From an uncultured Oscillospiraceae bacterium (GTDB lineage: Bacteria; Bacillota; Clostridia; Oscillospirales; Ruminococcaceae), in contig CAZLMO010000001.1 of the NCBI GenBank assembly GCA_964560915.1, positions 1 through 57,695 on the forward strand: a DNA stretch of 57,695 bases, in the 5' to 3' direction. A program made the position numbers and the translations under genes. Below, piece by piece: positions 1 to 57,695 of this stretch (position 1 is its first letter; the number at the start of each line of letters is the position of its first letter). The notes beneath the pieces are model-generated. The model saw only the letters and a program-made list of their open reading frames with translations. It was not told where the DNA came from and made no database searches.

Positions 1-9
1 CTTCTACAT
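1..9. repeat. terminal direct repeat CTTCTACAT (copy 1)
   Basis: First 9 nt are identical to the last 9 nt (57687-57695). This fits a circularly closed assembly or a genome-end/cos junction. Confidence 0.8.
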
Positions 10-121
10 CGCGAGGGTCCTTATATTTGCCCCGGGGGCATTTTTTGGCCTATTGTTTCATTTTTCAGCCGGAATAACTATAGTTAAAGTTTCCACAACT
101 TATAGCAAAGGAGGCAAATCT

Positions 122-463
122 ATGGCTAAATACTCTCGGCCGGAGCCGCAAGCGCGTCGAAAGGCTCCACCTGCTACTACTCCAGAAGGTCGAGAGAATC
201 AATTGATTTCTTTGGCGTATGATCTAGTAGAGAAGCGAATGTTGGCAGGCACTGCTAGCGCTCAAGAGACAACCCATTTTTTAAAACTTGGTTCTCTTAC
301 CACAAAAATAGAACGCAGAATTCTTGAGAAACAAGAAGAACTCATTACTGCAAAAACCGATTCCATTCGATCTGCAAAATCGGTTGACGAGCTTTATACA
401 AAGGCCATAAGCGCAATGCGAATTTATCGCGGAGAGCAAGAAGTCGATGATCGGGACTTTTAG
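122..463 (+). CDS. putative terminase small subunit
   Basis: ATG at 122 lies 7 nt after AAAGGAGG; the ORF-track start at 53 has no RBS. Small basic helical protein directly upstream of the HNH nuclease and large terminase. Position-based call. Confidence 0.45.
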   Translation: MAKYSRPEPQARRKAPPATTPEGRENQLISLAYDLVEKRMLAGTASAQETTHFLKLGSLTTKIERRILEKQEELITAKTDSIRSAKSVDELYTKAISAMRIYRGEQEVDDRDF

Positions 464-866
464 AACATATTCAGAACTTATAACGCTCCCAACCTTCGAA
501 GAACGATTTAACTATCTATCGCTTCGAGGATCGATCGGTGTTGCAACCTTTGGGTTTGATAGATATCTAAATCAACATTTTTATAATTCAGGACCATGGC
601 GCTCTATACGTGAGAAAATTATTGTGCGAGATAACGCGTGGGACCTTGCCGTTCCTGGCCGAGACATATACGATGCTATTCGTATTCATCATTTAAATCC
701 AATAACAATCGAAGCAGTTTGTATCGGCGACCCTGCGCTTATTGATCCTGAATTCTTAATATGCACATCAATAAACACACATAATATTATTCACTTTGGA
801 GATTCTACGCAATTACGGCGTTATTTGCCAACTGAAAGAAGAAAGGGGGATACGAAACTATGGTAA
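447..866 (+). CDS. HNH homing-type endonuclease (terminase-associated)
   Basis: IRIHHLNPI ... NTHNIIH matches the H-N-H layout. It overlaps the terS-like gene and sits beside the terminase, as in cos-type HNH phages. Confidence 0.7.
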   Translation: MIGTFRTYSELITLPTFEERFNYLSLRGSIGVATFGFDRYLNQHFYNSGPWRSIREKIIVRDNAWDLAVPGRDIYDAIRIHHLNPITIEAVCIGDPALIDPEFLICTSINTHNIIHFGDSTQLRRYLPTERRKGDTKLW

Positions 867-1231
867 GTATTCTCGATTCGATTAAGGCATTTCATGGTAT
901 TAATAGTGACGATACTGCTTTTGACGTTGAGCTCATCATGTATATTAATGGCGCATTAATGATCATGTCGAGTCTTGGTGTTGGTCCCATCGGCGGATTT
1001 TCAATTAGTTCAAAAGATGATACTTGGACCGACTTTCTTGGTGAACGAAAAGATTTAGATCTCGTTCGTACTGATGTATATCTCAGAGTTAAGCTTGTGT
1101 TCGATCCTCCAGCAAATGCATTCTTAGTTGCGGCTATCGAAAAACAAATTCAAGAATATGATTGGCGAATTGAAGAGGCGCATATTATTCGCCCGGTAAC
1201 ACCCGTCCCAATTTTGGAACCGGAGGAGTAA
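860..1231 (+). CDS. hypothetical protein, possibly head-tail connector (gp6-like)
   Basis: 123 aa. The N-terminal pattern LDSIKAFHGINSDDTAFDVELIMYINGAL resembles gp6-type adaptor N-termini. Start overlaps the HNH stop. Placement between HNH and TerL is unusual. Confidence 0.3.
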   Translation: MVSILDSIKAFHGINSDDTAFDVELIMYINGALMIMSSLGVGPIGGFSISSKDDTWTDFLGERKDLDLVRTDVYLRVKLVFDPPANAFLVAAIEKQIQEYDWRIEEAHIIRPVTPVPILEPEE

Positions 1232-1233
1232 CT

Positions 1234-2979
1234 ATGAAATTATCAAACACGGCCACTCCACGGTATTATGGAGAATTCCGGGATGCCGTGTTAAGAGGCG
1301 AAATACCAGTCTGTACCGAAATCTCTCTTCAAATGAATCGAATTGATGAACGAATCCGAAATCCTCGGTTTTATTACGACGAGGACGCAATCGAAGGATT
1401 TATTATTTTTTGTGAACAAGAATTAACCTTGACCGACGGCTCTGATCTACATCTTTTGGATTCCTTTAAACTTTGGGCCGAGGATGTTTTTGGATGGTAT
1501 TACTTTACCGATCGTTCTGTTTTCATTCCGGGAAAAAACGGAGATCTTGGACATTACGAAACAAGAAAGATTAAGAAACGTTTAACAAGTAAACAATATT
1601 TAATTGTTGCTCGTGGTGCCGCCAAATCTATGTATGGTAGTTGTATTCAAAACTATACTCTGAACATAGATACATCCACCACGCATCAAGTTACTACTGC
1701 ACCTACCATGAAACAGGCCGACGAAGTAATGTCTCCAATTCGAACGGCCATAACGCGTGCGCGAGGGCCACTATATCAGTTTCTAACAGAGGGGTCGATT
1801 CAAAACACCACTGGTTCTAGGGCAAAACGAGTGAAGCTCTCGGCAACTAAAAAGGGTATTGAAAACTTTCTAACAGGGTCCTTGTTAGAAGTTCGACCAA
1901 TGACAATAGATAAGCTACAAGGATTGCGTCCCAAGGTCTCTACCGTTGACGAATGGCTTTCTGGCGACATTAGAGAAGATGTCGTCGGCGCAATTGAACA
2001 GGGCGCATCCAAAATGGATGACTACCTGATCGTTGCGATGAGCTCCGAAGGAACCGTTCGAAACAGTTCTGGCGATACAATCAAAATGGAATTGCTCGAC
2101 ATACTTCGAGGCGAGTATCCAGCCGAGCATGTCTCTATCTGGTATTATAGACTCGACAGTGTTGATGAAGTTGGTAACCCAGACATGTGGCTAAAAGCCA
2201 ATCCGAATCTTGGTAAGACCGTATCATATGAAACCTACCAGCTTGATGTAGAACGTGCTGAAAAAGCGCCATCCACTCGAAACGATATTCTTGCAAAACG
2301 CTTTGGAATACCAATGGAAGGATACACCTATTTCTTTACCTATGAGGAAACAGAACTACATAGACGACAATCTTTTTGGAAATGCACGTGTGCGCTTGGT
2401 ATCGATCTTTCTCAAGGGGACGACTTCTGTGCTTTTACTTTCCTTTTTCCTGTAGGCCGAGGATTATTTGGAGTCAAGACCCGCTGTTATATTTCTAGTC
2501 TTACCTTATTAAAGTTGCCTGGTGCCCTACGTATAAAGTATGACGACTTTATGAATGAAGGGTCGCTAATGGTACTCGATGGCGCAGTTCTTGACATGAT
2601 GACCGTTTATGATGATTTGGATAAGTATATTGCTGTCCAAAACTACGATGTTCGCTGTGTAGGGTTTGATCCTTATAATGCAGAGGAGTTTATTAAACGT
2701 TGGCAGCAAGAAAATGGGGCAAATGCCATTGAAAAGGTCATTCAGGGTGCAAAAACGGAATCAGTACCTCTAGGCGAGTTGAAGAAAATCTCCGAAGAAC
2801 GCCAATTAATATTTGATCAAGAGTTGTTCCGTTTCACAATGGGTAACTGTGTTACCATCGAAGACACTAATGGCAATCGAAAACTTCTTAAAAAACATCG
2901 TGAAGAAAAGATTGATGCGGTGTCTGGACTTCTTAATGCTTATATTGCCTATAAATTAAACAAAAACGAATTTGAGTAG
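1234..2979 (+). CDS. terL: terminase large subunit
   Basis: 581 aa. Walker A-like VARGAAKS and Walker B-like TVDEW. Nuclease-domain acidic motifs GIDLSQGDD, VGFDPYNAEEF and KIDAVSGLLNA, as in Terminase_1-type TerL. Confidence 0.9.
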   Translation: MKLSNTATPRYYGEFRDAVLRGEIPVCTEISLQMNRIDERIRNPRFYYDEDAIEGFIIFCEQELTLTDGSDLHLLDSFKLWAEDVFGWYYFTDRSVFIPGKNGDLGHYETRKIKKRLTSKQYLIVARGAAKSMYGSCIQNYTLNIDTSTTHQVTTAPTMKQADEVMSPIRTAITRARGPLYQFLTEGSIQNTTGSRAKRVKLSATKKGIENFLTGSLLEVRPMTIDKLQGLRPKVSTVDEWLSGDIREDVVGAIEQGASKMDDYLIVAMSSEGTVRNSSGDTIKMELLDILRGEYPAEHVSIWYYRLDSVDEVGNPDMWLKANPNLGKTVSYETYQLDVERAEKAPSTRNDILAKRFGIPMEGYTYFFTYEETELHRRQSFWKCTCALGIDLSQGDDFCAFTFLFPVGRGLFGVKTRCYISSLTLLKLPGALRIKYDDFMNEGSLMVLDGAVLDMMTVYDDLDKYIAVQNYDVRCVGFDPYNAEEFIKRWQQENGANAIEKVIQGAKTESVPLGELKKISEERQLIFDQELFRFTMGNCVTIEDTNGNRKLLKKHREEKIDAVSGLLNAYIAYKLNKNEFE

Positions 2980-3006
2980 ACCAACTTAGTAAAAGGAGGA
3001 GTTGCT

Positions 3007-3648
3007 GTGCCTAACAAATTAATATCAACTGCAACTTTCAACAGAGATCAAGGAAGTAATCCAGTATATCCTAAAAAGGGGGTGGGCTATAATATGTCTG
3101 ACGATAATGTCACTTTTACAAAAAAACAAATAGAGGTAATTCTGCTTCTTATGGGAGACCTGCTTCAAAACGGCGAAGATGATTCGGAAACGGATAGTTT
3201 ACAACAGTCTGCAATCGGCCCATATCTTGATTTGCTTTCTGATGAGGAACTAAAGCACTTTGGTGTCATGGGTATGAAGTGGGGCGTATGGCGGACAAAT
3301 AGACGGAATAATAAGCAACAATACGCTGTAGAAAAACTGGAAGAGCGACAAGGGTATGGTCGTCTCACAGGGGCGAGAGGCAAAAAGAAAGTTCGTGCCC
3401 TAAGTCGACGCAATGCACGATATTCAGCGGACACGACAAAAAGAGTTCGTAAACTTACTCGTTATTTACACCGCGATGCAAATGGTGGATATAAAATACT
3501 AAAACCTTTTTTTAAATTTAAATCTAACCCTGTAAAGGTAGCGGCCGTCAAAGAAGCACTGGCAAAGTTGGAAGTTCACAAAGCTTCATACAAATCCCTT
3601 GGGGACAGACTCAACTCTTTAAAGTTGGACGTTCTTTTAGAAGGATAA
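3007..3648 (+). CDS. head-module protein with HFGxxGMKWG motif (paralog 1)
   Basis: GTG start 7 nt after AGGAGG. Motif KHFGVMGMKWGVWR at nt 3253-3294. Basic C-terminal half. Confidence 0.6.
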   Translation: MPNKLISTATFNRDQGSNPVYPKKGVGYNMSDDNVTFTKKQIEVILLLMGDLLQNGEDDSETDSLQQSAIGPYLDLLSDEELKHFGVMGMKWGVWRTNRRNNKQQYAVEKLEERQGYGRLTGARGKKKVRALSRRNARYSADTTKRVRKLTRYLHRDANGGYKILKPFFKFKSNPVKVAAVKEALAKLEVHKASYKSLGDRLNSLKLDVLLEG

Positions 3649-3696
3649 TATTTCCTGTAAGTTTATATTCAACCCTCATGAAAGGAGGTATCGCCA

Positions 3697-4389
3697 ATGG
3701 CAAATAGAGTTGTTAAACGATCAGAACTTCTACACTATGATTATGATTATGATTATGATATGAATGTCGCTAAATCAGTGCAATATCCTATAATCCAAAC
3801 CGAAGTCGATAAATCTAAGTCTATTTCTGAATTAAGCGACGAAGGATTACAAAAATTAATATATCGACTTCGAAATGAGCGAGAGGCGGAAGATAGTATT
3901 CGTTCTTTGCGTCGATCCGCGGGTGAAAAGGATAGTTATGAAAATCCAGCCAAAATTGATACAATTACACCCGTTAATCAACTGTATCATTTTGGTGTTT
4001 TAGGCATGAAATGGGGGGTTCGTAGATTTCAAAAAAAAGATGGAACACGAACCGCGGCTGGGAAAAAACGGGATCGTGCGGCCGAAGCTGTAAAATCTGA
4101 CGACCATATCAAAAGTCGTGAAAACAAGGAAAAAACACCAGAAGCCCTTTCTAACGAAGAGCTTCGAAAATTAAATGAACGACTCCAACTTGAGGCCACA
4201 TATAAAAGCCTAACTACAGATAAGACTGTGAAAAGTCAGTCATTTGTTAGAAAAGCACTTACAGATGCTGGCGGAAAGGCACTAACAGAATTTAGTCAAG
4301 GACTTATGCTAGGTGGAGCTAAGTTGTTAGTTAGAGAGCTTTCGCCGATGCTTGCAGAAACCGCGTTTAATATGAAAGAAAAGAAATAA
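3697..4389 (+). CDS. head-module protein with HFGxxGMKWG motif (paralog 2)
   Basis: RBS GAAAGGAGG. Motif YHFGVLGMKWGVRRFQKKDGTRTAAG begins at nt 3985. (YD)4 run near the N-terminus. Confidence 0.65.
   Translation: MANRVVKRSELLHYDYDYDYDMNVAKSVQYPIIQTEVDKSKSISELSDEGLQKLIYRLRNEREAEDSIRSLRRSAGEKDSYENPAKIDTITPVNQLYHFGVLGMKWGVRRFQKKDGTRTAAGKKRDRAAEAVKSDDHIKSRENKEKTPEALSNEELRKLNERLQLEATYKSLTTDKTVKSQSFVRKALTDAGGKALTEFSQGLMLGGAKLLVRELSPMLAETAFNMKEKK
3736..3759 (+). repeat. hexanucleotide tandem repeat (TATGAT)x4
   Basis: Four perfect tandem copies encode YDYDYDYD within CDS 3697-4389. Confidence 0.9.
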
Positions 4390-4404
4390 AAGGGAGGGTT
4401 TAGT

Positions 4405-5400
4405 ATGAACGGGTTAGCCCCAACAGAACTTAAGACTTTTAATGGTTTGTCTCAATTTTATGACCCTAGTATTAAATTGGGTGATAAAATACAAGAAGTT
4501 ATTACCGCGCTTAACAATTTGACACCAGCACCGATAGTTGATCCAATAGAGGAAGGCACTCCTATTAATGCCATTGCAGCAAAAGGAACCTTAACGCTTA
4601 CCGGCGTTGTTGTTCATGGTGAAACTGTTGAAATTGGTGAGGATGTTTATCAATTTTCCGCAGACGATCTACAAACAATAACTCGTCCAGAATTTATCCC
4701 AGTCAATATTACACCGCACGTTGTAGAGGCAACGGGGGAACTTACAATGGCCGTCCAACCCGTTGCCGGAGATACGCTTACTCTCGCAACGAAAGTCTTT
4801 ACGTTTGTTCCAGTTGGAACAGACACAGCAGATGGAGAAGTTTCTATCGGTGAGGATCTTGCCGGAGCACAAGCCGCCCTTGTTGCGGCAATTAATGGAA
4901 CAGACGGAGTCAATGATCCTCATACATTAGTTTCTGCTGGTGCGTTTGTTGCTAATGTTTTAACGCTTTCTGCCCTTATCGGAGGTATTGCTGGTAACGA
5001 CATTGACACCACCGAAACATTTACCGCTGAAACAAATGTTTTTGCTGCGGCTAAACTTGCAGGCGGTGGGGATTGCACGGCACCAAACGCCATTCTTGCC
5101 CTTGTTGCAGCTATTACAGCGTTTGACACACAAGGTGTTGGAGCAGTTGATGGCGCAGACGATACCATAGTTTTAACTGCAGATATTGCCGGAGTAGCAG
5201 GAAATGCTATTACGATTGCGACCGATATGATCAATGCTTCATTTGGTCAAGGCGTCACTACGTTAAGTGGCGGGACTAATGGCACGGTTGCTATTGGTAA
5301 AAAGTTTATGGTGGACGCTACTTATTTGTATATTTGTCTAAATGGTAACGCTGCTACCGGAACAAATTGGCGTCGCGTATCTCTTGGAGCCGCCTTTTAA
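4405..5400 (+). CDS. Ala/Gly/Thr-rich virion-module protein with internal repeats
   Basis: RBS AAGGGAGG. Recurring segments GETVEIGEDVY / GDTLTLATKVF and IGGIAGNDIDT / IAGVAGNAITI. Embedded between the HFG-motif paralogs. Function unknown. Confidence 0.55.
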   Translation: MNGLAPTELKTFNGLSQFYDPSIKLGDKIQEVITALNNLTPAPIVDPIEEGTPINAIAAKGTLTLTGVVVHGETVEIGEDVYQFSADDLQTITRPEFIPVNITPHVVEATGELTMAVQPVAGDTLTLATKVFTFVPVGTDTADGEVSIGEDLAGAQAALVAAINGTDGVNDPHTLVSAGAFVANVLTLSALIGGIAGNDIDTTETFTAETNVFAAAKLAGGGDCTAPNAILALVAAITAFDTQGVGAVDGADDTIVLTADIAGVAGNAITIATDMINASFGQGVTTLSGGTNGTVAIGKKFMVDATYLYICLNGNAATGTNWRRVSLGAAF

Positions 5401-5434
5401 CGCTATCCAAAATCTCAAATAAGGAGGGCGTGAT

Positions 5435-5914
5435 ATGAATCAAACGGTCCTTCAACATTTTGGAATTTTAGGGCAGCAATGGGGCATTCGAAGATTTCAA
5501 AATCCCGATGGCTCTTTGACGCCTAGGGGCCAGGCTCGTCTTGATAGGAAGGACAACAAGTGGGCCGCAACAAAGGGCGAAAAAATTAAACAGCGAGTTC
5601 AAAAAAGCGTATCAAAAGATATGAATGAGTTTATTCGTACTCAACTTGAAATATCCTATACTTCCAAAGGCAAACTTTCGTCAAGTACCATTCTTCAATA
5701 CAACAATAAGCTTGCGCAACTTATGAATTCACAAATTTCTGATATTTCAGCACCTTCGGGAAGAGTTTTACGATTTGTTGCTAAGCGGGGACAAATTGGA
5801 GTTCATACTGCGGTTGCGGATGCTGGATATGATATGAAACAACTTAGTCGCGGAGTCTTTAAAACTGGTAAAGTGGCGTATAAGACGGAAAATCTTATGA
5901 AAGGTGGTGATTAA
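5435..5914 (+). CDS. head-module protein with HFGxxGxxWG motif (paralog 3)
   Basis: RBS AAGGAGGG. Motif at the extreme N-terminus: QHFGILGQQWGIRRFQNPDGSLTPRG (nt 5453-5530). Confidence 0.65.
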   Translation: MNQTVLQHFGILGQQWGIRRFQNPDGSLTPRGQARLDRKDNKWAATKGEKIKQRVQKSVSKDMNEFIRTQLEISYTSKGKLSSSTILQYNNKLAQLMNSQISDISAPSGRVLRFVAKRGQIGVHTAVADAGYDMKQLSRGVFKTGKVAYKTENLMKGGD

Positions 5915-5916
5915 TA

Positions 5917-7158
5917 TTGGATTCTGTTGGACAAAGACTTGCTCGTGTGTGGAATGTTTTTCGCGCTCGCGACGAAACAGGTTCTGATTTTTACGTTCAC
6001 CAAACCACCGGCCAGTTTAATTCTTCACAAAACCCCACACGAATTAGATCTTCTTCTCGAAACGAAAAATCAATTCTAACTACAATTACCAATCGAATCG
6101 CGGTAGATGTAGCAAGCTTTAACATTGAGCACGTAAGGGTCGATGAACATGGTCAATATCTTGAGACCATCAACAGTACATTAAACCACTGTTTACGAAT
6201 CGAAGCCAATAAAGACCAAACAGGTCGCGTTTTAATTCAAGATATTGTTATGAGTATGTTTGATGAAGGATCCGTTGCTGTTGTTCCTGTTGAAACCAGC
6301 ATTGACCCAACATTAAGTGGCTCTTATAATATTCTTTCATTGCGAACTGGAAAAATTATAGACTGGTATCCCGACTTTGTTCGAGTAGAAGTTTATAATG
6401 ATCGAACCGGGCAAAAAGAACGAATACTAATGCCAAAAAATATTGTTGCCATTATCGAAAACCCTCTTTATGCGGTTATGAATGAACCGAACTCAACCTT
6501 AAAGCGACTTATTCGGAAACTTAATCTTTTAGATACGGTAGATGAAGCGGCAAGTTCTGGAAAACTTGATTTGATTATTCAACTTCCATATACAATTAAG
6601 TCCGAAGCTCGACAAATTCAAGCAGAAGAACGCATAAAAGCTATGGAAAATCAACTTAAGGGTAGTAAGTATGGCGTTGCTTATGCCGATGCTACCGAAC
6701 GCATAACGCAGTTAAATCGTCCTCTTGAAAATAATCTTCTTACGCAGATTCAATATTTAACGCTTCAATTTTATAACCAACTCGGTTTTACAGAAGATGT
6801 TTTCAATGGTAAAGCAACAGAGCAAAGCTTACGCAGCTACTATGATCGAACAATCGAACCAATCGTGACGACCATTGTTGAGGAGTTACTCCGAAAGTTC
6901 TTGACAAAAACAGCAAGAGCCCAAGGACAACGAATCATGGGCTTTCGTGATGTGTTTAGATTAATACCGGCCGATGAAATTGCGAACATCGCGGATGTAT
7001 TTAGTCGTAACGAAATATTAACCCCCAATGAACTACGTCAAATTGTTGGACGTAAACCTTCAGACGCGCCGCATGCGAATCAACTTCAAAATAGAAACAT
7101 GCCCAATGGTCAACCTTTAAATAATAATACAGGAGGAAACAGTAATGGCAAAGAGTAG
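5917..7158 (+). CDS. putative portal protein
   Basis: TTG start after GGTGGTGA. 413 aa, immediately upstream of and overlapping the protease-capsid gene. Call rests on size and position; family not verified. Confidence 0.5.
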   Translation: MDSVGQRLARVWNVFRARDETGSDFYVHQTTGQFNSSQNPTRIRSSSRNEKSILTTITNRIAVDVASFNIEHVRVDEHGQYLETINSTLNHCLRIEANKDQTGRVLIQDIVMSMFDEGSVAVVPVETSIDPTLSGSYNILSLRTGKIIDWYPDFVRVEVYNDRTGQKERILMPKNIVAIIENPLYAVMNEPNSTLKRLIRKLNLLDTVDEAASSGKLDLIIQLPYTIKSEARQIQAEERIKAMENQLKGSKYGVAYADATERITQLNRPLENNLLTQIQYLTLQFYNQLGFTEDVFNGKATEQSLRSYYDRTIEPIVTTIVEELLRKFLTKTARAQGQRIMGFRDVFRLIPADEIANIADVFSRNEILTPNELRQIVGRKPSDAPHANQLQNRNMPNGQPLNNNTGGNSNGKE

Positions 7159-8995
7159 TAAAAAAAAATATGACTTTAGCGGATACGCCACCAAAGTTGG
7201 GCTGAAATGCTCGGATGGTCGCACCATTCTTCAAGATGCTTTTGAGTCTGTCAATGGAAAAACCGTTCCATTGGTCTATCAGCATATGCATAATGATCCA
7301 AAGAATATCCTCGGACATGCGGTTTTGGAAAATCGTAAAGATGGGGTATATGCATACTGTTCGCTTAATGATACCGAGTCGGGCAAGACAGTGAAAACGC
7401 TTGTTCAGCATGGGGACGTTACGGCGCTTAGTATATATGCCAATTCCTTAGTGGAAAAAAACAAAAATGTTATTCATGGGGTTATTCGTGAAGTTTCTAT
7501 TGTGATTGCTGGCGCTAACCCAGAAGCATATATTGACAATCTTGCTTTTGAACATGGCGATGGTAGTATCACTACCGATGAAACAGAAGCAATCATTTGC
7601 GCGGGAGTACTGGCTCACGATGCGTTTGATGTTGAAGAAGAGGAGGAAGAAAAAGAAGAAGCGATTGTTCATAAGGAATCGGATTCCGAAACAGTTGGGG
7701 ATGTGTTTGAGACCCTCTCCGAAAAACAAAAAAACGTAGTATATGCTATGATCGCAACGGCCCTTGAGAATGTTGAAGAAGACGATGAAGACGAAGAGCC
7801 CGTTAAGCATTCTATTAATGAAAAAGGAGATAACACAATGAAGAAAAATATTTTTGATAAGACCGCCGCTGGTGGTGCTAGAGAACAAACCGCCCTAACT
7901 CGTACCGAACTTCGCGCAATCTTCGAGGACGCTCGGTCTTCTCAGTCGACTCTTAAGAATGCGTTTCTTGCCCATGGCTATGCAACCATTGCCGACGCTT
8001 TAGTTGTTTATGAAGATCGCGAAAATGTTTTAATGCATGCCGGTACCTATGGGATTGAGAACATTGACTATTTGTTCCCAGATGCCCGCACTACCACCAA
8101 CACACCGGATTTTATTAAGCGCAACACCGAGTGGGTAGCGAAAGTCTTTGGCGCCGCCAAACACGTTCCCTTTAGCCGTATTAAGTCTATTGCCGCCGAC
8201 ATCACTGCGGACGAAGCTCGCGCACGAGGCTATATTAAGGGTAACGAGAAAACAAATGAGGTCTTTACGTTATTGAAACGTACTACGGATCCAACCACCG
8301 TATACAAGAAACAAAAACTTGATCGCGATGATGTTATTGACATTACCGATTTCGACGTTGTTATTTGGCTGCGTGCGGAAATGCGTATGATGCTTGAAGA
8401 GGAAATTGCTCGTGCACAAATTGTTGGCGACGGTCGCGACTCTGCTTCGGATGACAAAATCAAAGAAGATAAGATTCGCCCAATTGCTACCGATGCTGCC
8501 TTGTATACTATTCCGATCACCATTATTGAAGCCGCAACCGTTTCTCAGACAATTGATGAGATTATCAAAGGTCGTAAGAGCTACAAAGGTAGCGGCACCC
8601 CAACCTTCTTCACTACTCCGGATATGGCCGGCGATATGCTTCTTCTAAAAGATACTACTGGTCGTCGTCTTTACAATACCGAGTCCGATTTAGCTGCTGC
8701 TCTTCGCGCTCGTGAGATCGTTGAAGTTCCTGTTATGGAAAACCAAGTTGTTGTAATCACTCCGGCCGAAGTTGGTGTTGCGGGTAGTCAAAAACGCTTA
8801 ATTGGAGTTTCTGTTAACATGAGTGATTACTCTCTCGGCGCCGATAAGGGTGGCAATATTGCAATGTTTGATGACTTTGACATCGACTTCAATCAATACA
8901 AATATTTGATCGAAACTCGTTGTTCTGGCGCATTAACCATGCCGCACTCTGCCATTGCGTATTGGAAACTCGAAACGATTCCTGCGCTTACTTAA
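7145..8995 (+). CDS. prohead protease - acidic linker - major capsid protein fusion (HK97-like)
   Basis: RBS AGGAGGAAA. The N-terminal ~150 aa resemble HK97-family prohead proteases (SGYATKVG...VPLVYQHMH...REVSIV). Two acidic linkers follow (EEEEEEKEE, EEDDEDEE). The C-terminal ~370 aa have an HK97-fold capsid-like pattern (ARARGYIKG...KKQKLDRDDVIDITDFDVV...IVGDGR). Confidence 0.7.
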   Translation: MAKSSKKKYDFSGYATKVGLKCSDGRTILQDAFESVNGKTVPLVYQHMHNDPKNILGHAVLENRKDGVYAYCSLNDTESGKTVKTLVQHGDVTALSIYANSLVEKNKNVIHGVIREVSIVIAGANPEAYIDNLAFEHGDGSITTDETEAIICAGVLAHDAFDVEEEEEEKEEAIVHKESDSETVGDVFETLSEKQKNVVYAMIATALENVEEDDEDEEPVKHSINEKGDNTMKKNIFDKTAAGGAREQTALTRTELRAIFEDARSSQSTLKNAFLAHGYATIADALVVYEDRENVLMHAGTYGIENIDYLFPDARTTTNTPDFIKRNTEWVAKVFGAAKHVPFSRIKSIAADITADEARARGYIKGNEKTNEVFTLLKRTTDPTTVYKKQKLDRDDVIDITDFDVVIWLRAEMRMMLEEEIARAQIVGDGRDSASDDKIKEDKIRPIATDAALYTIPITIIEAATVSQTIDEIIKGRKSYKGSGTPTFFTTPDMAGDMLLLKDTTGRRLYNTESDLAAALRAREIVEVPVMENQVVVITPAEVGVAGSQKRLIGVSVNMSDYSLGADKGGNIAMFDDFDIDFNQYKYLIETRCSGALTMPHSAIAYWKLETIPALT

Positions 8996-9037
8996 CTAAT
9001 AAGCGCATACTTCAAAATGGAAAGAAGGTAGTCTATT

Positions 9038-9358
9038 ATGGCTAAATTTAATGGCGAAATAGGCTACGCCATCCAAGAAGAAACTGCCCCTGGTGTATGG
9101 ATCGATCAGATAACCAAAAAGAATTATCGAGGAGATGTTATTTCGTATTCTCAGAGATGGGAAAAAAGCGAGAACGTCAATGATAATTTCACGATCGATA
9201 ATTCTATCTCGATTATTGCCGACGAATATGCATATGCGAACAGTGGGCGCATCAAGTATATTATATGGCAGGGGCAGAAATGGAGTATTAAATCCCTCTC
9301 AGTTAATAGACCTCGAATTGTTTTACAGATCGGAGGGGTTTATAACGGCGAAGAGTAG
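9038..9358 (+). CDS. putative head-tail joining / head closure protein
   Basis: 106 aa after the capsid gene. The C-terminal pattern GRIKYIIWQGQKWSIKSLSVNRPRIVLQIGG resembles head-tail joining proteins of the SPP1 gp16 / HK97 type. Confidence 0.4.
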   Translation: MAKFNGEIGYAIQEETAPGVWIDQITKKNYRGDVISYSQRWEKSENVNDNFTIDNSISIIADEYAYANSGRIKYIIWQGQKWSIKSLSVNRPRIVLQIGGVYNGEE

Positions 9359-9359
9359 A

Positions 9360-9668
9360 TTAGACCTACACGAGATCCTTGTTGATATTCTTGGAACCAA
9401 GGGAAAACCTATATCGCGTGTATATTTTCAACCCCCATCTACGATAAAACTTGAATACCCGTGTATTATCTATAAGCGTTCCAATCATAAAGATTTCTTT
9501 TCGAACGATCGCAAATATATAGGTATGAAAGAGTATTTAATTACTGTCGTAGATAAAAATCCGGATTCCTTAATTCCCGATAAAGTGCTAGAATTACCAT
9601 ATTGTTCTTTTTCTACGAACTTTACAATGGATGGTCTTAATCACGATGTGTACAAAATTTATTATTAA
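9360..9668 (+). CDS. putative tail-terminator / head-tail module protein (start unresolved)
   Basis: Open frame with a phage-typical pattern (RVYFQPPSTIKLEYPCIIYKR...YLITVVDKNPDS). There is no ATG/GTG/TTG between the upstream stop (9356-9358) and codon 9531. The only upstream ATGs (9135-9234) would overlap gene 9038-9358 by at least 125 nt. Coordinates begin at the first codon after the upstream stop. Confidence 0.4.
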   Translation, partial: LDLHEILVDILGTKGKPISRVYFQPPSTIKLEYPCIIYKRSNHKDFFSNDRKYIGMKEYLITVVDKNPDSLIPDKVLELPYCSFSTNFTMDGLNHDVYKIYY

Positions 9669-9683
9669 AAAAGGAGAATAACA

Positions 9684-10370
9684 ATGAGTAAATTAGTTTG
9701 GGATGCGGTTGGAGAAAGAATCGGCGAGACCGGCGTTAAAAACGCAGTTCTATATCCTATTGTTGGCGGTGTCTATGGCACTGGAGTAGCTTGGAATGGT
9801 CTAACTTCTGTTGGCGAAGCACCAACCGGTGCCGAAGCAACTCCCTTTTATGCCGATAATCAAAAATACCTTGAGTTTATGTCTGCAGAAGAATTTGCTG
9901 GAACCATTGGGTGTTATACCTATCCAGATGCATTTAAAGCCGCTATCGGCGAGGCAGATTTGATCGCTGGCGTTGTTGTTACACAACAAAACCACGATAA
10001 ATTTGGTTTGTGTTACCGTACCGAAGTTGTTAACGATACAAACGGCATGGAGCACGGATTCAAACTTCATCTTGTTTACGGTGCGCTTGCTGGCGTTTCT
10101 GCTCGCGATCACGCAACCATGAACGAGACCCCAGAGCTTGAAGAAATGAGCTTTGACTTTACTGCAACCAAAGTTGCTGTTACCGGCAAAAAGCCTACTG
10201 CACATTTGATCATTGATAGTACCAAGATTCCTGTTGGCTCCGCTGCTAAACTTCAATCTGTACTTGATATTCTTTATGGGCTGGACGCTTCTGTAGATCC
10301 GGTAGTAGCGGCCATTGAGCCTAGACTTTTGTTGCCGGATGAAATCTATGCCATTTTTAATGCCGCTTAA
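9684..10370 (+). CDS. major tail protein
   Basis: RBS AAGGAGA. 228 aa. The pattern WNGLTSVGEAPTGAEATPFYADNQKYLEFMSAEEF is typical of siphovirus major tail proteins. A strong terminator follows. Confidence 0.65.
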   Translation: MSKLVWDAVGERIGETGVKNAVLYPIVGGVYGTGVAWNGLTSVGEAPTGAEATPFYADNQKYLEFMSAEEFAGTIGCYTYPDAFKAAIGEADLIAGVVVTQQNHDKFGLCYRTEVVNDTNGMEHGFKLHLVYGALAGVSARDHATMNETPELEEMSFDFTATKVAVTGKKPTAHLIIDSTKIPVGSAAKLQSVLDILYGLDASVDPVVAAIEPRLLLPDEIYAIFNAA

Positions 10371-10392
10371 AAGTAAGAATAAATGAAATATA

Positions 10393-10441
10393 TTACCCGG
10401 GGTTCTACTAGTTGATGCACTAGTATCCCCGGGTAATTTTT
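10393..10441 (+). terminator. rho-independent terminator after major tail gene
   Basis: 10-bp GC-rich stem TTACCCGGGG / CCCCGGGTAA with a nested stem TACTAGT / ACTAGTA, followed by T5. Confidence 0.8.
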
Positions 10442-10471
10442 AATACCTGGGAAAGAAGGAGAATGCATACT

Positions 10472-10888
10472 ATGCTTAAAAAATCTGTCAACTACACAAA
10501 CTATGATGATCAGCCGGCGGTAATGACTTGTTATTTTAATCTAAATAAGTTTGAATGGTTAGAACTTGAGGCGTATACCAAAGGTGGCCTTATTGAAAAC
10601 CTTCGGAATGCGTTGGAAACAAATAACCTCAAAAAGGTTATCGATATTCTGAAAAAGATCATTCTTACGTCTTATGGCGAGAAAAATCCAGAAACCGGAA
10701 TTTTTGAAAAGAGCGATGAAATTGCCATTCGGTTTAGCAGAACAGAGGCTTTTAGTGAACTCTTTTTAGAATTAGCATATGATGAAGAGAAATCCCAAGA
10801 GTTCTTCTTAGCGCTTATTCCTGCCGAAATGCGAGACAAAGCATTAGCTGAGTTAGCCAAAACGAAACCTGTAAGACTCCAGGAATAG
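10472..10888 (+). CDS. putative tail assembly chaperone
   Basis: The second ATG has proper spacing to GAAGGAGA; the track start at 10463 abuts the RBS. Acidic 138-aa protein between the major tail and tape measure genes. Confidence 0.4.
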   Translation: MLKKSVNYTNYDDQPAVMTCYFNLNKFEWLELEAYTKGGLIENLRNALETNNLKKVIDILKKIILTSYGEKNPETGIFEKSDEIAIRFSRTEAFSELFLELAYDEEKSQEFFLALIPAEMRDKALAELAKTKPVRLQE

Positions 10889-10900
10889 GAGAGATTTTAA

Positions 10901-11446
10901 ATGCTCGAGATACGTGTTCCTGCGAGTGAAGTATATCAAGCGTGGAATAATACATTTATTAACGTCCAATCTTGCGTGCTAACACTCGAGCATTCTTTAA
11001 TCTCGGTAGCAAAATGGGAAGCTAAATGGCATATTCCATACTTGAACGCGAGAAAAAAAACCACTGCGCAAGATTTGGATTATATTCGCTGCATGGTTAT
11101 TGGACCTGTGAAGGACGATGCTATATTTGCAGCACTTTCTTCAGAAAATATCGCGGATATTCGAAAATATATTGATGACACAATGACCGCGACAACCTTC
11201 TCAGAAAGTTTAAATACCAAAAAACACTCCAAAGAAGTAGTCACAGCAGAGATTCTTTATCATCGAATGTTTACAAATAATATTCCTATGGAGTGTCAAA
11301 AATGGCATTTAAATCGTTTACTTACATTAATACGGGTGTGCGATACAAAGAATTCACCGCCTTCAAAAATGAATAAGAAACAAACAGCGTCGCATTATGC
11401 AGAACAAAATGCGCTTCGGCGAGCGAAGTATAATACCAAAGGATAA
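10901..11446 (+). CDS. hypothetical tail-module protein (possible second chaperone)
   Basis: RBS TAGGAGAG. 181 aa with a basic C-terminus. Lies upstream of the tape measure gene. Confidence 0.3.
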   Translation: MLEIRVPASEVYQAWNNTFINVQSCVLTLEHSLISVAKWEAKWHIPYLNARKKTTAQDLDYIRCMVIGPVKDDAIFAALSSENIADIRKYIDDTMTATTFSESLNTKKHSKEVVTAEILYHRMFTNNIPMECQKWHLNRLLTLIRVCDTKNSPPSKMNKKQTASHYAEQNALRRAKYNTKG

Positions 11447-11486
11447 TCTTAGTCTATAAATTTTAAAATAAGGAGATACGATAGGC

Positions 11487-11858
11487 ATGATTAAAATGAC
11501 TCAACGTGGGTCCTTTAGGAATGCCGAACGGTTCTTCGATAATAGCAAAGATCTCAATCGTAGGCTTAGAACCGCGTTCGAGAGATATGGCTCTCAGGGA
11601 GTCGAAGCGCTTCGATCGGCAACCCCAACAAATAGTGGGCTAACTGCCAATAGCTGGTCCTATACCATTGAGGACTGGGGAATTGGTTTTAACAATTCGA
11701 ACATCCAAAACGGCTACTCTGTTGCACTATTAATTCAATATGGACACGCCACACGCAATGGCGGATATGTCGAAGGTATTGACTTTATTAATCCTGCCCT
11801 TCGTCCTATATTTGAAAAAATTGCAACAGAGTGCTGGAAGGAGGTTCGTAGTCTATGA
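11487..11858 (+). CDS. HK97 gp10-like tail/neck component
   Basis: VALLIQYGHATRNGGYVEGIDFINPAL matches the gp10-family signature (eyGh...g..v.g..f). Position directly before the tape measure gene is unusual. Confidence 0.5.
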   Translation: MIKMTQRGSFRNAERFFDNSKDLNRRLRTAFERYGSQGVEALRSATPTNSGLTANSWSYTIEDWGIGFNNSNIQNGYSVALLIQYGHATRNGGYVEGIDFINPALRPIFEKIATECWKEVRSL

Positions 11859-14800
11859 GCGACAAAATTGATCAAAGAATAGTGGAAATGTCCTTTGAAA
11901 ATCAAAAGTTTGAGAAGGGTATTTCGCAATCTAAAAATAGTTTGAAAGAATTTGCCAACGCTTTGCAAAATTCAGACTTAAATAAAGGTTTTAATGGTCT
12001 TGAGCAATCCGTTGGTGCAGTGTCGAACTCCTTTTCTATATTAGAGCAAATAGGCATAGGTGCTTTACGACGACTTGGCGAAACAGCAATGAACACTGGA
12101 ATGAATATGATTAAAAGTTTATCTGTTGATCAGCTTTCCGCCGGGTGGACTAAATATGCTCAAAAAACAGCATCTGTTCAAACGATAATGAACGCAACCG
12201 GGAAGAGTGTATCTCAGGTTAACGATTATTTAGATCGTTTAATGTGGTACTCAGACGAAACGAGTTACGGATTTACCGATATGACACAAGCGCTTGGACA
12301 AATGACCTCGGCTGGTGGTAATATCGATAAATTAATCCCAATGATTACGGGTGTCGCTACTGCGACCGCATATGCAGGTAAAAGCGCCACCGAATTTAGC
12401 CGAGTAATGTATAATTTAAACCAATCATATGGTAGGGGCTACCTTGAGTTTAGGGATTGGTCAAGTGTAGAACAAGCGGGTGTAGGCGGACAAGCTCTTA
12501 AACAAGTATTTATCGATACTGGCAAAGCTCTTGGTAAACTCAATGCCGAAGGACGTACTGCTCAAGGCACTCTTGTTAATATTGGCACCTTTGGTACTAC
12601 TCTGCAAGATAAATGGGCCAATACTGCTGTTATGGAAGCCGCCTTTAGTAAATTCTCTGAACTTTCTGAAGCCGCATATAAACTTGTTAAAGATGGAACA
12701 TATGAAACCGCGGGGGAGGCAATGGAATTTCTTGCGGGAAAATATTCCGAAGTTGCCGAGAAAGGTTTTAATTCTGCTCAAAAAGCCAAAACATTTAGCG
12801 AAGCTATCATTGCAACAATGGATGCGGTTAGTAGTGGCTGGATGCGCACATACGAAATCATATTTGGATACTTTGATGAAGCAACGGTCAATTTTACAAA
12901 TCTTTCAAAGGTTCTGTGGCAGGTATTTGCTAGTGGAGCAAAAGAACGAAATGACATGCTTGCTTGGTTAAAAGAATTTGGAGGAGTTGCTAATATTTTT
13001 GGGGGCCTTAAAGACATTCTAATCGGCCTTCTTAATGTTGTACTTCCAATTTCTAAAGCGATTGATCAAATCTTTCCTCCTCGAACGAAAGAGCAGTGGC
13101 TAGCTATAACCAAATCGTTTAAAAGTTTTACTGAAACTTTGATCATTGGAGAAGAAACTGGAGATAAAATTCGACGTACTTTTGCTGGTCTATTTTCTGT
13201 TATTGATCTTGGGATACAAATAGTAAAATTCTTAGGCTCTGCCGCTTTTGATGTTATTAAAATTTTTATTCCCTTAGGAGATGGCGTCCTTGGAGTTACT
13301 GCGTCCATCGGTGACTTCTTGTTCAACGTCACAAGAGCCATTAAATCAACGGGGCTTTTTCAATATGCATTACTTGCGATTAAAGTTGGAGCAGTCGTTC
13401 TTCGAGAAAATATTATACGACTAGCTGATTCTGTGTCTGGGTTTATTACTGGATTATGGAACGCTGAAGATCCTTTTGAATATATTCGTAAGACAGGTAT
13501 TCAAATCTTTACCGATCTTCTTACAAGAATCAAAATGGTAACGAATTGGCTCTCTGTTAATTTAACAAAGGCGGTTCAAAATTTTACCGGTCTTTTTGAT
13601 TGGAAAGCTATTGGGGAAAATATTAATGTTTTGCCCACAATAGTTGCTATTTTAAAAGATGCAGTAGAATTTATTGGTGGCAAAGCCGTTAAAGGTTTTA
13701 AAGACTTTAGTGATGCGGTTGACAATATTGATTTTAGCAAAATTGCGACATTTGTCGTTGGTGGCGTGTTATTGATATTTTTTAAACAACTTTCTGACCT
13801 AACCGGGGCAATGACGAGCTTTACTCTTTCTGTTACCGGCGCAATCAATGGGTTTACTAAAAAATTTGTCGGACCTAAGACAACAACGTTGGTTCGTGAT
13901 ATGGCTTTTGCTTTTGGTGTACTTTCGGCAAGTCTGTGGGTTTTATCTCGTATTCCGGCCGAAGATCTTAATCGTAGTTTTGTTACAATGGCCAAAGGTG
14001 TTGCAGTGTTTGTTACGGCATATGGCTTACTTCAAGGAATTCAAGTTGCTGCTTCTAATCTTACAAAAAACAAAGATATGGCAACATCGGCGTTCGGACT
14101 TACCGGAATTGCGGCATCCTTATTAATTATGTCTTTTGCCGTTAAAAACATTGGTCAAATTGACGAAGCCCGTATTTGGGATGCGACAATGGCCCTAGGT
14201 GCACTCCTTGGGTTTATGACTACATATCAGATATTATCTGCATATATTAGTAAAATTCCAAACCAACAAAAAGTTACAATGAACCTTACTGGCATGTCGA
14301 TGTCCATTTTAACACTTGTCGGCGCCTTAGTTCTTCTTGATAAAGTTAGCTTTAACGACCTTCAAATCAGTCTTGCTAAAATGGCATCGATTTTGGCCGT
14401 TATTGGTAGTTTTCAACTTCTTCTCGGGGCTACAGCTCGACTTGGAGGAGGTAAGTCGGCTTCAACGAGCATTCTTGGAGTGGCTGGCGGAATTGTAGCA
14501 ATGATTGCGGTTTTAAAGCTTCTTGCTTTTATGGATCCTCAGATAATTACACAAAGTATTGCTAATTTAGGACTTATGGTTCTCCTTCTTGCAGGAATAG
14601 AAATTATAATGGGGGCTGCTGGCCGTTTGGGCGGGGGTAAGAAATTTAATACTGACATCTTTGGAGCCCAACTTGGCTTACTTTCCTTGACGGCATTGAT
14701 TGTAGTTCTAGGTGCAATAAATCAAGAAACTATTGATCGTGGAATTATCAGCCTTGCTAAAATGGCAGGTATTCTTGGTGGAATTCAAATAATGACAGCA

Positions 14801-17800
14801 GGTGCTGCTCGTCTTGCTAAAGGAGAAAAAACTCAAAAAATTCTTGGGGCAGTAACTCTATCCATACTTACATTTACAGCAAGTATTGCGGTACTTGGTA
14901 ACGTTCCCCAAGTAGTTATCGATAAAGGTTTCTTAACCCTAACCAAACTTATTGGGTTAATTGGCGCTATTCAAATAATGACCGTCGTTGCTGCACATAT
15001 CGGTGGTGGAAAGTCCACATTTACATCGCTTCTTGGCATCACTGCTTCTATTGTTGCTCTTACGGGTTCGCTTATATTGTTAAGTATGATTGATCAGGTG
15101 GCTTTACGCGAATCCATTAAATCTTTAGCCATTGCTTCTACAGCAATTGCGGCACTTGGGTTTGCAATAAGTCAAATTTCGGGAGCTATGAATCTCGTAT
15201 CAAAAGGATATAGTGGATCTAGTGGATTTCTTGCTAAAGTTAAACAATTTGGAGTGACGCTTCTTGCCATTGGAGGGACGCTTCTTGCCGTTGGTGCTCT
15301 TCTTGGCACAACCGTTGCATTCTTTGGTATTTTATCTTTCTTATCGAAAGATATTGATAATATAAGTTGGGAAAGCCTTACTAAATTTACGGCCGGAATA
15401 GCCATTGTAAGTACTCTTATGACGGCCATGGCTTTATTAGCAAAACCACTTTCTCTGGTTGGAGCACTTGGTAAAAATATGTTTTCTGGAGTATTGGTGT
15501 CACTAGGGGCACTAGCACTTGTTGTTATTGGTACGGCCGGCCTCGCTCAGTTATTGAGTTTACTAATTGTGGACGCAACGATACTCACAAGAGGTCTCGA
15601 TCTTCTCGTTCAAGTTGGAGATGGAATTGGCCGCTTTATTGGCTCGGCAATGGGCGGAATTGCGGGAGGAACGCTTGAATCGATTGGTGGAAGTCTCGCA
15701 GCCTTTGTTCAATTACTCGATGGATTCTCTCCTGAATCATTACAGGGCATAAAAGCGCTTGCAGAAGCAATACTTATTATTACTCAATCTTCGATCTTAA
15801 CGGGAATTGCTGGTTTTGTAACCGGTACCAATTCAATGGATATATTCGCCAAACAACTTACTCAATTAGTAAAAGCCATTAAAGTTGTTTCGAGTACTGA
15901 TGTTCATATTGCTTCTATGAGATTGGCAGATATGGTACCGATGGCCACAAATTTAAAAATCTTTGCGGAAGCGGCGAAAGGAATCCCAAATAGCGGAGGT
16001 TTTGTTGGTGGCTTTATGGGTAATAATAACATCGACACCTTTGGTGTTATGCTTACTAAATTTGTTGCCGCCTTTGGATTTACCACCCCTATCCAAGTAA
16101 CTCGTGCCACAGAAGTTCTCGATGCTATGACCCCAATGGCTGCAAATCTAAAGATATTTGCTGAGGCAGCACAAGGTATTCCGAATAGTGGCGGATTCAT
16201 GGGCCGATTCTTGGGAGAGAACAACATAGACACCTTTGGAACTATGCTTTCAGGGTTTGTTGAAACACTCGGCATGGTCCCATCTGCTCTTGCGGTTAGA
16301 GCATCTGAAACGCTTGCTGCTATGAAACCAATGGCGGATAATCTTAAGTTGTTTGCAAAAGCTGCTCAAGAAATTCCAAATACTGGAGGCGCGTTAAGTG
16401 CCTTCTTTGGTACAATTGATCTGGCGACGTTTTCTTCTCAGGTGCAGGGCCTTACGGAGTTATTTGGAACAATCGATCAAACCAAACTTGCTAACGCAAC
16501 GTCATCGCTTTCCCTGATGAGCACATCAATGCTACCGGCTCTTATTTTATTTTCTGAATTTACCAATACTTTGAAAGCCTCCGGTGGATTGGCACAATTA
16601 TTTTCAGGAAATACAACTCTTTCTGAGTTTGCTATAGATCTGCGGTTATTTATTGACCAACTACATGCTATTGATTTTACTATTGTAGGGCCAGCAATGG
16701 ACGCATTAAGTCGAATCACAACTGCTTTCGAAACTGTTGGTGCCACCGTTCTTGCAAACGCCAAGGCCTCTTTTGATAATAATAGAAAGCCCTTCCAAAC
16801 ATCAATTGCTACAATTCTTCATGAACCAATTAGACAACTTGAAGGACAAAAAAATACACTTGCGCTAACAATTGGTACCATTTTTAAAGCCGTGTTAGCC
16901 AGTGGCGATCCATACATAAATGATTTCCGAATTCTTGGTGGAAATCTTATTTCAGGATTGAAGTTTGGTATTGAAACTGGTAAAACAGGAGCCGTTAAAT
17001 CCATAGAAACTGTTATGAATGCCGTTGTAGAAGCCGCAAATGAGGTGGTTGATACAGGGTCTCCGAGTCGTTTATTCGCAACAATTGGTGGTTGGTGCAC
17101 CAAAGGGTTGGCCGTTGGCATTAGTAAAAACACAAATATTGCTGCCAAGGCCGGTTCTAACTTAGCAACAGCAGTTGAAGATTCTATCCGCAATGGGTTG
17201 GATATCCATTCTATAAGCCCTAAACTTAGGGATGACGTTGGGGCAATGGTTCCCAAATCACTTGTTGCTGGGTGGGAAGGCTTGAAAGGATGGATGAACA
17301 ACTCGGCGGAACAGCTTGGAATAGACGCAGGCACTATTACAATGGAAGGCGTTGTCTCCGCAGTAGCTAATAATACTGGTGGTATCACTACCGGCGTCAC
17401 TGGTCTTCTGGATATTTTAACGGACACGACTCGCCCTCCAGCAGAAAAAGCCGGTGAAGATATTGGCAATTCGTTAACTGAAGGGTTCGGAAATGCGATA
17501 ACGAACGATGCCACAGGAATCAAACAAGTTGTAAAAACCGAACTCGATAAGCTTAAAGCACTTATTGAAGAGCGACAATTCTATGGAACCATTACACTTG
17601 ATGAAGAACTCTCAATGCTTCAAACGCTTCGGTTATCTTATATCGAAGGTTCCGAAGAACGAAAACAAATCGATCGTGAAATCTATTCTCGACTAAAGAC
17701 AATCAATGATGCGCAACTTGCATATATTAACGGAGTTGCTAAAGCGCAAAGCGATGCGGCCGAAGCACAGTCAAAACTTAATTCCGATCGTTTTAAAGCT

Positions 17801-19624
17801 TCCAAAGTTGCAAATGCAGACGCGGTTAAAGCACATAAGGATCTCTGGGAAAAATATGAAGAAGATGTGGCTGATGCCAAGGCAGATGCAAAGGAAAAAG
17901 CAGAACGCGAAGAAAAAAGACATGCTGATAATTTGGCTCGAATTGCGGAGGACGCAGAGAGAGACCGAATAAGTATTCGTGAACGATATGCTTCTGATCA
18001 AATGGCCATTAATGATCGTCTATTGGCCGACATTGATGCTAAAAACCAAGCGTATGAACAAGCCGTTAAATCTCGTACAAGTGCCATTTTTGGTTCGTAT
18101 GATTTGTTCGCTGTAGTTCCACATGACGTTGCTCTTACTGGAACTGGACTTTTAACAAAGTTGCAAGATCAAGTTGCTGCGGTTAGTGATTGGAAAACGT
18201 CGCTTAACGCGCTTGAAAACCGAGGCATTAGCACCGCTCTAATGGAAGAGCTTCAAGCCATGGGCCCTTCTGCAAAATCTCAAATTAAAGCCCTTCTCAC
18301 TCTTACAGATGAGCAATTAACAGAATATGATAGTTTGTTTGAGACCAAATTTGTACTTGCTAATACTATTGCTGTGGACGAGTTGGAAGGATTAAAGACC
18401 GAAACAGCTTTGGCAATACAGAGCCTCAATGCTCAAGCCGCTAATGATCTCGTTGGGTTGGAGGCAGCATTTCTTGATTCTTTAAATAGTATCGATGCAA
18501 ATCTACAGTTGGATATGGATAAATTAAACACCACCCACAATGAGGCGATGACTGTAATTGAGAACGACCTTAAAACACAACTTGGTAAACTAGTAACTGC
18601 ATGGAAAGTTGCAGATGATAAAGTTAATACCAATTTGGCAGAAGATCTTGCTGCTCTCGATGTAACCTTTAATGAATCCATGACTACGATCAATGGCGAT
18701 TTGAAAACAAAACTGGGAGAGTTAGAAACTGCATTTACAGGAACGATGAAAACGATTACGGGATTAACTGAAGCCGAACTAAACGCCTTAATTGCAGACA
18801 ATCGGGTTAAACTTACTCAATTAAACTTAGATACTGAATCAAAATTAAACGTTGTTGCGAAGACGTACGAAAAGGGTGGCGCTAAAGCAACAACGTCTTT
18901 CGATACGTCTCTTAATAACTTAATTCCCAATACCCAATCTACTCTTGGAGATTTAATGACAACGGTTAATGCCGCGTTTACAGCAGCTATTCCAGATTTT
19001 GAAACTGCTGGTCGTAATGTTGCTGCCGGGTTTGCTGATGGTATTCGCAATGGAACTTATTTAGCAATTGCCGCAGCCGAAGAGCTTGCTAGCTCGGCAG
19101 CCTCAGCTGCTAAGAAGGCGCTCGACGAACGGTCTCCTAGTAAAATCTTTGAAGGTATTGGTAGATTTGTTAGTATGGGTTTTGCAGATGGAATCTCGGA
19201 CTATGCGTATTATGCTGAAAAGGCTGCTCAAGAGATGGCACAAGGACCTCTTGCTGCGGTTTCACAAGTCTTATCCGATATGGAGGACTCAGAGGATTGG
19301 ACATTTACCATTACCCCAGTGATTGATCTAAGCGCGATTCGACCTAAAACCATACCCCAACTCTTCACTGCACCAGTTCACCTCGGCGCAACCTCAAGTA
19401 AACTTGCAGTTGAAACAATTCAAAATGGAAATAGAAAAGCACTCCAACAATCAGAGCATGCAACGAAGGAGGATCTTGTCGAACTTCGAAATTCACTGCA
19501 ACCCCGAAATCAGAAGCCGGGTATTACCCAAAATCTAACTATTAATAGTCCAAAAGCTTTAAGTCCTGCAGAAACCGCACGACAAAATCGACGCGTCTTA
19601 CAAGAGTTGGCATTAGAGTATTAA
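11855..19624 (+). CDS. tail tape measure protein (2589 aa)
   Basis: Very long ORF after the chaperone-like genes. It has hydrophobic repeat blocks, long coiled-coil-like Ala/Glu/Lys stretches, and the TMP-typical motifs GSPSRLFATIGGW and ERSPSKIFEGIGRF. Confidence 0.85.
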   Translation: MSDKIDQRIVEMSFENQKFEKGISQSKNSLKEFANALQNSDLNKGFNGLEQSVGAVSNSFSILEQIGIGALRRLGETAMNTGMNMIKSLSVDQLSAGWTKYAQKTASVQTIMNATGKSVSQVNDYLDRLMWYSDETSYGFTDMTQALGQMTSAGGNIDKLIPMITGVATATAYAGKSATEFSRVMYNLNQSYGRGYLEFRDWSSVEQAGVGGQALKQVFIDTGKALGKLNAEGRTAQGTLVNIGTFGTTLQDKWANTAVMEAAFSKFSELSEAAYKLVKDGTYETAGEAMEFLAGKYSEVAEKGFNSAQKAKTFSEAIIATMDAVSSGWMRTYEIIFGYFDEATVNFTNLSKVLWQVFASGAKERNDMLAWLKEFGGVANIFGGLKDILIGLLNVVLPISKAIDQIFPPRTKEQWLAITKSFKSFTETLIIGEETGDKIRRTFAGLFSVIDLGIQIVKFLGSAAFDVIKIFIPLGDGVLGVTASIGDFLFNVTRAIKSTGLFQYALLAIKVGAVVLRENIIRLADSVSGFITGLWNAEDPFEYIRKTGIQIFTDLLTRIKMVTNWLSVNLTKAVQNFTGLFDWKAIGENINVLPTIVAILKDAVEFIGGKAVKGFKDFSDAVDNIDFSKIATFVVGGVLLIFFKQLSDLTGAMTSFTLSVTGAINGFTKKFVGPKTTTLVRDMAFAFGVLSASLWVLSRIPAEDLNRSFVTMAKGVAVFVTAYGLLQGIQVAASNLTKNKDMATSAFGLTGIAASLLIMSFAVKNIGQIDEARIWDATMALGALLGFMTTYQILSAYISKIPNQQKVTMNLTGMSMSILTLVGALVLLDKVSFNDLQISLAKMASILAVIGSFQLLLGATARLGGGKSASTSILGVAGGIVAMIAVLKLLAFMDPQIITQSIANLGLMVLLLAGIEIIMGAAGRLGGGKKFNTDIFGAQLGLLSLTALIVVLGAINQETIDRGIISLAKMAGILGGIQIMTAGAARLAKGEKTQKILGAVTLSILTFTASIAVLGNVPQVVIDKGFLTLTKLIGLIGAIQIMTVVAAHIGGGKSTFTSLLGITASIVALTGSLILLSMIDQVALRESIKSLAIASTAIAALGFAISQISGAMNLVSKGYSGSSGFLAKVKQFGVTLLAIGGTLLAVGALLGTTVAFFGILSFLSKDIDNISWESLTKFTAGIAIVSTLMTAMALLAKPLSLVGALGKNMFSGVLVSLGALALVVIGTAGLAQLLSLLIVDATILTRGLDLLVQVGDGIGRFIGSAMGGIAGGTLESIGGSLAAFVQLLDGFSPESLQGIKALAEAILIITQSSILTGIAGFVTGTNSMDIFAKQLTQLVKAIKVVSSTDVHIASMRLADMVPMATNLKIFAEAAKGIPNSGGFVGGFMGNNNIDTFGVMLTKFVAAFGFTTPIQVTRATEVLDAMTPMAANLKIFAEAAQGIPNSGGFMGRFLGENNIDTFGTMLSGFVETLGMVPSALAVRASETLAAMKPMADNLKLFAKAAQEIPNTGGALSAFFGTIDLATFSSQVQGLTELFGTIDQTKLANATSSLSLMSTSMLPALILFSEFTNTLKASGGLAQLFSGNTTLSEFAIDLRLFIDQLHAIDFTIVGPAMDALSRITTAFETVGATVLANAKASFDNNRKPFQTSIATILHEPIRQLEGQKNTLALTIGTIFKAVLASGDPYINDFRILGGNLISGLKFGIETGKTGAVKSIETVMNAVVEAANEVVDTGSPSRLFATIGGWCTKGLAVGISKNTNIAAKAGSNLATAVEDSIRNGLDIHSISPKLRDDVGAMVPKSLVAGWEGLKGWMNNSAEQLGIDAGTITMEGVVSAVANNTGGITTGVTGLLDILTDTTRPPAEKAGEDIGNSLTEGFGNAITNDATGIKQVVKTELDKLKALIEERQFYGTITLDEELSMLQTLRLSYIEGSEERKQIDREIYSRLKTINDAQLAYINGVAKAQSDAAEAQSKLNSDRFKASKVANADAVKAHKDLWEKYEEDVADAKADAKEKAEREEKRHADNLARIAEDAERDRISIRERYASDQMAINDRLLADIDAKNQAYEQAVKSRTSAIFGSYDLFAVVPHDVALTGTGLLTKLQDQVAAVSDWKTSLNALENRGISTALMEELQAMGPSAKSQIKALLTLTDEQLTEYDSLFETKFVLANTIAVDELEGLKTETALAIQSLNAQAANDLVGLEAAFLDSLNSIDANLQLDMDKLNTTHNEAMTVIENDLKTQLGKLVTAWKVADDKVNTNLAEDLAALDVTFNESMTTINGDLKTKLGELETAFTGTMKTITGLTEAELNALIADNRVKLTQLNLDTESKLNVVAKTYEKGGAKATTSFDTSLNNLIPNTQSTLGDLMTTVNAAFTAAIPDFETAGRNVAAGFADGIRNGTYLAIAAAEELASSAASAAKKALDERSPSKIFEGIGRFVSMGFADGISDYAYYAEKAAQEMAQGPLAAVSQVLSDMEDSEDWTFTITPVIDLSAIRPKTIPQLFTAPVHLGATSSKLAVETIQNGNRKALQQSEHATKEDLVELRNSLQPRNQKPGITQNLTINSPKALSPAETARQNRRVLQELALEY
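14363..15140 (+). repeat. tape-measure internal repeat family A (about 4 units, ~62 aa each)
   Basis: Units of the form SLAKMAxILGxIQxxxGAAxRLGGGKxxxxxxLG followed by a hydrophobic helix (RLGGGKSAS, RLGGGKKFN, RLAKGEKTQ, HIGGGKSTF). Period is about 186-190 nt. Boundaries are approximate. Confidence 0.7.
15911..16665 (+). repeat. tape-measure internal repeat family B (3 clear units plus 1 degenerate, ~65 aa each)
   Basis: The three clear units are MVPMATNLKIFAEAAKGIPNSGGFVGGFMGNNNIDTFG, MTPMAANLKIFAEAAQGIPNSGGFMGRFLGENNIDTFG and MKPMADNLKLFAKAAQEIPNTGGALSAFFGTIDLATF. Boundaries are approximate. Confidence 0.75.
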
Positions 19625-19639
19625 AAGGAGCTGAGTTGG

Positions 19640-20503
19640 TTGAAACGAGTAACCTTTGTTAATGCGTTAGGGGCCGAACTAGTTTTTACTAATTCGGCTC
19701 CCTTTCTCTTAGAAAAATTCACGGAAAACGAAAGTGTAAACATATATTCATCTAAAGGTGTAAATCAGGATGGAGCTACATATTCTGGCAATACTCTTGA
19801 GGTCAAAGATATAACTCTAGAATTTGCCGTAATTGCATCTTCTGAAGAAGAACTTATTCGTCTTCGAAATCAGATATATAAGGTTTTTAATCCGCTATTA
19901 GAAGAGGGTACTTTATTCCATAAAGATATTCTGAATGAACGTAAGATTAAGTGTGTGATTAATAAAAAACCTTCGTTTAATAATTTTAATGAGCATATTA
20001 GTCGTGGGCTAATTTCTTTAACTGCTAGCGATCCCCAATGGATGGCGCTTATAGAGGAGCGCCGAGATGTCATAACAATAGAAGGCGCCTTCGAGTTTCC
20101 ATTAGAAATTCCAGCAGAAGGAATAGAAATGGGACGACGAATTGGCACAGACATCACAAATGTTATCAACGTTGGCGATTCTGCGTGTGGCATGCGCATT
20201 GTCCTTACGGCGGTAAACACCGTGGTAAATCCAACCATTACTCATTTAGCTACAGGGGAATATATTACACTTGAAAAGACCTTGATAGCGGGCGAAGTCA
20301 TTACCATATTTACCATAATCAATAATAAAAAGGTTGAAAGCTGTATTGATGGAATAGTTACAAACGCTTTCAACAATATTACGGGAGGCAGTACGTTCTT
20401 TGCTCTTCGTTCTGGGGATAATTTACTTCAATACAGTGCTGTTTCTGGAAAAGACAACTTGGATGTTAGCATCTACTATCGACCTGTGTATTTGGGGGTG
20501 TAG
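19640..20503 (+). CDS. putative distal tail protein (Dit)
   Basis: TTG start after AAGGAGCTGAG. 287 aa, immediately after the tape measure gene, which is the canonical Dit position. Confidence 0.5.
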   Translation: MKRVTFVNALGAELVFTNSAPFLLEKFTENESVNIYSSKGVNQDGATYSGNTLEVKDITLEFAVIASSEEELIRLRNQIYKVFNPLLEEGTLFHKDILNERKIKCVINKKPSFNNFNEHISRGLISLTASDPQWMALIEERRDVITIEGAFEFPLEIPAEGIEMGRRIGTDITNVINVGDSACGMRIVLTAVNTVVNPTITHLATGEYITLEKTLIAGEVITIFTIINNKKVESCIDGIVTNAFNNITGGSTFFALRSGDNLLQYSAVSGKDNLDVSIYYRPVYLGV

Positions 20504-20506
20504 TAT

Positions 20507-21670
20507 ATGTTGGATTTAGTTATCTTTTCCCCTACTCTTGCTAAATTAGGAATAATAGATTCATATATTTCTTTTCGATGGACTCGTAAATACTCTAAAT
20601 GTGGTTCGTTTGAACTTCATTGCGCTTCCACCACGTCTGGTCTTGAATATCTAGTTCGCGATAACATTATTTATAAGCCGGGAGACGTTGAAGCAGGGGT
20701 TATTAACACGATTCATGTAAAAACAGACGCCGAAGGCAAGGAGATTACCATTGCAAAAGGGACGTTCTTAACAGGATATTTGGCTAGAAGACTTATTTGG
20801 GGATCAGAGATTCTAACTGGCGCCGCCGAACTTTCTATGCGAACATTAGTAACAAAGAATTGTATAGCTCCTAGTGACTCCGCACGGATCATTCCATTGC
20901 TTGAACTAGCTCCGATTCAAAATCTTGTAGAAGCGATCGACTATCAATCTAGTTATAAGAATCTACTGGAAGAATTGGACATTATGGCAAGTGTAACACA
21001 ACTGGGCTATCGAATACGTTTTGATCTGACCAATAAGAAATTGATATTTGAAGTGTATAAGGGTTTAGACCGTACAGAAGGCCAGAGCACCAATCCACGT
21101 GCTATATTTTCAAAAGAATTTGATAATATTCTTGAATCAGAGTATATTGATAGCTTAAACAACTACGCAAATGTTGTACTAGTGGGCGGGACTCAGGACG
21201 ACCCATATTACGAAAAATTTATGACAGTTGGAAATGCGGTCGGCTTAGCACGTTTTGAAATATTCAACGATCAAAGCGGTATTCCAACACAGGATGAGAA
21301 TGGATATTTAACAACTACTGCTTATAACAATTTATTGATCGGTAAAGGAAATGAGGTATTGGCCGAAACCACCGAATTAAAAACTTTTACTAGTACGATC
21401 AGTACTGATGGAAATCTTAAATATAAAGTCGATTTTGACCTTGGTGATATTATCACAATTGTTTCGAAACGACTAGGGTTAACATTAGATACCCGTATTG
21501 CAGAGATTGAAGAAGTTTATGAGGTTACAGGGCTTAAGATTAATGTTATTTTTGGTAATAACATACCTACAATTTTAGATAAAATTAAGGGTATGAATAA
21601 AAACCAATCAGCATCCGGAGGGATTAATATTCCACCACTAACGAAAATTGATGGTGGAACATTTGTTTAA
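20507..21670 (+). CDS. putative tail-associated protein (Sipho Gp37-like)
   Basis: The N-terminal ISFRWTRKYSKCGSFELHC resembles the ReqiPepy6 Gp37-like family signature. It occupies the Tal position after Dit. Confidence 0.5.
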   Translation: MLDLVIFSPTLAKLGIIDSYISFRWTRKYSKCGSFELHCASTTSGLEYLVRDNIIYKPGDVEAGVINTIHVKTDAEGKEITIAKGTFLTGYLARRLIWGSEILTGAAELSMRTLVTKNCIAPSDSARIIPLLELAPIQNLVEAIDYQSSYKNLLEELDIMASVTQLGYRIRFDLTNKKLIFEVYKGLDRTEGQSTNPRAIFSKEFDNILESEYIDSLNNYANVVLVGGTQDDPYYEKFMTVGNAVGLARFEIFNDQSGIPTQDENGYLTTTAYNNLLIGKGNEVLAETTELKTFTSTISTDGNLKYKVDFDLGDIITIVSKRLGLTLDTRIAEIEEVYEVTGLKINVIFGNNIPTILDKIKGMNKNQSASGGINIPPLTKIDGGTFV

Positions 21671-21684
21671 AAGGAGGAAAACCC

Positions 21685-22431
21685 ATGCAACATAGTGGTT
21701 TCTTTATTTCTATTGCGGGAGATCGTCGCTACCAAGCGAGCGATTATGCTGCATATTTTAGTACATTAGTTTCAAATGGTGTGTTTCCTGTTCCGGGTAC
21801 GGGATTGGGAGTCATTACCAATAATGATATGACAGTGACGGTGAATTCGGGAAAGGCCTGGATAAATGGTTATATTTATCATAATGACTCTGAGTTGGTC
21901 CTTACTTGCGACCCTGCAGAGAGTATATTAGACCGGATTGATCGCGTTGTAATTCGATTTAGTATTACCGATCGATCAATTGTTGCGGTTGTGAAAAAGG
22001 GCATACCTGGAAGTTCCCCGGTCGCGCCAACTCTGCAACGAGACAATGATATTTACGAATTGGGTATTGCAGATATGTTTATTCTACATGGATCAACGAT
22101 GATTTCTCAGGTCGTTATTACGGATCTGCGGATGAATACAACATATTGTGGTTGGGTTAATAGCCTGATTCAAGCCGACACAACCTCCATATTCAATCAA
22201 TATCAAGCATGGTTTAATCAGTTAGTTATAACCGGACAAGCACAAATAGATGAACTTGAATCGGAGCTTCAATCGGATTGGGATATTTGGTTTGCTGATG
22301 TACAATCGCAACTAAGCGGAGACATTGCAGCCAACCTCCTTCTTCAAATTCAAGCTATTCCTAGAGTTTATCGAGGATCGACCGATCCCGTATCTACAAG
22401 AGCCATTGATTTTTGGTTTAAAGAGGTCTAA
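21685..22431 (+). CDS. baseplate/tail fibre-associated protein
   Basis: RBS AAGGAGGAAA. The N-terminal GFFISIAGDRRYQASDYAAYFSTLVSNGVFP pattern recurs in Firmicutes phage tail modules. Position-based call. Confidence 0.35.
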   Translation: MQHSGFFISIAGDRRYQASDYAAYFSTLVSNGVFPVPGTGLGVITNNDMTVTVNSGKAWINGYIYHNDSELVLTCDPAESILDRIDRVVIRFSITDRSIVAVVKKGIPGSSPVAPTLQRDNDIYELGIADMFILHGSTMISQVVITDLRMNTTYCGWVNSLIQADTTSIFNQYQAWFNQLVITGQAQIDELESELQSDWDIWFADVQSQLSGDIAANLLLQIQAIPRVYRGSTDPVSTRAIDFWFKEV

Positions 22432-22449
22432 GAAAAGAGGTGGCAGCAT

Positions 22450-22884
22450 ATGGCCGAAACCCAGTTAATTCAAGTAAGACGCGGAAACAAAGCAGATCTA
22501 CCGATACTTGCAGATGGGGAAATCGGTTTCTGTATGGATACGCAGGAAATATTTATCGGTAATGGCGGAGTCAATGTCGCCACAACTTCGGTCTATGTAC
22601 ATCCAGAAACTCATCCTGCTTCTATGATTACTGAATCGGAAGATCGTGTATTTCTTACCTCAGCAGAGAGAACAAAACTTCTTGCATATAAAGACGACTA
22701 TGTGCATATACAAATGATCGCAGCCCAAACGTGGATAGTCTCACATGGTCTACATAAATACCCAAGTGTAACTATTATGGATTCTAGTGGGGCGCATATT
22801 ACGGCCGATGTCGAATATATCGATATAGATGTCCTGCATATTCATTTCACCGCAGAGATTGGTGGAAGGGCATATTTAAGTTAG
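22450..22884 (+). CDS. tail fibre protein (hyaluronidase/Mtd-type N-terminal domain)
   Basis: IQVRRGNKADLPILADGEIGFCMDTQEIFIGNGG matches the conserved N-terminal fibre motif (RRG...L..GE.GF..DT....IG.G). Confidence 0.5.
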   Translation: MAETQLIQVRRGNKADLPILADGEIGFCMDTQEIFIGNGGVNVATTSVYVHPETHPASMITESEDRVFLTSAERTKLLAYKDDYVHIQMIAAQTWIVSHGLHKYPSVTIMDSSGAHITADVEYIDIDVLHIHFTAEIGGRAYLS

Positions 22885-22893
22885 GAGGATTTT

Positions 22894-25128
22894 ATGAAGC
22901 ACGGATCTAATTATGATTTTATAAGGAACGAGATTCAGAATTTCGTTATACATAAATTGCCCGCACCGCCAGCTAACCCAATTGCGGGCATGGTTTATTT
23001 TAATACGTCCGCCGGCGTATTAAAATTTTATGGGTGCACCGTTGGTGGAGCAACTCCGACGTGGGTTGATCTAGGACAAGTATTAACCGGCGACAATATT
23101 ATTGCGCTACTTAACGCCTCCGCGTCTCTTATTGATGATGATAATCTAAGTGCGGCGGTCAATGATGCGCTTACTAAAAGACACGCACATAGTAATTCTA
23201 CAGCTCTAGATGCAACGCAAGAAGCATTTACTACTATACTTAAAAACAAATTAGATGGAATTGCCACTAACGCCAATAAATATGTTCACCCAGCAAACCA
23301 TCCGCCATCTATTATTACGCAAGACGCAAGTAATCGGTTTGTAACGGATGCCGAGAAGAGTACTTGGAATGCTAAACAAAATGCTCTTGGTTTTACTCCC
23401 GTTAAGAATGGCAGTAATACCCCAGAAATACAAGCAGGTCTAGAATCAGCAAGGCCTGCTGCTACGGGCAGTGGAATTTTATATTTTGCCATAGACACCA
23501 AAAAAATATGGAAAGACACGGCGACGGGCGTATGGACTCAGATGGGGGGACAAGATTTACCAATAGCGTCGAGTTCTGTTCTTGGTGGCATTAAAGTTGG
23601 AGCTAATCTTACCATTGGAGGAGACGGGACCCTTAACGCTAATGATAATCCCGCCAGTTTTGTTATCAAACACCAACGATTTACTATATCTGGAGGTCAA
23701 ACGGCGTTCACTCTTACTGGGGGTACATATAAACCCAACTCTCACACTATATTCTGGTTTCTAGATGGAATCAAACAAGATAGCGATGCATTGACGGAAT
23801 CATCTGCTACGACATTTAGCGTTCCTGCCGGGTTACCAAATGGAGCAGAAATACTTATTGAGTACTATGAGACTATTAATGCAAATCCATATCCTACTCA
23901 TGCGACCGAGCATATAAGTACCGGGGTTGACGCTATTCCTAATGCAACGGCAACTCAAAATGGTTTATTAAGTGTTGCCGATAAACTTCGATTAGATGGA
24001 ATGGCTGATAACGCCAATAAATATGTTCACCCAGCAAACCATCCGCCATCTATTATTACGCAAGACGCAAGTAATCGGTTTGTAACGGACGCCGAGAAGA
24101 GTACTTGGAATGGTAAAGAACCATCAATTACAGCAGATTTGGTAACAAAGTTTTGGAGTGGCACTAAAACATGGAGAACCTTGGCGACAGACGTACGCGC
24201 CGTGGTTTTAACCGGGTTGTCCACCGCCACAAATGCAGTAATCGCAGCAACTGACAGCATATTAGTAGCACTTGGCAAATTACAGGCTCAGATAACTGGG
24301 CATACCGGAAATACATCAAACCCACATGGCGTTACAAAGACTCAATTAACTTTAGGTAATGTGGATAATACGTCAGATGCAAACAAACCCATTTCTACGG
24401 CGCAACAATCCGCTCTAAACCTAAAAGCGCCTCTCGCTTCCCCCGCATTAACAGGAACCCCAACGGCGCCCACTCCGCCGGTAGGAGATAATGATACTTC
24501 CATAGCCACAACCGCTTTTGTTGCAGCAGAAATTGCCAGTAAATTAGCATCCAATGACGCAATGATATTTAAAGGTACTGTTGGCACTGGCGGCACCCAC
24601 ACAATTGCTGCATTCAATGCCCTCGTCATATATAATGCTGGCTGGGCGTATAAAGTGATCGAAGCCGGAACTATTAAGGGTAAGGTCTGTGAGGTTGGGG
24701 ATCTATTAGTGGCCACTGTTGACAGAGCAAGTGCCGGGGTCGATGCCGATTGGTTAGTATTACAAACTAATGCAGACGGATTGGTTACTGGTCCAGCACT
24801 TTCCACTGATGGAAATTTAGTATTATGGAACGGCGCAACAGGTAAAGTAGTTAAGAATAGTGCATATTCACCAGCAAGTTTCGCACCGGCAGTACATAAT
24901 CATGATACGGTATATCCTAAAAAGTATACAACCACCATTGGTGGTGCCACAAGTATCCTTGTCACACATAACCTTAATACTCGCGCACTAGTCTGGAGTA
25001 TTTATGACACAGCAACGCCGTGGGAGGCTATTATTACAGACGTGGCATTAACATCTCTTAACACTGTTACTGTCTCGTTTGGATTCGCACCGGCCGCTGG
25101 GGCATATACAATTGTCCTTATCGGATAG
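22894..25128 (+). CDS. tail fibre protein 1 (744 aa)
   Basis: Duplicated NANKYVHPANHPPSIITQDASNRFVTDAEKSTWN module. Fibre-typical motifs LGNVDNTSDANKP and LTGTPTAPTPPVGDNDTSIATTAFV. Confidence 0.8.
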   Translation: MKHGSNYDFIRNEIQNFVIHKLPAPPANPIAGMVYFNTSAGVLKFYGCTVGGATPTWVDLGQVLTGDNIIALLNASASLIDDDNLSAAVNDALTKRHAHSNSTALDATQEAFTTILKNKLDGIATNANKYVHPANHPPSIITQDASNRFVTDAEKSTWNAKQNALGFTPVKNGSNTPEIQAGLESARPAATGSGILYFAIDTKKIWKDTATGVWTQMGGQDLPIASSSVLGGIKVGANLTIGGDGTLNANDNPASFVIKHQRFTISGGQTAFTLTGGTYKPNSHTIFWFLDGIKQDSDALTESSATTFSVPAGLPNGAEILIEYYETINANPYPTHATEHISTGVDAIPNATATQNGLLSVADKLRLDGMADNANKYVHPANHPPSIITQDASNRFVTDAEKSTWNGKEPSITADLVTKFWSGTKTWRTLATDVRAVVLTGLSTATNAVIAATDSILVALGKLQAQITGHTGNTSNPHGVTKTQLTLGNVDNTSDANKPISTAQQSALNLKAPLASPALTGTPTAPTPPVGDNDTSIATTAFVAAEIASKLASNDAMIFKGTVGTGGTHTIAAFNALVIYNAGWAYKVIEAGTIKGKVCEVGDLLVATVDRASAGVDADWLVLQTNADGLVTGPALSTDGNLVLWNGATGKVVKNSAYSPASFAPAVHNHDTVYPKKYTTTIGGATSILVTHNLNTRALVWSIYDTATPWEAIITDVALTSLNTVTVSFGFAPAAGAYTIVLIG
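23269..23371 (+). repeat. 103-nt direct repeat, copy 1 (inside tail fibre 1)
   Basis: Identical to 24010-24112 except one T/C difference (GAT vs GAC). Similarity extends about 18 nt further upstream with 4 mismatches. Confidence 0.9.
24010..24112 (+). repeat. 103-nt direct repeat, copy 2 (inside tail fibre 1)
   Basis: See 23269-23371. Confidence 0.9.
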
Positions 25129-25137
25129 GAGCAACAT

Positions 25138-26685
25138 ATGAAGATATTTGGAGTAGAACTTAAATTTAAAGCTAGTGATATTTGGCATGCTGGAAATTTT
25201 GATCCTAATACAAAAGTTGACAAAAGTGTTAGCGAAATCCCATTCGTTATTGGTACACAGACCACTACAACGGCCTCTTGGACGGGTGTTGCAGATTCTA
25301 TAGATGGTTTATATAATGGGCTTACTATTAGATATTGGCTACCAAGAACGAGCGCATCGAATGTAACTTTAAACTTAACGTTAAAGGGCGGGGCAACGAC
25401 TGGTCCTATAAATTGTTATTACGGCGGCGTGTCCAGACTAACCACGCATTACCCAGCTGGTAGCTTTATTATGTTAACCTATATTGTTAATGGTCTTATT
25501 AATGGAACGGCGTACACTGGTTGGTGGGCCAAAGCCAATTATGTAGACGGCACCGAATCATATGCCATTAGATGGAATTCGACGCACAAGGTTGGGGCGG
25601 CAGTCTATTCCTATAAACTTTGTATGTTTGGAACCGACGGATTGTTATATCCACTAACATTAGAGACCGGAACTGGAACTACTAAAACAGTATCGGTTGT
25701 AGAATTTGCCATTGATTCGCCAATTCTATATTATGGAACCACTACCACAATAGCCGCTAACGGGACGAGTAGCTCCTATTGGTATAAAGGCGTTTCTATG
25801 GGAAGGTTGCATTACACGGCAAACATCGCTAGCGGATGGACTGCTTACAAGCCAATTTATTTGAAAGGAATAATAACCGCAGCGGGAAATTTTAAATTAG
25901 ACAACACCACTTTTACTAGTTGGTTAACACAAACCTTACCGACAAGTGACGATGGTTTTGTTTATATGTTAGTTGGGCATATGTATGATACAACGGTAAC
26001 GATGCGGTTATTAGAATCTAATCTACTACTTCAATACAAAAATGGAAAAATAAGACCCTATGTCTCAGTTTCTGCATTGGATGTTGGTTTAGGGAATGTG
26101 GACAACACAGCTGATGCAAATAAGGCTGTCCTAAGCGCTACAAAGCTAGCCACACCAAGAAAAATTAATGGGGTAAACTTCGATGGCACCGCAGCGATTA
26201 CTATAGCAGACAGCACAAAAGAACCCTCAATTACAGGTAGTACCGTTTCGACTTTTTGGAGTGGTCTTAAAACATTCAGAGACTTAGCAACAGATGTACG
26301 CGCTATAGCATTAACAGGACTGTCTGTCGCTACTAATTCTGCTATCGTCGCAACGGACACCATATTAGTGGCTCTTGGTAAATTGCAAGCACAAATAACA
26401 GGTCATACTGGTAGCACATCTAATCCTCATAGTGTTACGGCTACACAAGTTGGATTAGGGAATGTTACGAATGAATCTAAAGCGACAATGTTTACTAATG
26501 CTGCGTTGACAGGCACGCCAACCGCCCCGACACCAGCAACGGGAGATAATGATACTTCTATTGCCACTACTGCTTTTGTTAAAGCACAGGGATATATTAC
26601 ATCGTCATCAGCTGCTAAAATTACGGTAAGTGCTACCGCTCCAGCTTCTCCTATTGTTGGAGAATTCTGGTATCAAGTTTTATAA
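25138..26685 (+). CDS. tail fibre protein 2 (515 aa)
   Basis: Shares with fibre 1 the module EPSIT...FWSG.KT.R.LATDVRA..LTGLS.ATN..I.ATD.ILVALGKLQAQITGHTG.TSNPH...LGNV.N and LTGTPTAPTP..GDNDTSIATTAFV. Confidence 0.75.
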   Translation: MKIFGVELKFKASDIWHAGNFDPNTKVDKSVSEIPFVIGTQTTTTASWTGVADSIDGLYNGLTIRYWLPRTSASNVTLNLTLKGGATTGPINCYYGGVSRLTTHYPAGSFIMLTYIVNGLINGTAYTGWWAKANYVDGTESYAIRWNSTHKVGAAVYSYKLCMFGTDGLLYPLTLETGTGTTKTVSVVEFAIDSPILYYGTTTTIAANGTSSSYWYKGVSMGRLHYTANIASGWTAYKPIYLKGIITAAGNFKLDNTTFTSWLTQTLPTSDDGFVYMLVGHMYDTTVTMRLLESNLLLQYKNGKIRPYVSVSALDVGLGNVDNTADANKAVLSATKLATPRKINGVNFDGTAAITIADSTKEPSITGSTVSTFWSGLKTFRDLATDVRAIALTGLSVATNSAIVATDTILVALGKLQAQITGHTGSTSNPHSVTATQVGLGNVTNESKATMFTNAALTGTPTAPTPATGDNDTSIATTAFVKAQGYITSSSAAKITVSATAPASPIVGEFWYQVL

Positions 26686-26698
26686 AGGAGAAATCAAA

Positions 26699-27088
26699 AT
26701 GGCTAATAAAAATATTCAAATGACCCAGCGTAACGCTGCTAATACTGGCTGGGATAATTTATATCCTATTAGTATTATCGGCAACATTACAGGATTGCAG
26801 ACGGCCTTGGACAATCTTAAGCCGTTACGATTTACTAATACCGCGGTTACAACAGGCGCTTGGTCAGCAAATGCTACGTATGCAGGATATGGCTTTAGAG
26901 CTTCTATTACGTTAAGTGGCTGTTTAGCCACAATGATTCCCGAAGTTATCTTTGCACCTGCTGACGCAGATAGCGGTAATTTCTGTAGCGTAGCTGATAG
27001 TTACGCAGGTGGAGTTTACATTTATGCTAAAACTGCTCCTACTGCTACAGTAACGATTCCTACAATCACATTAGAAAAGGCGGTGTGA
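26699..27088 (+). CDS. hypothetical tail-fibre-module protein
   Basis: ATG at 26699 lies 8 nt after AAAGGAGA; the track start at 26630 lies inside the previous gene. 129 aa. Confidence 0.5.
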   Translation: MANKNIQMTQRNAANTGWDNLYPISIIGNITGLQTALDNLKPLRFTNTAVTTGAWSANATYAGYGFRASITLSGCLATMIPEVIFAPADADSGNFCSVADSYAGGVYIYAKTAPTATVTIPTITLEKAV

Positions 27089-27092
27089 TATT

Positions 27093-27557
27093 ATGGCTGT
27101 AGGTAGAACAAATGCTAAAGGTGCAAGTGGTGGAGGAGCGAACACAATACTCCTTACTGGGCCCATAGAAAATGTTTCATTTGACGGCGGAGTAGACCAG
27201 GGGGTTTGCAAATTGGTTTGGACTAGTGGGACAGATGTGGACGTTTCTTTTGTCACTACCGACCCAATAGATTTAACACCTTATTCAAAATTATGGATTT
27301 CTTGGGAAGGCAAGGACTATGAACCGAACTATAATGAAGAACACGCAATTGTTGTTTCGACTATAAAAACGGCAACAAGAGCCACCTACGACGCAAGAAT
27401 TTTAAGGGTCGGAGGTTTTTATGATAATCAAGGTAAAATCGAATCGCTGGACATCTCAGCACTGAATGGGTCTTATTATATAAGGGCGCACGTTTGGAAC
27501 GATAGCCCGCCCGCCACTGCATATACTAAAGTGTATTCTCTATGGTTGGAGGTGTAA
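27093..27557 (+). CDS. hypothetical tail-fibre-module protein
   Basis: 154 aa with a Gly-rich N-terminus (GRTNAKGASGGGANT). Tightly packed after 26699-27088. Confidence 0.45.
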   Translation: MAVGRTNAKGASGGGANTILLTGPIENVSFDGGVDQGVCKLVWTSGTDVDVSFVTTDPIDLTPYSKLWISWEGKDYEPNYNEEHAIVVSTIKTATRATYDARILRVGGFYDNQGKIESLDISALNGSYYIRAHVWNDSPPATAYTKVYSLWLEV

Positions 27558-27602
27558 ATGGTTTTGCACTTATTCTATTTATAAGCTATAGGAGGTAACA
27601 AA

Positions 27603-28766
27603 ATGCCAGAATTCAACCCAGTATTTAACCTTATAAAATCGCCACCAGACAAGAGGGATTTCACTGTTTTACAAGCAGGTATTTGTACCGCCGACTTGCC
27701 TAAAGTTGTAGCTAATTCCAAGTATCGTGGAATTATCCGCAATCAAGGTAATTTCGGGTTATGTGTTCCGCACAGTGGACGAAGCACAAGCGTTAGCTTA
27801 GAGAATGAAGCACATCCGAACAGTAATCACGACTTCTCTCCTTTGTGGTTGGCAAAGCAACTGAAGCAATCTCCTTACACAGATTATCCAGACATTGAAG
27901 GAGATACGTTACGGGCTTTATTAAAGCTTATGACCCATTCTCCTTCGATTGTTCCAGAATCTCTTTACCCATATTCTCTCTACAAGGGTGGTTTATATTT
28001 CCCAGAGTTAGAAGTAAACTATGACCCACAGATATTTCAATGGGGAGCATATTACAAAGTAGAAACCCACGAAGAAATGCTTGGCGCGTTAGCTTCTGGG
28101 TATAGAATTTTACTAGGCATGTATTGTGGAAGTGATATTAGAACCAACCCGTGGGTAAGATATCCTGATGGAACATTTTTAGGCGGTCACGCTATTATGC
28201 TTGACTCCTATGGAGAAGTTAGACCAGATTACTATGACGGGCCAAATTCTTGGGGTAAAGAATGGGGCGACAACGGCGTTATCCATATTCACAAAGACTT
28301 TATCGACGGGAAATTCGACGACAACCAAGGCTCGCCCTTTGTTATGGAAGCGTATGCAGTATCCGATTATAAGCAACCAATGCAGGCAAAGAAAGTTGTG
28401 ATTCATGCTGGGGATCAAGTGGCCCTGGTTGACTATGTCGAATATAAATTAGACCAGGTTCCTTTTATCACAAGCAATGATCGACTAGTTCTCCCCGTTC
28501 GCATGATATCTGAGTATTTTGGGTATTCTGTAATTTGGGACGAACGACAGAACACCGTTACTATTTACGGTAATGGGAAGACTATTGTTCTTTTTATTGG
28601 TAGCAAATATGCGACCGTTAATAATGATACTATATTATTAGACCAAGAACCATTTATCACAGAAGCTGGCCGAACAATGTTGCCTCTTCGATTTGTATCC
28701 GAGCAACTCGGAAACAAAGTAGAATGGTTTGATTCAACTAAAACCGCGGTTATTACTCGACTATAA
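27603..28766 (+). CDS. putative endolysin: papain-like (C1) cysteine peptidase plus two copper-amine-oxidase-N-like wall-binding repeats
   Basis: Catalytic-triad contexts NQGNFGLCV (Q-x5-C), GGHAIMLDSYG and NSWGKEWGDNGV match papain-family signatures. The C-terminus has two repeats (LVLPVRMISEYFGYSVIWDERQNTVTI and TMLPLRFVSEQLGNKVEWFDSTKTAVI). It lies between the fibres and the holin. Confidence 0.6.
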   Translation: MPEFNPVFNLIKSPPDKRDFTVLQAGICTADLPKVVANSKYRGIIRNQGNFGLCVPHSGRSTSVSLENEAHPNSNHDFSPLWLAKQLKQSPYTDYPDIEGDTLRALLKLMTHSPSIVPESLYPYSLYKGGLYFPELEVNYDPQIFQWGAYYKVETHEEMLGALASGYRILLGMYCGSDIRTNPWVRYPDGTFLGGHAIMLDSYGEVRPDYYDGPNSWGKEWGDNGVIHIHKDFIDGKFDDNQGSPFVMEAYAVSDYKQPMQAKKVVIHAGDQVALVDYVEYKLDQVPFITSNDRLVLPVRMISEYFGYSVIWDERQNTVTIYGNGKTIVLFIGSKYATVNNDTILLDQEPFITEAGRTMLPLRFVSEQLGNKVEWFDSTKTAVITRL

Positions 28767-28793
28767 TCTTTATTAGATTGGGGGCCTGCTAAT

Positions 28794-29180
28794 TTGATAG
28801 AAAAACTTCAGCCGCTCATAACATTCTTTACGCCTATCATATCGGCACTATTAATTTGGTATATTCAACATTGCCATGCAGAATATGATAAGCGAAGAGA
28901 TTTAGATTTAGAGGAAGAACGTCGACTGCAAAGAGATTTTAATAAACTTGTTGAAGAGAAGTCCCTAAAGAGGGCAGACGCGAGACGAACTGAAAGTTTA
29001 CTTACCATGCAAATGATACGAGCTGTTGGAAAACTAGCATATGCAAACGCCGTTGCTTTAAAGGATGGAAGAGTTAATGGTGTTATGGGTGACGCAATGG
29101 ATTACTACACAAAAACAAATTCGGAATTTTCTCGCTTTCTTGATCAACAAGCAATAGACAATTATTCTAGCCCCACATAA
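28794..29180 (+). CDS. membrane protein in lysis cassette (possible holin/antiholin partner)
   Basis: TTG start. One N-terminal TM helix (LITFFTPIISALLIWYI), then a charged helical region. Confidence 0.3.
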   Translation: MIEKLQPLITFFTPIISALLIWYIQHCHAEYDKRRDLDLEEERRLQRDFNKLVEEKSLKRADARRTESLLTMQMIRAVGKLAYANAVALKDGRVNGVMGDAMDYYTKTNSEFSRFLDQQAIDNYSSPT

Positions 29181-29195
29181 AAGGAGTACGCACGC

Positions 29196-29804
29196 ATGAA
29201 GATCACTGTTATTAAAGGCCATACTCCGGAAAATGATTACGATGGATATTCACCCCATAATCACTGGGAAGTTATAACTATTCCTGTAAGTGAATATATT
29301 ACTAAAGTTGTTAATCTAGGATTGGTGTTTCCTCCTCCGGCGCTGTCTAAATTTATAATTAATCCGTGGGATATTTCATGGATTAAAAAAAATGTTAAAA
29401 AGACATATGATGGATATGATTTTAAAGAGTATGTTATGCCGGCGCACTTTCATTTATATGCATTCGATAATTACCATGATGGGGTCGATGCAGTACCAAT
29501 GAGTGGCGGGCCTGGAAAATTTGTTACACGAGTTCAAAGTACATACATTCGCCGAAACAAGCACGCGACCGCTGATATTTATGAGTTAACTCTTTATGAA
29601 GGAGGTGGTGAGATGCCCCCACTAGCACCGTGGCAAGAGCATGAGGGATTGGCGGCTATAGAGTATCTTAGTTCTCTCCCTGATATACTTACAGATCCCG
29701 AACAGTGGAAAGTTAAGTTGGATCAACCTGTTCAGCAATGGCAATTATGGCTAATGCTGGCTCGAATTGCAAAGTTAATACAAGAAAAGGAGGGTTCAAA
29801 ATGA
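29196..29804 (+). CDS. hypothetical protein in lysis cassette
   Basis: RBS AAGGAG. 202 aa, soluble. Stop overlaps the next start (ATGA). Confidence 0.5.
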   Translation: MKITVIKGHTPENDYDGYSPHNHWEVITIPVSEYITKVVNLGLVFPPPALSKFIINPWDISWIKKNVKKTYDGYDFKEYVMPAHFHLYAFDNYHDGVDAVPMSGGPGKFVTRVQSTYIRRNKHATADIYELTLYEGGGEMPPLAPWQEHEGLAAIEYLSSLPDILTDPEQWKVKLDQPVQQWQLWLMLARIAKLIQEKEGSK

Positions 29805-30307
29805 ACACAGAGACAATGAATGTTCTGATTGTGTCGGTTCTTATTCCATTTTTAGTAGCCTTCGTTGCACTCTTCCAGCAATTTGCCGCTTCTAAGTCAG
29901 CCGAACTAAAGGTTAAAATGCATAACGACGAGATTGCTAAATATGTTGATATTGCAGAAGATGCAGTGATCACCGCCGTTGGTGCAGTAAGTCAGGTATT
30001 GGTAGACTCACTTAAAGATCTGGCAGAAAATGGTCAACTAACAGAAGAACAAAAAGAATTAGCTTTCACAGAAGCTAAACACCGCGCATTACTTATTATG
30101 GGAATTGCAGCCAAAGCCGCGGTGACAGAGCTCTATGGTAGCTTTGATGATTGGATTAATAATAAGATTGACTATTATGTTGGGTTGAATAAAACCGCCA
30201 AAGCAGCAGGGGTTGTTCTTTTACGACCAAGTCAAATGTCGCGAGGTATTCTACCTAATACCTTTGTGCTCGGGGCTCCGGACGCAAACATTCATCTTAT
30301 TAAATGA
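29801..30307 (+). CDS. holin (LL-H-like, superfamily 6-type)
   Basis: ATG at 29801 lies 7 nt after AAGGAGGG; the track start at 29738 is inside the previous gene. N-terminal TM helix NVLIVSVLIPFLVAFVALF, then a helical tail (DAVITAVGAVSQ...EEQKELAF) typical of LL-H holins. Confidence 0.55.
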   Translation: MNTETMNVLIVSVLIPFLVAFVALFQQFAASKSAELKVKMHNDEIAKYVDIAEDAVITAVGAVSQVLVDSLKDLAENGQLTEEQKELAFTEAKHRALLIMGIAAKAAVTELYGSFDDWINNKIDYYVGLNKTAKAAGVVLLRPSQMSRGILPNTFVLGAPDANIHLIK

Positions 30308-30317
30308 TATTTGAAGG

Positions 30318-30354
30318 CCCCTTGCAGAAAATACAAGGGGTCTTTTTTTTTTTT
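30318..30354 (+). terminator. rho-independent terminator ending the late/lysis operon
   Basis: Stem CCCCTTG / CAAGGGG followed by a T-rich tail (TCT12). Confidence 0.85.
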
Positions 30355-30380
30355 CATTAAAAACATACTCTATAATGAAA
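30354..30380 (+). promoter_or_regulatory. phage promoter-like motif copy 1 (variant)
   Basis: TCATTAAAAACATACTC-TATAAT-GAAA. Matches the family consensus except the first base. Confidence 0.5.
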
Positions 30381-30403
30381 TAATATTTGAAAGGATGTTT
30401 GAG

Positions 30404-30538
30404 ATGGAATTTAATATAGCAATGATAGTTTGGTTGTTTGGTACCTTTATAGGTTCGGCAATTATAGCTGCAGGAGTTGTAAAATTCTGTACAAGAAACG
30501 ACGATAAAGAAGATGATTTCGAAGAAGAAGCTAACTAA
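30404..30538 (+). CDS. small membrane protein (44 aa)
   Basis: GAAAGGA RBS. TM helix IAMIVWLFGTFIGSAIIAAGVV with an acidic tail. The stop lies in the terminator loop. Confidence 0.55.
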   Translation: MEFNIAMIVWLFGTFIGSAIIAAGVVKFCTRNDDKEDDFEEEAN

Positions 30539-30550
30539 GCTTCTTTCTTT
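30525..30550 (+). terminator. intrinsic terminator
   Basis: Stem AAGAAGCT / AGCTTCTT, loop AACTA containing the TAA stop, T-rich tail. Confidence 0.65.
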
Positions 30551-30577
30551 GCAATAAAAACACGGCATATAATGAAA
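30551..30577 (+). promoter_or_regulatory. phage promoter-like motif copy 2
   Basis: GCAATAAAAACACGGCA-TATAAT-GAAA. Confidence 0.6.
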
Positions 30578-30660
30578 AGGAATAAGTATCCTGAGACGAT
30601 TTGAATAAGTGCGCAACTTATTGGCAGATCTGTGGAACTTATTCTTTTCTTTGTTTTTCT
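30578..30660 (+). ncRNA. candidate small RNA / attenuator (no ORF)
   Basis: Lies downstream of motif copy 2 with no RBS-led ORF before the next promoter. GAATAAGT occurs at 30580 and 30603; ACTTATT(C) occurs at 30616 and 30637. These allow nested or mutually exclusive hairpins. The outer stem is followed by TTTTCTTTGTTTTTC. Confidence 0.4.
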
Positions 30661-30764
30661 CATATTTTTAAGCGTTTTCTCTGAAAAAGTGACCCTCGAG
30701 GATGCCCTACAAACGATTTTTATTTGAAACGAATACTATTGTATAGGCCCTATTTCTAACAAAT

Positions 30765-30791
30765 GCAACTTAAACATGTTCTATAATGAAA
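30765..30791 (+). promoter_or_regulatory. phage promoter-like motif copy 3
   Basis: GCAACTTAAACATGTTC-TATAAT-GAAA. Confidence 0.6.
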
Positions 30792-30816
30792 GAATAATTC
30801 GAAAGTGGTGGATTAG

Positions 30817-30915
30817 ATGGGATTAGTATTAAGCATAGTTGTGTATACATTTATGATGGGAGTACTGGTGATATTAGGAAGCCTCGAAAAAGGTTCATAT
30901 CAAGGGAAGCACTAA
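30817..30915 (+). CDS. small membrane protein (32 aa)
   Basis: Not in the ORF track (<60 aa). GTGGTGGA RBS-like. Sequence MGLVLSIVVYTFMMGVLVILGSLEKGSYQGKH. Shares its GKH-stop-terminator end with 30998-31150. Confidence 0.45.
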   Translation: MGLVLSIVVYTFMMGVLVILGSLEKGSYQGKH

Positions 30916-30927
30916 GCTTCTCTTTTT
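30904..30927 (+). terminator. intrinsic terminator
   Basis: Stem GGGAAGC / GCTTCTC, loop ACTAA containing the stop, T5. The 25 nt at 30903-30927 are identical to 31138-31162. Confidence 0.65.
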
Positions 30928-30947
30928 GCGTTATATTTCTTTCCTTT

Positions 30948-30974
30948 GCAATTAAAACATGGCCTATAATGAAA
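30948..30974 (+). promoter_or_regulatory. phage promoter-like motif copy 4
   Basis: GCAATTAAAACATGGCC-TATAAT-GAAA. Confidence 0.6.
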
Positions 30975-30997
30975 GAATAATTAAAGGAGAGATTTAA

Positions 30998-31150
30998 ATG
31001 ACAATGGATATGCAAATTTTAAATGCTGAACTACAAAAATTATCAATGCAAACCGCGAAGGTTTATTTGGTGTTTATGGTAGCCATGGCAGTAGTACTTG
31101 TAATCCGTACATTAAATGAGAAAGGTTATTTTTATAGAGGGAAGCACTAA
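30998..31150 (+). CDS. small membrane protein (50 aa)
   Basis: Not in the ORF track. RBS AAAGGAGAG. TM helix VYLVFMVAMAVVLVI. Ends in GKH-stop inside the terminator loop. Confidence 0.5.
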   Translation: MTMDMQILNAELQKLSMQTAKVYLVFMVAMAVVLVIRTLNEKGYFYRGKH

Positions 31151-31162
31151 GCTTCTCTTTTT
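31139..31162 (+). terminator. intrinsic terminator (duplicate of 30904-30927)
   Basis: Same GGGAAGC-ACTAA-GCTTCTC-TTTTT sequence. Confidence 0.65.
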
Positions 31163-31175
31163 CTATCGATCGATC

Positions 31176-31202
31176 GCAACAATTACACGGCACATAATGA
31201 AT
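31176..31202 (+). promoter_or_regulatory. phage promoter-like motif copy 5
   Basis: GCAACAATTACACGGCA-CATAAT-GAAT. Confidence 0.5.
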
Positions 31203-31268
31203 AGGGGGCATGGAATAATATGGCCTCTTAAATTTTTCAAAAGGAAGGTGTTAATACTATGCAAGACC

Positions 31269-31343
31269 GCGAGCCTATTTGGGATGAGATTGAGGCTGAT
31301 GTTAATGCTGTTGCGAAAAACAAGGGTATGTAACTGAGACACA
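31269..31343 (+). CDS. possible 24-aa leader peptide
   Basis: AAGGAAGG RBS 8 nt upstream. Sequence MQDREPIWDEIEADVNAVAKNKGM. Very short, so speculative. Confidence 0.2.
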
Positions 31344-31373
31344 AATTTCCAAAAAACGTAGGAGGACAAACGA

Positions 31374-32168
31374 ATGGACTTTAGTTCAGTGCAGCGAGGC
31401 GTAAAAAACCTCGGGGGAGTAATTTCTAAAAACAGTCCACATATTTTAACAGGGTTAGGATGCGCAGGAGTATTTACAACTGCCATTTTAACAGGCCGTG
31501 CAACTTTAAAAGCGCATACCATTTTAGAGCGAGAAGAGGAATATAGAAAAGAGCAGAATAAAGACTCTTATTCAGAACCTCTTCCCCCAATGGAAGTTGT
31601 GCAATTAACATGGAAGACCTTTGTTCCCCCAGTACTTATGGGATTAACTTCTATTGCATGTATCGTAGGGGCCAACACAATCAGTGCAAATCGCAATGCG
31701 GCTATTGCAGCGTTATATTCTTTAAGCGAGACTGCGTTTCGCGAATATAAGGACAAGGTTGTAGAAGAAGTTGGTAAAACAAAAGAACGAGCAATTCGAG
31801 ACAGCATTTCACAAGATCATATTAATGCGCGTCCGGTGAACACAAGCACCGTTATTGTCACTGGTCAGGGGGATGTACTGTGCCATGATGCGATGTCAAA
31901 AAGATATTTTAGATCCAGTCCGGAAAAAATCCGTCAGGTGGTGGCAGATTTAGACGATTTGCTTCGATTGGAGTCCTGGATACCACTTAATGAATTTTAT
32001 TATCGATTACATATGGATACATGCGATCTTGGTGCAAATTGTGGTTTTAATCCTTATAAGGGGAATGGACGAGTTGAAATTGATTATAATAGCAGCCTCA
32101 CTCCAGAGGGCATTCCTTGCCTTGAAGTTAGTGCGAAAACATATCCTAATCCAAATTGGATACCATAA
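31374..32168 (+). CDS. membrane-anchored protein, paralog A of 41177-42121
   Basis: RBS TAGGAGGA. Shares with the 41177 product P.IL.G.G..GV..T..L...ATLKA..IL.E and N.A..AAY.L.E.AF..Y...V..E.G. Resembles an uncharacterised phage family (possibly DUF6353-type; unverified). Confidence 0.6.
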   Translation: MDFSSVQRGVKNLGGVISKNSPHILTGLGCAGVFTTAILTGRATLKAHTILEREEEYRKEQNKDSYSEPLPPMEVVQLTWKTFVPPVLMGLTSIACIVGANTISANRNAAIAALYSLSETAFREYKDKVVEEVGKTKERAIRDSISQDHINARPVNTSTVIVTGQGDVLCHDAMSKRYFRSSPEKIRQVVADLDDLLRLESWIPLNEFYYRLHMDTCDLGANCGFNPYKGNGRVEIDYNSSLTPEGIPCLEVSAKTYPNPNWIP

Positions 32169-32171
32169 AAC

Positions 32172-32198
32172 GCACATAAAACTTGCCCCATAATGGAA
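32172..32198 (+). promoter_or_regulatory. phage promoter-like motif copy 6
   Basis: GCACATAAAACTTGCCC-CATAAT-GGAA. The 29 nt at 32167-32195 are identical to 35256-35284. Confidence 0.55.
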
Positions 32199-32215
32199 AG
32201 AAAGGAGATGGGAAA

Positions 32216-32500
32216 ATGACAATTAATTTACCCAAAACAATGAAATCAAAAATCAAAGACGAGAGGTCTAAGGTTTTCACACAGATGTGTAAACCAGAAA
32301 TTTCTCCCCAAGAATGGGAGCTATTAAACAGAAAGTATCAAGCATATTCGGACATGATTAAACCATCATGGACGATTACGCCTGACGCAATCTTGTTTGC
32401 GGCTACTAATTTGGGCGGGATCTTGTTGGTACTCAACTATGAGAAACTGGACATTATACGTAGTAAGGCGTTTGGCTTATTGTTCAAGGGAAGGGTTTAA
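32216..32500 (+). CDS. small protein with C-terminal TM helix (94 aa)
   Basis: ATG at 32216 lies 8 nt after AAGGAG. The stop lies in the terminator loop. Confidence 0.55.
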   Translation: MTINLPKTMKSKIKDERSKVFTQMCKPEISPQEWELLNRKYQAYSDMIKPSWTITPDAILFAATNLGGILLVLNYEKLDIIRSKAFGLLFKGRV

Positions 32501-32518
32501 AGGGCCCTTCTCCTTTTT
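32490..32518 (+). terminator. intrinsic terminator
   Basis: Stem GAAGGG / CCCTTC with the TAA stop in the loop, then T5. Confidence 0.6.
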
Positions 32519-32558
32519 GTGTCGCCTCATAAATAAACGAAACGAAAGGAAGAACGAA

Positions 32559-32819
32559 ATGAAAAAACAATTAGTTACTTTAGGTCTGATCGCAGGTGGC
32601 GCTTATATTATGGGGAAGGTTATATGGATAGTCGCCGAGGTTAGTTTTAAATTCGGAGAAATGGTCGGCGAAGTAGAAGCGACAGCTAATGAATTGGATA
32701 GACAGCGACAAGAAAGTTATTACAATGATACGTACAAAGCAACTAGAAGACGTAATCGTGATCGCCGTATTACTTACAGAACATACTCTGAAAAAGGAGA
32801 GGGTGAGGGTGATATCTAA
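32559..32819 (+). CDS. small membrane protein (86 aa)
   Basis: RBS AAAGGAAG. TM helix LVTLGLIAGGAYIMGKVIWIVA with a basic/acidic tail. Confidence 0.55.
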   Translation: MKKQLVTLGLIAGGAYIMGKVIWIVAEVSFKFGEMVGEVEATANELDRQRQESYYNDTYKATRRRNRDRRITYRTYSEKGEGEGDI

Positions 32820-33075
32820 CGAATTTGATCGCCTATTCGAGGTACTAGGTGAAACAGGAGAATCTTTATTGCGATTGGCTGAACAGATATCGGCATATTG
32901 CTCCGCGGATTCGATGGCTACGCTATTTTGTTACGTTGACAATATTGATCTTTTTTATACTCCATCCAAGCCGTATGCTATGTATTTACCTTGTAGATAT
33001 CATAAACCCCGATGGCTTACAAAGGTGTTTTATCAACGGGTTCGTAGGGAACCCTATCAGCAAAGAAAATACTAA
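32809..33075 (+). CDS. hypothetical protein (88 aa)
   Basis: GTG at 32809 lies 8 nt after AAAGGAGAG and overlaps the previous stop. Confidence 0.45.
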   Translation: MISNEFDRLFEVLGETGESLLRLAEQISAYCSADSMATLFCYVDNIDLFYTPSKPYAMYLPCRYHKPRWLTKVFYQRVRREPYQQRKY

Positions 33076-33120
33076 TACACAAGAAACATGTGAAATTGAT
33101 TAAAAGAAAGAGGAATAAAA

Positions 33121-33291
33121 ATGAAATTAACTGAAGTATTAATTACCACTCTGCTCAAGCACGGTGCCTTTGGCGAAATGAAAAATTTCAAAACCGAAAT
33201 CTTTATTCCGGGCGAAACCAAGGATGAAAATGTTAAAATTGTCGTCACAGCAGATGCTTTACAAATTCGTATGGATAGGGAGGCAAAATAA
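33121..33291 (+). CDS. hypothetical protein (56 aa)
   Basis: Not in the ORF track. RBS AAGAGGAA. Stop overlaps the next start (TAATG). Confidence 0.45.
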   Translation: MKLTEVLITTLLKHGAFGEMKNFKTEIFIPGETKDENVKIVVTADALQIRMDREAK

Positions 33292-33665
33292 TGTTACAGG
33301 ATCAACAAATAGGGATATATATTGGCGACAATGCTGCTAAATATACATGCGTTTTTAAAGGTTTTCTTGGCTCATCGAGCACGATTACTGCTTTACCAAC
33401 CACATATGAAATGGGGTGGATGTATATTGTAGATAATTCGGGGAAGTTAAAAACGTACGCTGGACAGCTTGTTGACGTTGGCGATTGTATAATGGCAATG
33501 GTTGATCGAAATGGTGTCGATAATCAAGACGACGACTGGCTTGTTCTACCCATAAACTGGCAGCCTTCGAGCAAGGAATGTGCGGCCTTAATCATTAACG
33601 AAAAAATTTCAGCACTTGACCATCAAGCAGAAATAAACAGAAATGAACGAAAGAAAAATGTTTGA
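33291..33665 (+). CDS. hypothetical protein with tail-fibre-like domain
   Basis: GWMYIVDNSGKLKTYAGQLVDVGDCIMAMVDRNGVDNQDDDWLVLPIN aligns with fibre 1 GWAYKVIEAGTIKGKVCEVGDLLVATVDRASAGVDADWLVLQTN. Confidence 0.55.
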   Translation: MLQDQQIGIYIGDNAAKYTCVFKGFLGSSSTITALPTTYEMGWMYIVDNSGKLKTYAGQLVDVGDCIMAMVDRNGVDNQDDDWLVLPINWQPSSKECAALIINEKISALDHQAEINRNERKKNV

Positions 33666-34224
33666 TCCATTTGCTTCGCAAAGGAAGGCCATCGTACTAT
33701 ATCGCGATATCTTTTGGATCTGCCTGACAATCGTAACATTTTGGCTATTCTTCTCGTGGTCCCCCGTACTCTCTACAACTGTCGAGCCCCTTCCTCCCTT
33801 TGAGATTTCTAAATCCGTGATATTTACGCCGTCTCCTCCACCTCGATATGGATTTACAGATAGTGATATTTACTTAATGTCTGTACTCTTGACCGGGTCG
33901 AAGGACGTTGGTGGGGATGGAGAGTTTGACTTTGATTATGGCCGACAGGATGAGTTTGATCAAATTTCTTTAGTTTTATGTGTAGTTATGAACCGAGTTC
34001 AATCCAATTTATACCCAAATACTGTAGCCGAGGTTATTTGGCAACGAAATCAGTTTTCTCCAATGGTTCTATGGAAGGATGCACTTCCACAAGTTAGTGA
34101 TATTTCTCTTACAACCGTAACACATTGGTGTAATGCGTATGACGCCTATGATATTAGTATACAAACTATCCCAGAAGACCATTTATATTTTACAGGAGAC
34201 GGATTTAAAAATTATAGTCGATAA
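33643..34224 (+). CDS. membrane-anchored SleB-like cell wall hydrolase
   Basis: N-terminal TM helix IFWICLTIVTFWLFF. LVLCVVMNRVQSNLYPNTVAEVIWQRNQFSPM matches the SleB/Hydrolase_2 signature (VV.NRv.s..fP.tv..V..q..QFs). Confidence 0.65.
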   Translation: MNERKMFDPFASQRKAIVLYRDIFWICLTIVTFWLFFSWSPVLSTTVEPLPPFEISKSVIFTPSPPPRYGFTDSDIYLMSVLLTGSKDVGGDGEFDFDYGRQDEFDQISLVLCVVMNRVQSNLYPNTVAEVIWQRNQFSPMVLWKDALPQVSDISLTTVTHWCNAYDAYDISIQTIPEDHLYFTGDGFKNYSR

Positions 34225-34234
34225 GGAGGACGCC

Positions 34235-34609
34235 GTGCATATTTTTACATTTGTAATAGACTATTGGAGCGACATTCTTGTGATATTACTATTACTTATC
34301 TTGACGCTGATCGGGATTCATCACTGGCTCAAGATATTAATTCGAGCATCTCGAAGAATGCCTGTTAAAGAAAAAATTGCATACACAACACGACTTCTTG
34401 CCAACTTAGTGCCGATGGTTGCAGTTCTTAAAACCGAAGCATTTCGTAAATATGGCCCAGATGATGAAGCTGGTAAGAATTCGATACTTTATCGAGCGTA
34501 TCTAATTGATGAGCTCTATAAAAGGGTTCCGGATGAGTATAAAAAATATATAAGTATTGAAAACCTTGATGCAATTATTGCCGGAGCTAACCGTACAGAC
34601 GAGATCTAA
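34235..34609 (+). CDS. membrane protein (124 aa)
   Basis: GTG lies 4 nt after TAAGGAGGA. TM helix ILVILLLLILTLIGI. Confidence 0.5.
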   Translation: MHIFTFVIDYWSDILVILLLLILTLIGIHHWLKILIRASRRMPVKEKIAYTTRLLANLVPMVAVLKTEAFRKYGPDDEAGKNSILYRAYLIDELYKRVPDEYKKYISIENLDAIIAGANRTDEI

Positions 34610-34614
34610 GGCTC

Positions 34615-34641
34615 GCATATAAAACCTCCCGTATAATGGGA
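34615..34641 (+). promoter_or_regulatory. phage promoter-like motif copy 7
   Basis: GCATATAAAACCTCCCG-TATAAT-GGGA. Confidence 0.55.
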
Positions 34642-34670
34642 GTTATAATAAGAAAGGATGGAGAAAGATT

Positions 34671-34937
34671 ATGAAAAAAATTGGAAAACTTGTGGTAGGA
34701 GGAATTGAGGCGCTCACGGCGATTGGCGTGGGTACGTTAGTAGGCGGCGCACTTGTATTGGTGACACCGGCCAACCCTAACCTAATTAAAAAAATGGGTA
34801 TAGGCTTGGCGGGGTTCGCTATTTCATGTATGGCGATTGAAAACGTTAACGCATATGTTGACGAGCAACTCGAGGAAATTATCAATCCGTTTAAGGATCA
34901 AAAACTAGACGAAACTGTCAAAGGAGTAGAGGCGTAA
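34671..34937 (+). CDS. small membrane protein (88 aa, 2 TM)
   Basis: RBS AAAGGATGGAG. Gly/Ala-rich TM helices. The stop lies in the terminator loop. Confidence 0.6.
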   Translation: MKKIGKLVVGGIEALTAIGVGTLVGGALVLVTPANPNLIKKMGIGLAGFAISCMAIENVNAYVDEQLEEIINPFKDQKLDETVKGVEA

Positions 34938-34954
34938 AGCCTCTCTTCTTTTTT
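34928..34954 (+). terminator. intrinsic terminator
   Basis: Stem AGAGGC / GCCTCT, loop GTAAA containing the TAA stop, T-rich tail. Confidence 0.65.
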
Positions 34955-34974
34955 AAAAAGAAAGGAATAAAATC

Positions 34975-35268
34975 GTGGAAGTTTTAGTAATGAGTATAAT
35001 TGCATTTTTGACACTGATAAGCTTCTCGGTATTGAATGGTATGAAGAAAGTACAAAAAATGCATCGACATCTAGAGGAAGAAGTCATTCCTCCACCAGCA
35101 CCTCCGATGCCGCCAACCCCAGAAGAGATAGCAGGGTGGGTTTTTCCAAATAAAGACGAAGCTATCAGCATGTGCACTTATATTTTGTGTACAGATTTAT
35201 ACGAGGTGGTTCGAAATAGGAAAAATGGTAAACTTACTAAAGGTTGGGTACTTAAAAAACGCACATAA
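34975..35268 (+). CDS. small membrane protein with Pro-rich linker (97 aa)
   Basis: GTG after AAAGGAA, or ATG at 34990. TM helix IIAFLTLISFSVL, then PPPAPPMPPTPEE. Confidence 0.5.
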   Translation: MEVLVMSIIAFLTLISFSVLNGMKKVQKMHRHLEEEVIPPPAPPMPPTPEEIAGWVFPNKDEAISMCTYILCTDLYEVVRNRKNGKLTKGWVLKKRT

Positions 35269-35287
35269 AACTTGCCCCATAATGAAA
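35261..35287 (+). promoter_or_regulatory. phage promoter-like motif copy 8
   Basis: GCACATAAAACTTGCCC-CATAAT-GAAA. Overlaps the stop of the upstream CDS and drives the tRNA-like element. Confidence 0.55.
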
Positions 35288-35375
35288 GAATATGCTAAAT
35301 GTATGGAGTAATGGTAACTCGCCGATTCGTCGGAGACGTGGTTCGAAGCCACTAACCATATTCTTTCATTTTTAA
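35288..35375 (+). ncRNA. tRNA-like structured RNA (non-canonical, no anticodon loop)
   Basis: The closing stem is GAATATG (35288-35294) with CATATTC (35357-35363), extendable to 14 bp. The D-arm-like element is GAGT-AATGGTA-ACTC (35306-35320). The UUCG-capped mini helix is CCGA-TTCG-TCGG (35322-35333). The T-arm-like element is GTGG-TTCGAAG-CCAC (35338-35352). A T5 tail follows, and the region has no ORF. Confidence 0.4.
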
Positions 35376-35402
35376 CATTATTAAAGAAAGGAGAAAGGCT
35401 CT

Positions 35403-36290
35403 ATGCAATTAACCCCAATGCTTGGTGAAAACCTAAAGAACTATCCTATATCTGTGCTAGAGGGCAAACTCTGGCGCATGTCGGAAAAAGTTGATGGAAC
35501 CCGTAGATTATTTTATAAATCTGCGACGGCTGATATTTCGGCATGGAGCCGTGCAAATATCGAAGACCCATGGCTAAAACATATCGCAGATCATGTTAGT
35601 GCTCCGTGGTTTCCACATGACACTGTTTATGACTGCGAACTGGTAGATCGAGAATTATATTTTAAACATGCTCCAAGTTTTATTCTGAGATCTGTAACGA
35701 ACGCGAAGGCGTCACAACAGTATCCTGATAATAAAACAGATCTTATGTCGGTTTGTTTTGATATGTTCCGCCCCGGTGGAGATCTTCGTTTGGGAAGAGA
35801 GCGCGATGCCGAATTATATGCTCTGTTTAATGGAACCTCTCAGCGCGACCCAATGGTACGCGTTCCTATATTTGGAAACGTGTTTGGTGGAGATTCGGAG
35901 ACAATTCAAAAAACCATGTCTGAAGTTACCGCTCGAAATGGCGAAGGACTCATGCTTATGGATATGGGTTCTATTTATATTCCAGGCAGAAGCACTGCGC
36001 TTCTAAAGGTAAAACGACTGCAGGAGTTTATTGGTCAAGTAATTGATGTTGAAATGGCACGACCCGGAACAAAAATTGCGGGTATGATTGCGGCAGTTGT
36101 CTGTATTGTAGACGGTTGTACGGTGCCTGTTCGAGTTGGTACGGGATTTAACAATTCCGAAAGAATCGCCATGGTAAACGATTCACCAATTGGGAAAAAG
36201 ATTGAAATCGAAGCGTTTTCATATTCTCAAGATAAACGCGGCGCGGTCTCTTTAAATCTACCAGTATTTAAACAATTTGTAGGAGGATAA
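35403..36290 (+). CDS. lig: ATP-dependent DNA ligase
   Basis: Nucleotidyltransferase motifs are present: I EKVDGTR, III VYDCELV, IV GEGLMLMD and V ALLKVKR. A compact T7-like size of 295 aa. Confidence 0.85.
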   Translation: MQLTPMLGENLKNYPISVLEGKLWRMSEKVDGTRRLFYKSATADISAWSRANIEDPWLKHIADHVSAPWFPHDTVYDCELVDRELYFKHAPSFILRSVTNAKASQQYPDNKTDLMSVCFDMFRPGGDLRLGRERDAELYALFNGTSQRDPMVRVPIFGNVFGGDSETIQKTMSEVTARNGEGLMLMDMGSIYIPGRSTALLKVKRLQEFIGQVIDVEMARPGTKIAGMIAAVVCIVDGCTVPVRVGTGFNNSERIAMVNDSPIGKKIEIEAFSYSQDKRGAVSLNLPVFKQFVGG

Positions 36291-36294
36291 GCGA

Positions 36295-37014
36295 ATGAAT
36301 GAACAAAAATTAGCCCGCGGACTGAATGATATTGCCCCTAGTAATTCCGATAAGGTTGTACGAAGCAAGCCTGCTGCCGAGAAAGTCAATCGAGCCTATC
36401 AATCAGTGCAGGACAAGAAGTCGGAAACAAGAAAAAAAATGACACCGGTAGTTAAAGGCCCCGTTCAGCAAATAAAACCAACTTTCTGGGATAAGGTTAA
36501 AACCACTTTTCTTGGAGAGGGCGTTAATGCGCGCGATTTTGTTTTGTATGATATTTTGGTTCCCGCATTTCGAAATACTATGAGCGACATGGGAATTGGG
36601 CTTGTAGAAATGGTGTTTGGTGGGGGAAGGGTCCGTGGACGCGACTATGATAGTCGAATTATTCGAGATCGGGGTCGCTCTTACATTGACTATAATTCAG
36701 TAGCAGATAGAGATCGAAGAAGTGGTAGGGTTGACGGACGTCGAGAAATGGATCGAGGCGACCGAGCACGACATGAATTTAGTAATATTCGCTACAATAG
36801 TCGCGGAGAAGCTGAAGATGTTTTAGCTCGACTAGTAGCCCTTACTATCCAATACCAAGAAGTTACGATTGCGGCATTCTATGAACTCTCAAACATTGAT
36901 CCAACTCCTTCGGACGAAAATTATGGGTGGACCGATCTACGAGAAGCATATGTCGAACAAGTTCGAAACGGGTATGTTATTCGACTTCCGCATCCTCAAC
37001 CATTATTAATATAA
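36295..37014 (+). CDS. hypothetical protein (Arg/Asp-rich centre)
   Basis: 239 aa, tightly coupled to the ligase gene. No recognisable motif. Confidence 0.5.
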   Translation: MNEQKLARGLNDIAPSNSDKVVRSKPAAEKVNRAYQSVQDKKSETRKKMTPVVKGPVQQIKPTFWDKVKTTFLGEGVNARDFVLYDILVPAFRNTMSDMGIGLVEMVFGGGRVRGRDYDSRIIRDRGRSYIDYNSVADRDRRSGRVDGRREMDRGDRARHEFSNIRYNSRGEAEDVLARLVALTIQYQEVTIAAFYELSNIDPTPSDENYGWTDLREAYVEQVRNGYVIRLPHPQPLLI

Positions 37015-37033
37015 AGAAAGAAGGTATTTGATA

Positions 37034-37234
37034 ATGCAAAATGTTCATGATGCGCTTCTATGCGAAATTACGCGAGTTCAAAACTTAATAAAATTATATG
37101 AAACAATTCCCCTCGGATATTTGGCGGTACTCCTGATGCAAGAGGAGATTTGTCGTGCTCAAAAAGCCATATCAGATGGAGATACTGTTACAATGATCAC
37201 GAGCTTACGAGATCTTAAGCTTTTTAAAGAATAA
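37034..37234 (+). CDS. hypothetical protein (66 aa)
   Basis: ATG after GAAGGTATTTGATA. The same AAGAAAGAAGGTATTTGA junction recurs before 37252. Confidence 0.45.
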   Translation: MQNVHDALLCEITRVQNLIKLYETIPLGYLAVLLMQEEICRAQKAISDGDTVTMITSLRDLKLFKE

Positions 37235-37251
37235 GAAAGAAGGTATTTGAG

Positions 37252-37488
37252 ATGGCGAGACCAATTGAAAACGGCCCTTTGGATTTTTGTCCACTGGAGT
37301 GTCCTCATATGGATATTAGTATTGAGAAAAGCGTTACATACGCCAATTTACAACCCTATTTAATCACACACATGCTTGTTTGTAGCCACGAAGAAGCATG
37401 CATAATGTGGCGAAATAGAGGAAATAAAACGTTCCTTGCTGGAACCTCTGCGAGCCAAACTATTGATGATCCAGGAAAGAAAGTATAA
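37252..37488 (+). CDS. hypothetical Cys-rich protein (78 aa)
   Basis: Shares the RBS junction with the previous gene. Stop overlaps the next start (TAATG). Confidence 0.45.
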   Translation: MARPIENGPLDFCPLECPHMDISIEKSVTYANLQPYLITHMLVCSHEEACIMWRNRGNKTFLAGTSASQTIDDPGKKV

Positions 37489-37640
37489 TGCCTCCGACGG
37501 TGCCGGAGATGCGAGACTGGATATTGGCGGCATATCCTGGAGGGAAAGAATGGAAAAAGAAAATCGAAAAGAAAACCGATGCCCAGGTTCTAGCTATGTA
37601 CAAAAACCTTGTAAAACAAGGTAAAATTAAAGGAGCATGA
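37488..37640 (+). CDS. hypothetical small protein (50 aa)
   Basis: Not in the ORF track. The frame is coupled by TAATG at its start and ATGA at its end. Sequence MPPTVPEMRDWILAAYPGGKEWKKKIEKKTDAQVLAMYKNLVKQGKIKGA. Preferred over the uncoupled track ORF 37436-37624. Confidence 0.5.
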   Translation: MPPTVPEMRDWILAAYPGGKEWKKKIEKKTDAQVLAMYKNLVKQGKIKGA

Positions 37641-37642
37641 AA

Positions 37643-37972
37643 ATGTCAGAGCCAGTTAATGGTTTTATGATCGGCATCGATCGCCAAAATGCGACCGACA
37701 TTCAAGTTGTACAAGTTGTCCGCTATCTTAAAGGAGGAATTCACGAGGTTGTCGACACCTTCTACGGGGATACGGCCGAACAAATGTATAAATTTATGAC
37801 GGAACAACCAATTGCATTCAGGCAAATGATTAATTCTTCATATGGTTTAACAGGACCCGTATGCACGCTTGAAGAAGCAAACGCAGTATGTTCAAATAAG
37901 GAAATTAAAGGTTTTAAGTATTTACGAGTAGGAAAGGAAGAAAGAAATGAGAAAAACAACTCTGATTTATAG
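37643..37972 (+). CDS. hypothetical protein (109 aa)
   Basis: ATG lies 7 nt after AAAGGAG; the track start at 37637 is too close to the RBS. Confidence 0.5.
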   Translation: MSEPVNGFMIGIDRQNATDIQVVQVVRYLKGGIHEVVDTFYGDTAEQMYKFMTEQPIAFRQMINSSYGLTGPVCTLEEANAVCSNKEIKGFKYLRVGKEERNEKNNSDL

Positions 37973-38300
37973 TATCTTGGTTATTATTGTGTTGGTTGTT
38001 TCGGGGTTATTTCTTACGGGGCTTGTGGACGGATATAATAAACGGGTGGTCCAAGAAGAAACCTTAAGTTATATTCTTGTTCAAGAAACCAATACTTACT
38101 ATTTACATAAACTTGAGTCATGGAGCAAACCAGACGCCAACACCGTTATTTTTACATGCGCTGTGTGTAAAAATACAATTCGCGTACCAGAGTCTCGTGT
38201 TATTATGTACGAAAAAATAACCGTTAATACAATATGGGCAAATTATGTAGATGTGTGTAGCGGAACCGCGGCCGATTGGCACGAACTATTAGGAGAATAG
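37947..38300 (+). CDS. membrane protein (117 aa)
   Basis: N-terminal TM helix LIYSILVIIVLVVSGLFLTGLV. Confidence 0.5.
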   Translation: MRKTTLIYSILVIIVLVVSGLFLTGLVDGYNKRVVQEETLSYILVQETNTYYLHKLESWSKPDANTVIFTCAVCKNTIRVPESRVIMYEKITVNTIWANYVDVCSGTAADWHELLGE

Positions 38301-38313
38301 GGGGATCCAGTAA

Positions 38314-38730
38314 ATGCGCATAACAAAAACCGTAACGGCAGTGACCCCTAGATATGCCGATAACGGCTCGGCGGGTATGGATTTATATGTAGATACTGCT
38401 GAATCATATACCCTTCAACCAGGCGAAACCTATTATTTGCCAACAGGAATTCGAGTAGAAATACCGCGAAATTTCTTTGGGGTTATTTATCCGCAATCTA
38501 ATCTCTTTAGAAAAGGGTTGGTACTAGCAAATGCGGTGACAGTCCTTAATGCTACAGATCGCGGAGAGATAATGTTGGCGGTAAAGAATGTGTTCTCTGA
38601 TATAGTTCGGATCAACGGCCAATGGGGACTTAGATCTCCATTGGCGCAATTGGTTATTCAACCCTATCGTTTTGAAAAAATTGAATTGGATGATATTCTT
38701 GAACAAGAGTCGCTAAGCATTAAGATTTGA
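38314..38730 (+). CDS. dut: dUTP diphosphatase
   Basis: GSAGMDLY, GVIYPQSNL and TDRGEI match trimeric dUTPase motifs. Confidence 0.8.
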   Translation: MRITKTVTAVTPRYADNGSAGMDLYVDTAESYTLQPGETYYLPTGIRVEIPRNFFGVIYPQSNLFRKGLVLANAVTVLNATDRGEIMLAVKNVFSDIVRINGQWGLRSPLAQLVIQPYRFEKIELDDILEQESLSIKI

Positions 38731-38731
38731 T

Positions 38732-38758
38732 GCAATAAAAACATGACCTTTAATGAAA
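38732..38758 (+). promoter_or_regulatory. phage promoter-like motif copy 9
   Basis: GCAATAAAAACATGACC-TTTAAT-GAAA. Confidence 0.5.
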
Positions 38759-38771
38759 GGAAGTGTTTTAA

Positions 38772-39005
38772 ATGTTAGAAAATAAAAAGGTGAATGGAGT
38801 TCATGCAAGCAGATATATTGCTAGTTGGGGGCGAGTTGGGGGAAGCCTGCGATACGGTACGGGACTTGAGGATTTTAGCGATTGGCTGAGATCATTAGGG
38901 ATTTCGGATGATGATGTCGCGGATATCCGCGAAATGGCCTCAATGGGGCGATTGGAGTTGGAACAATCGGCACGATATTTTATACACATGCAGAACAACA
39001 AATGA
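38772..39005 (+). CDS. hypothetical soluble protein (77 aa)
   Basis: RBS AAAGGAAG. Has its own promoter motif and terminator. Confidence 0.55.
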   Translation: MLENKKVNGVHASRYIASWGRVGGSLRYGTGLEDFSDWLRSLGISDDDVADIREMASMGRLELEQSARYFIHMQNNK

Positions 39006-39013
39006 AAAAAGAA

Positions 39014-39038
39014 GAAAGGGCATTGCCTTTTCTTTTTC
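39014..39038 (+). terminator. intrinsic terminator
   Basis: Stem GAAAGGG / CCTTTTC (one G-U pair) followed by a T-rich tail (TTTTTC). Confidence 0.6.
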
Positions 39039-39065
39039 GCAATTAAATCCTATGTTATAATAGGA
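39039..39065 (+). promoter_or_regulatory. phage promoter-like motif copy 10
   Basis: GCAATTAAATCCTATGT-TATAAT-AGGA. Confidence 0.5.
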
Positions 39066-39092
39066 ACTAATAAAATTTAGGAGGAACCGGAA

Positions 39093-39299
39093 ATGACTAA
39101 ACTGGGAGCAAGAATTATATTGGCGGTATCCGTATTTAGCGTTGCAGCTGGAAGTGCTATGATAATTGCGTTATCAGAGCAGATTGGCTATGCGCAAGGT
39201 CGCAGTGATACCTATCAAGAATTAGTAAGGCGAATACGTGAAATGGCTGCCGAGGACGATCAAAAATTAGAAGACCAAAAGAATGAAGAAGCTGAATAA
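39093..39299 (+). CDS. small membrane protein (68 aa)
   Basis: RBS TAGGAGGAA. TM helix IILAVSVFSVAAGSAMIIAL with an acidic tail. The stop lies in the terminator hairpin. Confidence 0.6.
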   Translation: MTKLGARIILAVSVFSVAAGSAMIIALSEQIGYAQGRSDTYQELVRRIREMAAEDDQKLEDQKNEEAE

Positions 39300-39316
39300 G
39301 CTTCTCTTTCTTTTCT
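39287..39316 (+). terminator. intrinsic terminator
   Basis: Stem AGAAGCT / AGCTTCT, loop GAATA, with the TAA stop spanning the loop/stem boundary. T-rich tail. Confidence 0.65.
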
Positions 39317-39353
39317 TGCACAGGTTGACGGAACATACAATCATTAAGCCCTC

Positions 39354-39380
39354 GCGGAATTATCTCCTCCTATAATAGAA
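39354..39380 (+). promoter_or_regulatory. phage promoter-like motif copy 11 (divergent upstream half)
   Basis: GCGGAATTATCTCCTCC-TATAAT-AGAA. Confidence 0.45.
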
Positions 39381-39402
39381 GTAAAATAAAAGGAGGAATA
39401 GT

Positions 39403-39546
39403 ATGATTACACTACTGATTATGGTGGTTCTTTTGAGTGTAATATGCGGATTGTTGTGTAAATTTGTATCGGCCCTTGTGGGTGTGATATTTATAATGGC
39501 AGCGATGGCATTTACACTTCGAATGGCCAAAGAGATCTTAAGGTGA
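39403..39546 (+). CDS. small membrane protein (47 aa)
   Basis: Not in the ORF track. RBS AAAGGAGGAA. Sequence MITLLIMVVLLSVICGLLCKFVSALVGVIFIMAAMAFTLRMAKEILR. Confidence 0.55.
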   Translation: MITLLIMVVLLSVICGLLCKFVSALVGVIFIMAAMAFTLRMAKEILR

Positions 39547-39567
39547 GAGCTACGGCTCTCCTTTTTT
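39545..39567 (+). terminator. intrinsic terminator
   Basis: Stem GAGAGC / GCTCTC with a TACG loop, then T6. Confidence 0.75.
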
Positions 39568-39573
39568 CGCCTC

Positions 39574-39600
39574 GCAGAATCTTCTTACCCTATAATGGAA
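39574..39600 (+). promoter_or_regulatory. phage promoter-like motif copy 12
   Basis: GCAGAATCTTCTTACCC-TATAAT-GGAA. Confidence 0.55.
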
Positions 39601-39626
39601 TGAATATTTGAAAGGAAGGTATTATT

Positions 39627-39812
39627 ATGAACACGAGACAGAGAGAAACGAGTCGGGAGATTAGGCTTTGGATCACAACAATTATTAGCCCGGTCGTAAC
39701 GATCGGACTGACAGTATTGACATGTGACCCAACACTAAGAGCGAAGGTTCGCAATTACTCGAAAGCAAAAGTAGCCTGGGTCAAAAATAAATTCCACAAA
39801 AAGGAGAAGTAG
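39627..39812 (+). CDS. small membrane protein (61 aa)
   Basis: RBS AAAGGAAGG. TM helix LWITTIISPVVTIGLTVL with a basic tail. Confidence 0.6.
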   Translation: MNTRQRETSREIRLWITTIISPVVTIGLTVLTCDPTLRAKVRNYSKAKVAWVKNKFHKKEK

Positions 39813-39817
39813 GGTGA

Positions 39818-39840
39818 GAGAGCTACGGCTCTCCTTTTTT
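39818..39840 (+). terminator. intrinsic terminator
   Basis: GAGAGC-TACG-GCTCTC followed by T6. Confidence 0.75.
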
Positions 39841-39846
39841 CGCCTC

Positions 39847-39873
39847 GCAGAATCTTCTTACCCTATAATGGAA
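39847..39873 (+). promoter_or_regulatory. phage promoter-like motif copy 13
   Basis: GCAGAATCTTCTTACCC-TATAAT-GGAA. Confidence 0.55.
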
Positions 39874-39897
39874 GAAGATTTATAAGGAGGAAGCAAT

Positions 39898-40035
39898 ATG
39901 AAAAAGATTGGGTATTTTGTAGTGGGCGTGTTCGCGTCAATAATTGGCGTGTTTGCAAAGACTACAGAGCTTGGTGAAATTGTTGTTAGTAATTATAATT
40001 TCTACAAAGAATGGAATAAGAAAGGAGGAAAGTAA
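39898..40035 (+). CDS. small membrane protein (45 aa)
   Basis: Not in the ORF track. RBS TAAGGAGGAA. Sequence MKKIGYFVVGVFASIIGVFAKTTELGEIVVSNYNFYKEWNKKGGK. Confidence 0.55.
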   Translation: MKKIGYFVVGVFASIIGVFAKTTELGEIVVSNYNFYKEWNKKGGK

Positions 40036-40098
40036 ATGTTTGAATTTGCTGTTGCTGTTGCAATTATTTATTGGGTCTGGAAGGATTCCAAGAAGTAA
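40036..40098 (+). CDS. 20-aa hydrophobic micro-protein
   Basis: ATG lies directly after the upstream stop, with AAAGGAGGAA 6 nt upstream. Sequence MFEFAVAVAIIYWVWKDSKK. A terminator follows. Confidence 0.35.
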   Translation: MFEFAVAVAIIYWVWKDSKK

Positions 40099-40113
40099 AG
40101 TGATAATAAAAGT

Positions 40114-40148
40114 AAAGAGGGCAATACTTACTCCCTCTTTCTTTATTC
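40114..40148 (+). terminator. intrinsic terminator
   Basis: Stem AAAGAGGG / CCCTCTTT with an 11-nt loop and a T-rich tail. Confidence 0.6.
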
Positions 40149-40175
40149 GCAGAAAATACTAATTATATAATGAAG
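40149..40175 (+). promoter_or_regulatory. phage promoter-like motif copy 14
   Basis: GCAGAAAATACTAATTA-TATAAT-GAAG. Confidence 0.5.
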
Positions 40176-40195
40176 CGAAGTGAAAGGAGGAATAA

Positions 40196-40387
40196 ATGAT
40201 GATGAAGGCGGCTTTAAAAGTAATGGTAGGGCTCAGTGTGGGAGCGGCGATCGGAGCAACGGGAATACTCGTTGGAATGGTTTACACTGCTGCCGTTGTA
40301 CTGACAAGTCCAACCGTATTCGAGTGTGTCGAAAAAAATCATAAAGAAGTCCAAGAAGCATTGGCAGAAAAGAAAGAGGCGGAATAA
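40196..40387 (+). CDS. small membrane protein (63 aa)
   Basis: RBS AAAGGAGGAA. Gly/Ala-rich TM helices. Ends in KEAE-stop inside the terminator loop. Confidence 0.6.
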   Translation: MMMKAALKVMVGLSVGAAIGATGILVGMVYTAAVVLTSPTVFECVEKNHKEVQEALAEKKEAE

Positions 40388-40401
40388 GCCTCTTCTTTTT
40401 G
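40375..40401 (+). terminator. intrinsic terminator
   Basis: Stem AGAGGC / GCCTCT, loop GGAATAA containing the TAA stop, T-rich tail. Confidence 0.65.
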
Positions 40402-40411
40402 TTTATCGATC

Positions 40412-40438
40412 GCAACATTTACAACTCATATAATGAAA
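40412..40438 (+). promoter_or_regulatory. phage promoter-like motif copy 15
   Basis: GCAACATTTACAACTCA-TATAAT-GAAA. Confidence 0.55.
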
Positions 40439-40462
40439 CTATATGAAAGGAAGGAAATAGAA

Positions 40463-40777
40463 ATGAAAAAAGACAAAGGCAGAAAACCGGAGGTTGTGGA
40501 AGTTGTGGAACTTAATGAAGAACAGATTCCCGAAGTAGTAGAAGAAGTAACGAAAGTTGCGAAACCAAAATGGTCATTAAAGAAGAAATTAATGATCGGT
40601 GGAGGCGTACTCGCTGGATTGGCGATTGGGGCAATAGCTCTGATCAATAAACAGGGAGGCGCGAACATCGATCAGGTGGAAGCTGAAGATGATTATGCGG
40701 ATAGCGCTGACGTTGTGGAAACTACAACCGAGGAGGTCCAAGAAGAAGAAGTTAAAAAAGAACAAGGACAACTTTAG
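40463..40777 (+). CDS. acidic single-pass membrane protein (104 aa)
   Basis: ATG after GAAAGGAAGGAAA; the track start at 40433 is the ATG inside the promoter motif. TM helix LMIGGGVLAGLAIGAIALI. Confidence 0.55.
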   Translation: MKKDKGRKPEVVEVVELNEEQIPEVVEEVTKVAKPKWSLKKKLMIGGGVLAGLAIGAIALINKQGGANIDQVEAEDDYADSADVVETTTEEVQEEEVKKEQGQL

Positions 40778-40819
40778 GATGAATGTAATGTTATTGCATT
40801 ACTAACCTAAATATGGGAG

Positions 40820-40851
40820 AGACTTATTGGAAACAATGAGTCTTCTTTTTG
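40820..40851 (+). terminator. intrinsic terminator
   Basis: Stem AGACTTATTG / CAATGAGTCT (one G-U pair), GAAA loop, T-rich tail. Confidence 0.65.
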
Positions 40852-40854
40852 TCG

Positions 40855-40881
40855 TAATGAAATCCTGCTCTATAATGAGAA
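40855..40881 (+). promoter_or_regulatory. phage promoter-like motif copy 16 (variant)
   Basis: GTAATGAAATCCTGCTC-TATAAT-GAGA. Confidence 0.45.
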
Positions 40882-40909
40882 CTGATATTTAGAGAAGGAG
40901 GAAACGACA

Positions 40910-41137
40910 ATGCGAAAGGTATTAAGTTGGATACGTCAAGACTTTAGAAGAGTCTATTGGACAATAAAATATGAAAGTAATTACAAAACACCAACATGGG
41001 TGATTGTATTATGGTACATATTATTATTCCCAATAGGCGCACTATTATGGGTGGTGTATATGATTTATAGTGCATATCGCGGATATCGTCTCGAGAAGCA
41101 AATACTCGAGATATTAGGAGAAGACGAAGAGAGTTAA
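40910..41137 (+). CDS. small membrane protein (75 aa)
   Basis: RBS GAAGGAGGAAA. TM helices WVIVLWYILLFPIGALLWVVYMIY. The stop lies in the terminator loop. Confidence 0.6.
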   Translation: MRKVLSWIRQDFRRVYWTIKYESNYKTPTWVIVLWYILLFPIGALLWVVYMIYSAYRGYRLEKQILEILGEDEES

Positions 41138-41153
41138 AGCTCTCTTTTCTTTT
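41128..41153 (+). terminator. intrinsic terminator
   Basis: Stem AGAGAG / CTCTCT, loop TTAAAG containing the TAA stop, T-rich tail. Confidence 0.6.
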
Positions 41154-41176
41154 ACCAAACGAAGGAGGAAATTATA

Positions 41177-42121
41177 ATGAATTTCAAGGCAATAATGGGC
41201 GGAGTATCGTACACATTGAAAAAATACGCACCGGAGATTCTCCTCGGAGTGGGTATTACCGGCGTAGTTGTTAGCACAGTATTATCGTGCAAAGCAACTC
41301 TCAAAGCGGAAGCCATTCTAGACGAACACGCAGAACAAAGTGAACGCATTGACGACTGCGTATTGGTTCGCGAAACCTCGGACGTTAACTACTCAATTCA
41401 AGAAGAAAAACATGATCGATTGGTTCTTTTATCAGCAACCGGAGGAAAGTTTATTCGGTTATATGGTCCCAGTGGAACCCTTATGTTGTTTTCTCTCGGG
41501 TGCATTCTTGCATCTTATCGTATCATGAGAACTCGAAATGTTGCGCTTATGGCAGCGTACAAACTCATGGAAGAAGCCTTCATGAATTACAGAAAACGAG
41601 TATCCGCTGAACTTGGCGACCGTGCCGACAGTCATTTTCTGTATGGAGAAGAAATGGTTGAAGGTACTGCTCGCACTGTTACCGAAGAAGATGGTACAGA
41701 ACATGAAATGATGGTTGTAAAAAATAACCTTAGTGGGTTCCATCGCTTCTTTGAAGCAGAAAAACCTAATCAAATTGGTGGTTGGACCGGATCAACTCAG
41801 TGGAGCAAAGTTCATGAGTACAATCTTAGTTTTCTCGAACATAAAGAAGAACATTTCACCAATATGCTCGCTGTTCGAGGCCTTGTGACCATGAATGACG
41901 TATTTTCTGAACTTGGTTTTGAGCCAACAGAGGCTGGGATGGTTGTTGGATGGAAGTATAACTCCGAACGAGGCGACAATTATATTTCATTTAGACCTCG
42001 CAACGTTGACGGAAACTGGGCATTTGGACAAAACGGATGCGGGATTCTTCTTGATTTTAACTTTGATGGGGTTGTCTTTGATCCAACGGTTGCTCGTAAA
42101 GAGGTAAAACAAATCAAATAA
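41177..42121 (+). CDS. membrane-anchored protein, paralog B of 31374-32168
   Basis: RBS GAAGGAGGAAA. For the shared motifs see 31374-32168. Confidence 0.6.
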   Translation: MNFKAIMGGVSYTLKKYAPEILLGVGITGVVVSTVLSCKATLKAEAILDEHAEQSERIDDCVLVRETSDVNYSIQEEKHDRLVLLSATGGKFIRLYGPSGTLMLFSLGCILASYRIMRTRNVALMAAYKLMEEAFMNYRKRVSAELGDRADSHFLYGEEMVEGTARTVTEEDGTEHEMMVVKNNLSGFHRFFEAEKPNQIGGWTGSTQWSKVHEYNLSFLEHKEEHFTNMLAVRGLVTMNDVFSELGFEPTEAGMVVGWKYNSERGDNYISFRPRNVDGNWAFGQNGCGILLDFNFDGVVFDPTVARKEVKQIK

Positions 42122-42139
42122 AAAGCGATGTGTAAAGAT

Positions 42140-42169
42140 AGAGGGTTCCGGCCGGGCCCTCTTTCTTTT
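42140..42169 (+). terminator. intrinsic terminator
   Basis: Stem AGAGGG / CCCTCT enclosing a CCGGCCGG palindrome, with a T-rich tail. Confidence 0.65.
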
Positions 42170-42186
42170 ATAGAGGGGGATCGATT

Positions 42187-42591
42187 TTGGTGCATGATCA
42201 AATTGGAAGTATATTTTTTATCGATGAATCAGCGTATACGACCGAAGTATGCGCCACTTGTGGTAAAACGTTTCGTATGCTCCCGGGTTGGGTATATAAA
42301 TTACCGGGGGCTGTATTTTGTAGATACAATTGTATGCCCAAAACAGGAATTCTAAACGATCCATTAATCAAAACACCCGCACAAAAAGTTGATCGAGAAG
42401 ATAAGCGCCGACGAAATTGGGAAACACGAAAAAAATCTCACGGTTACACCGATGTGACTAAGTGCAAAGATTGTAATCATATGGAATTTTGGCATAAAAT
42501 GACGTGGTTTAAACCAAAAGATGGTCCAGGTCGTGGACTTTGCCGAGTGTGCTATGGTCAGGAGTATGCAAAAATGCAAGAAGGAGAGTAA
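42187..42591 (+). CDS. Cys-rich (zinc-ribbon-like) protein
   Basis: TTG/GTG start after GGGGGA. Cys pairs CATCG...CRYNC and CKDCN...CRVC. Confidence 0.45.
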   Translation: MVHDQIGSIFFIDESAYTTEVCATCGKTFRMLPGWVYKLPGAVFCRYNCMPKTGILNDPLIKTPAQKVDREDKRRRNWETRKKSHGYTDVTKCKDCNHMEFWHKMTWFKPKDGPGRGLCRVCYGQEYAKMQEGE

Positions 42592-42593
42592 GT

Positions 42594-42857
42594 ATGCAAG
42601 TTGTAAAATCAAATGTTGTGTCGCAAGTTAGAAGAATTCATGAATTTTATTGCGACGATTGCGGTTGTTTAGTAGGAACCAGCCATGAATACGAAGATGG
42701 ATACTATGAACAGCCTGGGCGCTGCGTCTATAAAGTATATTTAGGCGGTAATTGGCTTATAAAAGAAGCAACTTTTTGCGACGATTGTGGTAATAAGTTT
42801 GAGCACGCGTTAAAAAGCACACTAATCAATTTAGGATTCGGAAGAGAGGAAAACTAA
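42594..42857 (+). CDS. Cys-rich (zinc-ribbon-like) protein
   Basis: ATG lies 6 nt after GAAGGAGAG. Cys pairs CDDCGC and CDDCGN. Confidence 0.5.
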   Translation: MQVVKSNVVSQVRRIHEFYCDDCGCLVGTSHEYEDGYYEQPGRCVYKVYLGGNWLIKEATFCDDCGNKFEHALKSTLINLGFGREEN

Positions 42858-42858
42858 C

Positions 42859-43371
42859 ATGGAACAAATACCAACAACGTCCGATAGTCAACGTAAGATG
42901 CTAGACGAAGGCGTCTTCATATTAAAAGATAGTGGTGAACGAATGGTATTTCCAAGCGGTGCTGTACGTGATATTCAAGAAGGAAAGGGTCGCTGTGATC
43001 TTCTTCCTTTAGATATTGTAGGCCGTATTGTTGGAGGCTCGGAACTTAAGAATATTGAAAAATTTAAAAAAGATAAAGATGTTGAGCACTTATTCGCCGC
43101 GATTCTTGATTTTTCCGATAGAACCGGAATGGACATTTGCACATTAATGTTAGAAGCAAGTAAACAATTTGAAAGTGGAGCTATAAAATATGGCGACAAT
43201 AATTGGAAATTGGGTATGGATTTACATTGTTATATTAGTTCTGGGTCGCGCCATTTGCTTCAATATATACGCGGGGACGTAGATGAGCCGCACGATCGTG
43301 CCTTTGTATGGAATATGATATGCGCGATTTGGACGATTACCTATTTACCAGACTTTGATGATATTAAATAA
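42859..43371 (+). CDS. putative dATP/dGTP diphosphohydrolase-like domain protein
   Basis: GAIKYGDNNWKLGM...SGSRHLLQY...DEPHDRAFVWNMICAIW resembles the phage nucleotide pyrophosphohydrolase N-terminal domain (DUF5664-type). From memory; unverified. Confidence 0.4.
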   Translation: MEQIPTTSDSQRKMLDEGVFILKDSGERMVFPSGAVRDIQEGKGRCDLLPLDIVGRIVGGSELKNIEKFKKDKDVEHLFAAILDFSDRTGMDICTLMLEASKQFESGAIKYGDNNWKLGMDLHCYISSGSRHLLQYIRGDVDEPHDRAFVWNMICAIWTITYLPDFDDIK

Positions 43372-43383
43372 GGAGACGAAATA

Positions 43384-43872
43384 ATGCAATTTGCTGGTAC
43401 AATTGAATTTCAAGGACAAAAATTAAATGTTTGGGGATCGATGCAGCAGCCATGCTTTGCTGTAAACGAGGTAGCTAAGCTTCTTGGGTATACCACGGAG
43501 GCTCAAATTTTTGAAATGCTTAAAGGTCGGGAGAGAGACGAGGTTTTTCAAACGATTATAAAGCCGTTAATGCCCGTTGACCCCTTTGACCTTGGCGTTT
43601 CTATGCCGCCACTACCTGAATTGATGTTTACCGAAATCGGATTATACAATACTTTGAGCCGATCAACCAAACCGCTCGCTCGTGTATGGCGTCGAACAAT
43701 ACTTAATCAGTTGATTAAAGCCCGAAAGACCAAAAGATTAACGGTTGCAGAACAGTTTGAAGAGTGGGACGCAATGGCGGATACGGTTTATGTGGATCCA
43801 ATAACCGGAATTTTAATGCGGTCGGTAACGGTAGCCGGCGGAGGCGTTGAGCAGGTGCCTTATGTTAAATAA
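43384..43872 (+). CDS. BRO-N/antirepressor-like DNA-binding protein
   Basis: The N-terminal FQGQKLNVWGSMQQPCFAVNEVAKLLGY fits the Bro-N pattern (F....v......WF.a.dVa..LGY). Confidence 0.4.
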   Translation: MQFAGTIEFQGQKLNVWGSMQQPCFAVNEVAKLLGYTTEAQIFEMLKGRERDEVFQTIIKPLMPVDPFDLGVSMPPLPELMFTEIGLYNTLSRSTKPLARVWRRTILNQLIKARKTKRLTVAEQFEEWDAMADTVYVDPITGILMRSVTVAGGGVEQVPYVK

Positions 43873-43898
43873 TAACGAATTGTTCGCAGTAGGGTGGG

Positions 43899-44159
43899 AT
43901 GAAAATGGGCATTAGCATCTTTCCTGTAGGTCAAAAAATATCAGTTATTCTCGTTAAAACTTCAAATTCCGTTGAGGCGGAGGCGATATATCTCGGCGCT
44001 CACGCTTTTAAAGAGGCCGGAAAGATAATTAGTGATCCAGATCAAAAGTTAAACGTTCGTATAACCAATGTGCATTTCCACTACATCGAGGATCTTGAAG
44101 AGGGCCCTCAATATTCGGTACATATCGACGGAGAGGTTGTGAAAAGTGAAAAACACTAA
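43899..44159 (+). CDS. hypothetical protein (86 aa)
   Basis: ORF with a GGGTGGG RBS-like sequence. The exact start is uncertain (43899 or 43905). Confidence 0.4.
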   Translation: MKMGISIFPVGQKISVILVKTSNSVEAEAIYLGAHAFKEAGKIISDPDQKLNVRITNVHFHYIEDLEEGPQYSVHIDGEVVKSEKH

Positions 44160-45093
44160 CTTCCGTCCCCCCGAATCCTTTCTACCAAATACCGAAAGCA
44201 CTCTAGTTCTTGTGGATTGGGCAAACCTTATGTATCGTGCCTGGTTTGTATCAAGAGAACAGCCGTGGGTAGCATTTTGTAAGTTCTTTGATATGCTCCG
44301 CTTGTGTATACACAAGTCTAAACAACCCAACGTTCCAATAAATGTGATATTTGCGGGCGAAAGTCGGACAATACTAAAGCGTACACAACTTTTCTCCGAG
44401 TACAAAGGTACTCGAAAGCGCCCAAAAAATGAGGATTTCGTGATATTTCGTAAAACAATTGAAAGTTATATTGAAAAGCTTGGATACGTGTTGGTTAGAA
44501 TTGGTGGTGCTGAAGCGGACGATGTTATTGCAAGTATTGTACAGCAGGTTTGTTATCGTCCATCAGTCAACTGTACATCCGGATCTAAAAATACGACGGA
44601 CGTTATAATATTCTCTGGAGATCGAGATCTACAACAACTTCTGGCCTGGGAAAGGGTTTTGATATATCGAGCACCGGGGTTATTTGTTGATGTGGCGACT
44701 TTTGAAGAAGAAAACGGTATTCCAATCGAAAAATATTGTATTTATAAAGCTTTACTTGGGGATAAGTCGGACAACATACTCGGGGTAAAGGGATTTGGTC
44801 CTGTTAAGGCAAAAAAATCAATTAATGAAAACTCGGTTGCGGCGGATGTTTGGGACAGTGGTGGTCATGAGGCGGCTTCAACATTTAAGTTAGCACTTAA
44901 TTTAGTTAACTTAGATACAAAATTAGATATTAATTTTGCCAATCTTTATATTGGGGCGCCAAAGTTTGACGAAAAACAGTTCGATGCAAAGTTAGACCGA
45001 CGTGTTTTATTTGAAATTAAAAGATTTGCAGAGGAGTTTGATACAAATGAGTCTGGGGCGCAATCGATTACCGACCCAACAACAGTGTTATAG
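44146..45093 (+). CDS. 5'-3' exonuclease / flap endonuclease (Pol I N-terminal-type)
   Basis: LVLVDWANLMYRAWF, GGAEADDVIASI, FSGDRDLQQL and LLGDKSDNILGVKGFGPVKA match the FEN/5'-3' exonuclease motifs. Confidence 0.8.
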   Translation: MKNTNFRPPESFLPNTESTLVLVDWANLMYRAWFVSREQPWVAFCKFFDMLRLCIHKSKQPNVPINVIFAGESRTILKRTQLFSEYKGTRKRPKNEDFVIFRKTIESYIEKLGYVLVRIGGAEADDVIASIVQQVCYRPSVNCTSGSKNTTDVIIFSGDRDLQQLLAWERVLIYRAPGLFVDVATFEEENGIPIEKYCIYKALLGDKSDNILGVKGFGPVKAKKSINENSVAADVWDSGGHEAASTFKLALNLVNLDTKLDINFANLYIGAPKFDEKQFDAKLDRRVLFEIKRFAEEFDTNESGAQSITDPTTVL

Positions 45094-45286
45094 ACTTTGG
45101 TATTATCAAGATATCAATCGCTTTGTAGATGAAGAGGGTCATGTTATTCATAACTTTGCCGAAGTGTTTGATGTGTGGCAACTTGATGAGTGGAAACGCA
45201 CACAAAGCTTTAACTTTATCCAAGATCGTCAGGGTGATTGGTGTGAGTTATGTTATGCAGAAAGGATGGGGGCCGTCTATGACTAA
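45047..45286 (+). CDS. hypothetical protein (79 aa)
   Basis: ATG lies 9 nt after GAGGAG. Overlaps the exonuclease 3' end by 47 nt. Confidence 0.4.
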   Translation: MSLGRNRLPTQQQCYRLWYYQDINRFVDEEGHVIHNFAEVFDVWQLDEWKRTQSFNFIQDRQGDWCELCYAERMGAVYD

Positions 45287-45683
45287 ACGAATTGAAAAAG
45301 AAGAACCAAAAACCTTAGTGTCGGCGCGCTATCTTCCTCGCCCCGAAATGATTAACCTAGAAATTACAGCAAAAAGTGACATTATGGATAGAATACAAGC
45401 ATATGATAAGTCCAGAAGGCTATGTGCACCAACTACCTCTATAATGGAAACCCCGTTGAAGGATGTAGTGATATCTGAGTATGAAGCTAGAATTTTGCAG
45501 TCTGAAAGGATTATATCGGACGTGATTAACCATTCTGAAGGGGTTAGAAACGCTATTCAAAAAGAAAATGAAAAAGACAAACTTGTATTAACGGCGTTGA
45601 AGTTCTTAGGATGCGGGTGTGATCTATGTTTAAACCATAATAATTGGAAGTGCCCTAAAATAAAAGAGGAGGAAGTAAAATGA
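45279..45683 (+). CDS. hypothetical protein (134 aa)
   Basis: ATG after AAAGGATGGGGG. Stop overlaps the next start. Confidence 0.5.
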   Translation: MTKRIEKEEPKTLVSARYLPRPEMINLEITAKSDIMDRIQAYDKSRRLCAPTTSIMETPLKDVVISEYEARILQSERIISDVINHSEGVRNAIQKENEKDKLVLTALKFLGCGCDLCLNHNNWKCPKIKEEEVK

Positions 45684-46030
45684 AATTTAAAGTTGGGGAT
45701 AAAGTTAGGCGTAATAACCCAAAGTATGATACGCTAACGGTCTTTGAGGTTGAAAAAATTGTAGACTTTCAAACAATAAGGTTAAAAGGGGAACATGGCG
45801 ACTATAGTTCAAATTTTTACGAACTTGCGGAAGAAAAATTTATATATTTCATTGAATTCGAAGAAGGAAATCGCTTTTCAAAAGCGGAGTTTGATGCGCC
45901 ATTAGAAGATGTGATTTTGAACCGAGAGTGTTTGAACCGAGAGTATAATCAGCAAGGGTTTACTTTCATCAAAAACAAAGAAGGATACTGGCTTAACTAT
46001 GCTTTAATTAAAGTTTTTAGAAGGGTTTGA
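45680..46030 (+). CDS. hypothetical protein (116 aa)
   Basis: RBS GAGGAGGAAG. Confidence 0.5.
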   Translation: MKFKVGDKVRRNNPKYDTLTVFEVEKIVDFQTIRLKGEHGDYSSNFYELAEEKFIYFIEFEEGNRFSKAEFDAPLEDVILNRECLNREYNQQGFTFIKNKEGYWLNYALIKVFRRV

Positions 46031-46043
46031 GGGAGGTAGGGGA

Positions 46044-46220
46044 ATGAGCGTTAAAACTTTTGTTGCTACTTTACGCGAAATCATCGAAACCCAAATTTGC
46101 ACCGAAAAAATAATGATGCAGACTGAGGAGCAAAAGATGTTGCGCATCAATGTGTTCGAAGAAGTGTTGGATATTTTAGATCATATGGAAAAATATTACT
46201 CGAAGGAGGAAGTAAAATGA
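46044..46220 (+). CDS. hypothetical protein (58 aa)
   Basis: Not in the ORF track. RBS GGGAGGTAGGGG. Ends with the same GGAGGAAGTAAAATGAAA junction as 45665-45685. Confidence 0.45.
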   Translation: MSVKTFVATLREIIETQICTEKIMMQTEEQKMLRINVFEEVLDILDHMEKYYSKEEVK

Positions 46221-47017
46221 AAAAGGTATTTTTTGGAACTGTAGTTTTTGGACTTGGTGCCGTTGCTGGATATTTCACTGCTAAAAAGATGCTTAGAACC
46301 CAATATCAAAACGATGTTGCAGAAGTTCAAGCATTCTATTATCAAAAACTTGAGGAATTGGGCGTTATGGAAGAAGGTTTTGATCCTCTAGACGATAACG
46401 AAGAAGAGGAAGAGGTTGAGGATGATCCTGCTTCGGAGCTTATTACGGCATACCGGGCCGACGGACGGAAGCTTCATTACGATTATACCAAACCGCCGCT
46501 TGGAGATTTAAGACGGAAAATAGTTAGTGGTAGTGTTTTGGTTGAACCAAATGGTGAAGAATTATTGGGCGTTATTGATGATGACGAGGAAGACGAGTAT
46601 ATAGACGCCGAGTACGAAGCCGAACTTGAACAATCTGCCGAAGACTTCATGCGTCGACAAACAGAGAATATGCAGAAAGGCGAACCATATTTGATCGATG
46701 CTGACGAGTATCATCAAGGACCTAAAGAATATGAACGCCAAGCACTGTATTATTATGTCGAAGATCGTGTGCTTTGTGAAGATAATGATGAAGAAGTGGA
46801 CGATGAAGAAGCATGTGTGGGCCTGGACTACGAGGACAAACTTACAATGCAGACAACCTGTTGGGTTCGAAACGATACGTTGAAGATGCTTTATGAAATT
46901 CATCGTATTGATGATTCATTTAAGCGAGCGGTATTAGGAATTGTCGAGACGCCACGGGAACGCGAATTCCGAATTCAAGGACGACGGAAAAAAGGAATGG
47001 ATAATCATAAAAAGTAA
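46217..47017 (+). CDS. acidic membrane-anchored protein (266 aa)
   Basis: N-terminal TM helix VFFGTVVFGLGAVAGYF followed by long acidic tracts. Confidence 0.5.
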   Translation: MKKVFFGTVVFGLGAVAGYFTAKKMLRTQYQNDVAEVQAFYYQKLEELGVMEEGFDPLDDNEEEEEVEDDPASELITAYRADGRKLHYDYTKPPLGDLRRKIVSGSVLVEPNGEELLGVIDDDEEDEYIDAEYEAELEQSAEDFMRRQTENMQKGEPYLIDADEYHQGPKEYERQALYYYVEDRVLCEDNDEEVDDEEACVGLDYEDKLTMQTTCWVRNDTLKMLYEIHRIDDSFKRAVLGIVETPREREFRIQGRRKKGMDNHKK

Positions 47018-47018
47018 T

Positions 47019-47045
47019 GCAATAAAAACACCTCCTATAATGAGA
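47019..47045 (+). promoter_or_regulatory. phage promoter-like motif copy 17
   Basis: GCAATAAAAACACCTCC-TATAAT-GAGA. Confidence 0.6.
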
Positions 47046-47077
47046 ACGATAGTTCAAAACAATAGGAGGAATTTAAA

Positions 47078-47134
47078 ATGTTAGAGATTATAGCATTAGT
47101 AGTTGTACTGGTTGCAGTGGATTTTATCGGATAG
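47078..47134 (+). CDS. 18-aa hydrophobic micro-protein (or the unit is a small RNA)
   Basis: RBS TAGGAGGAA 7 nt upstream. Sequence MLEIIALVVVLVAVDFIG. The unit is bounded by a promoter motif and a terminator. Confidence 0.3.
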   Translation: MLEIIALVVVLVAVDFIG

Positions 47135-47167
47135 ATAGGGATTTAAAAGTCCTTGTCTATTTTTTTG
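47131..47167 (+). terminator. intrinsic terminator
   Basis: 11-bp stem ATAGATAGGGA / TCCTTGTCTAT (two G-U pairs) followed by T7. Confidence 0.65.
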
Positions 47168-47222
47168 CTTATAGAAACTAGGGAGACTTGTTAGGGTTGA
47201 CGTACGGAAGAAAGGAGATATC

Positions 47223-47774
47223 ATGGGTAGATCAAATGCGGAAAACGAATATATAACTTGGTTGGTTGAGGAAATGAACGTTGTTCCATATAAAAACTAT
47301 GGTATGTTATTAAGAGAATTATATCGATATGAGTTCTATGGCGTTGTTAAGTATGATGAGGACCGCGGTGCCGATGGACTTGTGTTGAGAGAGACATGGG
47401 CCGATGATGTTGGTTATACCGGTGATATTTTCTTCGGTCCACCCAGAGTTTTAGAAACGCTTATTGGTATAAGTTTAAGAATGGAAAGTCAGATTTTTGG
47501 TGGGCCCTGGGCAGATGAATGGGACTATAAAAGAATCTTCTGGGACCTGGTAAACAATCTTGGTTTAGTCAAGTATGATGAAATTTTAAGCTCCTCTGAT
47601 TATGAAGAGATTGGTACAGTTTTAGATCAATTTCTATCAAAAGTGTCACGGCGTGACAGTTTTCCTAATATTTTCAAATTTTGTGTCACTCCAAAGAACC
47701 TACGAAAAATGAACCTTTGGAACCAAATGCACCTATATATTAGTGAAAAGTGGCCTGGAAACACTTATTTGTAA
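47223..47774 (+). CDS. hypothetical protein (183 aa)
   Basis: RBS GAAAGGAGA. Conserved-looking phage protein with no assignable function. Confidence 0.5.
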   Translation: MGRSNAENEYITWLVEEMNVVPYKNYGMLLRELYRYEFYGVVKYDEDRGADGLVLRETWADDVGYTGDIFFGPPRVLETLIGISLRMESQIFGGPWADEWDYKRIFWDLVNNLGLVKYDEILSSSDYEEIGTVLDQFLSKVSRRDSFPNIFKFCVTPKNLRKMNLWNQMHLYISEKWPGNTYL

Positions 47775-47925
47775 GAATGGTGATACGAAATTACGTGTTT
47801 TTCACTCCTGTTATATTTATTCGTAGATTTTTTTTTATTAAAAATATTATATAGAGTAATAGGGAAATGTTACAAAAACGTGTAATTTTGAAACAGAGAT
47901 AAATATACAGAAAGGAGGATAAGTT
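47775..47925 (+). promoter_or_regulatory. AT-rich intergenic region with imperfect inverted repeat (candidate regulatory/origin region)
   Basis: GAAATTACGTGTTTTT (47787-47802) and AAAAACGTGTAATTTT (47874-47889) are inverted copies matching at 14 of 16 positions, both containing ACGTGT. T9 and A/T tracts lie between them. The region sits directly upstream of the replicase gene. Confidence 0.25.
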
Positions 47926-50900
47926 TTGGACTTCATTAAGGTCTATACGCGAGAGTCTAAGAATACGAGTAAAAATCGCGATGCTGGAACAACCGAGGTT
48001 TCTATCGATTTTAAAGTGTTTAATACTAAAGATTTAATGACCCGCGGTCACTCTTTTTATGCGGTTTATGATCCTAGTAAAACATTATGGTCTAAAGATG
48101 AAATGGCAGTTGTTCAACTCGTTGATGCAGAAATTATGAAAGTTGTTAATAAACTCCAAGAAGCAGACAAGCCCGTTACTTACGGATTGATGGAAGACTA
48201 CCAATCCGGTAATTGGCAAAAATATACCTCTTATATTAAAAACATGCCAGATAACTGGGTCCCTCTCGATGAAAAGATTCATTTTGCTAATGACAAACTT
48301 ACTCGAGATTCACATGCGACTCGTCGACTTCCGTACTCTCGTCAAGCCGGATCAATTGAAAACTATGATAAACTTATGTCAGTTTTATATTCTCCAACAG
48401 AACGGGATAAACTCGAGTGGGCTGTTGGGGCAATTTTAACCGGCGATAGTAGACATATTCAAAAATTTATCACTCTATATGGAACTACAGGAAGTGGAAA
48501 GTCTACTTTTCTTAATATTGTACAGAAACTTGTCGAAGGGTACTATATCTCATTTAACGCAAAATCGTTGGTTGGAAATGATGCATTTGGAGCAGAAATA
48601 TTTAAGTTTAATCCTTTAGTTGCTATCCAACACGATGGTGATTTATCAAAAATTGAAGATAATAGTACCCTTAATTCTATCATTTCTCATGAAGATATTG
48701 TAATCAACGAAAAACATAAATCTAAATACACTTATCGATCCTTATGTTTCTTATTTCTTGGAACAAATAAACCGGTGGCCATTTCAGACTCAAAGTCAGG
48801 ATTACTCAGAAGATTAATTGATGTACATCCATCTGGAGAGAAGGTCTCAAAAAATGAATATTCACGATTGGTAAAAAATATTAATTTTGAATTGGGCGCG
48901 ATTGCGGACTATTGCATTGTTAAATATTTAAAAATGGGAGAAGACTATTATCAAAACTACCAACCAAAGGAGATGATGTTTGAAACCAACACATTATATA
49001 ATTTTGTATTTGAGAATTTTTTAGTTCTTGAAAATGGTGAATACTTTCAATTACGACAATTATATGATATGTATAAACGGTATTGTGACGATAGTGGAGA
49101 ACAGTTTCCTTTAAAGAAGCGCGTGTTTCGTGCTGAAATGAAATCATATTTTGAATCGTTTCACGATATTGCTAGACTTGATGATGGTAAGCAAGTTCGC
49201 TCTATCTATCGCGGATTTAAAGGTGATATTTTCAATCCAGGTCAAAAAGACAAAGACGCCGAACCAGTCGATACGGGGTGGTTACACATCGACAAAACAG
49301 AATCATTGTTTGATAAAACTTTTGCGAATATTCCTGCGCAATACGCCAATGATGCGGGTACCCCAGAACATCGCTGGGTTAATTGCTCCACAACTCTTAA
49401 AGATGTTGATACTTCCAAACTTCATTATGTGTTAGGAATGCCTGAAAACCATATAGTTATTGATTTTGATATTCCTGGAGATGATGGAGAAAAATCGTTA
49501 GTTAAGAACTTAGAAGAAGCTAATAAATGGCCGCCAACGTATTCGGAACTTAGTAAATCCGGAGCAGGAATACATCTTCATTATATGTGGGAAGGAGGAA
49601 GAGTCTCCGAACTTAAGCGACTATATGCTCCTGGAATTGAAGTTAAGGTTTTTACTGGAAACTCTAGTTTGCGTAGAAAATTAACTTGGTGTAACACAGA
49701 ACCAATTGCTTGTCTTACCTCTGGGCTCGAATATGATGAAAAGAAAGGAGGAGATACTTTGTTGAATAAGAAAAACGTTGAAGACGAAAAGCATTTACGA
49801 ATAATGATCAAAAAATGTATGAATAAAGAGTTTCATGGATTTACTAAGCCAGAATGCGAGTTCATATATAAACTTCTTTCCGAAGCATATTCAAGCGGAA
49901 TGGTATATGATGTAAGTGATATGCGGGCCTCTGTTTTTGCATTTGCTGCATCCTCTTCACACCAAGCAGCAGCTTGCATCGACTTGGTGAATAAAATGAA
50001 GTGGGCATCAGAAGTCACACAAACGATTGGACCTCTTGCTGATGATAATGGAGAGATAGTATTTTATGACGTCGAGGTCTTTAAAAATTTATTTCTTATC
50101 TGCTATAAACTTAGAGGAAAGGGTCGAAAAATTGTTACATTAGTTAATCCCTCTCCATCAGAAGTAGGAAAACTATTCGGATTAAAACTCGTTGGTTATA
50201 ATAATAAGCGGTATGACGATCATATACTGTATGGGCGTTATCTTGGATACACGAATGAACAACTTTATGAGTTAAGTAAGAAAATCATTTCAAAAGAAGG
50301 ATCTGTTCATAGTGGATTTAGAGAAGCATATAATATTGCATTCACAGACATTTATGATTTCTGTTCAGAGAAAAAATCTCTTAAAAAATGGGAAATCGAG
50401 TTAGGGATTCCACATCAAGAATTAGAATTTGCCTTTGATGAACCTATTCCAGAAAAGTATTGGCCAAAAGTAATTGAATATTGCTCGAATGATGTTGTCG
50501 CATCTGAGGCGGTATTTGAACATCGGTATGCCGATTGGATCGCAAGAGAAATCTTGGCCGATTTAGCAGGCGGAACACCGAACATGACCACCAATCAATT
50601 GACTACAAGAATCGTGTTTGGAAACGATCGGAACCCCCAACTTGAGTATACTAACCTTGAAGAACTTTTCCCTGGATACGAGTTTGTGCGTGGCGACGAC
50701 AATAAAATGCATAACATGTATCGCGGAACAGATGTCGGTATGGGTGGCTACGTCTATGCGGAGCCAGGAATGTATTATGAAACAGCACTTCTGGATATTC
50801 AGAGTATGCATCCAACCAGTCTTATTAATATGAATTATTTTGGTAAGTACACACAGCGATATGCAGATCTTAAAGATGCTCGCGTAGCAATTAAAAACGG

Positions 50901-51891
50901 AAACTTTATTATGGCTAGAGCGATGCTTGATGGTAAATTGGCTCGATATTTAGATGATGAAAGTCAAGCAGAGGGACTATCATATGCATTAAAAATTGCA
51001 CTAAACAGTGCGTATGGTTTAACTAGTGCTTCATTTGATAATCCGATGAGAGATCGACGAAATAGTAATAATATTGTTGCTTTGCGGGGTGCGTTATTCA
51101 TGCGAACATTACAAGATGCGGTGCAAGCACGTGGGTTTACCGTAGCGCATATTAAGACCGACTCCATTAAAATTCCAAACGCAACTCCCGAAATTATTAA
51201 TTTTTGTAAAGAGTTTGCTCAGCAATATGGGTATATATTTGAGCACGAGGCAACATATGAAAAGTTTTGTTTAGTAAACAATGCTGTTTATATCGCTAAG
51301 TATGGTTGGGCTATGAAAAGAAATAAGATTGGAACATGGTCGGCCACTGGAGCGCAGTTCGCCGAGCCATTTTTATTCAAGAAGCTATTTTCAAAAGAAC
51401 CAATTGTGTTTGACGATTATAAGCAAACCAAAAGCGTTACCTCTCCTGCAGTAATGTATTTAGATTTCAACGAAGGTCTCCCAAAAGATGAGCATAATTA
51501 TCTTCATGTTGGCCGCGTTGGATCGTTTGTTCCTGTAGTCGATGGTGTTGGGGGTGGCGTTCTTTTACGCAAGAGCGGAGATACCTATACATCAGTCACC
51601 GGAACGAAAGGATATCGATGGAAAGAGAGCGAGGTTGTTAAAGCACTTGGAAATGAAGACCAAATTGCGTTATCATATTTTTATCGATTAATGGATGCCG
51701 CAATTACGTCAATAAAAACGTATGGCGCCATTTCAGATTTTTTAGATGATTGGGGGGAAACCGATGAGGAAGCAGACTATCCTATAGGTTTTAATGATAT
51801 CCCTCCGCTTCCTACCGTTGCATACGGTGTACTTATGAAAGAAGGAGACGATTATTATGGCTCAGACCGACAACCTAGAAGTGCGAATTGA
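47926..51891 (+). CDS. fused replicase: SF3 (D5/P4-like) helicase + AEP primase-polymerase-like domain + family B DNA polymerase with 3'-5' exonuclease
   Basis: TTG start after AAAGGAGGA. The P-loop is GTTGSGKST (aa ~186). The AEP motifs are VIDFD and SGAGIHLHY (aa ~510-552). The exonuclease motifs are YDVEVF, YNNKRYDDHIL and YCSNDV. PolB motif A is LDIQSMHPTS, motif B is KIALNSAYG and motif C is HIKTDSIKI. Confidence 0.75.
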   Translation: MDFIKVYTRESKNTSKNRDAGTTEVSIDFKVFNTKDLMTRGHSFYAVYDPSKTLWSKDEMAVVQLVDAEIMKVVNKLQEADKPVTYGLMEDYQSGNWQKYTSYIKNMPDNWVPLDEKIHFANDKLTRDSHATRRLPYSRQAGSIENYDKLMSVLYSPTERDKLEWAVGAILTGDSRHIQKFITLYGTTGSGKSTFLNIVQKLVEGYYISFNAKSLVGNDAFGAEIFKFNPLVAIQHDGDLSKIEDNSTLNSIISHEDIVINEKHKSKYTYRSLCFLFLGTNKPVAISDSKSGLLRRLIDVHPSGEKVSKNEYSRLVKNINFELGAIADYCIVKYLKMGEDYYQNYQPKEMMFETNTLYNFVFENFLVLENGEYFQLRQLYDMYKRYCDDSGEQFPLKKRVFRAEMKSYFESFHDIARLDDGKQVRSIYRGFKGDIFNPGQKDKDAEPVDTGWLHIDKTESLFDKTFANIPAQYANDAGTPEHRWVNCSTTLKDVDTSKLHYVLGMPENHIVIDFDIPGDDGEKSLVKNLEEANKWPPTYSELSKSGAGIHLHYMWEGGRVSELKRLYAPGIEVKVFTGNSSLRRKLTWCNTEPIACLTSGLEYDEKKGGDTLLNKKNVEDEKHLRIMIKKCMNKEFHGFTKPECEFIYKLLSEAYSSGMVYDVSDMRASVFAFAASSSHQAAACIDLVNKMKWASEVTQTIGPLADDNGEIVFYDVEVFKNLFLICYKLRGKGRKIVTLVNPSPSEVGKLFGLKLVGYNNKRYDDHILYGRYLGYTNEQLYELSKKIISKEGSVHSGFREAYNIAFTDIYDFCSEKKSLKKWEIELGIPHQELEFAFDEPIPEKYWPKVIEYCSNDVVASEAVFEHRYADWIAREILADLAGGTPNMTTNQLTTRIVFGNDRNPQLEYTNLEELFPGYEFVRGDDNKMHNMYRGTDVGMGGYVYAEPGMYYETALLDIQSMHPTSLINMNYFGKYTQRYADLKDARVAIKNGNFIMARAMLDGKLARYLDDESQAEGLSYALKIALNSAYGLTSASFDNPMRDRRNSNNIVALRGALFMRTLQDAVQARGFTVAHIKTDSIKIPNATPEIINFCKEFAQQYGYIFEHEATYEKFCLVNNAVYIAKYGWAMKRNKIGTWSATGAQFAEPFLFKKLFSKEPIVFDDYKQTKSVTSPAVMYLDFNEGLPKDEHNYLHVGRVGSFVPVVDGVGGGVLLRKSGDTYTSVTGTKGYRWKESEVVKALGNEDQIALSYFYRLMDAAITSIKTYGAISDFLDDWGETDEEADYPIGFNDIPPLPTVAYGVLMKEGDDYYGSDRQPRSAN

Positions 51892-52351
51892 CAACGCTCA
51901 AGTAATGTTTCGAAACTTTGCAGGGATAGCTAAAAAGTTTAATCAACCTGGCGATAGGAATTTTTGCATATTCCTGTCCGATGAGGTTGCTAAAAAGTTA
52001 GCGAAAGATGGATGGAATATTCGCTGGCTTACTTCGCGATCAGAAGAACCACCGCAGGCAATGCTTGCTGTGAAAGTTAATTTTGGAAACCGCCCACCAA
52101 ATATTGTAGTGGTGTCAGATGGAAAAATGACAAAACTCACGGAAGCCACAATTAAAGAACTTGACTTTGCCGAATTTAAGCAGGTCGATCTTATTCTAAG
52201 AGGTTATAAGTGGGACGTAAGTGGACAAAAAGGAGTAAAAGCCTATCTTAAATCTGGGTATTTTGTTCTTGTAGTTGATGAGTTGGCAAAGAAATACTCA
52301 ACTACCAGCGATTCTGACCAAGAGGAAGTTGTGGAATATGCAATAGAATAA
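51857..52351 (+). CDS. putative ssDNA-binding protein (T7 gp2.5-like)
   Basis: 164 aa between the polymerase and helicase genes. OB-fold-like pattern and an acidic C-terminal tail (SDSDQEEVVEYAIE). From memory of the gp2.5/DUF2815-type layout. Confidence 0.45.
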   Translation: MAQTDNLEVRIDNAQVMFRNFAGIAKKFNQPGDRNFCIFLSDEVAKKLAKDGWNIRWLTSRSEEPPQAMLAVKVNFGNRPPNIVVVSDGKMTKLTEATIKELDFAEFKQVDLILRGYKWDVSGQKGVKAYLKSGYFVLVVDELAKKYSTTSDSDQEEVVEYAIE

Positions 52352-52380
52352 GTTAGAAAATATGAAAAGGAGGTGAGAGT

Positions 52381-53583
52381 TTGAACATACAACTTACTGA
52401 ATATCAGGTTGAGGCCGTTGAGAAAATGCATAATGGTTGTATTCTGCGAGGCGGTACGGGTTCTGGGAAAACTCTTACCTCTTTAGTTCATGTATTTGAA
52501 AAAATTTTGAAAGGCAGTTCCCCTTTATATCCGGGGCACACATATAAGAAAGCCGCTGTTAACCTTTCCATATATGTTATTACTACTCCAAAAAAACGGG
52601 ACAGTCTTGATTGGACCAGAGAAGCGGCTCTTGTTCCTATAGGTCTTACGGTTGTTGATTCGTGGAATAATATTAAAAAATATGAGCATCTTAAAAACGC
52701 CGTATTTATTTTTGATGAGTCAAAAGTTATTGGGTATGGAGCATGGACGCAGTCGTTTCTTAAAATTACGAGACATAATGCGTGGATGCTTTTATCTGCA
52801 ACGCCAGGAGACACTTGGTTAGAATATATGCCAGTATTCATTGCCAATGGATTTTATAAAAACAAAACCGAATTTGAGCGAGAGCATGTGATGTGGAGTC
52901 GCTTCTCTAAATATCCAAAGGTTGAACGATATCTTGGTATATCTCGTTTAATTCGTCAACGAGATCTTATTACGGTGGATATGGGAGACCAACGAGCAAC
53001 AACGCAACACCATAAGGACGTGCTTTGTGATTTTAACGCAATTCATTATGAAATACTAGCAAAGGATAGATGGAACCTCTTTGAAAATAAACCAATTCGA
53101 GACATATCGCAGCTATGCTTTGCGCTTCGTAAGGTTGTAAATTCTGACGAATCAAGACTTGCCGCCCTCTCTACCATTTATGCTAGACATAAGAAAGTAA
53201 TCGTTTTCTATAACTTTAACTATGAATTAGAACTACTTCGCAGTTGGTGCGATTCTAATAAAATTGTGTATTCTGAATGGAATGGCCGTAATCATGACGA
53301 CTTACCCACAAGTCCACTTTGGGTATATCTTTGCCAATACACGGCCGCAAAAGAAGCATGGAATTGTATTGAAACTGATTGTATTGTATTTTATTCGCAA
53401 ACCTACTCATACAAGGCCCTTGTGCAGTCAGCGGGAAGAATTGATAGGATGAACACCACCTTCTTACATTTATACTATTATCATCTAATATCCTCTGCAC
53501 CAATTGAATTAGGCATACAAAAAGCTTTATATCATAAAGAAAACTTTAATGAAGGGCGTTGGCTTATGGCCGAAAGCTCTTAA
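52381..53583 (+). CDS. SF2 (SNF2/DEAD-like) helicase
   Basis: TTG start after AAAGGAGGTGAG. Walker A GGTGSGKT, Walker B-like IFDES, SAT-like motif LSATPG, and a C-terminal QSAGRIDR motif VI. Confidence 0.7.
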   Translation: MNIQLTEYQVEAVEKMHNGCILRGGTGSGKTLTSLVHVFEKILKGSSPLYPGHTYKKAAVNLSIYVITTPKKRDSLDWTREAALVPIGLTVVDSWNNIKKYEHLKNAVFIFDESKVIGYGAWTQSFLKITRHNAWMLLSATPGDTWLEYMPVFIANGFYKNKTEFEREHVMWSRFSKYPKVERYLGISRLIRQRDLITVDMGDQRATTQHHKDVLCDFNAIHYEILAKDRWNLFENKPIRDISQLCFALRKVVNSDESRLAALSTIYARHKKVIVFYNFNYELELLRSWCDSNKIVYSEWNGRNHDDLPTSPLWVYLCQYTAAKEAWNCIETDCIVFYSQTYSYKALVQSAGRIDRMNTTFLHLYYYHLISSAPIELGIQKALYHKENFNEGRWLMAESS

Positions 53584-53585
53584 TC

Positions 53586-53612
53586 GCAACAAAAACATAG
53601 CCTATAATGAGA
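53586..53612 (+). promoter_or_regulatory. phage promoter-like motif copy 18
   Basis: GCAACAAAAACATAGCC-TATAAT-GAGA. Confidence 0.6.
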
Positions 53613-53676
53613 GAGTAAGGTGTCGCTAAACCAGCGCATCTTCTTTTCTTATATTTTTTGAGAAAGGAGCGTGGCT

Positions 53677-53979
53677 ATGGCTAAAAAAGAGTCTGAATTT
53701 AAGGGTAAACTCTATAAAGAAATCCGGGAACGATTCCCAGGAGCTGAAGTTCTTCCAAATGATCCTAACTATCTTCAAGGGATTCCCGACGCAACGGTCT
53801 TTTTTCCAAACGGGAGATATGTTATGCTTGAGAGCAAAAAAGCTGCGACCTCAAAAAAACAACCAAACCAAGAATACTATGTATACGAATCTCCTTTAAG
53901 TAAAAACGCAATGTTTGCATGCCCCGACAATCGCAAAGAAGTTCTTACTGAACTAGAAAGGAGATATCATTTGCAGTGA
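53677..53979 (+). CDS. PD-(D/E)xK nuclease (VRR-NUC / resolvase-like)
   Basis: ATG lies 7-8 nt after AAAGGAG. GIPDATVFF...VMLESKK fits the D...ExK motif. Confidence 0.45.
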   Translation: MAKKESEFKGKLYKEIRERFPGAEVLPNDPNYLQGIPDATVFFPNGRYVMLESKKAATSKKQPNQEYYVYESPLSKNAMFACPDNRKEVLTELERRYHLQ

Positions 53980-54524
53980 AATTTAATTATCATTCAAATC
54001 TTGAAGGCACTCATGCTTTTCTTTCTCCTAGTCGATATTCGTGGGTCAATTATGATGAGCAAAAACTAGATTCCGTCTATGCTAATTGGCGCGCTTCGCA
54101 GCTAGGCACCGAGCTCCATGAGCTTGCCTCTAAACTGATCAATCTTGGTGTTAAATTACCAAAAACCAATAAAACATTAAACATGTATGTCAATGATGGA
54201 ATTGGTTTTCGAATGTCGACCGAGGTATGTTTGTTTTATTCGATTAATGCCTTTGGTACAGCCGATGCAATATCTTTTAAAAATAATACCCTTCGTATTC
54301 ACGATTTAAAAAATGGTCGAACCCCGGCATCTATTAAACAATTGGAGATCTATACCGCTTTGTTCTGTCTCGAATACAGCTTTAATCCGCGCGATATTGA
54401 TATTGAACTTCGCCTTTATCAATTGGACGAGGTGCTTGTTTCAAACCCCATTCCTGAAGATATTTTATTTATTATGGAACGAATTATGGTGTTTGACAAA
54501 AGGATAAACGACATTAAAGAATAG
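53976..54524 (+). CDS. PD-(D/E)xK family nuclease (recombination exonuclease-like)
   Basis: GTG start overlapping the upstream stop. GTADAISF...IHDLKNG fits the D...D-x-K motif. Confidence 0.4.
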   Translation: MKFNYHSNLEGTHAFLSPSRYSWVNYDEQKLDSVYANWRASQLGTELHELASKLINLGVKLPKTNKTLNMYVNDGIGFRMSTEVCLFYSINAFGTADAISFKNNTLRIHDLKNGRTPASIKQLEIYTALFCLEYSFNPRDIDIELRLYQLDEVLVSNPIPEDILFIMERIMVFDKRINDIKE

Positions 54525-54540
54525 GGGTGTAAAACAACCA

Positions 54541-57411
54541 ATGGCATATTTAAAGCATTTCGGCACCCCTCGACATAGTGGTCGATATCCTTGGGGTTCC
54601 GGAAAAGATCCTCAAAGATCTAAATCGTTTGCCACTCGTGTATCTGAGTTAAAAAAAGAAGGCCTATCCGAAGCCGAAATTGCTAAAGGTTTTGGATTTA
54701 AAACAACAACGGAGCTTCGTGCAAAAATACATACTGAATCAGAATCACGATATGCAGCGCAAGCGGCCATGGCCTCTCGATTAAGGGCTAAAGGAAATTC
54801 CGATGTCGCAATTGCCAGAAGAATGAACGTTAGTCCTAACACCGTTAAGAATTTACTTCTTCCTGAAACAAAAGAGCGGCATAAGGCAACCGAAGCCACT
54901 ATGGAAATGTTACAAGCGGCAGCGGATAAAAAGGGTATGGTTGACATTGGTACAGCAGCTAATTTAAGAATTGGGGTAACAAAAACAAAATTAGATGTTT
55001 CTGTTTTACAACTGCAAGAAAAAGGATATGTTGCTGTTGCCATTCAAACCCCTCAACTTGGAACCTCTAATAAGACAACCGTTCGTTCTTTACTTTCACC
55101 CGCAACCATGGAGAAAGCTAGAGCCGAATACGTTATAAAAGATCCAGATAAATGGCGAAGATTAACTCCACAAGAACAAGAAGCAAAAATTGCGTATTTA
55201 TATGCTTCTAAACATGCAGATGAAATTCGTCTAATTGACGACTGGACCTCTGATGGTGGACTTACATATAAACAAGTAAAGCCGCCAGTCTCGATCGATT
55301 CAAAACGTATTATGGTTCGTTTTAGTGATGATAACCCTTCTGGTGCAAGTATGGACGGAACTATACAAGTAAGAAGAGGCGTTCCAGACTTAGCCCTTCC
55401 ACCCGACAAACACTATGGTCAAGCACGTGTTGCTGTTGACGGAACACATTATATGAAGGGTATGGTTATTTATGCATATGAAGACATGCCGCCTGGCATT
55501 GATGTTATTTATAACACAAATAAAGACTCTTCTGTAGGGAAACTTGGTGCTCTGAAAAAAATGAACACGGTGTTGGATACCGAAGATGGTGGCGCAATAT
55601 TCATTGATAAAGAGGGTAAACAAAAAATTAATGAATTTGGCGCTTCAATTCGTCAAACTACATATATCGATAAGAAGGGAAAAGAACAACTATCTGCTCT
55701 AAACATCGTTGGCTTTGTTGGAAAAACAGATTCTGGTGTAGAAGGCGGATGGGAAACCTGGAGTAAGACCCTTTCTAGCCAATTTTTATCGAAACAAAAT
55801 TCCGAACTTGCTAAACAACAACTCAATTTGGCCTATTTGGATCAAAAAGACACATTCGATTCGTATGCCCAAATTACACAACCCGCTGTTAAGCAGCGAT
55901 TATTAGATGCATTTGCTGACGACTGTGATTCTAAAGCCGTTCATTTAAAGGCTGCTGCTTTACCTCGACAAACATCAAATGTTATTATTCCAATCATGTC
56001 ATTAAAAAAGAATGAATGCTATTCTCCTAACTATAGAGATGGAGAACAGCTGGTTCTAATTCGTTATCCGCATGCAGGAACCTTTGAAATTCCCGTTGTT
56101 ACAAATAACTTACGAAATAAAGAAGCCAAGGCCGTTTTAGGTGGTGGATTAGATGGTCTTGGAATTACACCGCATGCTGCGGAGCAATTATCTGGTGCGG
56201 ACTTTGACGGCGATACAGTCATTGCGATTCCATATAACCCAAAAACGATTGCGATCTCTCCTATAAACAAAAGCCTTTCTGATTTTACCGAAACCTATCG
56301 AAAACAATATGCTAAAGTTCCAGGCATGGCCGTTATTACAACAAAACAAAAGGGTCAAGAAATGGGTAGAGTATCAAATCTTATTACGGATATGACAATT
56401 AAGGGCGCAACAGTTGATAAGATTGTTAGAGCAGTTAAGCATTCAATGGTGGTTATAGATGCCGAGAAGCACGAACTGAACTATACCCAGTCCTATATTG
56501 ATAATGGGATAGCTGAATTAAAGGTTGAATATCAAGGAGGCACGCTTACAAATCCAAGAGGTGCTTCAACATTAGTTAGTCGAGCTTCTTCAGAACAACG
56601 CGTTGACAAAAGAAAAGCCCTTACTAAAGAAGAGGCTCTTGCAACCGGTCGCACTCTTATTAGAAAAAATGCCTATTCCGTCGATGTCAATACCGGCGAG
56701 AAAGTCTACATCCCTACTGGTGATGGTTATACAAATAAAAAAGGGAAGTTTATTAAGTCGCAAATCAAATCAACAAAGATGGCCGAAGTTTCAGATGCTC
56801 GAAAACTTATGAGTTCTCCTGCCACTCCGATTGAAATCATCTATGCCGATTATGCCAACTCAATGAAAGCGCTTGGCAATAAAGCTCGAAAAGAGTCAGC
56901 TAACATTAAAATGACTGCTTATGACCCATCTGCTAAAAAAGCATATGCTCCCGAAGTTGCCGCACTTAACAAAAAATTAAAGGTCGCTTTAGCTAATGCC
57001 CCACTTGAGCGACAGGTGCATCTTATCGGTAATAAAAAACTTCGAACAACCATAGATGCGAACAACAACATGGATGCAAGTCAAATTAAGAAACTAAAAG
57101 GTCAAATCTTGGCGCAAACACGAGAACTGGTTGGAGCAAAGAAAACACCAATTCAGATTACTCAATCGGAATGGCATGCGATTGAATCTGGTGCAATCAG
57201 TAATGCTCTATTAAAACAAATCTTAGATAATACAAATTTGGATGTTGTACAATCATATGCAACTCCGCGAACTAGAGTTCTCATGTCTCCAAGTAAGGTT
57301 GCCCGTGCTAAGATATACCGTGCTCAAGGAAGAGAGATGTCCGAAATCGCAGAAGCGCTCGGCGTTTCGGTTTCCACTTTATCTCAATCACTGAAAGGAG
57401 AAGGGTCATGA
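54541..57411 (+). CDS. single-polypeptide two-barrel RNA polymerase (YonO/RdRP-like) with HTH-like termini
   Basis: The beta-like barrel signature THYMKGMVIYAYEDMPPGIDVIYNTN spans nt 55444-55521. The beta-prime-like signature LVLIRYPHAGTFEIPVV...SGADFDGDTVIAIPY spans nt 56050-56235, with DFDGD at 56200-56214. HTH-like segments are NSDVAIARRMNVSPNTVKNLL (aa 86-106) and REMSEIAEALGVSVSTLSQSL (aa ~931-951). The N-terminal motif KHFGTPRHSGRYPWGSG is related to the head-module paralogs. Confidence 0.65.
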   Translation: MAYLKHFGTPRHSGRYPWGSGKDPQRSKSFATRVSELKKEGLSEAEIAKGFGFKTTTELRAKIHTESESRYAAQAAMASRLRAKGNSDVAIARRMNVSPNTVKNLLLPETKERHKATEATMEMLQAAADKKGMVDIGTAANLRIGVTKTKLDVSVLQLQEKGYVAVAIQTPQLGTSNKTTVRSLLSPATMEKARAEYVIKDPDKWRRLTPQEQEAKIAYLYASKHADEIRLIDDWTSDGGLTYKQVKPPVSIDSKRIMVRFSDDNPSGASMDGTIQVRRGVPDLALPPDKHYGQARVAVDGTHYMKGMVIYAYEDMPPGIDVIYNTNKDSSVGKLGALKKMNTVLDTEDGGAIFIDKEGKQKINEFGASIRQTTYIDKKGKEQLSALNIVGFVGKTDSGVEGGWETWSKTLSSQFLSKQNSELAKQQLNLAYLDQKDTFDSYAQITQPAVKQRLLDAFADDCDSKAVHLKAAALPRQTSNVIIPIMSLKKNECYSPNYRDGEQLVLIRYPHAGTFEIPVVTNNLRNKEAKAVLGGGLDGLGITPHAAEQLSGADFDGDTVIAIPYNPKTIAISPINKSLSDFTETYRKQYAKVPGMAVITTKQKGQEMGRVSNLITDMTIKGATVDKIVRAVKHSMVVIDAEKHELNYTQSYIDNGIAELKVEYQGGTLTNPRGASTLVSRASSEQRVDKRKALTKEEALATGRTLIRKNAYSVDVNTGEKVYIPTGDGYTNKKGKFIKSQIKSTKMAEVSDARKLMSSPATPIEIIYADYANSMKALGNKARKESANIKMTAYDPSAKKAYAPEVAALNKKLKVALANAPLERQVHLIGNKKLRTTIDANNNMDASQIKKLKGQILAQTRELVGAKKTPIQITQSEWHAIESGAISNALLKQILDNTNLDVVQSYATPRTRVLMSPSKVARAKIYRAQGREMSEIAEALGVSVSTLSQSLKGEGS

Positions 57412-57650
57412 AAGATGACATAATGTTAACAACAATAGATAATCCATTTGACCCCTTTACTCAGTGGGACGATTGGAAGCGATACGACGAAGACATGAAG
57501 TATTTTACATGTAATTACCTTGCAAGAATTGCGAAGACATCTGATGATTTACCAGCTGTTGACAATGAAATAGCGATTGAGAATGCAATTAATGAAATTG
57601 TAAACCTCAATATCTTAGGAATTTACAGAAAAGTATATAAAAAAATATAA
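57408..57650 (+). CDS. hypothetical small protein (80 aa)
   Basis: Start overlaps the RNAP stop (ATGA). Acidic, conserved-looking phage protein (IDNPFDPFTQWDDW). Confidence 0.5.
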   Translation: MKDDIMLTTIDNPFDPFTQWDDWKRYDEDMKYFTCNYLARIAKTSDDLPAVDNEIAIENAINEIVNLNILGIYRKVYKKI

Positions 57651-57695
57651 TATCATACCGGGGGGGGTCTATTTATCACACCCCCTCTTCTACAT
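57651..57695. other. genome-end region with G8 / C5 tracts (candidate cos/packaging region together with 1-121)
   Basis: A G8 run (57660-57667) and CCCCC lie 13 nt apart. Across the junction there is GAGGGTCC and the palindrome GCCCCGGGGGC followed by T6 (31-47). G/C tracts stand out in an otherwise AT-rich non-coding stretch directly upstream of the terS-like gene. Confidence 0.35.
57687..57695. repeat. terminal direct repeat CTTCTACAT (copy 2)
   Basis: Identical to nt 1-9. Confidence 0.8.

Follow-up and report, generated by a model that had tools for sequence, protein, structure and literature searches.

A short peptide common to head-module proteins and an RNA polymerase as a plausible capsid-loading tag in siphovirus-type phages

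Three small proteins encoded beside the head genes of a phage, and the phage's own RNA polymerase (RNAP), carry related short peptides that may direct them into the capsid. The phage sequence occupies a 57,695-nt stretch of DNA from an uncultured Oscillospiraceae bacterium (GCA_964560915.1 CAZLMO010000001.1:1-57695; hereafter the window). In the three ORFs, which lie between the large terminase (TerL) and portal genes, the motif H-F-G-[VI]-x-G-x-x-W-G corresponds to Pfam DUF7211 (PF23847), a family of 15–20 residues that has no assigned function and no mention in the literature searched. We propose that DUF7211 is a portable capsid-loading tag and that the RNAP is delivered by the virion, a reading that is plausible, not proven, and on which our judgement is evenly divided. 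The peptide would be a short docking element, normally heading a protein or a module, that draws unrelated cargo into the assembling procapsid. The cargo here would comprise three small, basic, largely helical proteins (ORF1–ORF3) and, through a diverged N-terminal tag, the single-chain RNAP. It would enter the next host along with the DNA, and the delivered RNAP would start transcription at roughly 18 conserved promoters serving the early genes and its own operon. A capsid-targeting or portal-docking tag with a packaged, injected RNAP had been suggested in a preliminary description of the window, and this is partly supported here by profile similarity, co-occurrence, portability, predicted disorder, labels in the record of Lactococcus phage 1706 and a promoter motif. 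Four parts of this reading are inferences: packaging is caused by the tag itself, the portal or the protease–capsid protein serves as its receptor, the tagged proteins are ejected, and the promoters are those of the phage RNAP.

The motif in the head module

The motif-bearing ORFs are flanked by the genes for TerL (positions 1234–2979; Pfam TerL_nuclease, 3.7e-30) and the portal protein (5917–7158; Pfam Phage_portal, 3.1e-16; phrog_12, 1.1e-37), and the portal gene is followed by one in which an acidic linker joins a prohead protease (S78) to the major capsid protein (7145–8995; Pfam Peptidase_S78 and Phage_capsid; phrog_3270, E = 4.8e-216); these genes, ORF1–ORF3, the RNAP gene and the promoter-like motifs below are on the + strand. 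Candidate receptors of the tag are the portal protein and the protease–capsid protein, the latter alternatively as its processing enzyme. ORF1 (3007–3648; 213 aa) has a GTG start, although the true start may be further downstream, and contains the motif KHFGVMGMKWGVWR at nt 3253–3294, with the DUF7211 core at nt 3256–3294 (residues 84–96) scoring 34.5 bits against the Pfam cut-off of 27. ORF2 (3697–4389; 230 aa) carries YHFGVLGMKWGVRRFQKKDGTRTAAG from nt 3985, with the core at nt 3988–4026 and the extension RRFQKKDGTRTAAGKKR; it scores 33.9 bits with the same Pfam model and matches phrog_32444 and phrog_7021 (E about 2e-23). ORF2 has 2,038 homologs. Its H13 and H98 are invariant; residues 11–14 form a conserved half-motif, LLHY, and the remainder is helical. 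In the AF2 model of ORF2, helices 48–75 and 153–215 are long and motif residues 91–108 are predicted to be disordered (pLDDT <50). ORF3 (5435–5914; 159 aa) is a paralog of ORF2 that carries QHFGILGQQWGIRRFQNPDGSLTPRG at nt 5453–5530, with the core at nt 5456–5494 starting at residue 8, and shares the extension RRFQNPDGSLTPRG with ORF2. This kinship extends to a 56-nt DNA repeat (3988–4043 and 5456–5511) with 77% identity. ORF3 scores 12 bits (E = 0.14) with the Pfam model, 41.9 bits with a local 22-column hidden Markov model (HMM) and E = 2.7e-11 with phrog_32444. ORF1 and ORF2 are thus assigned to DUF7211 by the Pfam cut-off; ORF3 is probably a divergent member.

A six-frame translation of the whole window contained H[FY]G..G..WG only at the sites in ORF1–ORF3, and the gapped pattern H[FYW]G.{2,12}WG added the RNAP alone; a fourth ORF among the three (4405–5400) lacks the motif. 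The four peptides lie at the coordinates reported in the preliminary description, whose view of the motif as N-terminal holds for ORF3 (residue 8) and the RNAP (residue 6) and fails for ORF1 (residue 83) and ORF2 (residue 98) when the longest ORFs are taken. Its statement that the remainder of the small paralogs is basic is confirmed: the isoelectric point is 9.9–10.8 downstream of the motif and 4.2–5.2 upstream of it, ORF1 having 4.2 upstream and 10.8 downstream.

The RNA polymerase and its candidate promoters

The RNAP gene (54541–57411) encodes a 956-aa protein, a predicted single-chain YonO-like two-barrel enzyme, that starts with MAYLKHFGTPRHSGRYPWGSGKDP. The N-terminal peptide KHFGTPRHSGRYPWGSG (54553–54603) is a putative diverged DUF7211-like tag. 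As previously described, the start of the protein has the H-F-G...W-G core; the insertion, given earlier as three residues, is of four, and the RNAP peptide LKHFGTPRHSGRYPWGSG appears related to the DUF7211 motif with this difference (HFG+9+WG versus HFG+5+WG). Residues 217–953 match phrog_4291 'RNA-dependent RNA polymerase' (E = 0), and the catalytic DxDGD loop is present as SGADFDGDT at residues 551–559 (GADFDGDT, 552–559), invariant in 5 distant and 41 closer homologs. The score with Pfam RdRP (PF05183) is 13.1 bits, under the cut-off of 23.8. HTH domains lie near both ends, with HTH_38, HTH_23 and Sigma70_r4_2 exceeding their Pfam cut-offs; matches in a sequence search of the PDB were confined to these parts. 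Foldseek comparison of the AF2 model (mean pLDDT 75, pTM 0.58) with the PDB gave RNAP beta', Rpb1 or poxvirus RNAP as all of the top 19 matches, which are weak (E = 9e-3 to 1, TM <0.1). We assign the protein by sequence to the YonO/QDE-1-like two-barrel class, with predicted DNA-dependent RNA synthesis. It belongs to the family annotated as 'HTH domain protein / putative RNA polymerase' in an actinophage–Firmicutes supercluster, for which HHpred gives 95.7% to PF05183 (bioRxiv 10.1101/842583); the terms 'packaged' and 'injected' are absent from that preprint.

The N-terminal peptide is near-invariant in 120 homologs (51–100% identity) and in 44 diverse lineages, and comparison of related loci identified R[HK]SGRYP[WY] and GADFDGD as the two most conserved peptides. 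In the AF2 model, residues 1–26 have pLDDT values of 36–39 and no secondary structure. In both the RNAP and ORF2, disorder is thus predicted for the stretch of highest conservation, as would be expected of a docking peptide or linear motif whose partner is another molecule.

A 30-nt promoter-like motif, T[CT]GCA-N7-AAC-N6-8-TATAATG[AG][AG]A, occurs in 17 copies (30351–47045) upstream of small early/middle ORFs and replication genes. The best-scoring copy (53583–53612; 35.9 bits) precedes the RNAP start by 958 nt, and the operon at 53671–57650 follows it. The same architecture recurs across host phyla: it is found, in register, in the window phage (40% GC), Streptomyces phage Scap1 (61% GC) and Lactococcus phage 1706, and a position weight matrix (PWM) scan of 98 loci and the window returned 90 sense-strand matches and 1 antisense match. 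Of 64 non-redundant loci (GC 31–61%), 35 have a copy at the same syntenic position, with the RNAP tag ~0.94–1.07 kb downstream of it; in the other 29 none was found above the threshold. An RNAP gene under its own class of promoter needs a first polymerase molecule from somewhere. With their sigma-A-like TATAAT, the promoters might instead be recognized by the host RNAP. A terminator-like hairpin at nt 28–40 and a sigma70-like site at 57622–57651 leave the packaged-RNAP reading without an account of late transcription.

Distribution, cargo and alternative roles of the motif

A tblastn search of 50,697 phage genomes found the RNAP in 250 records and the motif in 247, from the same ~250 genomes, with equal numbers of RNAP and motif records per host genus (Arthrobacter 95/95, Gordonia 55/55, Streptomyces 54/54, Lactococcus 13/13 and Curtobacterium 7/7). 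The co-occurrence of the motif with two-barrel RNAPs in related phages, proposed as a check in the preliminary description, is therefore essentially one-to-one (250 versus 247 of 50,697), and it is confounded by shared descent because both are hallmarks of one large lineage, which consists of actinophage clusters and relatives of Lactococcus 1706/P118 and Faecalibacterium FP_oengus. Among the matches listed, the best motif match adjoins head genes, outside the RNAP, in each record, and the RNAP homolog lies at the right genome end in nearly all.

Virion location is indirectly supported by the annotation of Lactococcus phage 1706 (GenBank EU081845), in which the depositors labelled both orf7, with two DUF7211 motifs, and orf75, an RNAP homolog (E = 1e-148) with the same tag, as 'structural protein', a label taken here from the GenBank record alone. 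Most of the remaining 1706 ORFs are labelled 'unknown' or 'putative X'. Two others outside the structural module, orf62 and orf71, are called 'structural' and have no tag. Contaminants may thus be among the proteins so labelled, or a protein may be packaged without it.

The motif is carried by 41,690 protein clusters. Its first copy lies ≤30 residues from the start in 141 of 150 proteins. Among the 150, a GNAT domain is present in 6, a glutamine-deamidase toxin domain (PF15644) in 5 and sigma70 r4 in 2; a LigT-like 2H phosphoesterase fused to the motif and CW_7 are also among the cargo. A wider reading, to which we give rather less than even credence, is that DUF7211 is a general address label of a cross-phylum lineage: any module that it heads—toxins, acetyltransferases, phosphoesterases, sigma-like factors and the RNAP, over >40,000 protein clusters—would be loaded and injected, and the RNAP would fire the conserved promoters, that of its own gene included.

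An unlikely alternative, and the most probable of the four considered, is that the motif serves chiefly as a site that the prohead protease recognizes or cleaves at the boundaries of polyprotein modules, with mature proteins freed in the head and targeting as a by-product. Multi-motif proteins, which have 2–5 motifs with later ones recurring every 109–644 aa (median 229), do resemble polyproteins, and in one case two tags bracket a GNAT domain; as a fusion with the capsid protein, the protease sits inside the prohead, and the T4 capsid-targeting sequence (CTS) is likewise cut off by a prohead protease. However, the protease–capsid fusion must itself be cleaved and contains no DUF7211-like sequence even at E ≤ 1000, a motif at residues 1–3, as in many proteins, would leave nothing to remove, and fusion of tandem paralogs by stop-codon loss explains the multi-motif proteins equally well.

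Slightly less probable is a role in transcription, in which DUF7211 proteins would bind the RNAP or the partner of its N terminus as regulators or specificity factors and the RNAP peptide would be a cis-acting pseudo-ligand. Among cultured phages, DUF7211 is indeed confined to those that have this RNAP, some DUF7211 proteins bear sigma70 r3/r4 domains, and the RNAP tag matches the catalytic loop in conservation. Gene position argues otherwise. Every one of 19 loci that include the TerL, portal and capsid genes has 1–6 DUF7211 copies, and all 41 copies adjoin TerL and portal: they precede TerL (immediately in all cases but one) or lie between the two genes, and none is among regulatory genes. 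The copy number, which varies from 1 to 8 per genome (in ReqiPepy6, seven consecutive genes each begin with the tag), the 'structural' label of 1706 orf7 and cargo such as the glutamine-deamidase toxin, GNAT, 2H phosphoesterase and CW_7, which have no obvious link to an RNAP, also speak against this role.

It is more doubtful still that the motif acts after ejection, by binding a universal host structure or by self-assembly into a trans-envelope conduit, with packaging through other parts of the proteins. That phages of Actinobacteria have nearly the same motif as those of Firmicutes would suit a highly conserved target or self-association, and the proteins are basic and helical, as are known ejection proteins; on the other side, ORF1–ORF3 showed neither transmembrane nor known envelope-binding features, and a conserved phage-encoded partner (the portal or protease–capsid protein) accounts for the conservation equally well.

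A Pfam DUF7211 search of the RNAP N terminus gave no match at the gathering cut-off, and a plain HMM gave ≤8–9 bits for any RNAP N terminus. Profile–profile alignment with hhalign (39 DUF7211 segments against 44 RNAP N termini) gave a probability of 94.8% (P = 5e-8), spanning the first 13 columns only, and a score of 31.6 against a mean of 8.5 (s.d. 2.9, maximum 21.4) for 300 column shuffles. The upstream context is identical, as in DDYLAHYGILRKSGRYPWGSG (RNAP, locus L067) and DDYLAHYGVKGMKWGVRH (locus L095). The resemblance thus exceeds chance at the level of sequence profiles, and because it is seen at the profile–profile level only, we file the RNAP peptide as 'DUF7211-like' rather than as a member. 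That the two peptides are unrelated, alike by convergence or chance, with the RNAP peptide a part of the enzyme such as a DNA- or RNA-contacting arm, is very improbable: the failed Pfam and plain HMM searches, the 13-column alignment and the differing second halves (RxSGRYPWGSG versus G-M-K-W-G-V-R-R) would fit, but the score lies about 8 s.d. from the shuffles, an acidic-hydrophobic-L-x-H-Y-G-[VIT] context is common to dozens of lineages, the position preference is shared and AF2 leaves the RNAP peptide unpacked against the enzyme.

Relation to known systems and implications

In phage T4, the CTS of IPI–III and Alt is amphipathic, targets the scaffolding core and is cleaved after Glu by gp21. 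Like it, DUF7211 is a short N-terminal peptide on unrelated proteins, including host-modifying enzymes, with several cargo genes per genome; a short, mostly N-terminal peptide common to unrelated cargo characterizes the T4 CTS-like functional class, of which DUF7211 is a candidate member from its sequence features. The cargo of T4 is basic and enters the host together with the DNA; here too it is basic, and injection is proposed. Unlike the T4 CTS, to which it has no sequence similarity, DUF7211 occurs without a separate scaffold, recurs inside long proteins and belongs to siphoviruses of Gram-positive hosts.

Virion RNAPs are carried in the particle by N4 (vRNAP), crAss-like phages (gp66) and phiKZ/AR9, where they use phage-specific promoters to transcribe the early genes; the gp66 of crAss-like phages and the phiKZ-type enzymes are, like this one, of the two-barrel type. 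The packaged polymerases known so far come from N4-like, crAss-like and jumbo phages, and we know of no described loading tag that they share. Here, by comparison, a siphovirus-type genome of 58 kb encodes a compact single chain of 956 aa that has HTH/sigma-r4-like domains built in, and the evidence for its proposed packaging is a single depositor annotation in a relative. It resembles YonO of Bacillus prophage SPbeta in being single-chain, in its DxDGD motif and in its relation to RdRP/QDE-1; YonO is reportedly a late-gene polymerase and not known to be packaged, and neither YonO nor SPbeta was among the RNAP and motif results across the 50,697 phage genomes.

The MuF-domain polymorphic toxins of temperate phages combine a head-associated, portal-adjacent module with enzyme or toxin domains that vary and are presumed to be injected. 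DUF7211 proteins are similar in having a head-associated module by the portal gene and variable fused enzyme or toxin domains; they differ in that the shared element is a ~20-aa peptide N-terminal to each module rather than a folded domain. A scan of eight proteins, from the head module and the RNAP, detected no MuF domain (PF04233), and none is among the domains listed for the 150 DUF7211 proteins.

The link to the RNAP N terminus falls outside the Pfam DUF7211 model. If the proposed reading is true, this large family would gain a function, and ordinary 40–60-kb siphoviruses of Gram-positive bacteria would have virion-delivered YonO-type RNAPs. The conserved promoter and the HTH-bearing polymerase would then form a compact, host-independent transcription system, and the tagged proteins (GNATs, 2H phosphoesterases, deamidase toxins and thousands of modules lacking any known domain) would be candidates for injected effectors that counter defences or take over the host. 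Such a 20-residue tag, able to load arbitrary proteins, would also help in building phages that deliver enzymes, and each piece of the tag, RNAP and promoter system is directly testable in cultured SEA-PHAGES isolates.

Genome layout and the motif between terminase and portal

The window (~57.7 kb, 40% GC) looks like a complete phage genome, with its larger gene-like ORFs all on the + strand and its first 9 nt identical to its last 9 nt (CTTCTACAT), suggesting either that the assembly closes into a circle or that the genome has cohesive ends. A search of cultured phages for DNA near-identical to the head module returned no match; the phage thus lacks a close relative in culture. A connector protein gene (860–1231, +; PF24829, E 2e-29), homologous to two products labelled 'structural protein', orf6 of Lactococcus phage 1706 and gp012 of ReqiPepy6, lies directly upstream of the large terminase gene (TerL; 1234–2979). 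The portal gene (5917–7158) is followed by a gene (7145–8995, +) that encodes an S78 prohead protease and the major capsid protein as a single fusion. The linker between them contains two Glu/Asp runs that form a direct repeat (nt 7629–7656 and 7770–7797), and no stand-alone scaffold gene was recognised in the window. Farther along, the tail-fibre-like genes at 22894–25128 and 25138–26685 contain long diverged direct repeats within 23250–26586 (24151–24362 versus 26254–26465, 72% identical; 23250–23379 versus 23991–24120, 95% identical), suggesting duplicated receptor-binding modules.

The interval between TerL and portal holds four ORFs, three of which carry the motif H-F-G-[VI]-x-G-x-x-W-G-[VI]-[RW]-R: ORF1 (3007–3648), ORF2 (3697–4389) and ORF3 (5435–5914), at nt 3256–3294, 3988–4026 and 5456–5494, respectively, where the preliminary description had correctly placed it. 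The remaining ORF (4405–5400, +) encodes a 331-residue acidic (pI 4.05), Ala/Gly/Thr-rich protein with loose repeats of 'I.G.AGN.I' and no motif, Pfam match or PHROG match, and could decorate the head or form a fibre. In the six-frame translation of the window, the ungapped motif occurs at those three sites only, and a gapped search adds exactly one site, the N terminus of the 956-residue ORF at 54541–57411, where the insertion is of four residues and not three as first described. The motif corresponds to Pfam DUF7211 (PF23847), a 25-residue family of unknown function that no paper mentions in our library search. ORF1 and ORF2 pass the curated Pfam cut-off; ORF3, in which QQ replaces MK, falls below it and is a member on the basis of a local HMM, PHROG and DNA-level paralogy with ORF2. 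The description of the motif as N-terminal holds for ORF3, whereas in ORF1 and ORF2 it lies ~85–100 residues from the annotated start; all three proteins are basic after the motif, as had been noted, and acidic before it. The ORF2 family also has a conserved N-terminal 'L-x-H-Y' with an invariant H13 (in the window ELLHYDYDYDYD, 3697–3760, residues 1–21). This resembles the opening half of the motif, which is the part that the RNA polymerase (RNAP) shares, and ORF2 may thus carry one and a half tags.

Architecture and distribution of DUF7211 proteins

Between one and six DUF7211 copies occur in all 19 related loci having TerL, portal and protease-capsid genes, and all 41 copies lie either upstream of TerL (directly, bar one) or between TerL and portal. 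In a separate observation, related locus L088 has a DUF7211-like motif at 1934 (+; EHSGVKGMKWGVRN, 23 bits), ~8 kb upstream of the RNAP gene, at residue 180 of a 321-residue ORF outside the head module; no other copy was seen at a distance from TerL and portal. ReqiPepy6 has seven consecutive TerL–portal genes, each starting M-x(3-10)-D-[DS]-F-L-A-H-Y-G-V-K-G-M-K-W-G, and Gordonia phage Pherobrine has four genes starting with such a tag. Among the 150 best-scoring representatives, which contain 2–5 motifs each, the first motif is at most 30 residues from the start in 141, and motifs are 109–644 residues apart (median 229, roughly as long as a DUF7211 protein that stands alone). The position of the first motif and the spacing of the motifs point to a sequence grammar in which the motif opens every module.

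Most modules have no known domain. The minority with a recognised domain include a GNAT acetyltransferase (sometimes between two motifs), a LigT-like 2H phosphoesterase, the PF15644 papain-fold glutamine-deamidase toxin (5/150), sigma70 r3/r4 (2/150) and CW_7 (2/150). The phosphoesterase is followed by DUF7211 at residue ~340–350, in a gene just upstream of TerL, in ReqiPepy6 (10681–12276), Fazel (4933–6606) and Perkunas (4936–6489). The anti-CBASS enzyme Acb1 belongs to the 2H phosphoesterase class, and by analogy these proteins may be injected anti-defence enzymes.

Across 50,697 phage records, tblastn matched 250 records with the RNAP and 247 with a 36-residue DUF7211 consensus (E ≤ 10), and per-genus host counts were the same for both (Arthrobacter, 95; Gordonia, 55; Streptomyces, 54; Lactococcus, 13; Curtobacterium, 7; Microbacterium, 4; Faecalibacterium, 2). 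A sample of 60 records, taken at even intervals through the motif ranking, showed motif matches in full-length genomes always among head genes and never in the RNAP. The co-occurrence of the motif with two-barrel RNAPs, which the preliminary description had proposed examining with a motif HMM, is therefore borne out: in cultured phages the two are found together and nowhere else. It partly reflects shared descent, and so does not prove a functional link. Both are very common in metagenomes, with at least 7,986 RNAP clusters at 90% identity and 41,690 DUF7211 clusters at 50% identity.

The RNAP N terminus and a promoter-like motif

The ORF at 54541–57411 (+) encodes an HTH/two-barrel-RNAP/HTH protein (phrog_4291, E = 0; GADFDGDT present) of a family described as the signature gene of the actinophage–Firmicutes phage 'supercluster' (bioRxiv 10.1101/842583). 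Its N terminus is near-invariant in 120 homologues, down to 51% identity, and is also kept in 44 diverse lineages, to about 42% identity; an automatic conserved-peptide picker chose R[HK]SGRYP[WY] along with the catalytic GADFDGD. The RNAP consensus, acidic-x-[YFL]-L-x-H-Y-G-[TIV]-[PLK]-R-[HRK]-S-G-R-Y-P-W-G-S-G, and that of DUF7211 in the same genomes, acidic-x-[YFL]-L-x-H-[YFH]-G-[VI]-[KL]-G-M-K-W-G-V-R-[RK], are often identical in their first nine positions. Pfam and plain HMM searches gave no significant DUF7211 match to the RNAP N terminus, and the link is seen in profile–profile comparison only (94.8% probability, P 5e-8, 13 columns), where the observed score of 31.6 exceeds those obtained when the columns of the RNAP profile were shuffled 300 times (mean, 8.5; maximum, 21.4). 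Given this match and the conservation, we treat the peptide as a diverged relative of DUF7211 and not as a Pfam member, in keeping with the common core first proposed. Searched against PDB sequences, the RNAP profile gave HTH matches only, and a protein search with the motif profile gave only N-terminal fragments of 34–74 residues, which carry no domain-architecture information.

The AlphaFold2 model of the RNAP, built on an alignment of 41 sequences, has a mean pLDDT of 75, and its closest PDB folds are all RNAP beta'/Rpb1, matched weakly. Residues 1–26, the most conserved part, are modelled without secondary structure (pLDDT 36–39). The ORF2 model is extended and helical (pTM 0.26), with pLDDT < 50 at motif residues 91–108. 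Because the conserved peptide is predicted to be unstructured, the models argue against its being buried within either protein; a peptide that is invariant yet apparently unstructured has the look of a docking motif.

The window has 18 copies, each on the + strand, of a promoter-like motif of 30 nt, T[CT]GCA-N7-AAC-N6-8-TATAATG[AG][AG]A. Of these, 17 lie at 30351–47045, before small early/middle ORFs and replication genes, and the best copy (53583–53612, +) precedes the nuclease/Cas4-like/RNAP operon; the 30-kb structural module of the window contains none. In Streptomyces phage Scap1 (61% GC) the architecture recurs seven times with its register perfectly kept, TCGCA[AC]G-N4-[AC]C-N6-TATAGTGAGA, at the equivalent genome position. 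Copies lie at 22652–26867 and 38770 in related locus L017 and at 24025, 24380, 25336 and 29559 (four copies) in phage 1706. A position weight matrix derived from the window and Scap1 copies matched ~1.1 Mb of related loci 90 times on the sense strand and once on the antisense strand. Of 64 non-redundant loci (GC 31–61%), 35 have a copy that precedes the RNAP tag by ~0.94–1.07 kb. The upstream element stops 12–13 nt before TATAAT, a spacing unlike that of sigma-70, and the RNAP has a sigma-r4-like HTH. Its conservation across host phyla suggests that the motif is read by the conserved phage RNAP, and the spacing likewise makes it a probable promoter of that enzyme, with reading by host RNAP as a less likely alternative.

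The early region also has a perfect 56-nt direct repeat (39545–39600 and 39818–39873), each copy consisting of a terminator-like hairpin (GAGAGCTACGGCTCTC and a T run) and then the promoter motif, apparently a duplicated terminator–promoter cassette. The idea that late genes are transcribed by polymerases running on from the RNAP-operon promoter over the junction of the genome ends (read-through) was considered and its simple version dropped, because a terminator-like hairpin lies near the window start (nt 28–40) and a sigma70-like promoter (57622–57651, 11/12 match) near the junction.

Possible virion association and proposed role of the tag

Lactococcus phage 1706, a member of the lineage, was deposited (EU081845) with the product names 'unknown', 'putative X' and 'structural protein'. 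Its orf7, just upstream of TerL, has two DUF7211 motifs (Pfam, 41.8 bits) and is labelled 'structural protein'. The same label was given to orf75, at the far right end, which is 33% identical to the window RNAP from end to end (E 1e-148), has LQHYGTKRHSGRYPWGSG and was later named 'RNA-dependent RNA polymerase' in RefSeq. As the orf75 sequence hints at no virion role, we infer that its label derives from virion protein identification. A caveat is that no motif was found in orf62 and orf71, two other out-of-module 1706 ORFs labelled 'structural protein'. The Arthrobacter phage paper is without virion proteomics, and the words 'packaged' and 'injected' are both absent from the 2021 preprint on the lineage (bioRxiv 10.1101/842583).

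The original observation is thus confirmed and extended. Its most likely explanation, which is the one put forward in the preliminary description and to which we give about an even chance, is that DUF7211 is a portable capsid-loading tag, that the RNAP carries a diverged copy and that both kinds of protein are virion cargo, an idea akin to T4 capsid-targeting sequences, MuF toxins and virion RNAPs. A role as a prohead-protease site, which is compatible with targeting, is appreciably less likely; no DUF7211-like cleavage site was found in the protease-capsid fusion of the window. It is somewhat less likely again that the motif is an RNAP-interaction element, and a little more doubtful still that it acts after ejection. 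That the RNAP N terminus and DUF7211 are unrelated, as the plain HMM searches would allow and the shuffled profiles argue against, is very unlikely.

The DUF7211 tag appears to be undescribed, as do its grammar, scale and tie to a YonO-type polymerase. If the phage RNAP reads the promoter motif, the RNAP gene would need the enzyme that it encodes, a difficulty that a first RNAP molecule carried in the virion would solve; early transcripts would then be expected to start 6–8 nt beyond TATAATGAGA even in the presence of rifampicin, with no need for new protein synthesis.

What the first reader, a model, noticed from the sequence alone, without database searches (positions are those of the whole stretch)
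30311..41160. Early region built from about 16 monocistronic promoter - mini membrane protein - terminator cassettes
Phage early operons are usually polycistronic. Here nearly every small gene has its own copy of the promoter motif and its own intrinsic terminator.

Most products are 20-105 aa single- or double-pass membrane proteins. Their starts are 30404, 30817, 30998, 32216, 32559, 34671, 34975, 39093, 39403, 39627, 39898, 40036, 40196, 40463 and 40910. Many have acidic or basic tails, and none has a recognisable function.

This resembles the host-takeover module of Bacillus phage SPO1 in concept, but with a far more regular unit structure. The density of membrane-targeted mini-proteins suggests host takeover, superinfection exclusion or anti-defence functions.
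Basis: partly seen in the sequence, partly recalled or inferred. Interest (0 to 1): 0.65.

Follow-up and report, generated by a model that had tools for sequence, protein, structure and literature searches.

The report
Swappable mini-gene cassettes with lineage-specific promoter
The promoter, small membrane-protein gene and terminator cassettes are real, but they are the standard and functionally unexplained accessory module of a known phage group that carries its own RNA polymerase, and the shared 30-base promoter may belong to that polymerase.

Summary
One 30-nt motif (TCGCAA-N-AAAAACA-N5-TATAAT-GARA) occurs 18 times in the window, always on the + strand, and 16 copies lie in 30371-40871. 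Fourteen hairpin+T-run terminators follow gene ends.

Together these give 13 complete promoter-ORF-terminator units, of which 12 are monocistronic and one is bicistronic. About half of the span (32559-34609 and 35403-38730) is ordinary polycistronic DNA with recognisable genes: DNA ligase, dUTPase and a SleB-like hydrolase. Three listed ORFs have no promoter of their own, and two promoters drive no ORF.

The layout is not peculiar to this phage. It is the small-membrane-protein array already noted in Arthrobacter AM/AU, Gordonia DJ and Rhodococcus Pepy6/Poco6 phages. This window is a low-GC, uncultured member of that group.

The same motif appears in phages of Gordonia, Streptomyces and Arthrobacter, partly in Lactococcus phages, and in 44 of 46 long metagenomic relatives. 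It is nearly absent from cellular genomes. It has no -35 element and co-occurs with a YonO-like, HTH-fused RNA polymerase.

The cassette cargo is hypervariable: 251 of 323 clusters are singletons.

Which polymerase reads the motif is unresolved. The functions of the mini-proteins are unknown.

The parts
30352..30552 (+). Cassette 1. Promoter with -10 at 30371, g1 at 30404-30538 (44 aa, one TM plus an acidic tail), terminator at 30526-30544.
30549..30668 (+). Promoter (-10 at 30568) with no ORF behind it. It would give a hairpin RNA of about 70 nt that ends in a U-run. Candidate small RNA.
   Evidence: fold z = -1.96; no Rfam match
30763..30932 (+). Cassette 2. Promoter at 30782, g2 at 30817-30915 (32 aa, TM), terminator at 30902-30924.
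30946..31167 (+). Cassette 3. Promoter at 30965, g3 at 30998-31150 (50 aa, TM), terminator at 31137-31159. The terminator is 93% identical over 30 nt to that of cassette 2.
31174..32168 (+). Promoter at 31193, then g4 (31259-31333, 24 aa) and g5 (31374-32168, 264 aa, DUF6353 paralog a). No terminator.
32170..32523 (+). Cassette. Promoter at 32189, g6 at 32216-32500 (94 aa, phrog_5818, conserved partner of DUF6353), terminator at 32486-32515.
32559..34609 (+). Polycistronic block g7-g12 with no motif promoter. It includes g11 (33643-34224), a TM-anchored protein with a Hydrolase_2 (SleB-like) domain.
34613..34957 (+). Cassette. Promoter at 34632, g13 at 34671-34937 (88 aa, two hydrophobic segments, phrog_7539), terminator at 34922-34949.
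34975..35268 (+). g14 (97 aa, N-terminal TM). It has no promoter or terminator of its own.
35259..35385 (+). Promoter at 35278 followed by a conserved tRNA-like non-coding element with D-arm and T-arm look-alikes and no anticodon loop.
35403..38730 (+). Polycistronic block g15-g22. g15 is an ATP-dependent DNA ligase, g16 is phrog_4079 and g22 is a dUTPase. No internal motif or terminator.
38730..39040 (+). Cassette. Promoter at 38749, g23 at 38772-39005 (77 aa, soluble), terminator at 39014-39032. Its homolog in relative L194 sits in the other array.
39037..39319 (+). Cassette. Promoter at 39056, g24 at 39093-39299 (68 aa, TM plus an acidic tail), terminator at 39280-39311.
39352..39570 (+). 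Cassette. Promoter at 39371, g25 at 39403-39546 (47 aa, two TM; 68% and 53% identical in L192 and L194), terminator at 39542-39562.
39545..39873 (+). The g26 cassette (g26 at 39627-39812, 61 aa, TM plus a basic tail). It is bracketed by a perfect 56-nt direct repeat made of a terminator plus a promoter (39545-39600 and 39818-39873).
39845..40148 (+). Bicistronic cassette. Promoter at 39864, g27 at 39898-40035 (45 aa) and g28 at 40036-40098 (20 aa), terminator at 40114-40140.
40147..40407 (+). Cassette. Promoter at 40166, g29 at 40196-40387 (63 aa, TM), terminator at 40368-40399.
40410..40852 (+). Cassette. Promoter at 40429, g30 at 40463-40777 (104 aa, acidic-TM-acidic; this family recurs beside DUF6353 genes in relatives), terminator at 40819-40844.
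40852..41155 (+). Cassette. Promoter at 40871, g31 at 40910-41137 (75 aa, TM), terminator at 41126-41147.
41177..42165 (+). g32 (314 aa, DUF6353 paralog b). It has no motif promoter, and a terminator lies at 42137-42165. It marks the end of array 2.
47017..47162 (+). A further cassette outside the stated region. Promoter at 47036, an 18-aa hydrophobic ORF at 47078-47134, and a 15-bp-stem terminator at 47129-47162.
53584..57411 (+). Promoter at 53603 with a hairpin+T-run leader, followed by the endonuclease, exonuclease and RNA polymerase operon. The polymerase is a 956-aa YonO-like two-barrel enzyme (54541-57411) with the motif GADFDGD and with N- and C-terminal HTH domains.

Best explanation
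What it is. The region is the accessory small-membrane-protein array of a lytic siphovirus. The phage belongs to the supergroup that encodes a YonO-like RNA polymerase: Arthrobacter AM/AU, Gordonia DJ, Streptomyces Rima-like, Rhodococcus Pepy6/Poco6, Lactococcus 1706-like and Faecalibacterium phages.

How it is built. It consists of autonomous expression slots. Each slot has:
- a ~30-nt lineage-specific promoter (TCGCAA-N-AAAAACA-N5-TATAAT-GARA);
- a short leader with a strong Shine-Dalgarno sequence, about 35 nt from the first base of the -10 to the start codon;
- an ORF of 18-105 aa, usually a one- or two-pass membrane protein;
- an intrinsic terminator whose T-run abuts the next promoter.
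Two arrays (30371-32515 and 38749-41150) each end at a DUF6353 gene. They flank polycistronic housekeeping blocks.

Shown. The motif, its strand bias and the terminators are real. The same architecture is conserved across the whole lineage. The cargo is hypervariable while the junctions are conserved. One cassette is bracketed by identical terminator-promoter repeats.

Inferred.
- The slots are expressed before the motif-free 30-kb structural operon.
- The terminators are partial, because the promoter-less conserved units g7-g12, g14 and g32 lie behind them.
- Cargo is exchanged by recombination between junctions.
- The cargo acts on the host envelope, in exclusion, takeover or counter-defence.
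- The promoter depends on a phage-encoded recogniser. I lean slightly (about 50%) to the phage's own HTH-fused RNA polymerase reading it. Host sigma-A polymerase, with or without a phage factor, is at about 40-45%.
For: Motif:
- 18 copies, all on the + strand, and none in the late genes.
- -35 matches are at background level (2.6 against 2.5 of 6), and only 1 of 18 has TGn.
- Canonical sigma-70-like sites are not enriched.

Terminators are enriched only in this region.

Lineage-wide conservation:
- The motif is present in Gordonia phage Secretariat, Arthrobacter phage Arcadia and Streptomyces phage Namo. Lactococcus phage P078 has the core without the TCGCA box.
- In 80 loci chosen only by DUF6353 homology there are 400 hits on the gene strand and 2 on the other. 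44 of 46 loci >=8 kb have at least 3 hits.
- Downstream ORFs in those loci have a median of 66 aa. 63% have a TM-like segment against 23% of control ORFs, and 86% are followed by a terminator. The IMG/VR set gives the same picture.

Specificity to the phage lineage:
- The full motif gives 9 hits in 596 Gb of cellular genomes. All are MAG contigs, and five of the nine carry homologs of the lineage's genes (DUF6353, g6, g16 or g23).
- DUF6353 and the polymerase co-occur genus by genus in cultured phages.
- The polymerase carries DFDGD and conserved HTH domains.

Hypervariable cargo:
- 664 unique ORFs form 323 clusters, of which 251 are singletons.
- The closest relatives, L192 and L194, share the backbone at 56-82% identity but few array genes. 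The g23 homolog sits in the other array in L194.
- A 56-nt perfect terminator+promoter repeat flanks g26.

Precedent: the non-virion two-barrel polymerase of Thermus phage P23-45 transcribes early and middle genes from its own conserved multi-copy promoter motif (PMC10770324).
Against: - There is no transcript data for this phage or for any relative found, so timing, start sites and terminator efficiency are all untested.
- The motif contains a perfect sigma-A -10 hexamer.
- The polymerase operon is itself preceded by a motif copy. A non-packaged phage polymerase would therefore need host transcription to get started.
- YonO, the best-studied relative, transcribes a late operon from a single promoter. 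The polymerase gene here occupies the slot just upstream of the late genes.
- Twelve of the 17 small cassette proteins compared have no homolog at all, so their translation rests only on SD sequences and the hydrophobicity bias.
- The contig in run X2 that lacks the g26 cassette has depth 2.5 and spans a repeat longer than the assembler's word. It may be a repeat collapse.
Confidence: 0.6

Rival explanations
1. The motif is simply a strong host sigma-A promoter of the '-10 only' class. Host RNA polymerase alone transcribes all cassettes early. The phage polymerase is used only for the 30-kb late operon, as YonO is in SPbeta. The conserved upstream box is an operator for a phage regulator or a context element.
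For: - The TATAAT hexamer is perfect in nearly all copies.
- The downstream GARA resembles the GGGA discriminator that sigma region 1.2 favours (established knowledge, not tested here).
- Canonical intrinsic terminators follow the cassettes.
- The polymerase operon lies behind a motif copy in all five phages examined.
- YonO is a late-gene polymerase.
- The polymerase gene lies directly upstream of the structural genes.
Against: - There is no -35 element and no TGn, which makes a weak promoter for a Firmicute sigma-A.
- Positions outside the -10 (TCGCA, ACA, GAGA) are conserved between phages of Actinobacteria and low-GC hosts.
- The motif is practically absent from cellular genomes.
- The only near-consensus sigma-70-type intergenic promoter lies upstream of the late genes (57622-57651).
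Confidence: 0.4
2. The repeats are not promoters. They are binding sites for a phage regulator, like the stoperators of cluster A mycobacteriophages, or they are recombination or mobile-element scars. The arrays would then be read as one long transcript.
For: - The sites are asymmetric, strictly limited to one strand and intergenic, as stoperators are.
- Identical 56-nt repeats flank one cassette.
Against: - Every copy carries TATAAT at a fixed distance of about 35 nt from an SD-preceded start codon.
- Every copy sits just after a terminator. Such a placement is pointless without re-initiation.
- Two copies drive ORF-less structured RNAs, and one of those is conserved.
Confidence: 0.07
3. The small membrane proteins are a lysis-timing set (holins, antiholins, spanin-like proteins), not early accessory genes.
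For: - Array 1 starts directly after a holin-like gene (29738-30307, phrog_13712).
- g24 has a weak Rz-like spanin hit with E = 0.0056.
- g11 is a membrane-anchored cell-wall hydrolase.
Against: - Fourteen or more such genes are far more than lysis needs.
- They turn over almost completely between relatives that share 56-82% backbone identity.
- In the AM, AU and DJ relatives the lysis genes lie at the other end of the genome, yet the arrays stay in place.
- Array 2 is embedded among nucleotide-metabolism and replication genes.
Confidence: 0.1

Closest known systems
Arrays of small membrane-protein genes in Arthrobacter cluster AM/AU, Gordonia cluster DJ and Rhodococcus Pepy6/Poco6 phages (Klyczek 2017, PMC5513430; Henson 2022, PMC9671010)
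   Same: - Same position, after the tail genes and before the replication genes.
- Same synteny: DUF6353 x2, primase-polymerase, helicase, and endonuclease-exonuclease-RNA polymerase as the last operon.
- All genes on one strand.
- Same TATAAT-containing intergenic motif plus terminators.
   Different: - This member is uncultured, has 40% GC and probably infects a Clostridia host.
- Its endolysin lies after the tail genes.
- Nearly all array cargo is unrelated to the cultured phages.
- In the papers I searched, neither the cross-phylum conservation of the motif nor its link to the polymerase was discussed.
T4-type PeSL elements (promoter-early stem-loop mobile regulatory cassettes; Arbiol et al. 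2010, recalled from memory and not read here)
   Same: Repeated junctions of an early promoter plus a stem-loop flank small novel ORFs in hyperplastic regions. Direct repeats of the junction can mediate gain and loss of ORFs. Here the g26 cassette is flanked by a 56-nt perfect repeat.
   Different: - There is no sequence or phylogenetic relation.
- T4 PeSL promoters are standard sigma-70 early promoters, whereas this motif has no -35.
- Recombination products are not demonstrated here (one search is inconclusive).
Bacillus phage SPO1 host-takeover module
   Same: A dense run of small genes with many promoters and terminators, some with N-terminal hydrophobic segments, presumed to act on the host early in infection.
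   Different: - No protein homology.
- SPO1 uses canonical sigma-A early promoters and the module lies in its terminal redundancy.
- Here the promoter is a lineage-specific motif without a -35, and the arrays lie mid-genome.
Morons of temperate phages
   Same: A single gene with its own promoter and terminator, inserted between backbone genes.
   Different: - Morons are individual acquisitions with unrelated promoters, expressed from prophages.
- Here a lytic-type genome (no integrase seen among the proteins scanned) carries tandem slots that all use one shared phage promoter.
Promoter sets of phage-encoded RNA polymerases (T7 class II/III; P23-45 non-virion two-barrel polymerase, PMC10770324)
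   Same: Many copies of one long, highly conserved promoter lie upstream of early and middle genes. The phage encodes a two-barrel single-chain polymerase.
   Different: - Recognition of this motif by the phage polymerase is untested.
- The motif contains a perfect bacterial -10.
- The polymerase gene itself sits behind a copy of the motif.

Membership tests
RNAP-encoding siphovirus supergroup with small-membrane-protein arrays (AM/AU/DJ/Rima-like/Pepy6-Poco6/1706-like) | YonO/QDE-1-like single-chain RNA polymerase with a DxDGD motif and terminal HTH domains, encoded as the last large gene before the structural genes | tested here: met
   phrog_4291 at 1020 bits. GADFDGD at residues 552-558. 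HTH_38 and Sigma70_r4_2 domains. 41-45% identity to the polymerases of cultured members. Described in 10.1101/842583.
RNAP-encoding siphovirus supergroup with small-membrane-protein arrays (AM/AU/DJ/Rima-like/Pepy6-Poco6/1706-like) | A run of small genes, many encoding membrane proteins, downstream of the tail genes | tested here: met
   The annotated relatives show the same. The literature describes it.
RNAP-encoding siphovirus supergroup with small-membrane-protein arrays (AM/AU/DJ/Rima-like/Pepy6-Poco6/1706-like) | Two DUF6353 paralogs and a shared backbone (TerL, primase-polymerase, helicase, exonuclease) | tested here: met
   DUF6353 with E = 6e-67 and 3e-55. TerL 75% identical to Gordonia and Streptomyces phages. 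Most cultured records hold two DUF6353 places.
RNAP-encoding siphovirus supergroup with small-membrane-protein arrays (AM/AU/DJ/Rima-like/Pepy6-Poco6/1706-like) | A repeated intergenic motif containing TATAAT, plus terminators, in the mid-genome | tested here: met
   Reported for Vardy.
SPO1-type host-takeover module | Homology to SPO1 gp37-gp60 products | tested here: not met
   tblastn of 16 mini-proteins against 50,697 phage records gave no match at E <= 0.01.
SPO1-type host-takeover module | Canonical sigma-A early promoters (-35 TTGACA, 17 nt, -10 TATAAT) | tested here: not met
   -35 matches at background level, and TGn in 1 of 18 copies.
SPO1-type host-takeover module | Shut-off of host macromolecular synthesis by the products | not testable with these tools
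   Needs expression in a host.
PeSL-like mobile regulatory cassettes | A repeated junction of promoter plus stem-loop flanking small variable ORFs | tested here: met
   Terminator T-run abuts the promoter box. 56-nt perfect repeats flank g26. The cargo is hypervariable.
PeSL-like mobile regulatory cassettes | Recombination between junctions that yields variants with and without a cassette | tested here: inconclusive
   A contig in X2 joins 39544 to 39818, skipping 273 nt, with 56 nt shared by both sides. Its depth is 2.5 and the repeat exceeds the assembler's word length. The g23 homolog sits in a different array in L194.
Cognate promoter of a phage-encoded RNA polymerase | A long conserved motif in many copies that co-occurs with the polymerase gene and is absent from host genomes | tested here: met
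Cognate promoter of a phage-encoded RNA polymerase | Specific initiation by the phage polymerase at the motif, or rifampicin-resistant transcription | not testable with these tools
   No RNA runs hold this phage.

The most novel reading that the evidence does not exclude
The ~30-nt motif (TCGCA box, ACA, TATAAT, GAGA) is the cognate promoter of the HTH-fused, YonO-like single-chain RNA polymerase of this supergroup. It would be the first promoter defined for that polymerase clade. It is conserved between phages of Actinobacteria and Firmicutes. Under this reading the arrays are polymerase-addressed plug-in slots in which any small gene dropped between two junctions is expressed at once. Host sigma-A would use the embedded -10 only to start polymerase synthesis.
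Probability: 0.45. Interest if true: 0.8.

Novelty: new member of a known kind. Interest (0 to 1): 0.55.

Why it matters
The arrays show how a widespread phage lineage keeps a fixed regulatory scaffold and swaps in small membrane-protein genes at a very high rate. The lineage is found in soil, gut and bioreactor samples and infects hosts in two phyla. The arrays are therefore a large, organised reservoir of untested host-interaction factors.

The conserved promoter has no -35 element and always travels with a YonO-like polymerase that carries its own DNA-binding domains. That gives a concrete, testable candidate for how such polymerases find promoters, a question left open for YonO itself. If the pairing holds, it would also provide a compact orthogonal polymerase-promoter pair that works in Gram-positive hosts.

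Tried and rejected
- Nucleotide search of the region against 50,697 phage records found no match.
- No tRNA and no Rfam family at the gathering score or at lax E-values around the two ORF-less promoter units.
- A single-protein search for g32 relatives in IMG/VR found nothing.
- Pfam and PHROG scans of the mini-proteins gave only functionless families (phrog_5818, 7539, 6038) and two sub-threshold hits: Rz-like spanin at E = 0.0056 and STE3 at E = 0.0035.
- tblastn of 16 mini-proteins concatenated into one query against the phage records found no match.
- The DUF6353 structure model has mean pLDDT 75, with long N-terminal helices and a confident C-terminal alpha/beta domain. Foldseek against the PDB found nothing below E = 0.69, so its function stays unknown.
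- I considered a sigma-54-like reading of TCGCA...TTACA. I rejected it because the spacing is wrong and the GG/GC invariants are missing.
- I considered TTACA or AAAACA as a -35 for a second downstream -10. I rejected it because such a hexamer exists in only three cassettes and not in relatives.
- I looked for a tape-measure-fused virion polymerase as in P23-45. The 2589-aa tape measure has no DxDxD motif.
- I compared the HTH recognition helices of five polymerases with their promoter variants by eye. No clear covariation emerged.
- The Summer et al. 2011 paper on Pepy6 and Poco6 could not be retrieved.

Full report
CONTEXT

The window is a complete or nearly complete phage contig of 57.7 kb from a bioreactor metagenome. 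Its two ends overlap by 9 nt. All credible genes lie on the + strand. The gene order is as follows:
- Structural genes at 53-27557, including TerL at 1234-2979 and a 2589-aa tape measure.
- An endolysin with a Cu_amine_oxidN1 wall-binding domain at 27603-28766.
- A holin-like gene at 29738-30307.
- The region of the finding.
- Replication genes: a 5'-3' exonuclease, a 1321-aa primase-polymerase, an SSB and a helicase.
- A 956-aa protein at 54541-57411.

The 956-aa protein matches phrog_4291 at 1020 bits and carries the motif GADFDGD. It has helix-turn-helix domains at both ends. It is the YonO/QDE-1-like putative RNA polymerase already described for a supercluster of actinobacteriophages plus Lactococcus and Faecalibacterium phages (10.1101/842583).

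Yes, in the main.

Promoter motif. Reading the intergenic DNA shows a repeated motif. A PWM built from it finds exactly 18 sites in the window, all on the + strand, at 24.7-41 bits. Nothing scores between 12 and 24.7 bits. Shuffled sequence never exceeds 18.6 bits. Sixteen sites lie between 30371 and 40871. The others are at 47036 and 53603, and none lies in the 30-kb structural part.

Terminators. Hairpin+T-run sites are enriched only here, with 28 found against 10.4 +/- 3.3 expected. The flanks give 20 against 17.2 and 15 against 11.8. Fourteen of them sit exactly at + strand gene ends.

ORFs. Most have a hydrophobic segment of TM length followed by an acidic or basic tail.

Tally. There are 13 complete promoter-ORF-terminator units, 12 monocistronic and one bicistronic (g27+g28).

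WHERE THE DESCRIPTION NEEDS CORRECTING

- About half of the span is ordinary tightly packed polycistronic DNA: g7-g12 at 32559-34609 and g15-g22 at 35403-38730.
- These blocks contain recognisable genes: an ATP-dependent DNA ligase, a dUTPase and a membrane-anchored SleB-like hydrolase. There are also two DUF6353 paralogs, g5 and g32.
- g7 (32559), g14 (34975) and g32 have no motif promoter and lie directly behind terminators. Either those terminators leak or another promoter type exists.
- g28 (40036) shares a unit with g27.
- The cassette at 38772 encodes a soluble 77-aa protein and was not listed.
- Two promoters (30568 and 35278) drive no ORF.
- An extra cassette with an 18-aa hydrophobic ORF lies outside the region at 47036-47162.

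THE PROMOTER IS NOT A CANONICAL SIGMA-A PROMOTER

The consensus is TCGCAA-N-AAAAACA-N5-TATAAT-GARA. The best match to TTGACA at 16-18 nt upstream averages 2.6 of 6, against 2.5 at random positions. Only one copy has TGn. Canonical sigma-70-like sites are not enriched in the region, with 35 found against 38.5 expected. The conserved upstream box ends 13 nt from the -10 hexamer, which is too close for a -35 element.

THE ARCHITECTURE BELONGS TO A WHOLE LINEAGE

Most of these carry 3-16 PWM hits on a single strand, and 55 encode DUF6353 homologs.
- A logo from 430 unique sites shows near-invariant TCGCA, C at -7, TATAAT and GA(G/A)A, with the T-run of the preceding terminator directly upstream.
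- An unbiased test used 80 metagenome loci chosen only by DUF6353 homology (896 kb). These gave 400 hits on the gene strand and 2 on the other strand. Of the 46 loci >=8 kb, 44 have at least three hits.
- In that set the first SD-preceded ORF after a promoter has a median of 66 aa, and 88% are <=110 aa. Of the small ones, 63% have a TM-like segment against 23% of control ORFs. 86% of the small ones are followed by a hairpin+T-run. The IMG/VR set gives the same numbers.
- Cultured relatives have the same synteny and the same motif:
  - Gordonia phage Secretariat: TTCGCA-N3-ATTACA-N5-TATAATGAGACCCC.
  - Arthrobacter phage Arcadia: TCGCGTAAATTACA-N5-TATAAT.
  - Streptomyces phage Namo: TCGCA-N4-TTACA-N5-TATA(A/G)TGAGACCCC.
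  - Lactococcus phage P078 keeps TTTTACA-N5-TATAATGA(A/G)A but not the TCGCA box.
- In Secretariat, Arcadia, Namo and this window, one copy, degenerate in the three actinophages, precedes the endonuclease-exonuclease-polymerase operon.
- DUF6353 and the polymerase co-occur genus by genus in 237 and 250 phage records. Lactococcus phages have the polymerase only.
- The full motif occurs only nine times in 596 Gb of bacterial and archaeal genomes. All nine are on MAG contigs, and five of them carry homologs of genes in this region (DUF6353, g6, g16 or g23).

WHAT IS ALREADY IN PRINT

- Klyczek et al. [quoted passage not shown] They note similar arrays in Rhodococcus phages Pepy6 and Poco6.
- Henson et al. 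2022 (PMC9671010) report five copies of a 50-bp intergenic motif with TATAAT, predicted terminators and 13 TM or signal-sequence genes in the middle of Gordonia phage Vardy, cluster DJ.

The kind of structure is therefore known, though unexplained. In the papers I could search, I found no discussion of the motif's conservation across host phyla or of a link to the polymerase.

CARGO VERSUS SCAFFOLD

- 664 unique cassette ORFs from about 190 loci fall into 323 clusters, of which 251 are singletons.
- Of this window's 17 small cassette proteins, only g6, g13, g26, g30 and g31 have relatives in that set. None matches any of 50,697 phage records, and none has a functional family.
- The two closest relatives, L192 and L194, share the layout tail - array 1 - DUF6353a - g6 ... 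ligase ... dUTPase - array 2 - DUF6353b - exonuclease, at 56-82% backbone identity. They share only g25 and g30 within array 2. The g23 homolog sits in array 1 of L194, again between a terminator and a promoter.
- Within the window, a perfect 56-nt terminator+promoter repeat brackets the g26 cassette. Other junctions are near-identical in pairs.
- A contig from a second sample (X2) joins the two repeat copies and so lacks g26. Its depth is 2.5 and the repeat is longer than the assembler's word, so it could be a collapse. I treat it as suggestive only.

HOW IT MOST LIKELY WORKS

Shown: a conserved regulatory scaffold made of terminator-promoter junctions, carrying hypervariable small cargo that is mostly membrane-targeted.

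Inferred:
- The slots are transcribed before the motif-free structural operon.
- Each terminator attenuates transcription and each promoter boosts it again, so that conserved promoter-less genes behind terminators are still expressed.
- Recombination between junctions adds, removes and moves cargo.
- The cargo acts at the host envelope, in exclusion of other phages, takeover or counter-defence. The turnover fits an arms race.

Which polymerase reads the motif is open.

For a phage-encoded recogniser, most simply the HTH-fused polymerase itself:
- About 30 nt are conserved across host phyla.
- There is no -35 and no TGn.
- The motif is absent from cellular genomes.
- It co-occurs strictly with the polymerase.
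- Conservation extends into the presumptive initiation region (GAGA, and GAGACCCC in the actinophages).
- The non-virion two-barrel polymerase of Thermus phage P23-45 reads early and middle genes from a multi-copy motif of its own (PMC10770324).
- The only near-consensus sigma-70-type intergenic promoter in the window (TTTACA-18-TATAAT, 57622-57651) lies just upstream of the late genes and is followed by two hairpins.

For host sigma-A:
- The -10 hexamer is perfect.
- The terminators are ordinary intrinsic terminators.
- A motif copy lies in front of the polymerase operon itself.
- YonO transcribes a late operon from one promoter.
- The polymerase gene sits where late activators usually sit.

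I put the phage polymerase at about 45-50% and host polymerase, with or without a phage factor, at about 40-45%.

HOST

The endolysin's wall-binding domain has its nearest named relatives in Oscillospiraceae MAG proteins. The genome has 40% GC and strong GGAGG ribosome-binding sites. A Clostridia host is likely but not shown. Members of this lineage are known to have much lower GC content than their actinobacterial hosts.

VERDICT

This is a real, statistically clear feature. It is partly mis-described and is not unique to this phage. It is a new, divergent member of a known but unexplained module. Its value lies in the lineage-wide view and in the testable link between the promoter and the polymerase.

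Noticed in passing
window 35288-35375 (+), downstream of the promoter at 35278: A tRNA-like non-coding element. It has a 5-bp acceptor-like stem (TATGG/CCATA), a D-arm (AGT-AATGGTA-ACT) and a T-arm (GTGG-TTCGAAG-CCAC). A CCGA-TTCG-TCGG hairpin stands where the anticodon arm would be, and relatives carry a 43-nt longer hairpin there. It is 86-93% identical to IMG/VR relatives, while the adjacent ligase gene is only about 67% identical. ARAGORN and Rfam find nothing.
   Followed up: partly
window 30568-30668 (+): A motif promoter with no ORF behind it. It would make a hairpin RNA of about 70 nt ending in a U-run (fold z = -1.96). The sequence is not conserved in the relatives examined.
   Followed up: partly
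window 54541-57411 (+): A YonO-like two-barrel RNA polymerase with three conserved HTH segments. Its N-terminal peptide (HYGTPRxSGRYPWGSG, residues 6-21) is invariant across five phages of Actinobacteria and Firmicutes. The role of that peptide is unknown. A targeting or partner-binding signal is one guess.
   Followed up: partly
window 57622-57695 and 1-52: The only near-consensus sigma-70-type intergenic promoter (TTTACA-18-TATAAT) lies between the polymerase operon and the late genes. It is followed by a G8/C5 hairpin (57660-57688) and a terminator (28-40, TGCCCCGGGGGCA+T6). This could be a late-operon control point or the cos region. The contig ends overlap by 9 nt (CTTCTACAT).
   Followed up: no
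window 53603-53676 (+): The leader between the promoter at 53603 and the endonuclease-exonuclease-polymerase operon folds into two hairpins with a T-rich tail (z = -2.8). It is a possible attenuator limiting polymerase expression.
   Followed up: no
window 47036-47162 (+): An additional cassette inside the replication module: motif promoter, an 18-aa hydrophobic ORF (MLEIIALVVVLVAVDFIG) and a 15-bp-stem terminator.
   Followed up: partly
window 33643-34224 (+): A second cell-wall hydrolase besides the endolysin. It has an N-terminal TM segment plus a SleB-like Hydrolase_2 domain and lies in the non-structural block, followed by another TM protein (g12).
   Followed up: no
L192 9477-10001: In the closest relative, a 174-aa GGDEF-domain protein (putative diguanylate cyclase) sits immediately upstream of DUF6353a, abutting it and sharing one base. 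The window has g4 at that position.
   Followed up: no
window 1234-2979 (+): The large terminase is 75% identical in protein sequence to those of Gordonia and Streptomyces phages, although this genome has 40% GC and probably a Clostridia host. This is an unusually close cross-phylum relationship for a phage core gene.
   Followed up: partly
window 39544-39818, run X2: A 294-nt contig from a second sample of the same study joins the two 56-nt repeats and omits the g26 cassette, with no other differences. Its depth is only 2.5, so it is either a cassette-less variant or an assembly collapse.
   Followed up: partly

What the first reader, a model, noticed from the sequence alone, without database searches (positions are those of the whole stretch)
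30354..53612. Eighteen copies of a 27-nt promoter-like motif with fixed geometry and no canonical -35
All 18 copies are on the + strand and in intergenic positions. Sixteen lie in 30.35-40.9 kb, one at 47019 and one at 53586; none lies in the 30-kb structural module.

Each copy follows (T)C-GCAAtAAAAACA-N5(C-rich)-TATAAT-GAAA. The leading G is always exactly 17 nt before the hexamer. Conservation runs from about -29 to +5.

The six bases where a sigma-A -35 box would sit (17-nt spacer) are unrelated to TTGACA, and there is no TGn extended -10. Conservation of this length and rigidity looks more like a phage-polymerase or phage-factor promoter than a generic host promoter. The motif may be the cognate promoter of the RNAP encoded at 54541-57411, or a host-RNAP promoter that needs a phage factor bound at the -29 to -18 box.
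Basis: seen in the sequence. Interest (0 to 1): 0.8.

Follow-up and report, generated by a model that had tools for sequence, protein, structure and literature searches.

The report
Promoters for a phage's own polymerase
Eighteen near-identical 29-base signals in this phage genome are most likely the start sites used by the phage's own unusual single-protein RNA polymerase, and the same signal recurs in hundreds of related phages and prophages, so the way this uncharacterised enzyme family finds its genes can now be tested directly.

Summary
Exactly 18 plus-strand copies of TCGCAAtAAAAACA-N5-TATAAT-GARA score 24.7-37.4 bits. Nothing else on either strand exceeds 11.3, and none lies in the 30-kb structural module.

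The window is a complete phage genome of the Lactococcus-1706 / actinophage "supercluster". ORF 54541-57411 is that group's signature protein, a QDE-1/YonO-type two-barrel RNA polymerase (GADFDGD) with three fused helix-turn-helix motifs.

The same 29-nt architecture, in the same register, recurs wherever this polymerase occurs:
- Lactococcus, Arthrobacter, Gordonia, Streptomyces and Faecalibacterium phages;
- 22 metagenomic relatives;
- 74 of 80 genome-derived loci, including prophages in Clostridia isolates.

One copy sits about 934 nt upstream of the polymerase gene in 87 of 98 loci.

Across lineages the hexamer is not held to the sigma-A -10 consensus. TTTTAT is the commonest form, with CTTTAT, TTAAAT and TGTTAT also seen. 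There is no -35 and no TGn. Structured RNAs downstream begin at the G right after the hexamer.

The best reading is a cognate promoter of the phage polymerase (confidence about 0.6). No biochemical proof exists, and how the first polymerase is made is unresolved. I found no published description of the motif.

The parts
30352..30380 (+). Promoter copy 1 (TTTCATTAAAAACATACTC-TATAAT-GAAA). It follows the strong terminator at about 30311-30345 and drives a small membrane-protein gene.
30549..30577 (+). Promoter copy 2. It drives an ORF-less, hairpin-terminated transcript of about 75 nt.
30763..30791 (+). Promoter copy 3
30946..30974 (+). Promoter copy 4. It is preceded by a terminator at 30902-30924.
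31174..31202 (+). Promoter copy 5 (hexamer CATAAT)
32170..32198 (+). Promoter copy 6 (CATAAT). It was not in the seed set and was recovered by the matrix.
34613..34641 (+). Promoter copy 7
35259..35287 (+). Promoter copy 8 (CATAAT). It drives the tRNA-like non-coding RNA and was not in the seed set.
38730..38758 (+). Promoter copy 9 (hexamer TTTAAT)
39037..39065 (+). Promoter copy 10
39352..39380 (+). Promoter copy 11
39572..39600 (+). Promoter copy 12. Together with its upstream terminator it is identical to copy 13.
39845..39873 (+). Promoter copy 13, a duplicate of copy 12
40147..40175 (+). Promoter copy 14
40410..40438 (+). Promoter copy 15. It is preceded by a terminator at 40374-40394.
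40852..40880 (+). Promoter copy 16. It is preceded by a terminator at 40819-40844.
47017..47045 (+). Promoter copy 17, ahead of a small gene, the 183-aa gene and the 1321-aa primase-polymerase gene.
53584..53612 (+). Promoter copy 18 (highest score). It heads the endonuclease-exonuclease-polymerase operon and is the only copy upstream of the structural genes across the genome end. This is the orthologous copy kept in 87 of 98 related loci.
54541..57411 (+). The 956-aa single-subunit two-barrel RNA polymerase homologue and proposed reader of the motif. It carries GADFDGD at aa 552-558 and helix-turn-helix motifs at about aa 41-62, 85-106 and 930-950. Its N-terminal peptide HFGTPRHSGRYPWGSG is conserved.
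35284..35367 (+). tRNA-like structured RNA (end coordinate approximate). Its terminal stem begins at the first base after the hexamer of copy 8. It is used here as indirect evidence for the transcription start.
30574..30650 (+). Putative small RNA from copy 2 (end coordinate approximate). Its 5' end pairs with the 3' end just before a T-run.

Best explanation
The 18 copies are promoters read by the phage's own 956-aa single-subunit two-barrel RNA polymerase (ORF 54541-57411), not by host sigma-A holoenzyme.

**Inferred mechanism**
- The enzyme binds duplex DNA on one face.
- It contacts three conserved blocks spaced about 10 bp apart: CGCA at 18-15 nt before the hexamer, an invariant C at 7 nt before it, and the A/T-rich hexamer. 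Contact is probably made through its three fused helix-turn-helix motifs.
- It melts the A/T-rich hexamer and starts at the conserved G immediately after it, so the hexamer lies at about -6 to -1.

**What the copies drive**
- Sixteen copies drive short cassettes of promoter, ribosome-binding site, small gene and terminator in 30.3-41 kb.
- One copy (47017) serves the replication genes.
- One copy (53584) serves the nuclease-polymerase operon. After the genome ends are joined, it probably also serves the 30-kb structural block.

**Status of each step**
- Shown: the motif, its statistics, its conservation, its co-occurrence with the polymerase gene, and the polymerase fold.
- Inferred: which enzyme reads the motif, which domain contacts which block, the start site, and the read-through into the late genes.
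For: **1. The motif is real and looks like a promoter.**
- There are 18 + strand sites and 0 - strand sites, all intergenic, often directly after intrinsic terminators.
- Typically the ribosome-binding site lies 13-19 nt after the hexamer and the start codon 25-34 nt after it.

**2. ORF 54541-57411 is a polymerase homologue.**
- It carries GADFDGD and matches phrog_4291 at E=0.
- The structure model has mean pLDDT 76.9. Its best PDB match is QDE-1 (7y7s_B, E 1.3e-5, probability 1.0), followed by beta-prime subunits.
- The best viral-library match is annotated as an RNA-dependent RNA polymerase.
- Three helix-turn-helix motifs are present.
- Ruprich-Robert & Thuriaux (PMC2919709) and Koert et al. 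(10.1101/842583) had already predicted this family to be a polymerase.

**3. The same 29-nt register recurs with the polymerase gene in six lineages from two host phyla.**
- Selecting sites by flanks alone gives 85 + strand against 2 - strand sites in the window plus 22 relatives.
- A generic matrix gives 153 + strand against 7 - strand sites in 80 genome-derived loci.
- One copy lies a median of 934 nt upstream of the polymerase gene in 87 of 98 loci.

**4. The motif is not shaped like a sigma-A promoter.**
- There is no -35 (2.61 against 2.50 matches at random positions) and TGn occurs in 1 of 18 copies.
- Canonical promoter-like sites are not enriched (50 found against 50.5 expected; 51 against 45.2).
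- Across the family the hexamer is TTTTAT in 43 loci, TATAAT in 27, and TATTAT, TGTTAT, CTTTAT or TTAAAT in others. The position equivalent to the near-invariant -11A is therefore often T.
- This includes prophages in cultured Clostridia.

**5. Start-site evidence is indirect but consistent.**
- The terminal stem of a conserved tRNA-like RNA starts at the G after the hexamer. Nine of its pairs covary across 5 genomes.
- A predicted tRNA in phage FP_oengus begins 2 nt after the hexamer.
- Twenty-three of 56 terminal helices start exactly at that G.
- Leaders of the polymerase operon fold from nucleotide 1 in four relatives.

**6. No other candidate reader was found.** No sigma factor turned up among the other 69 window proteins.

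**7. There is a precedent.** Phage P23-45 two-barrel polymerases use their own conserved motifs, and the argument there also rested on motif and polymerase co-occurrence (PMC10770324).
Against: - No transcript 5' ends or in vitro data exist for any member.
- The polymerase gene itself sits behind a copy of the motif, so something else must make or deliver the first enzyme. Candidates are virion delivery, host read-through, or weak host recognition.
- In the window's own lineage the hexamer is a perfect sigma-A -10 followed by a purine-rich stretch, so host use cannot be excluded for this phage.
- SPbeta YonO, the only characterised bacterial relative, transcribes late genes from a single promoter, whereas here the motif is concentrated in early-type cassettes.
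- YonO shows no detectable pairwise similarity to this protein.
- The polymerase and the primase-polymerase co-occur in about 250 phage records. No relatives lacking the polymerase are therefore available as a negative control.
- The start-site inference could be confounded by RNA processing, or by purine and pyrimidine runs that pair by composition.
Confidence: 0.62

Rival explanations
1. These are host sigma-A promoters of the '-10 only' type. The host holoenzyme recognises TATAAT plus the purine-rich stretch after it and starts about 7 nt downstream. The upstream box only tunes strength, for example through DNA shape from the A-tract. A softer version is dual use: the host enzyme fires these promoters weakly to bootstrap, and the phage polymerase then takes over.
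For: - The window lineage has TATAAT in 14 of 18 copies, and in 76 of 85 sites across its relatives.
- A G-rich or purine-rich stretch after the -10 is known to stabilise sigma region 1.2 contacts (established knowledge).
- Early-type genes and the polymerase gene itself lie behind the motif, which fits host transcription at the onset of infection.
- The cultured lytic members (Lactococcus P078, Arthrobacter Circum, Gordonia Secretariat) keep TATAAT, while integrated prophages mostly carry TTTTAT. This would fit a bootstrapping need in lytic phages.
Against: - There is no -35 and no TGn.
- Conservation extends over 29 nt and includes an invariant C and the CGCA block, which sigma-A does not need.
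- The same architecture carries TTTTAT, CTTTAT, TGTTAT or TTAAAT in Clostridia prophages and a Streptomyces phage. In these the base equivalent to -11A is T.
- Downstream structured RNAs and a tRNA would be truncated by a start 7 nt after the hexamer.
Confidence: 0.17
2. This is a host core polymerase redirected by a phage-encoded factor, either a sigma-like protein or an activator that binds the CGCA...ACA box. It would be analogous to T4 MotA/AsiA middle promoters or to phage sigma factors.
For: - The conserved box sits upstream of an A/T-rich hexamer.
- The C-terminal helix-turn-helix of the 956-aa protein matches Sigma70 region 4 profiles (PF08281 at 3.4e-6; PF04545 in many homologues).
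Against: - No separate sigma factor or MotA/AsiA-like protein appears among the families listed for the other 69 proteins.
- The only conserved DNA-binding candidate is fused to a polymerase catalytic core with an intact metal-binding motif.
- CGCA lies only 14 nt from the hexamer, shorter than any primary-sigma spacer.
- The indirect start-site evidence places the start right after the hexamer.
Confidence: 0.12
3. This is not a promoter. The repeat would act at the RNA level as a processing or stability signal, or as a binding site for replication, packaging or regulation.
For: - The purine-rich sequence after the hexamer often forms a 5' stem.
- Repeated intergenic motifs of unknown role are common in actinophages (PMC7302621).
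Against: - The motif is strictly on one strand and lies between a terminator and a ribosome-binding site.
- Its distance to the start codon varies from 18 to 107 nt.
- The conserved part lies mostly upstream of the RNA structures.
- The cassettes contain no other candidate promoter.
Confidence: 0.05

Closest known systems
T7-type phage promoters (T7, T3, SP6 single-subunit polymerases)
   Same: - The element is a long contiguous conserved sequence of about 23-29 bp.
- It has an upstream recognition part, an A/T-rich segment just before the start, and a conserved purine-rich initial transcribed sequence (T7: TATA-GGGAGA; here: TATAAT-GARA).
- There are many copies on one strand.
- Variants are lineage-specific and track the polymerase.
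   Different: - The polymerase here is a two-barrel (QDE-1/beta-prime-like) enzyme, unrelated in fold to T7 polymerase.
- Recognition is probably through fused helix-turn-helix motifs rather than a specificity loop.
- The polymerase gene lies behind its own promoter type.
SPbeta YonO and its single late promoter (Forrest et al. 2017, PMC5467207)
   Same: - It is a single-chain two-barrel polymerase encoded by a Firmicute phage.
- Its family was grouped with the Lactococcus 1706 protein as 'YonO-like' (PMC2919709).
- Its promoter sequence, and whether it recognises promoters by itself, were left open.
   Different: - There is no detectable pairwise similarity to YonO.
- YonO drives one late operon, whereas here there are 18 promoters, mostly in early-type cassettes.
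- This family carries three helix-turn-helix motifs.
Thermus phage P23-45 virion and non-virion two-barrel polymerases with their AT-rich and GC-rich promoter motifs (Chaban et al. 2024, PMC10770324)
   Same: - Single-subunit two-barrel phage polymerases transcribe early genes from conserved phage-specific motifs.
- Motif and polymerase co-occurrence among relatives was used as evidence.
   Different: - It has two enzymes and two motifs, with one enzyme fused to the tape measure protein and injected.
- Here there is one enzyme and one motif class, and virion delivery has not been shown.
Sigma-70/sigma-A promoters lacking a -35, and T4 MotA-dependent middle promoters
   Same: - In the window lineage the hexamer equals the -10 consensus.
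- A conserved box replaces the -35.
   Different: - There is no TGn.
- The hexamer is not conserved as a -10 across the family.
- The box is too close to the hexamer.
- The start appears to follow the hexamer directly.
- No MotA/AsiA-like genes were detected.

Membership tests
Sigma-A (sigma-70 type) promoter | A -35 element related to TTGACA, 16-18 nt upstream of the -10 | tested here: not met
   The mean best match is 2.61 of 6, against 2.50 at random positions. Promoter-like sites are not enriched.
Sigma-A (sigma-70 type) promoter | A -10 hexamer TATAAT with near-invariant A at position 2 and T at position 6 | tested here: inconclusive
   This is met in the window: 17 of 18 copies have A at position 2. 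It is not met in homologous promoters of relatives, where TTTTAT occurs in 43 loci and CTTTAT, TGTTAT and TTAAAT also occur.
Sigma-A (sigma-70 type) promoter | An extended -10 (TGn) when the -35 is absent | tested here: not met
   TGn is present in 1 of 18 copies.
Sigma-A (sigma-70 type) promoter | Transcription start about 6-8 nt after the hexamer | tested here: inconclusive
   Only indirect evidence is available. RNA terminal stems and a tRNA begin 1-2 nt after the hexamer. No 5'-end data exist.
Phage-polymerase-specific promoter (functional class, T7-like logic) | A long conserved element, present in many copies on one strand, that co-occurs with a phage polymerase gene and varies with its lineage | tested here: met
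Phage-polymerase-specific promoter (functional class, T7-like logic) | Initiation at the element depends on the phage polymerase and not on the host enzyme | not testable with these tools
   This needs in vitro transcription, or rifampicin and knockout experiments.
Two-barrel (QDE-1/YonO-like) single-subunit RNA polymerase (ORF 54541-57411) | Metal-binding DxDGD loop | tested here: met
   GADFDGD is present. It is invariant in 48 homologues and in five distant lineages.
Two-barrel (QDE-1/YonO-like) single-subunit RNA polymerase (ORF 54541-57411) | Overall fold related to QDE-1 or the beta-prime and beta barrels | tested here: met
   Foldseek places QDE-1 (7y7s_B) first at E 1.3e-5 and probability 1.0, followed by beta-prime subunits. 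TM-scores are low (0.23), so domain placement is uncertain.
Two-barrel (QDE-1/YonO-like) single-subunit RNA polymerase (ORF 54541-57411) | Sequence similarity to SPbeta YonO | tested here: not met
   BLASTP gives E about 1. This is a separate family within the superfamily, as in PMC2919709.
Two-barrel (QDE-1/YonO-like) single-subunit RNA polymerase (ORF 54541-57411) | DNA-dependent RNA synthesis | not testable with these tools
   No member of this family has been assayed in the literature I could read.
T4 MotA/AsiA-type sigma appropriation | Phage genes for an activator and a sigma-remodelling factor | tested here: not met
   No such families appear among the Pfam and NCBIfam hits listed for the other 69 proteins. 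Five Pfam families were not displayed, so the test is incomplete.

The most novel reading that the evidence does not exclude
A very large, uncharacterised family of single-chain two-barrel RNA polymerases recognises promoters without any sigma factor. It would do so by laying three fused helix-turn-helix motifs along one face of a 29-bp duplex element and starting directly after an A/T-rich hexamer. In lytic members such as this phage the enzyme would be carried in the virion, targeted by its conserved N-terminal peptide, which resembles DUF7211. The whole programme would then run independently of the host polymerase.
Probability: 0.2. Interest if true: 0.85.

Novelty: new variant of a known kind. 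Interest (0 to 1): 0.72.

Why it matters
How single-chain two-barrel polymerases of the YonO type find promoters has been an open question. The YonO paper states that the promoter sequence, and whether the enzyme recognises it alone, remain to be determined (PMC5467207).

This family offers what is needed to address that question:
- It is abundant. At least 7,986 protein clusters matched, and 310 genomic loci.
- It occurs in culturable phages of Lactococcus, Arthrobacter, Gordonia and Streptomyces, and in gut Clostridia prophages.
- It now has a precise candidate promoter with natural lineage variants, TATAAT against TTTTAT.

That makes in vitro transcription, specificity swaps and structure determination straightforward to design. 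It could also yield compact new orthogonal polymerase-promoter pairs.

It may further explain why these phages keep a G+C content 20-30% below that of their actinobacterial hosts (10.1101/842583).

Tried and rejected
**Searches that found nothing or did not help**
- A near-identity DNA search of 30-42 kb against cultured phages gave no match.
- The SPbeta region upstream of yonK showed no comparable motif, and YonO is not alignable to this protein.
- Sequence searches of the PDB matched only the helix-turn-helix parts.
- Rfam at the gathering threshold found nothing in the window. ARAGORN found no tRNA in the window.

**Negative control that was not available**
- I looked for relatives lacking the polymerase. 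The primase-polymerase and the RNA polymerase co-occur in about 250 records, so none is available.

**Analyses that were uninformative**
- Ten residues discriminate the TATAAT and TTTTAT polymerase groups, but they may be mere lineage markers, so I did not interpret them.
- A possible shifted promoter reading (AAAACA as a -35 for a second -10 downstream) was considered. I dropped it because the downstream hexamer is not conserved among copies.
- A sigma-54 reading (TTGCA) was dropped because no GG lies 10 nt upstream.

**Literature**
- Searches found no description of the motif.
- The Lactococcus 1706 paper (Garneau 2008) and the ReqiPepy6 paper were not readable, so prior description there cannot be excluded.

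Full report
**1. Checking the observation**

A literal search for GCAANAAAAACANNNNNTATAAT with up to 3 mismatches gave 13 matches, 12 of them on the + strand between 30.3 and 53.6 kb. Dinucleotide shuffles predict 0.74.

A 29-column weight matrix built from 16 copies returned exactly 18 + strand sites scoring 24.7-37.4 bits. These include two sites not used to build it (32170 and 35259). The next best score on either strand is 11.3. Shuffled genomes give 0.045 sites at a score of 15 or more, and the best score in the structural module (1-30300) is 7.8.

The counts per feature are:
- Hexamer: TATAAT in 14 copies, CATAAT in 3, TTTAAT in 1.
- G at 17 nt before the hexamer: 17 of 18.
- C at 7 nt before the hexamer: 18 of 18.
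- G directly after the hexamer: 16 of 18.
- Best TTGACA match at 16-18 nt spacing: 2.61 of 6 on average, against 2.50 at random positions.
- TGn: 1 of 18.

The only correction is that the "always" for the leading G is 17 of 18.

**2. Context in the window**

The window begins and ends with the same 9 bases (CTTCTACAT), and relatives read straight across that junction. It is therefore a complete phage genome. All genes are on the + strand.
- Positions 1-30.3 kb hold terminase, portal, protease-capsid, tail and lysis-type genes.
- Positions 30.3-41 kb hold many small genes, several of them membrane proteins.
- In that region, units of terminator, motif, ribosome-binding site and gene recur. Terminator-like sites number 32 against 13.6 expected, mostly on the + strand just before motif copies.
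- Positions 41-57.4 kb hold the ssDNA-binding domain, 5'-3' exonuclease, dUTPase, a 1321-aa primase-polymerase, helicase, endonuclease, exonuclease and the 956-aa ORF.
- Canonical sigma-70-like promoters are not enriched: 50 found against 50.5 expected in 29.5-48 kb, and 51 against 45.2 in 1-20 kb.
- No sigma factor or integrase was found among the other 69 proteins.

**3. The 956-aa protein**

- It matches phrog_4291, annotated "RNA-dependent RNA polymerase", at E=0.
- It contains GADFDGD, which is invariant in 48 homologues and in five distant lineages.
- A structure model with mean pLDDT 76.9 finds QDE-1 (7y7s_B) as its best PDB match at E 1.3e-5 and probability 1.0. Beta-prime subunits of cellular polymerases follow.
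- The viral library returns a protein annotated as an RNA-dependent RNA polymerase, together with crAss-type proteins.
- TM-scores are low (about 0.23), so only fold-class membership is claimed.
- Helix-turn-helix motifs lie at about aa 41-62, 85-106 and 930-950. The last matches Sigma70 region 4 profiles.
- Pairwise BLASTP against SPbeta YonO finds nothing.
- This agrees with Ruprich-Robert & Thuriaux, who placed the Lactococcus 1706 protein in a separate "YonO-like" family (PMC2919709).
- Koert et al. noted the same protein, with DxDGD and terminal helix-turn-helix domains, as the signature gene of a supercluster. That supercluster joins Streptomyces BI, Arthrobacter AM/AU/AW, Gordonia DJ, Rhodococcus CC, Microbacterium EL, Lactococcus 1706-like and Faecalibacterium phages. 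Their text does not mention promoters (10.1101/842583).
- Homologues at 33-45% identity sit at the right genome end of 250 cultured phages.
- The window is a new, uncultured member. Its nearest relatives come from metagenomes and from MAGs labelled Eubacteriales, Oscillospiraceae and Gudongella.

**4. The motif in relatives**

This is the central result. All lineages share one 29-nt register.

| Lineage | Consensus |
|---|---|
| Window lineage | TCGCAAtAAAAACA-N5-TATAAT-GARA |
| Lactococcus P078 | TTTTAAGTTTTACA-TACCC-TATAAT-GARAGGA (10 copies in the scanned 34.5 kb) |
| Arthrobacter Circum (phage G+C 45%, host 63%) | TCGCGTAAATTACA-nGGGn-TATAAT-GARA |
| Gordonia Secretariat | TCGCAnnnATTACA-yGCCy-TATAAT-GAGACCCCTAyGAA |
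| Streptomyces RosaAsantewaa | TCGCAAGATnTACA-N5-hexamer-GAGACCCC; hexamers TTAAAT x4, TATAAT, TTATAT, TAAGAT |
| Faecalibacterium FP_oengus (temperate) | aCGCGAAAAAtaCA-N5-CTTTAT-GGAAG (11 copies) |

- In the window lineage, 16 IMG/VR loci found through the polymerase (all but L008 carrying a copy about 1 kb upstream of the gene) and 6 found through the ligase carry many copies.
- Choosing sites by flanks alone, ignoring the hexamer, gives 85 + strand against 2 - strand sites, and 76 of the 85 have TATAAT.
- A matrix pooled from the six lineages finds 153 + strand against 7 - strand sites in 80 genome-derived loci totalling 1.34 Mb. Seventy-four of the 80 loci have at least one site.
- Many of these loci are prophages in cultured Clostridia: [Ruminococcus] torques ATCC 27756, Hungatella hathewayi, Blautia faecis, Cuneatibacter caecimuris, Enterocloster lavalensis and Lachnospira hominis.
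- In 87 of 98 loci a copy lies a median of 934 nt upstream of the polymerase start, with a 10th-90th percentile range of 907-1042. This places it ahead of the nuclease-polymerase operon.
- At that orthologous copy the hexamers are TTTTAT in 43 loci, TATAAT in 27, TATTAT in 4, TGTTAT in 4, TGTAAT in 2, and single cases of others.
- Hexamer type follows polymerase relatedness: the nearest neighbour has the same type in 66 of 80 cases, against 0.40 expected by chance. This is what co-inheritance predicts and does not by itself prove co-evolution.

**5. Why this argues against host sigma-A**

In primary-sigma promoters, the A at position 2 and the T at position 6 of the -10 hexamer are the bases captured by sigma region 2. 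They are nearly invariant in all bacteria (established knowledge).

Here the family keeps the CGC(A/G) block, the A/T tract, the invariant C, the final AT of the hexamer and the following G-purines. It lets position 2 be T in most Clostridia prophages, in FP_oengus and in most Streptomyces-phage copies. The constraint on the element is therefore not the sigma-A constraint. Together with the absent -35 and TGn, the family-wide element is phage-specific.

**6. Where transcription probably starts (indirect evidence)**

- Copy 8 (35259) is followed not by an ORF but by a cloverleaf-like RNA of about 85 nt.
  - Its terminal stem pairs the bases from the G right after the hexamer with the 3' end, just before a T-run.
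  - In five genomes, 9 of 28 pairs show compensatory changes, including pairs inside the terminal stem.
  - RNAalifold adds three weak A-U pairs reaching into the hexamer, which I regard as fortuitous.
- Copy 2 (30549) is followed by a hairpin RNA of about 75 nt whose 5' end pairs with the 3' end before a T-run (z = -2.98).
- In FP_oengus a predicted tRNA begins 2 nt after the hexamer.
- Across 275 distinct sites, 56 have a helix of at least 9 bp closing near the hexamer and ending at a T-rich tail.
  - The outermost 5' base is exactly the first base after the hexamer in 23 cases.
  - It is 3 bases earlier in 14 cases, which is the same helix extended by AAT:ATT pairing.
  - The purine run after the hexamer biases this count, so I treat it as supportive only.
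- Leaders of the polymerase operon fold from nucleotide 1 into a hairpin followed by a U-tract in L002, L006, L060 and L080. The z-scores are -4.1, -4.8, -4.3 and -1.8 respectively.
- A start 7 nt downstream, as sigma geometry requires, would truncate all of these. RNA processing from longer transcripts remains a possible confound.

**7. Proposed mechanism**

The conserved blocks are centred about 17 and 7 nt before the hexamer and within it. They are roughly 10 bp apart and so lie on one face of the helix. The polymerase carries three helix-turn-helix motifs. I infer that:
- the enzyme docks on the duplex through these motifs;
- it opens the A/T-rich hexamer;
- it starts at the following G.

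This resembles T7-type promoters in logic (recognition part, TATA, GGGAGA) but uses an unrelated, two-barrel enzyme.

Copy 53584 is the only copy upstream of the structural block in the circular map, and the same holds in prophage order. It is therefore likely to serve the late genes as well, once the genome ends are joined. A conserved hairpin plus T-run just inside the left end (28-47) may modulate that read-through.

**8. What remains unexplained**

The polymerase gene lies behind its own promoter type in every lineage, so the first molecules must come from elsewhere. Three options exist:
- Delivery in the virion. The invariant N-terminal peptide HYGTPRxSGRYPWGSG resembles the DUF7211 motif carried by three proteins of the head-gene module.
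- Read-through by the host enzyme. Temperate members such as FP_oengus must use this on induction.
- Weak host recognition of the TATAAT variants in lytic members.

None of these was testable here.

**9. Rival readings**

- Host sigma-A alone, or dual use: confidence about 0.17.
- Host core polymerase plus a phage factor: about 0.12.
- Not a promoter: about 0.05.

The arguments for and against each are given in their own sections.

**10. Novelty**

Phage-polymerase-specific promoters are a known kind. No promoter has been described for this polymerase family in anything I could read, and no member has been assayed. Two relevant subscription papers could not be read.

I rate this a new variant of a known kind. 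It is of real interest because it turns the open question of sigma-independent promoter recognition by single-chain two-barrel polymerases into a set of simple experiments in culturable systems.

Noticed in passing
window 35284-35367: A conserved cloverleaf-like (tRNA-like) RNA of about 85 nt lies just upstream of the ATP-dependent ligase gene (35403-36290). It has an 11-bp terminal stem, three hairpins and a T-arm-like GGTTCGAAGCC. Nine pairs covary across five genomes. Neither ARAGORN nor Rfam calls it.
   Followed up: partly
window 30574-30650: An ORF-less cassette lies behind promoter copy 2. It folds into a hairpin of about 75 nt ending in a T-run (z = -2.98) and is a candidate small RNA.
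   Followed up: partly
window 53609-53668; L002, L006, L060, L080 equivalents: The leader of the nuclease-polymerase operon forms a hairpin from its first nucleotide, followed by a U-tract, in several lineages that differ in sequence. It could be an attenuator or a 5' stabiliser. In the window itself a second hairpin pairs with the ribosome-binding site.
   Followed up: partly
window 3007-3648, 3697-4389, 5435-5914 and 54541-54630: [quoted passage not shown] The polymerase has an invariant N-terminal peptide of similar pattern (HFGTPRHSGRYPWGSG). This may be a shared targeting signal; its function is unknown.
   Followed up: partly
window 1-9 and 57687-57695; 57660-57695 and 10-47: The window has a 9-base terminal repeat (CTTCTACAT). 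The junction is conserved in relatives, with G-run/C-run hairpins on both sides and a terminator-like hairpin plus T-run at 28-47. This is probably the cos region.
   Followed up: partly
window 39545-39600 and 39818-39873: An identical block of terminator plus promoter occurs twice, 273 nt apart. This looks like a recent tandem duplication of a small-gene cassette.
   Followed up: no
L021 1853, 5682, 9394, 18133; L022 2475, 4519, 8310: A second short motif, GTCAAAATGGGAG, recurs in the structural modules of the Streptomyces and Gordonia relatives, sometimes overlapping start codons. It resembles the 3' half of the promoter (xAxAAT-GRGA). The window has only weak counterparts at 9013 and 11010.
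   Followed up: partly
L029, L045, L047, L060, L080, L098 versus L017, L018, L022 and the window: Integrated or temperate members mostly carry TTTTAT, TGTTAT or CTTTAT hexamers. The cultured lytic members and the window lineage carry TATAAT. This may link lifestyle to the need for host recognition; it has not been tested statistically.
   Followed up: no
window 31374-32168 and 41177-42121: Two paralogous DUF6353 proteins (E 5.6e-67 and 2.8e-55) are encoded 10 kb apart in the non-structural region.
   Followed up: no
window 47775-47925: A very A/T-rich gap of about 150 nt, with T and A runs, lies directly upstream of the primase-polymerase gene. It has no motif copy and may be an origin or another regulatory region.
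   Followed up: no
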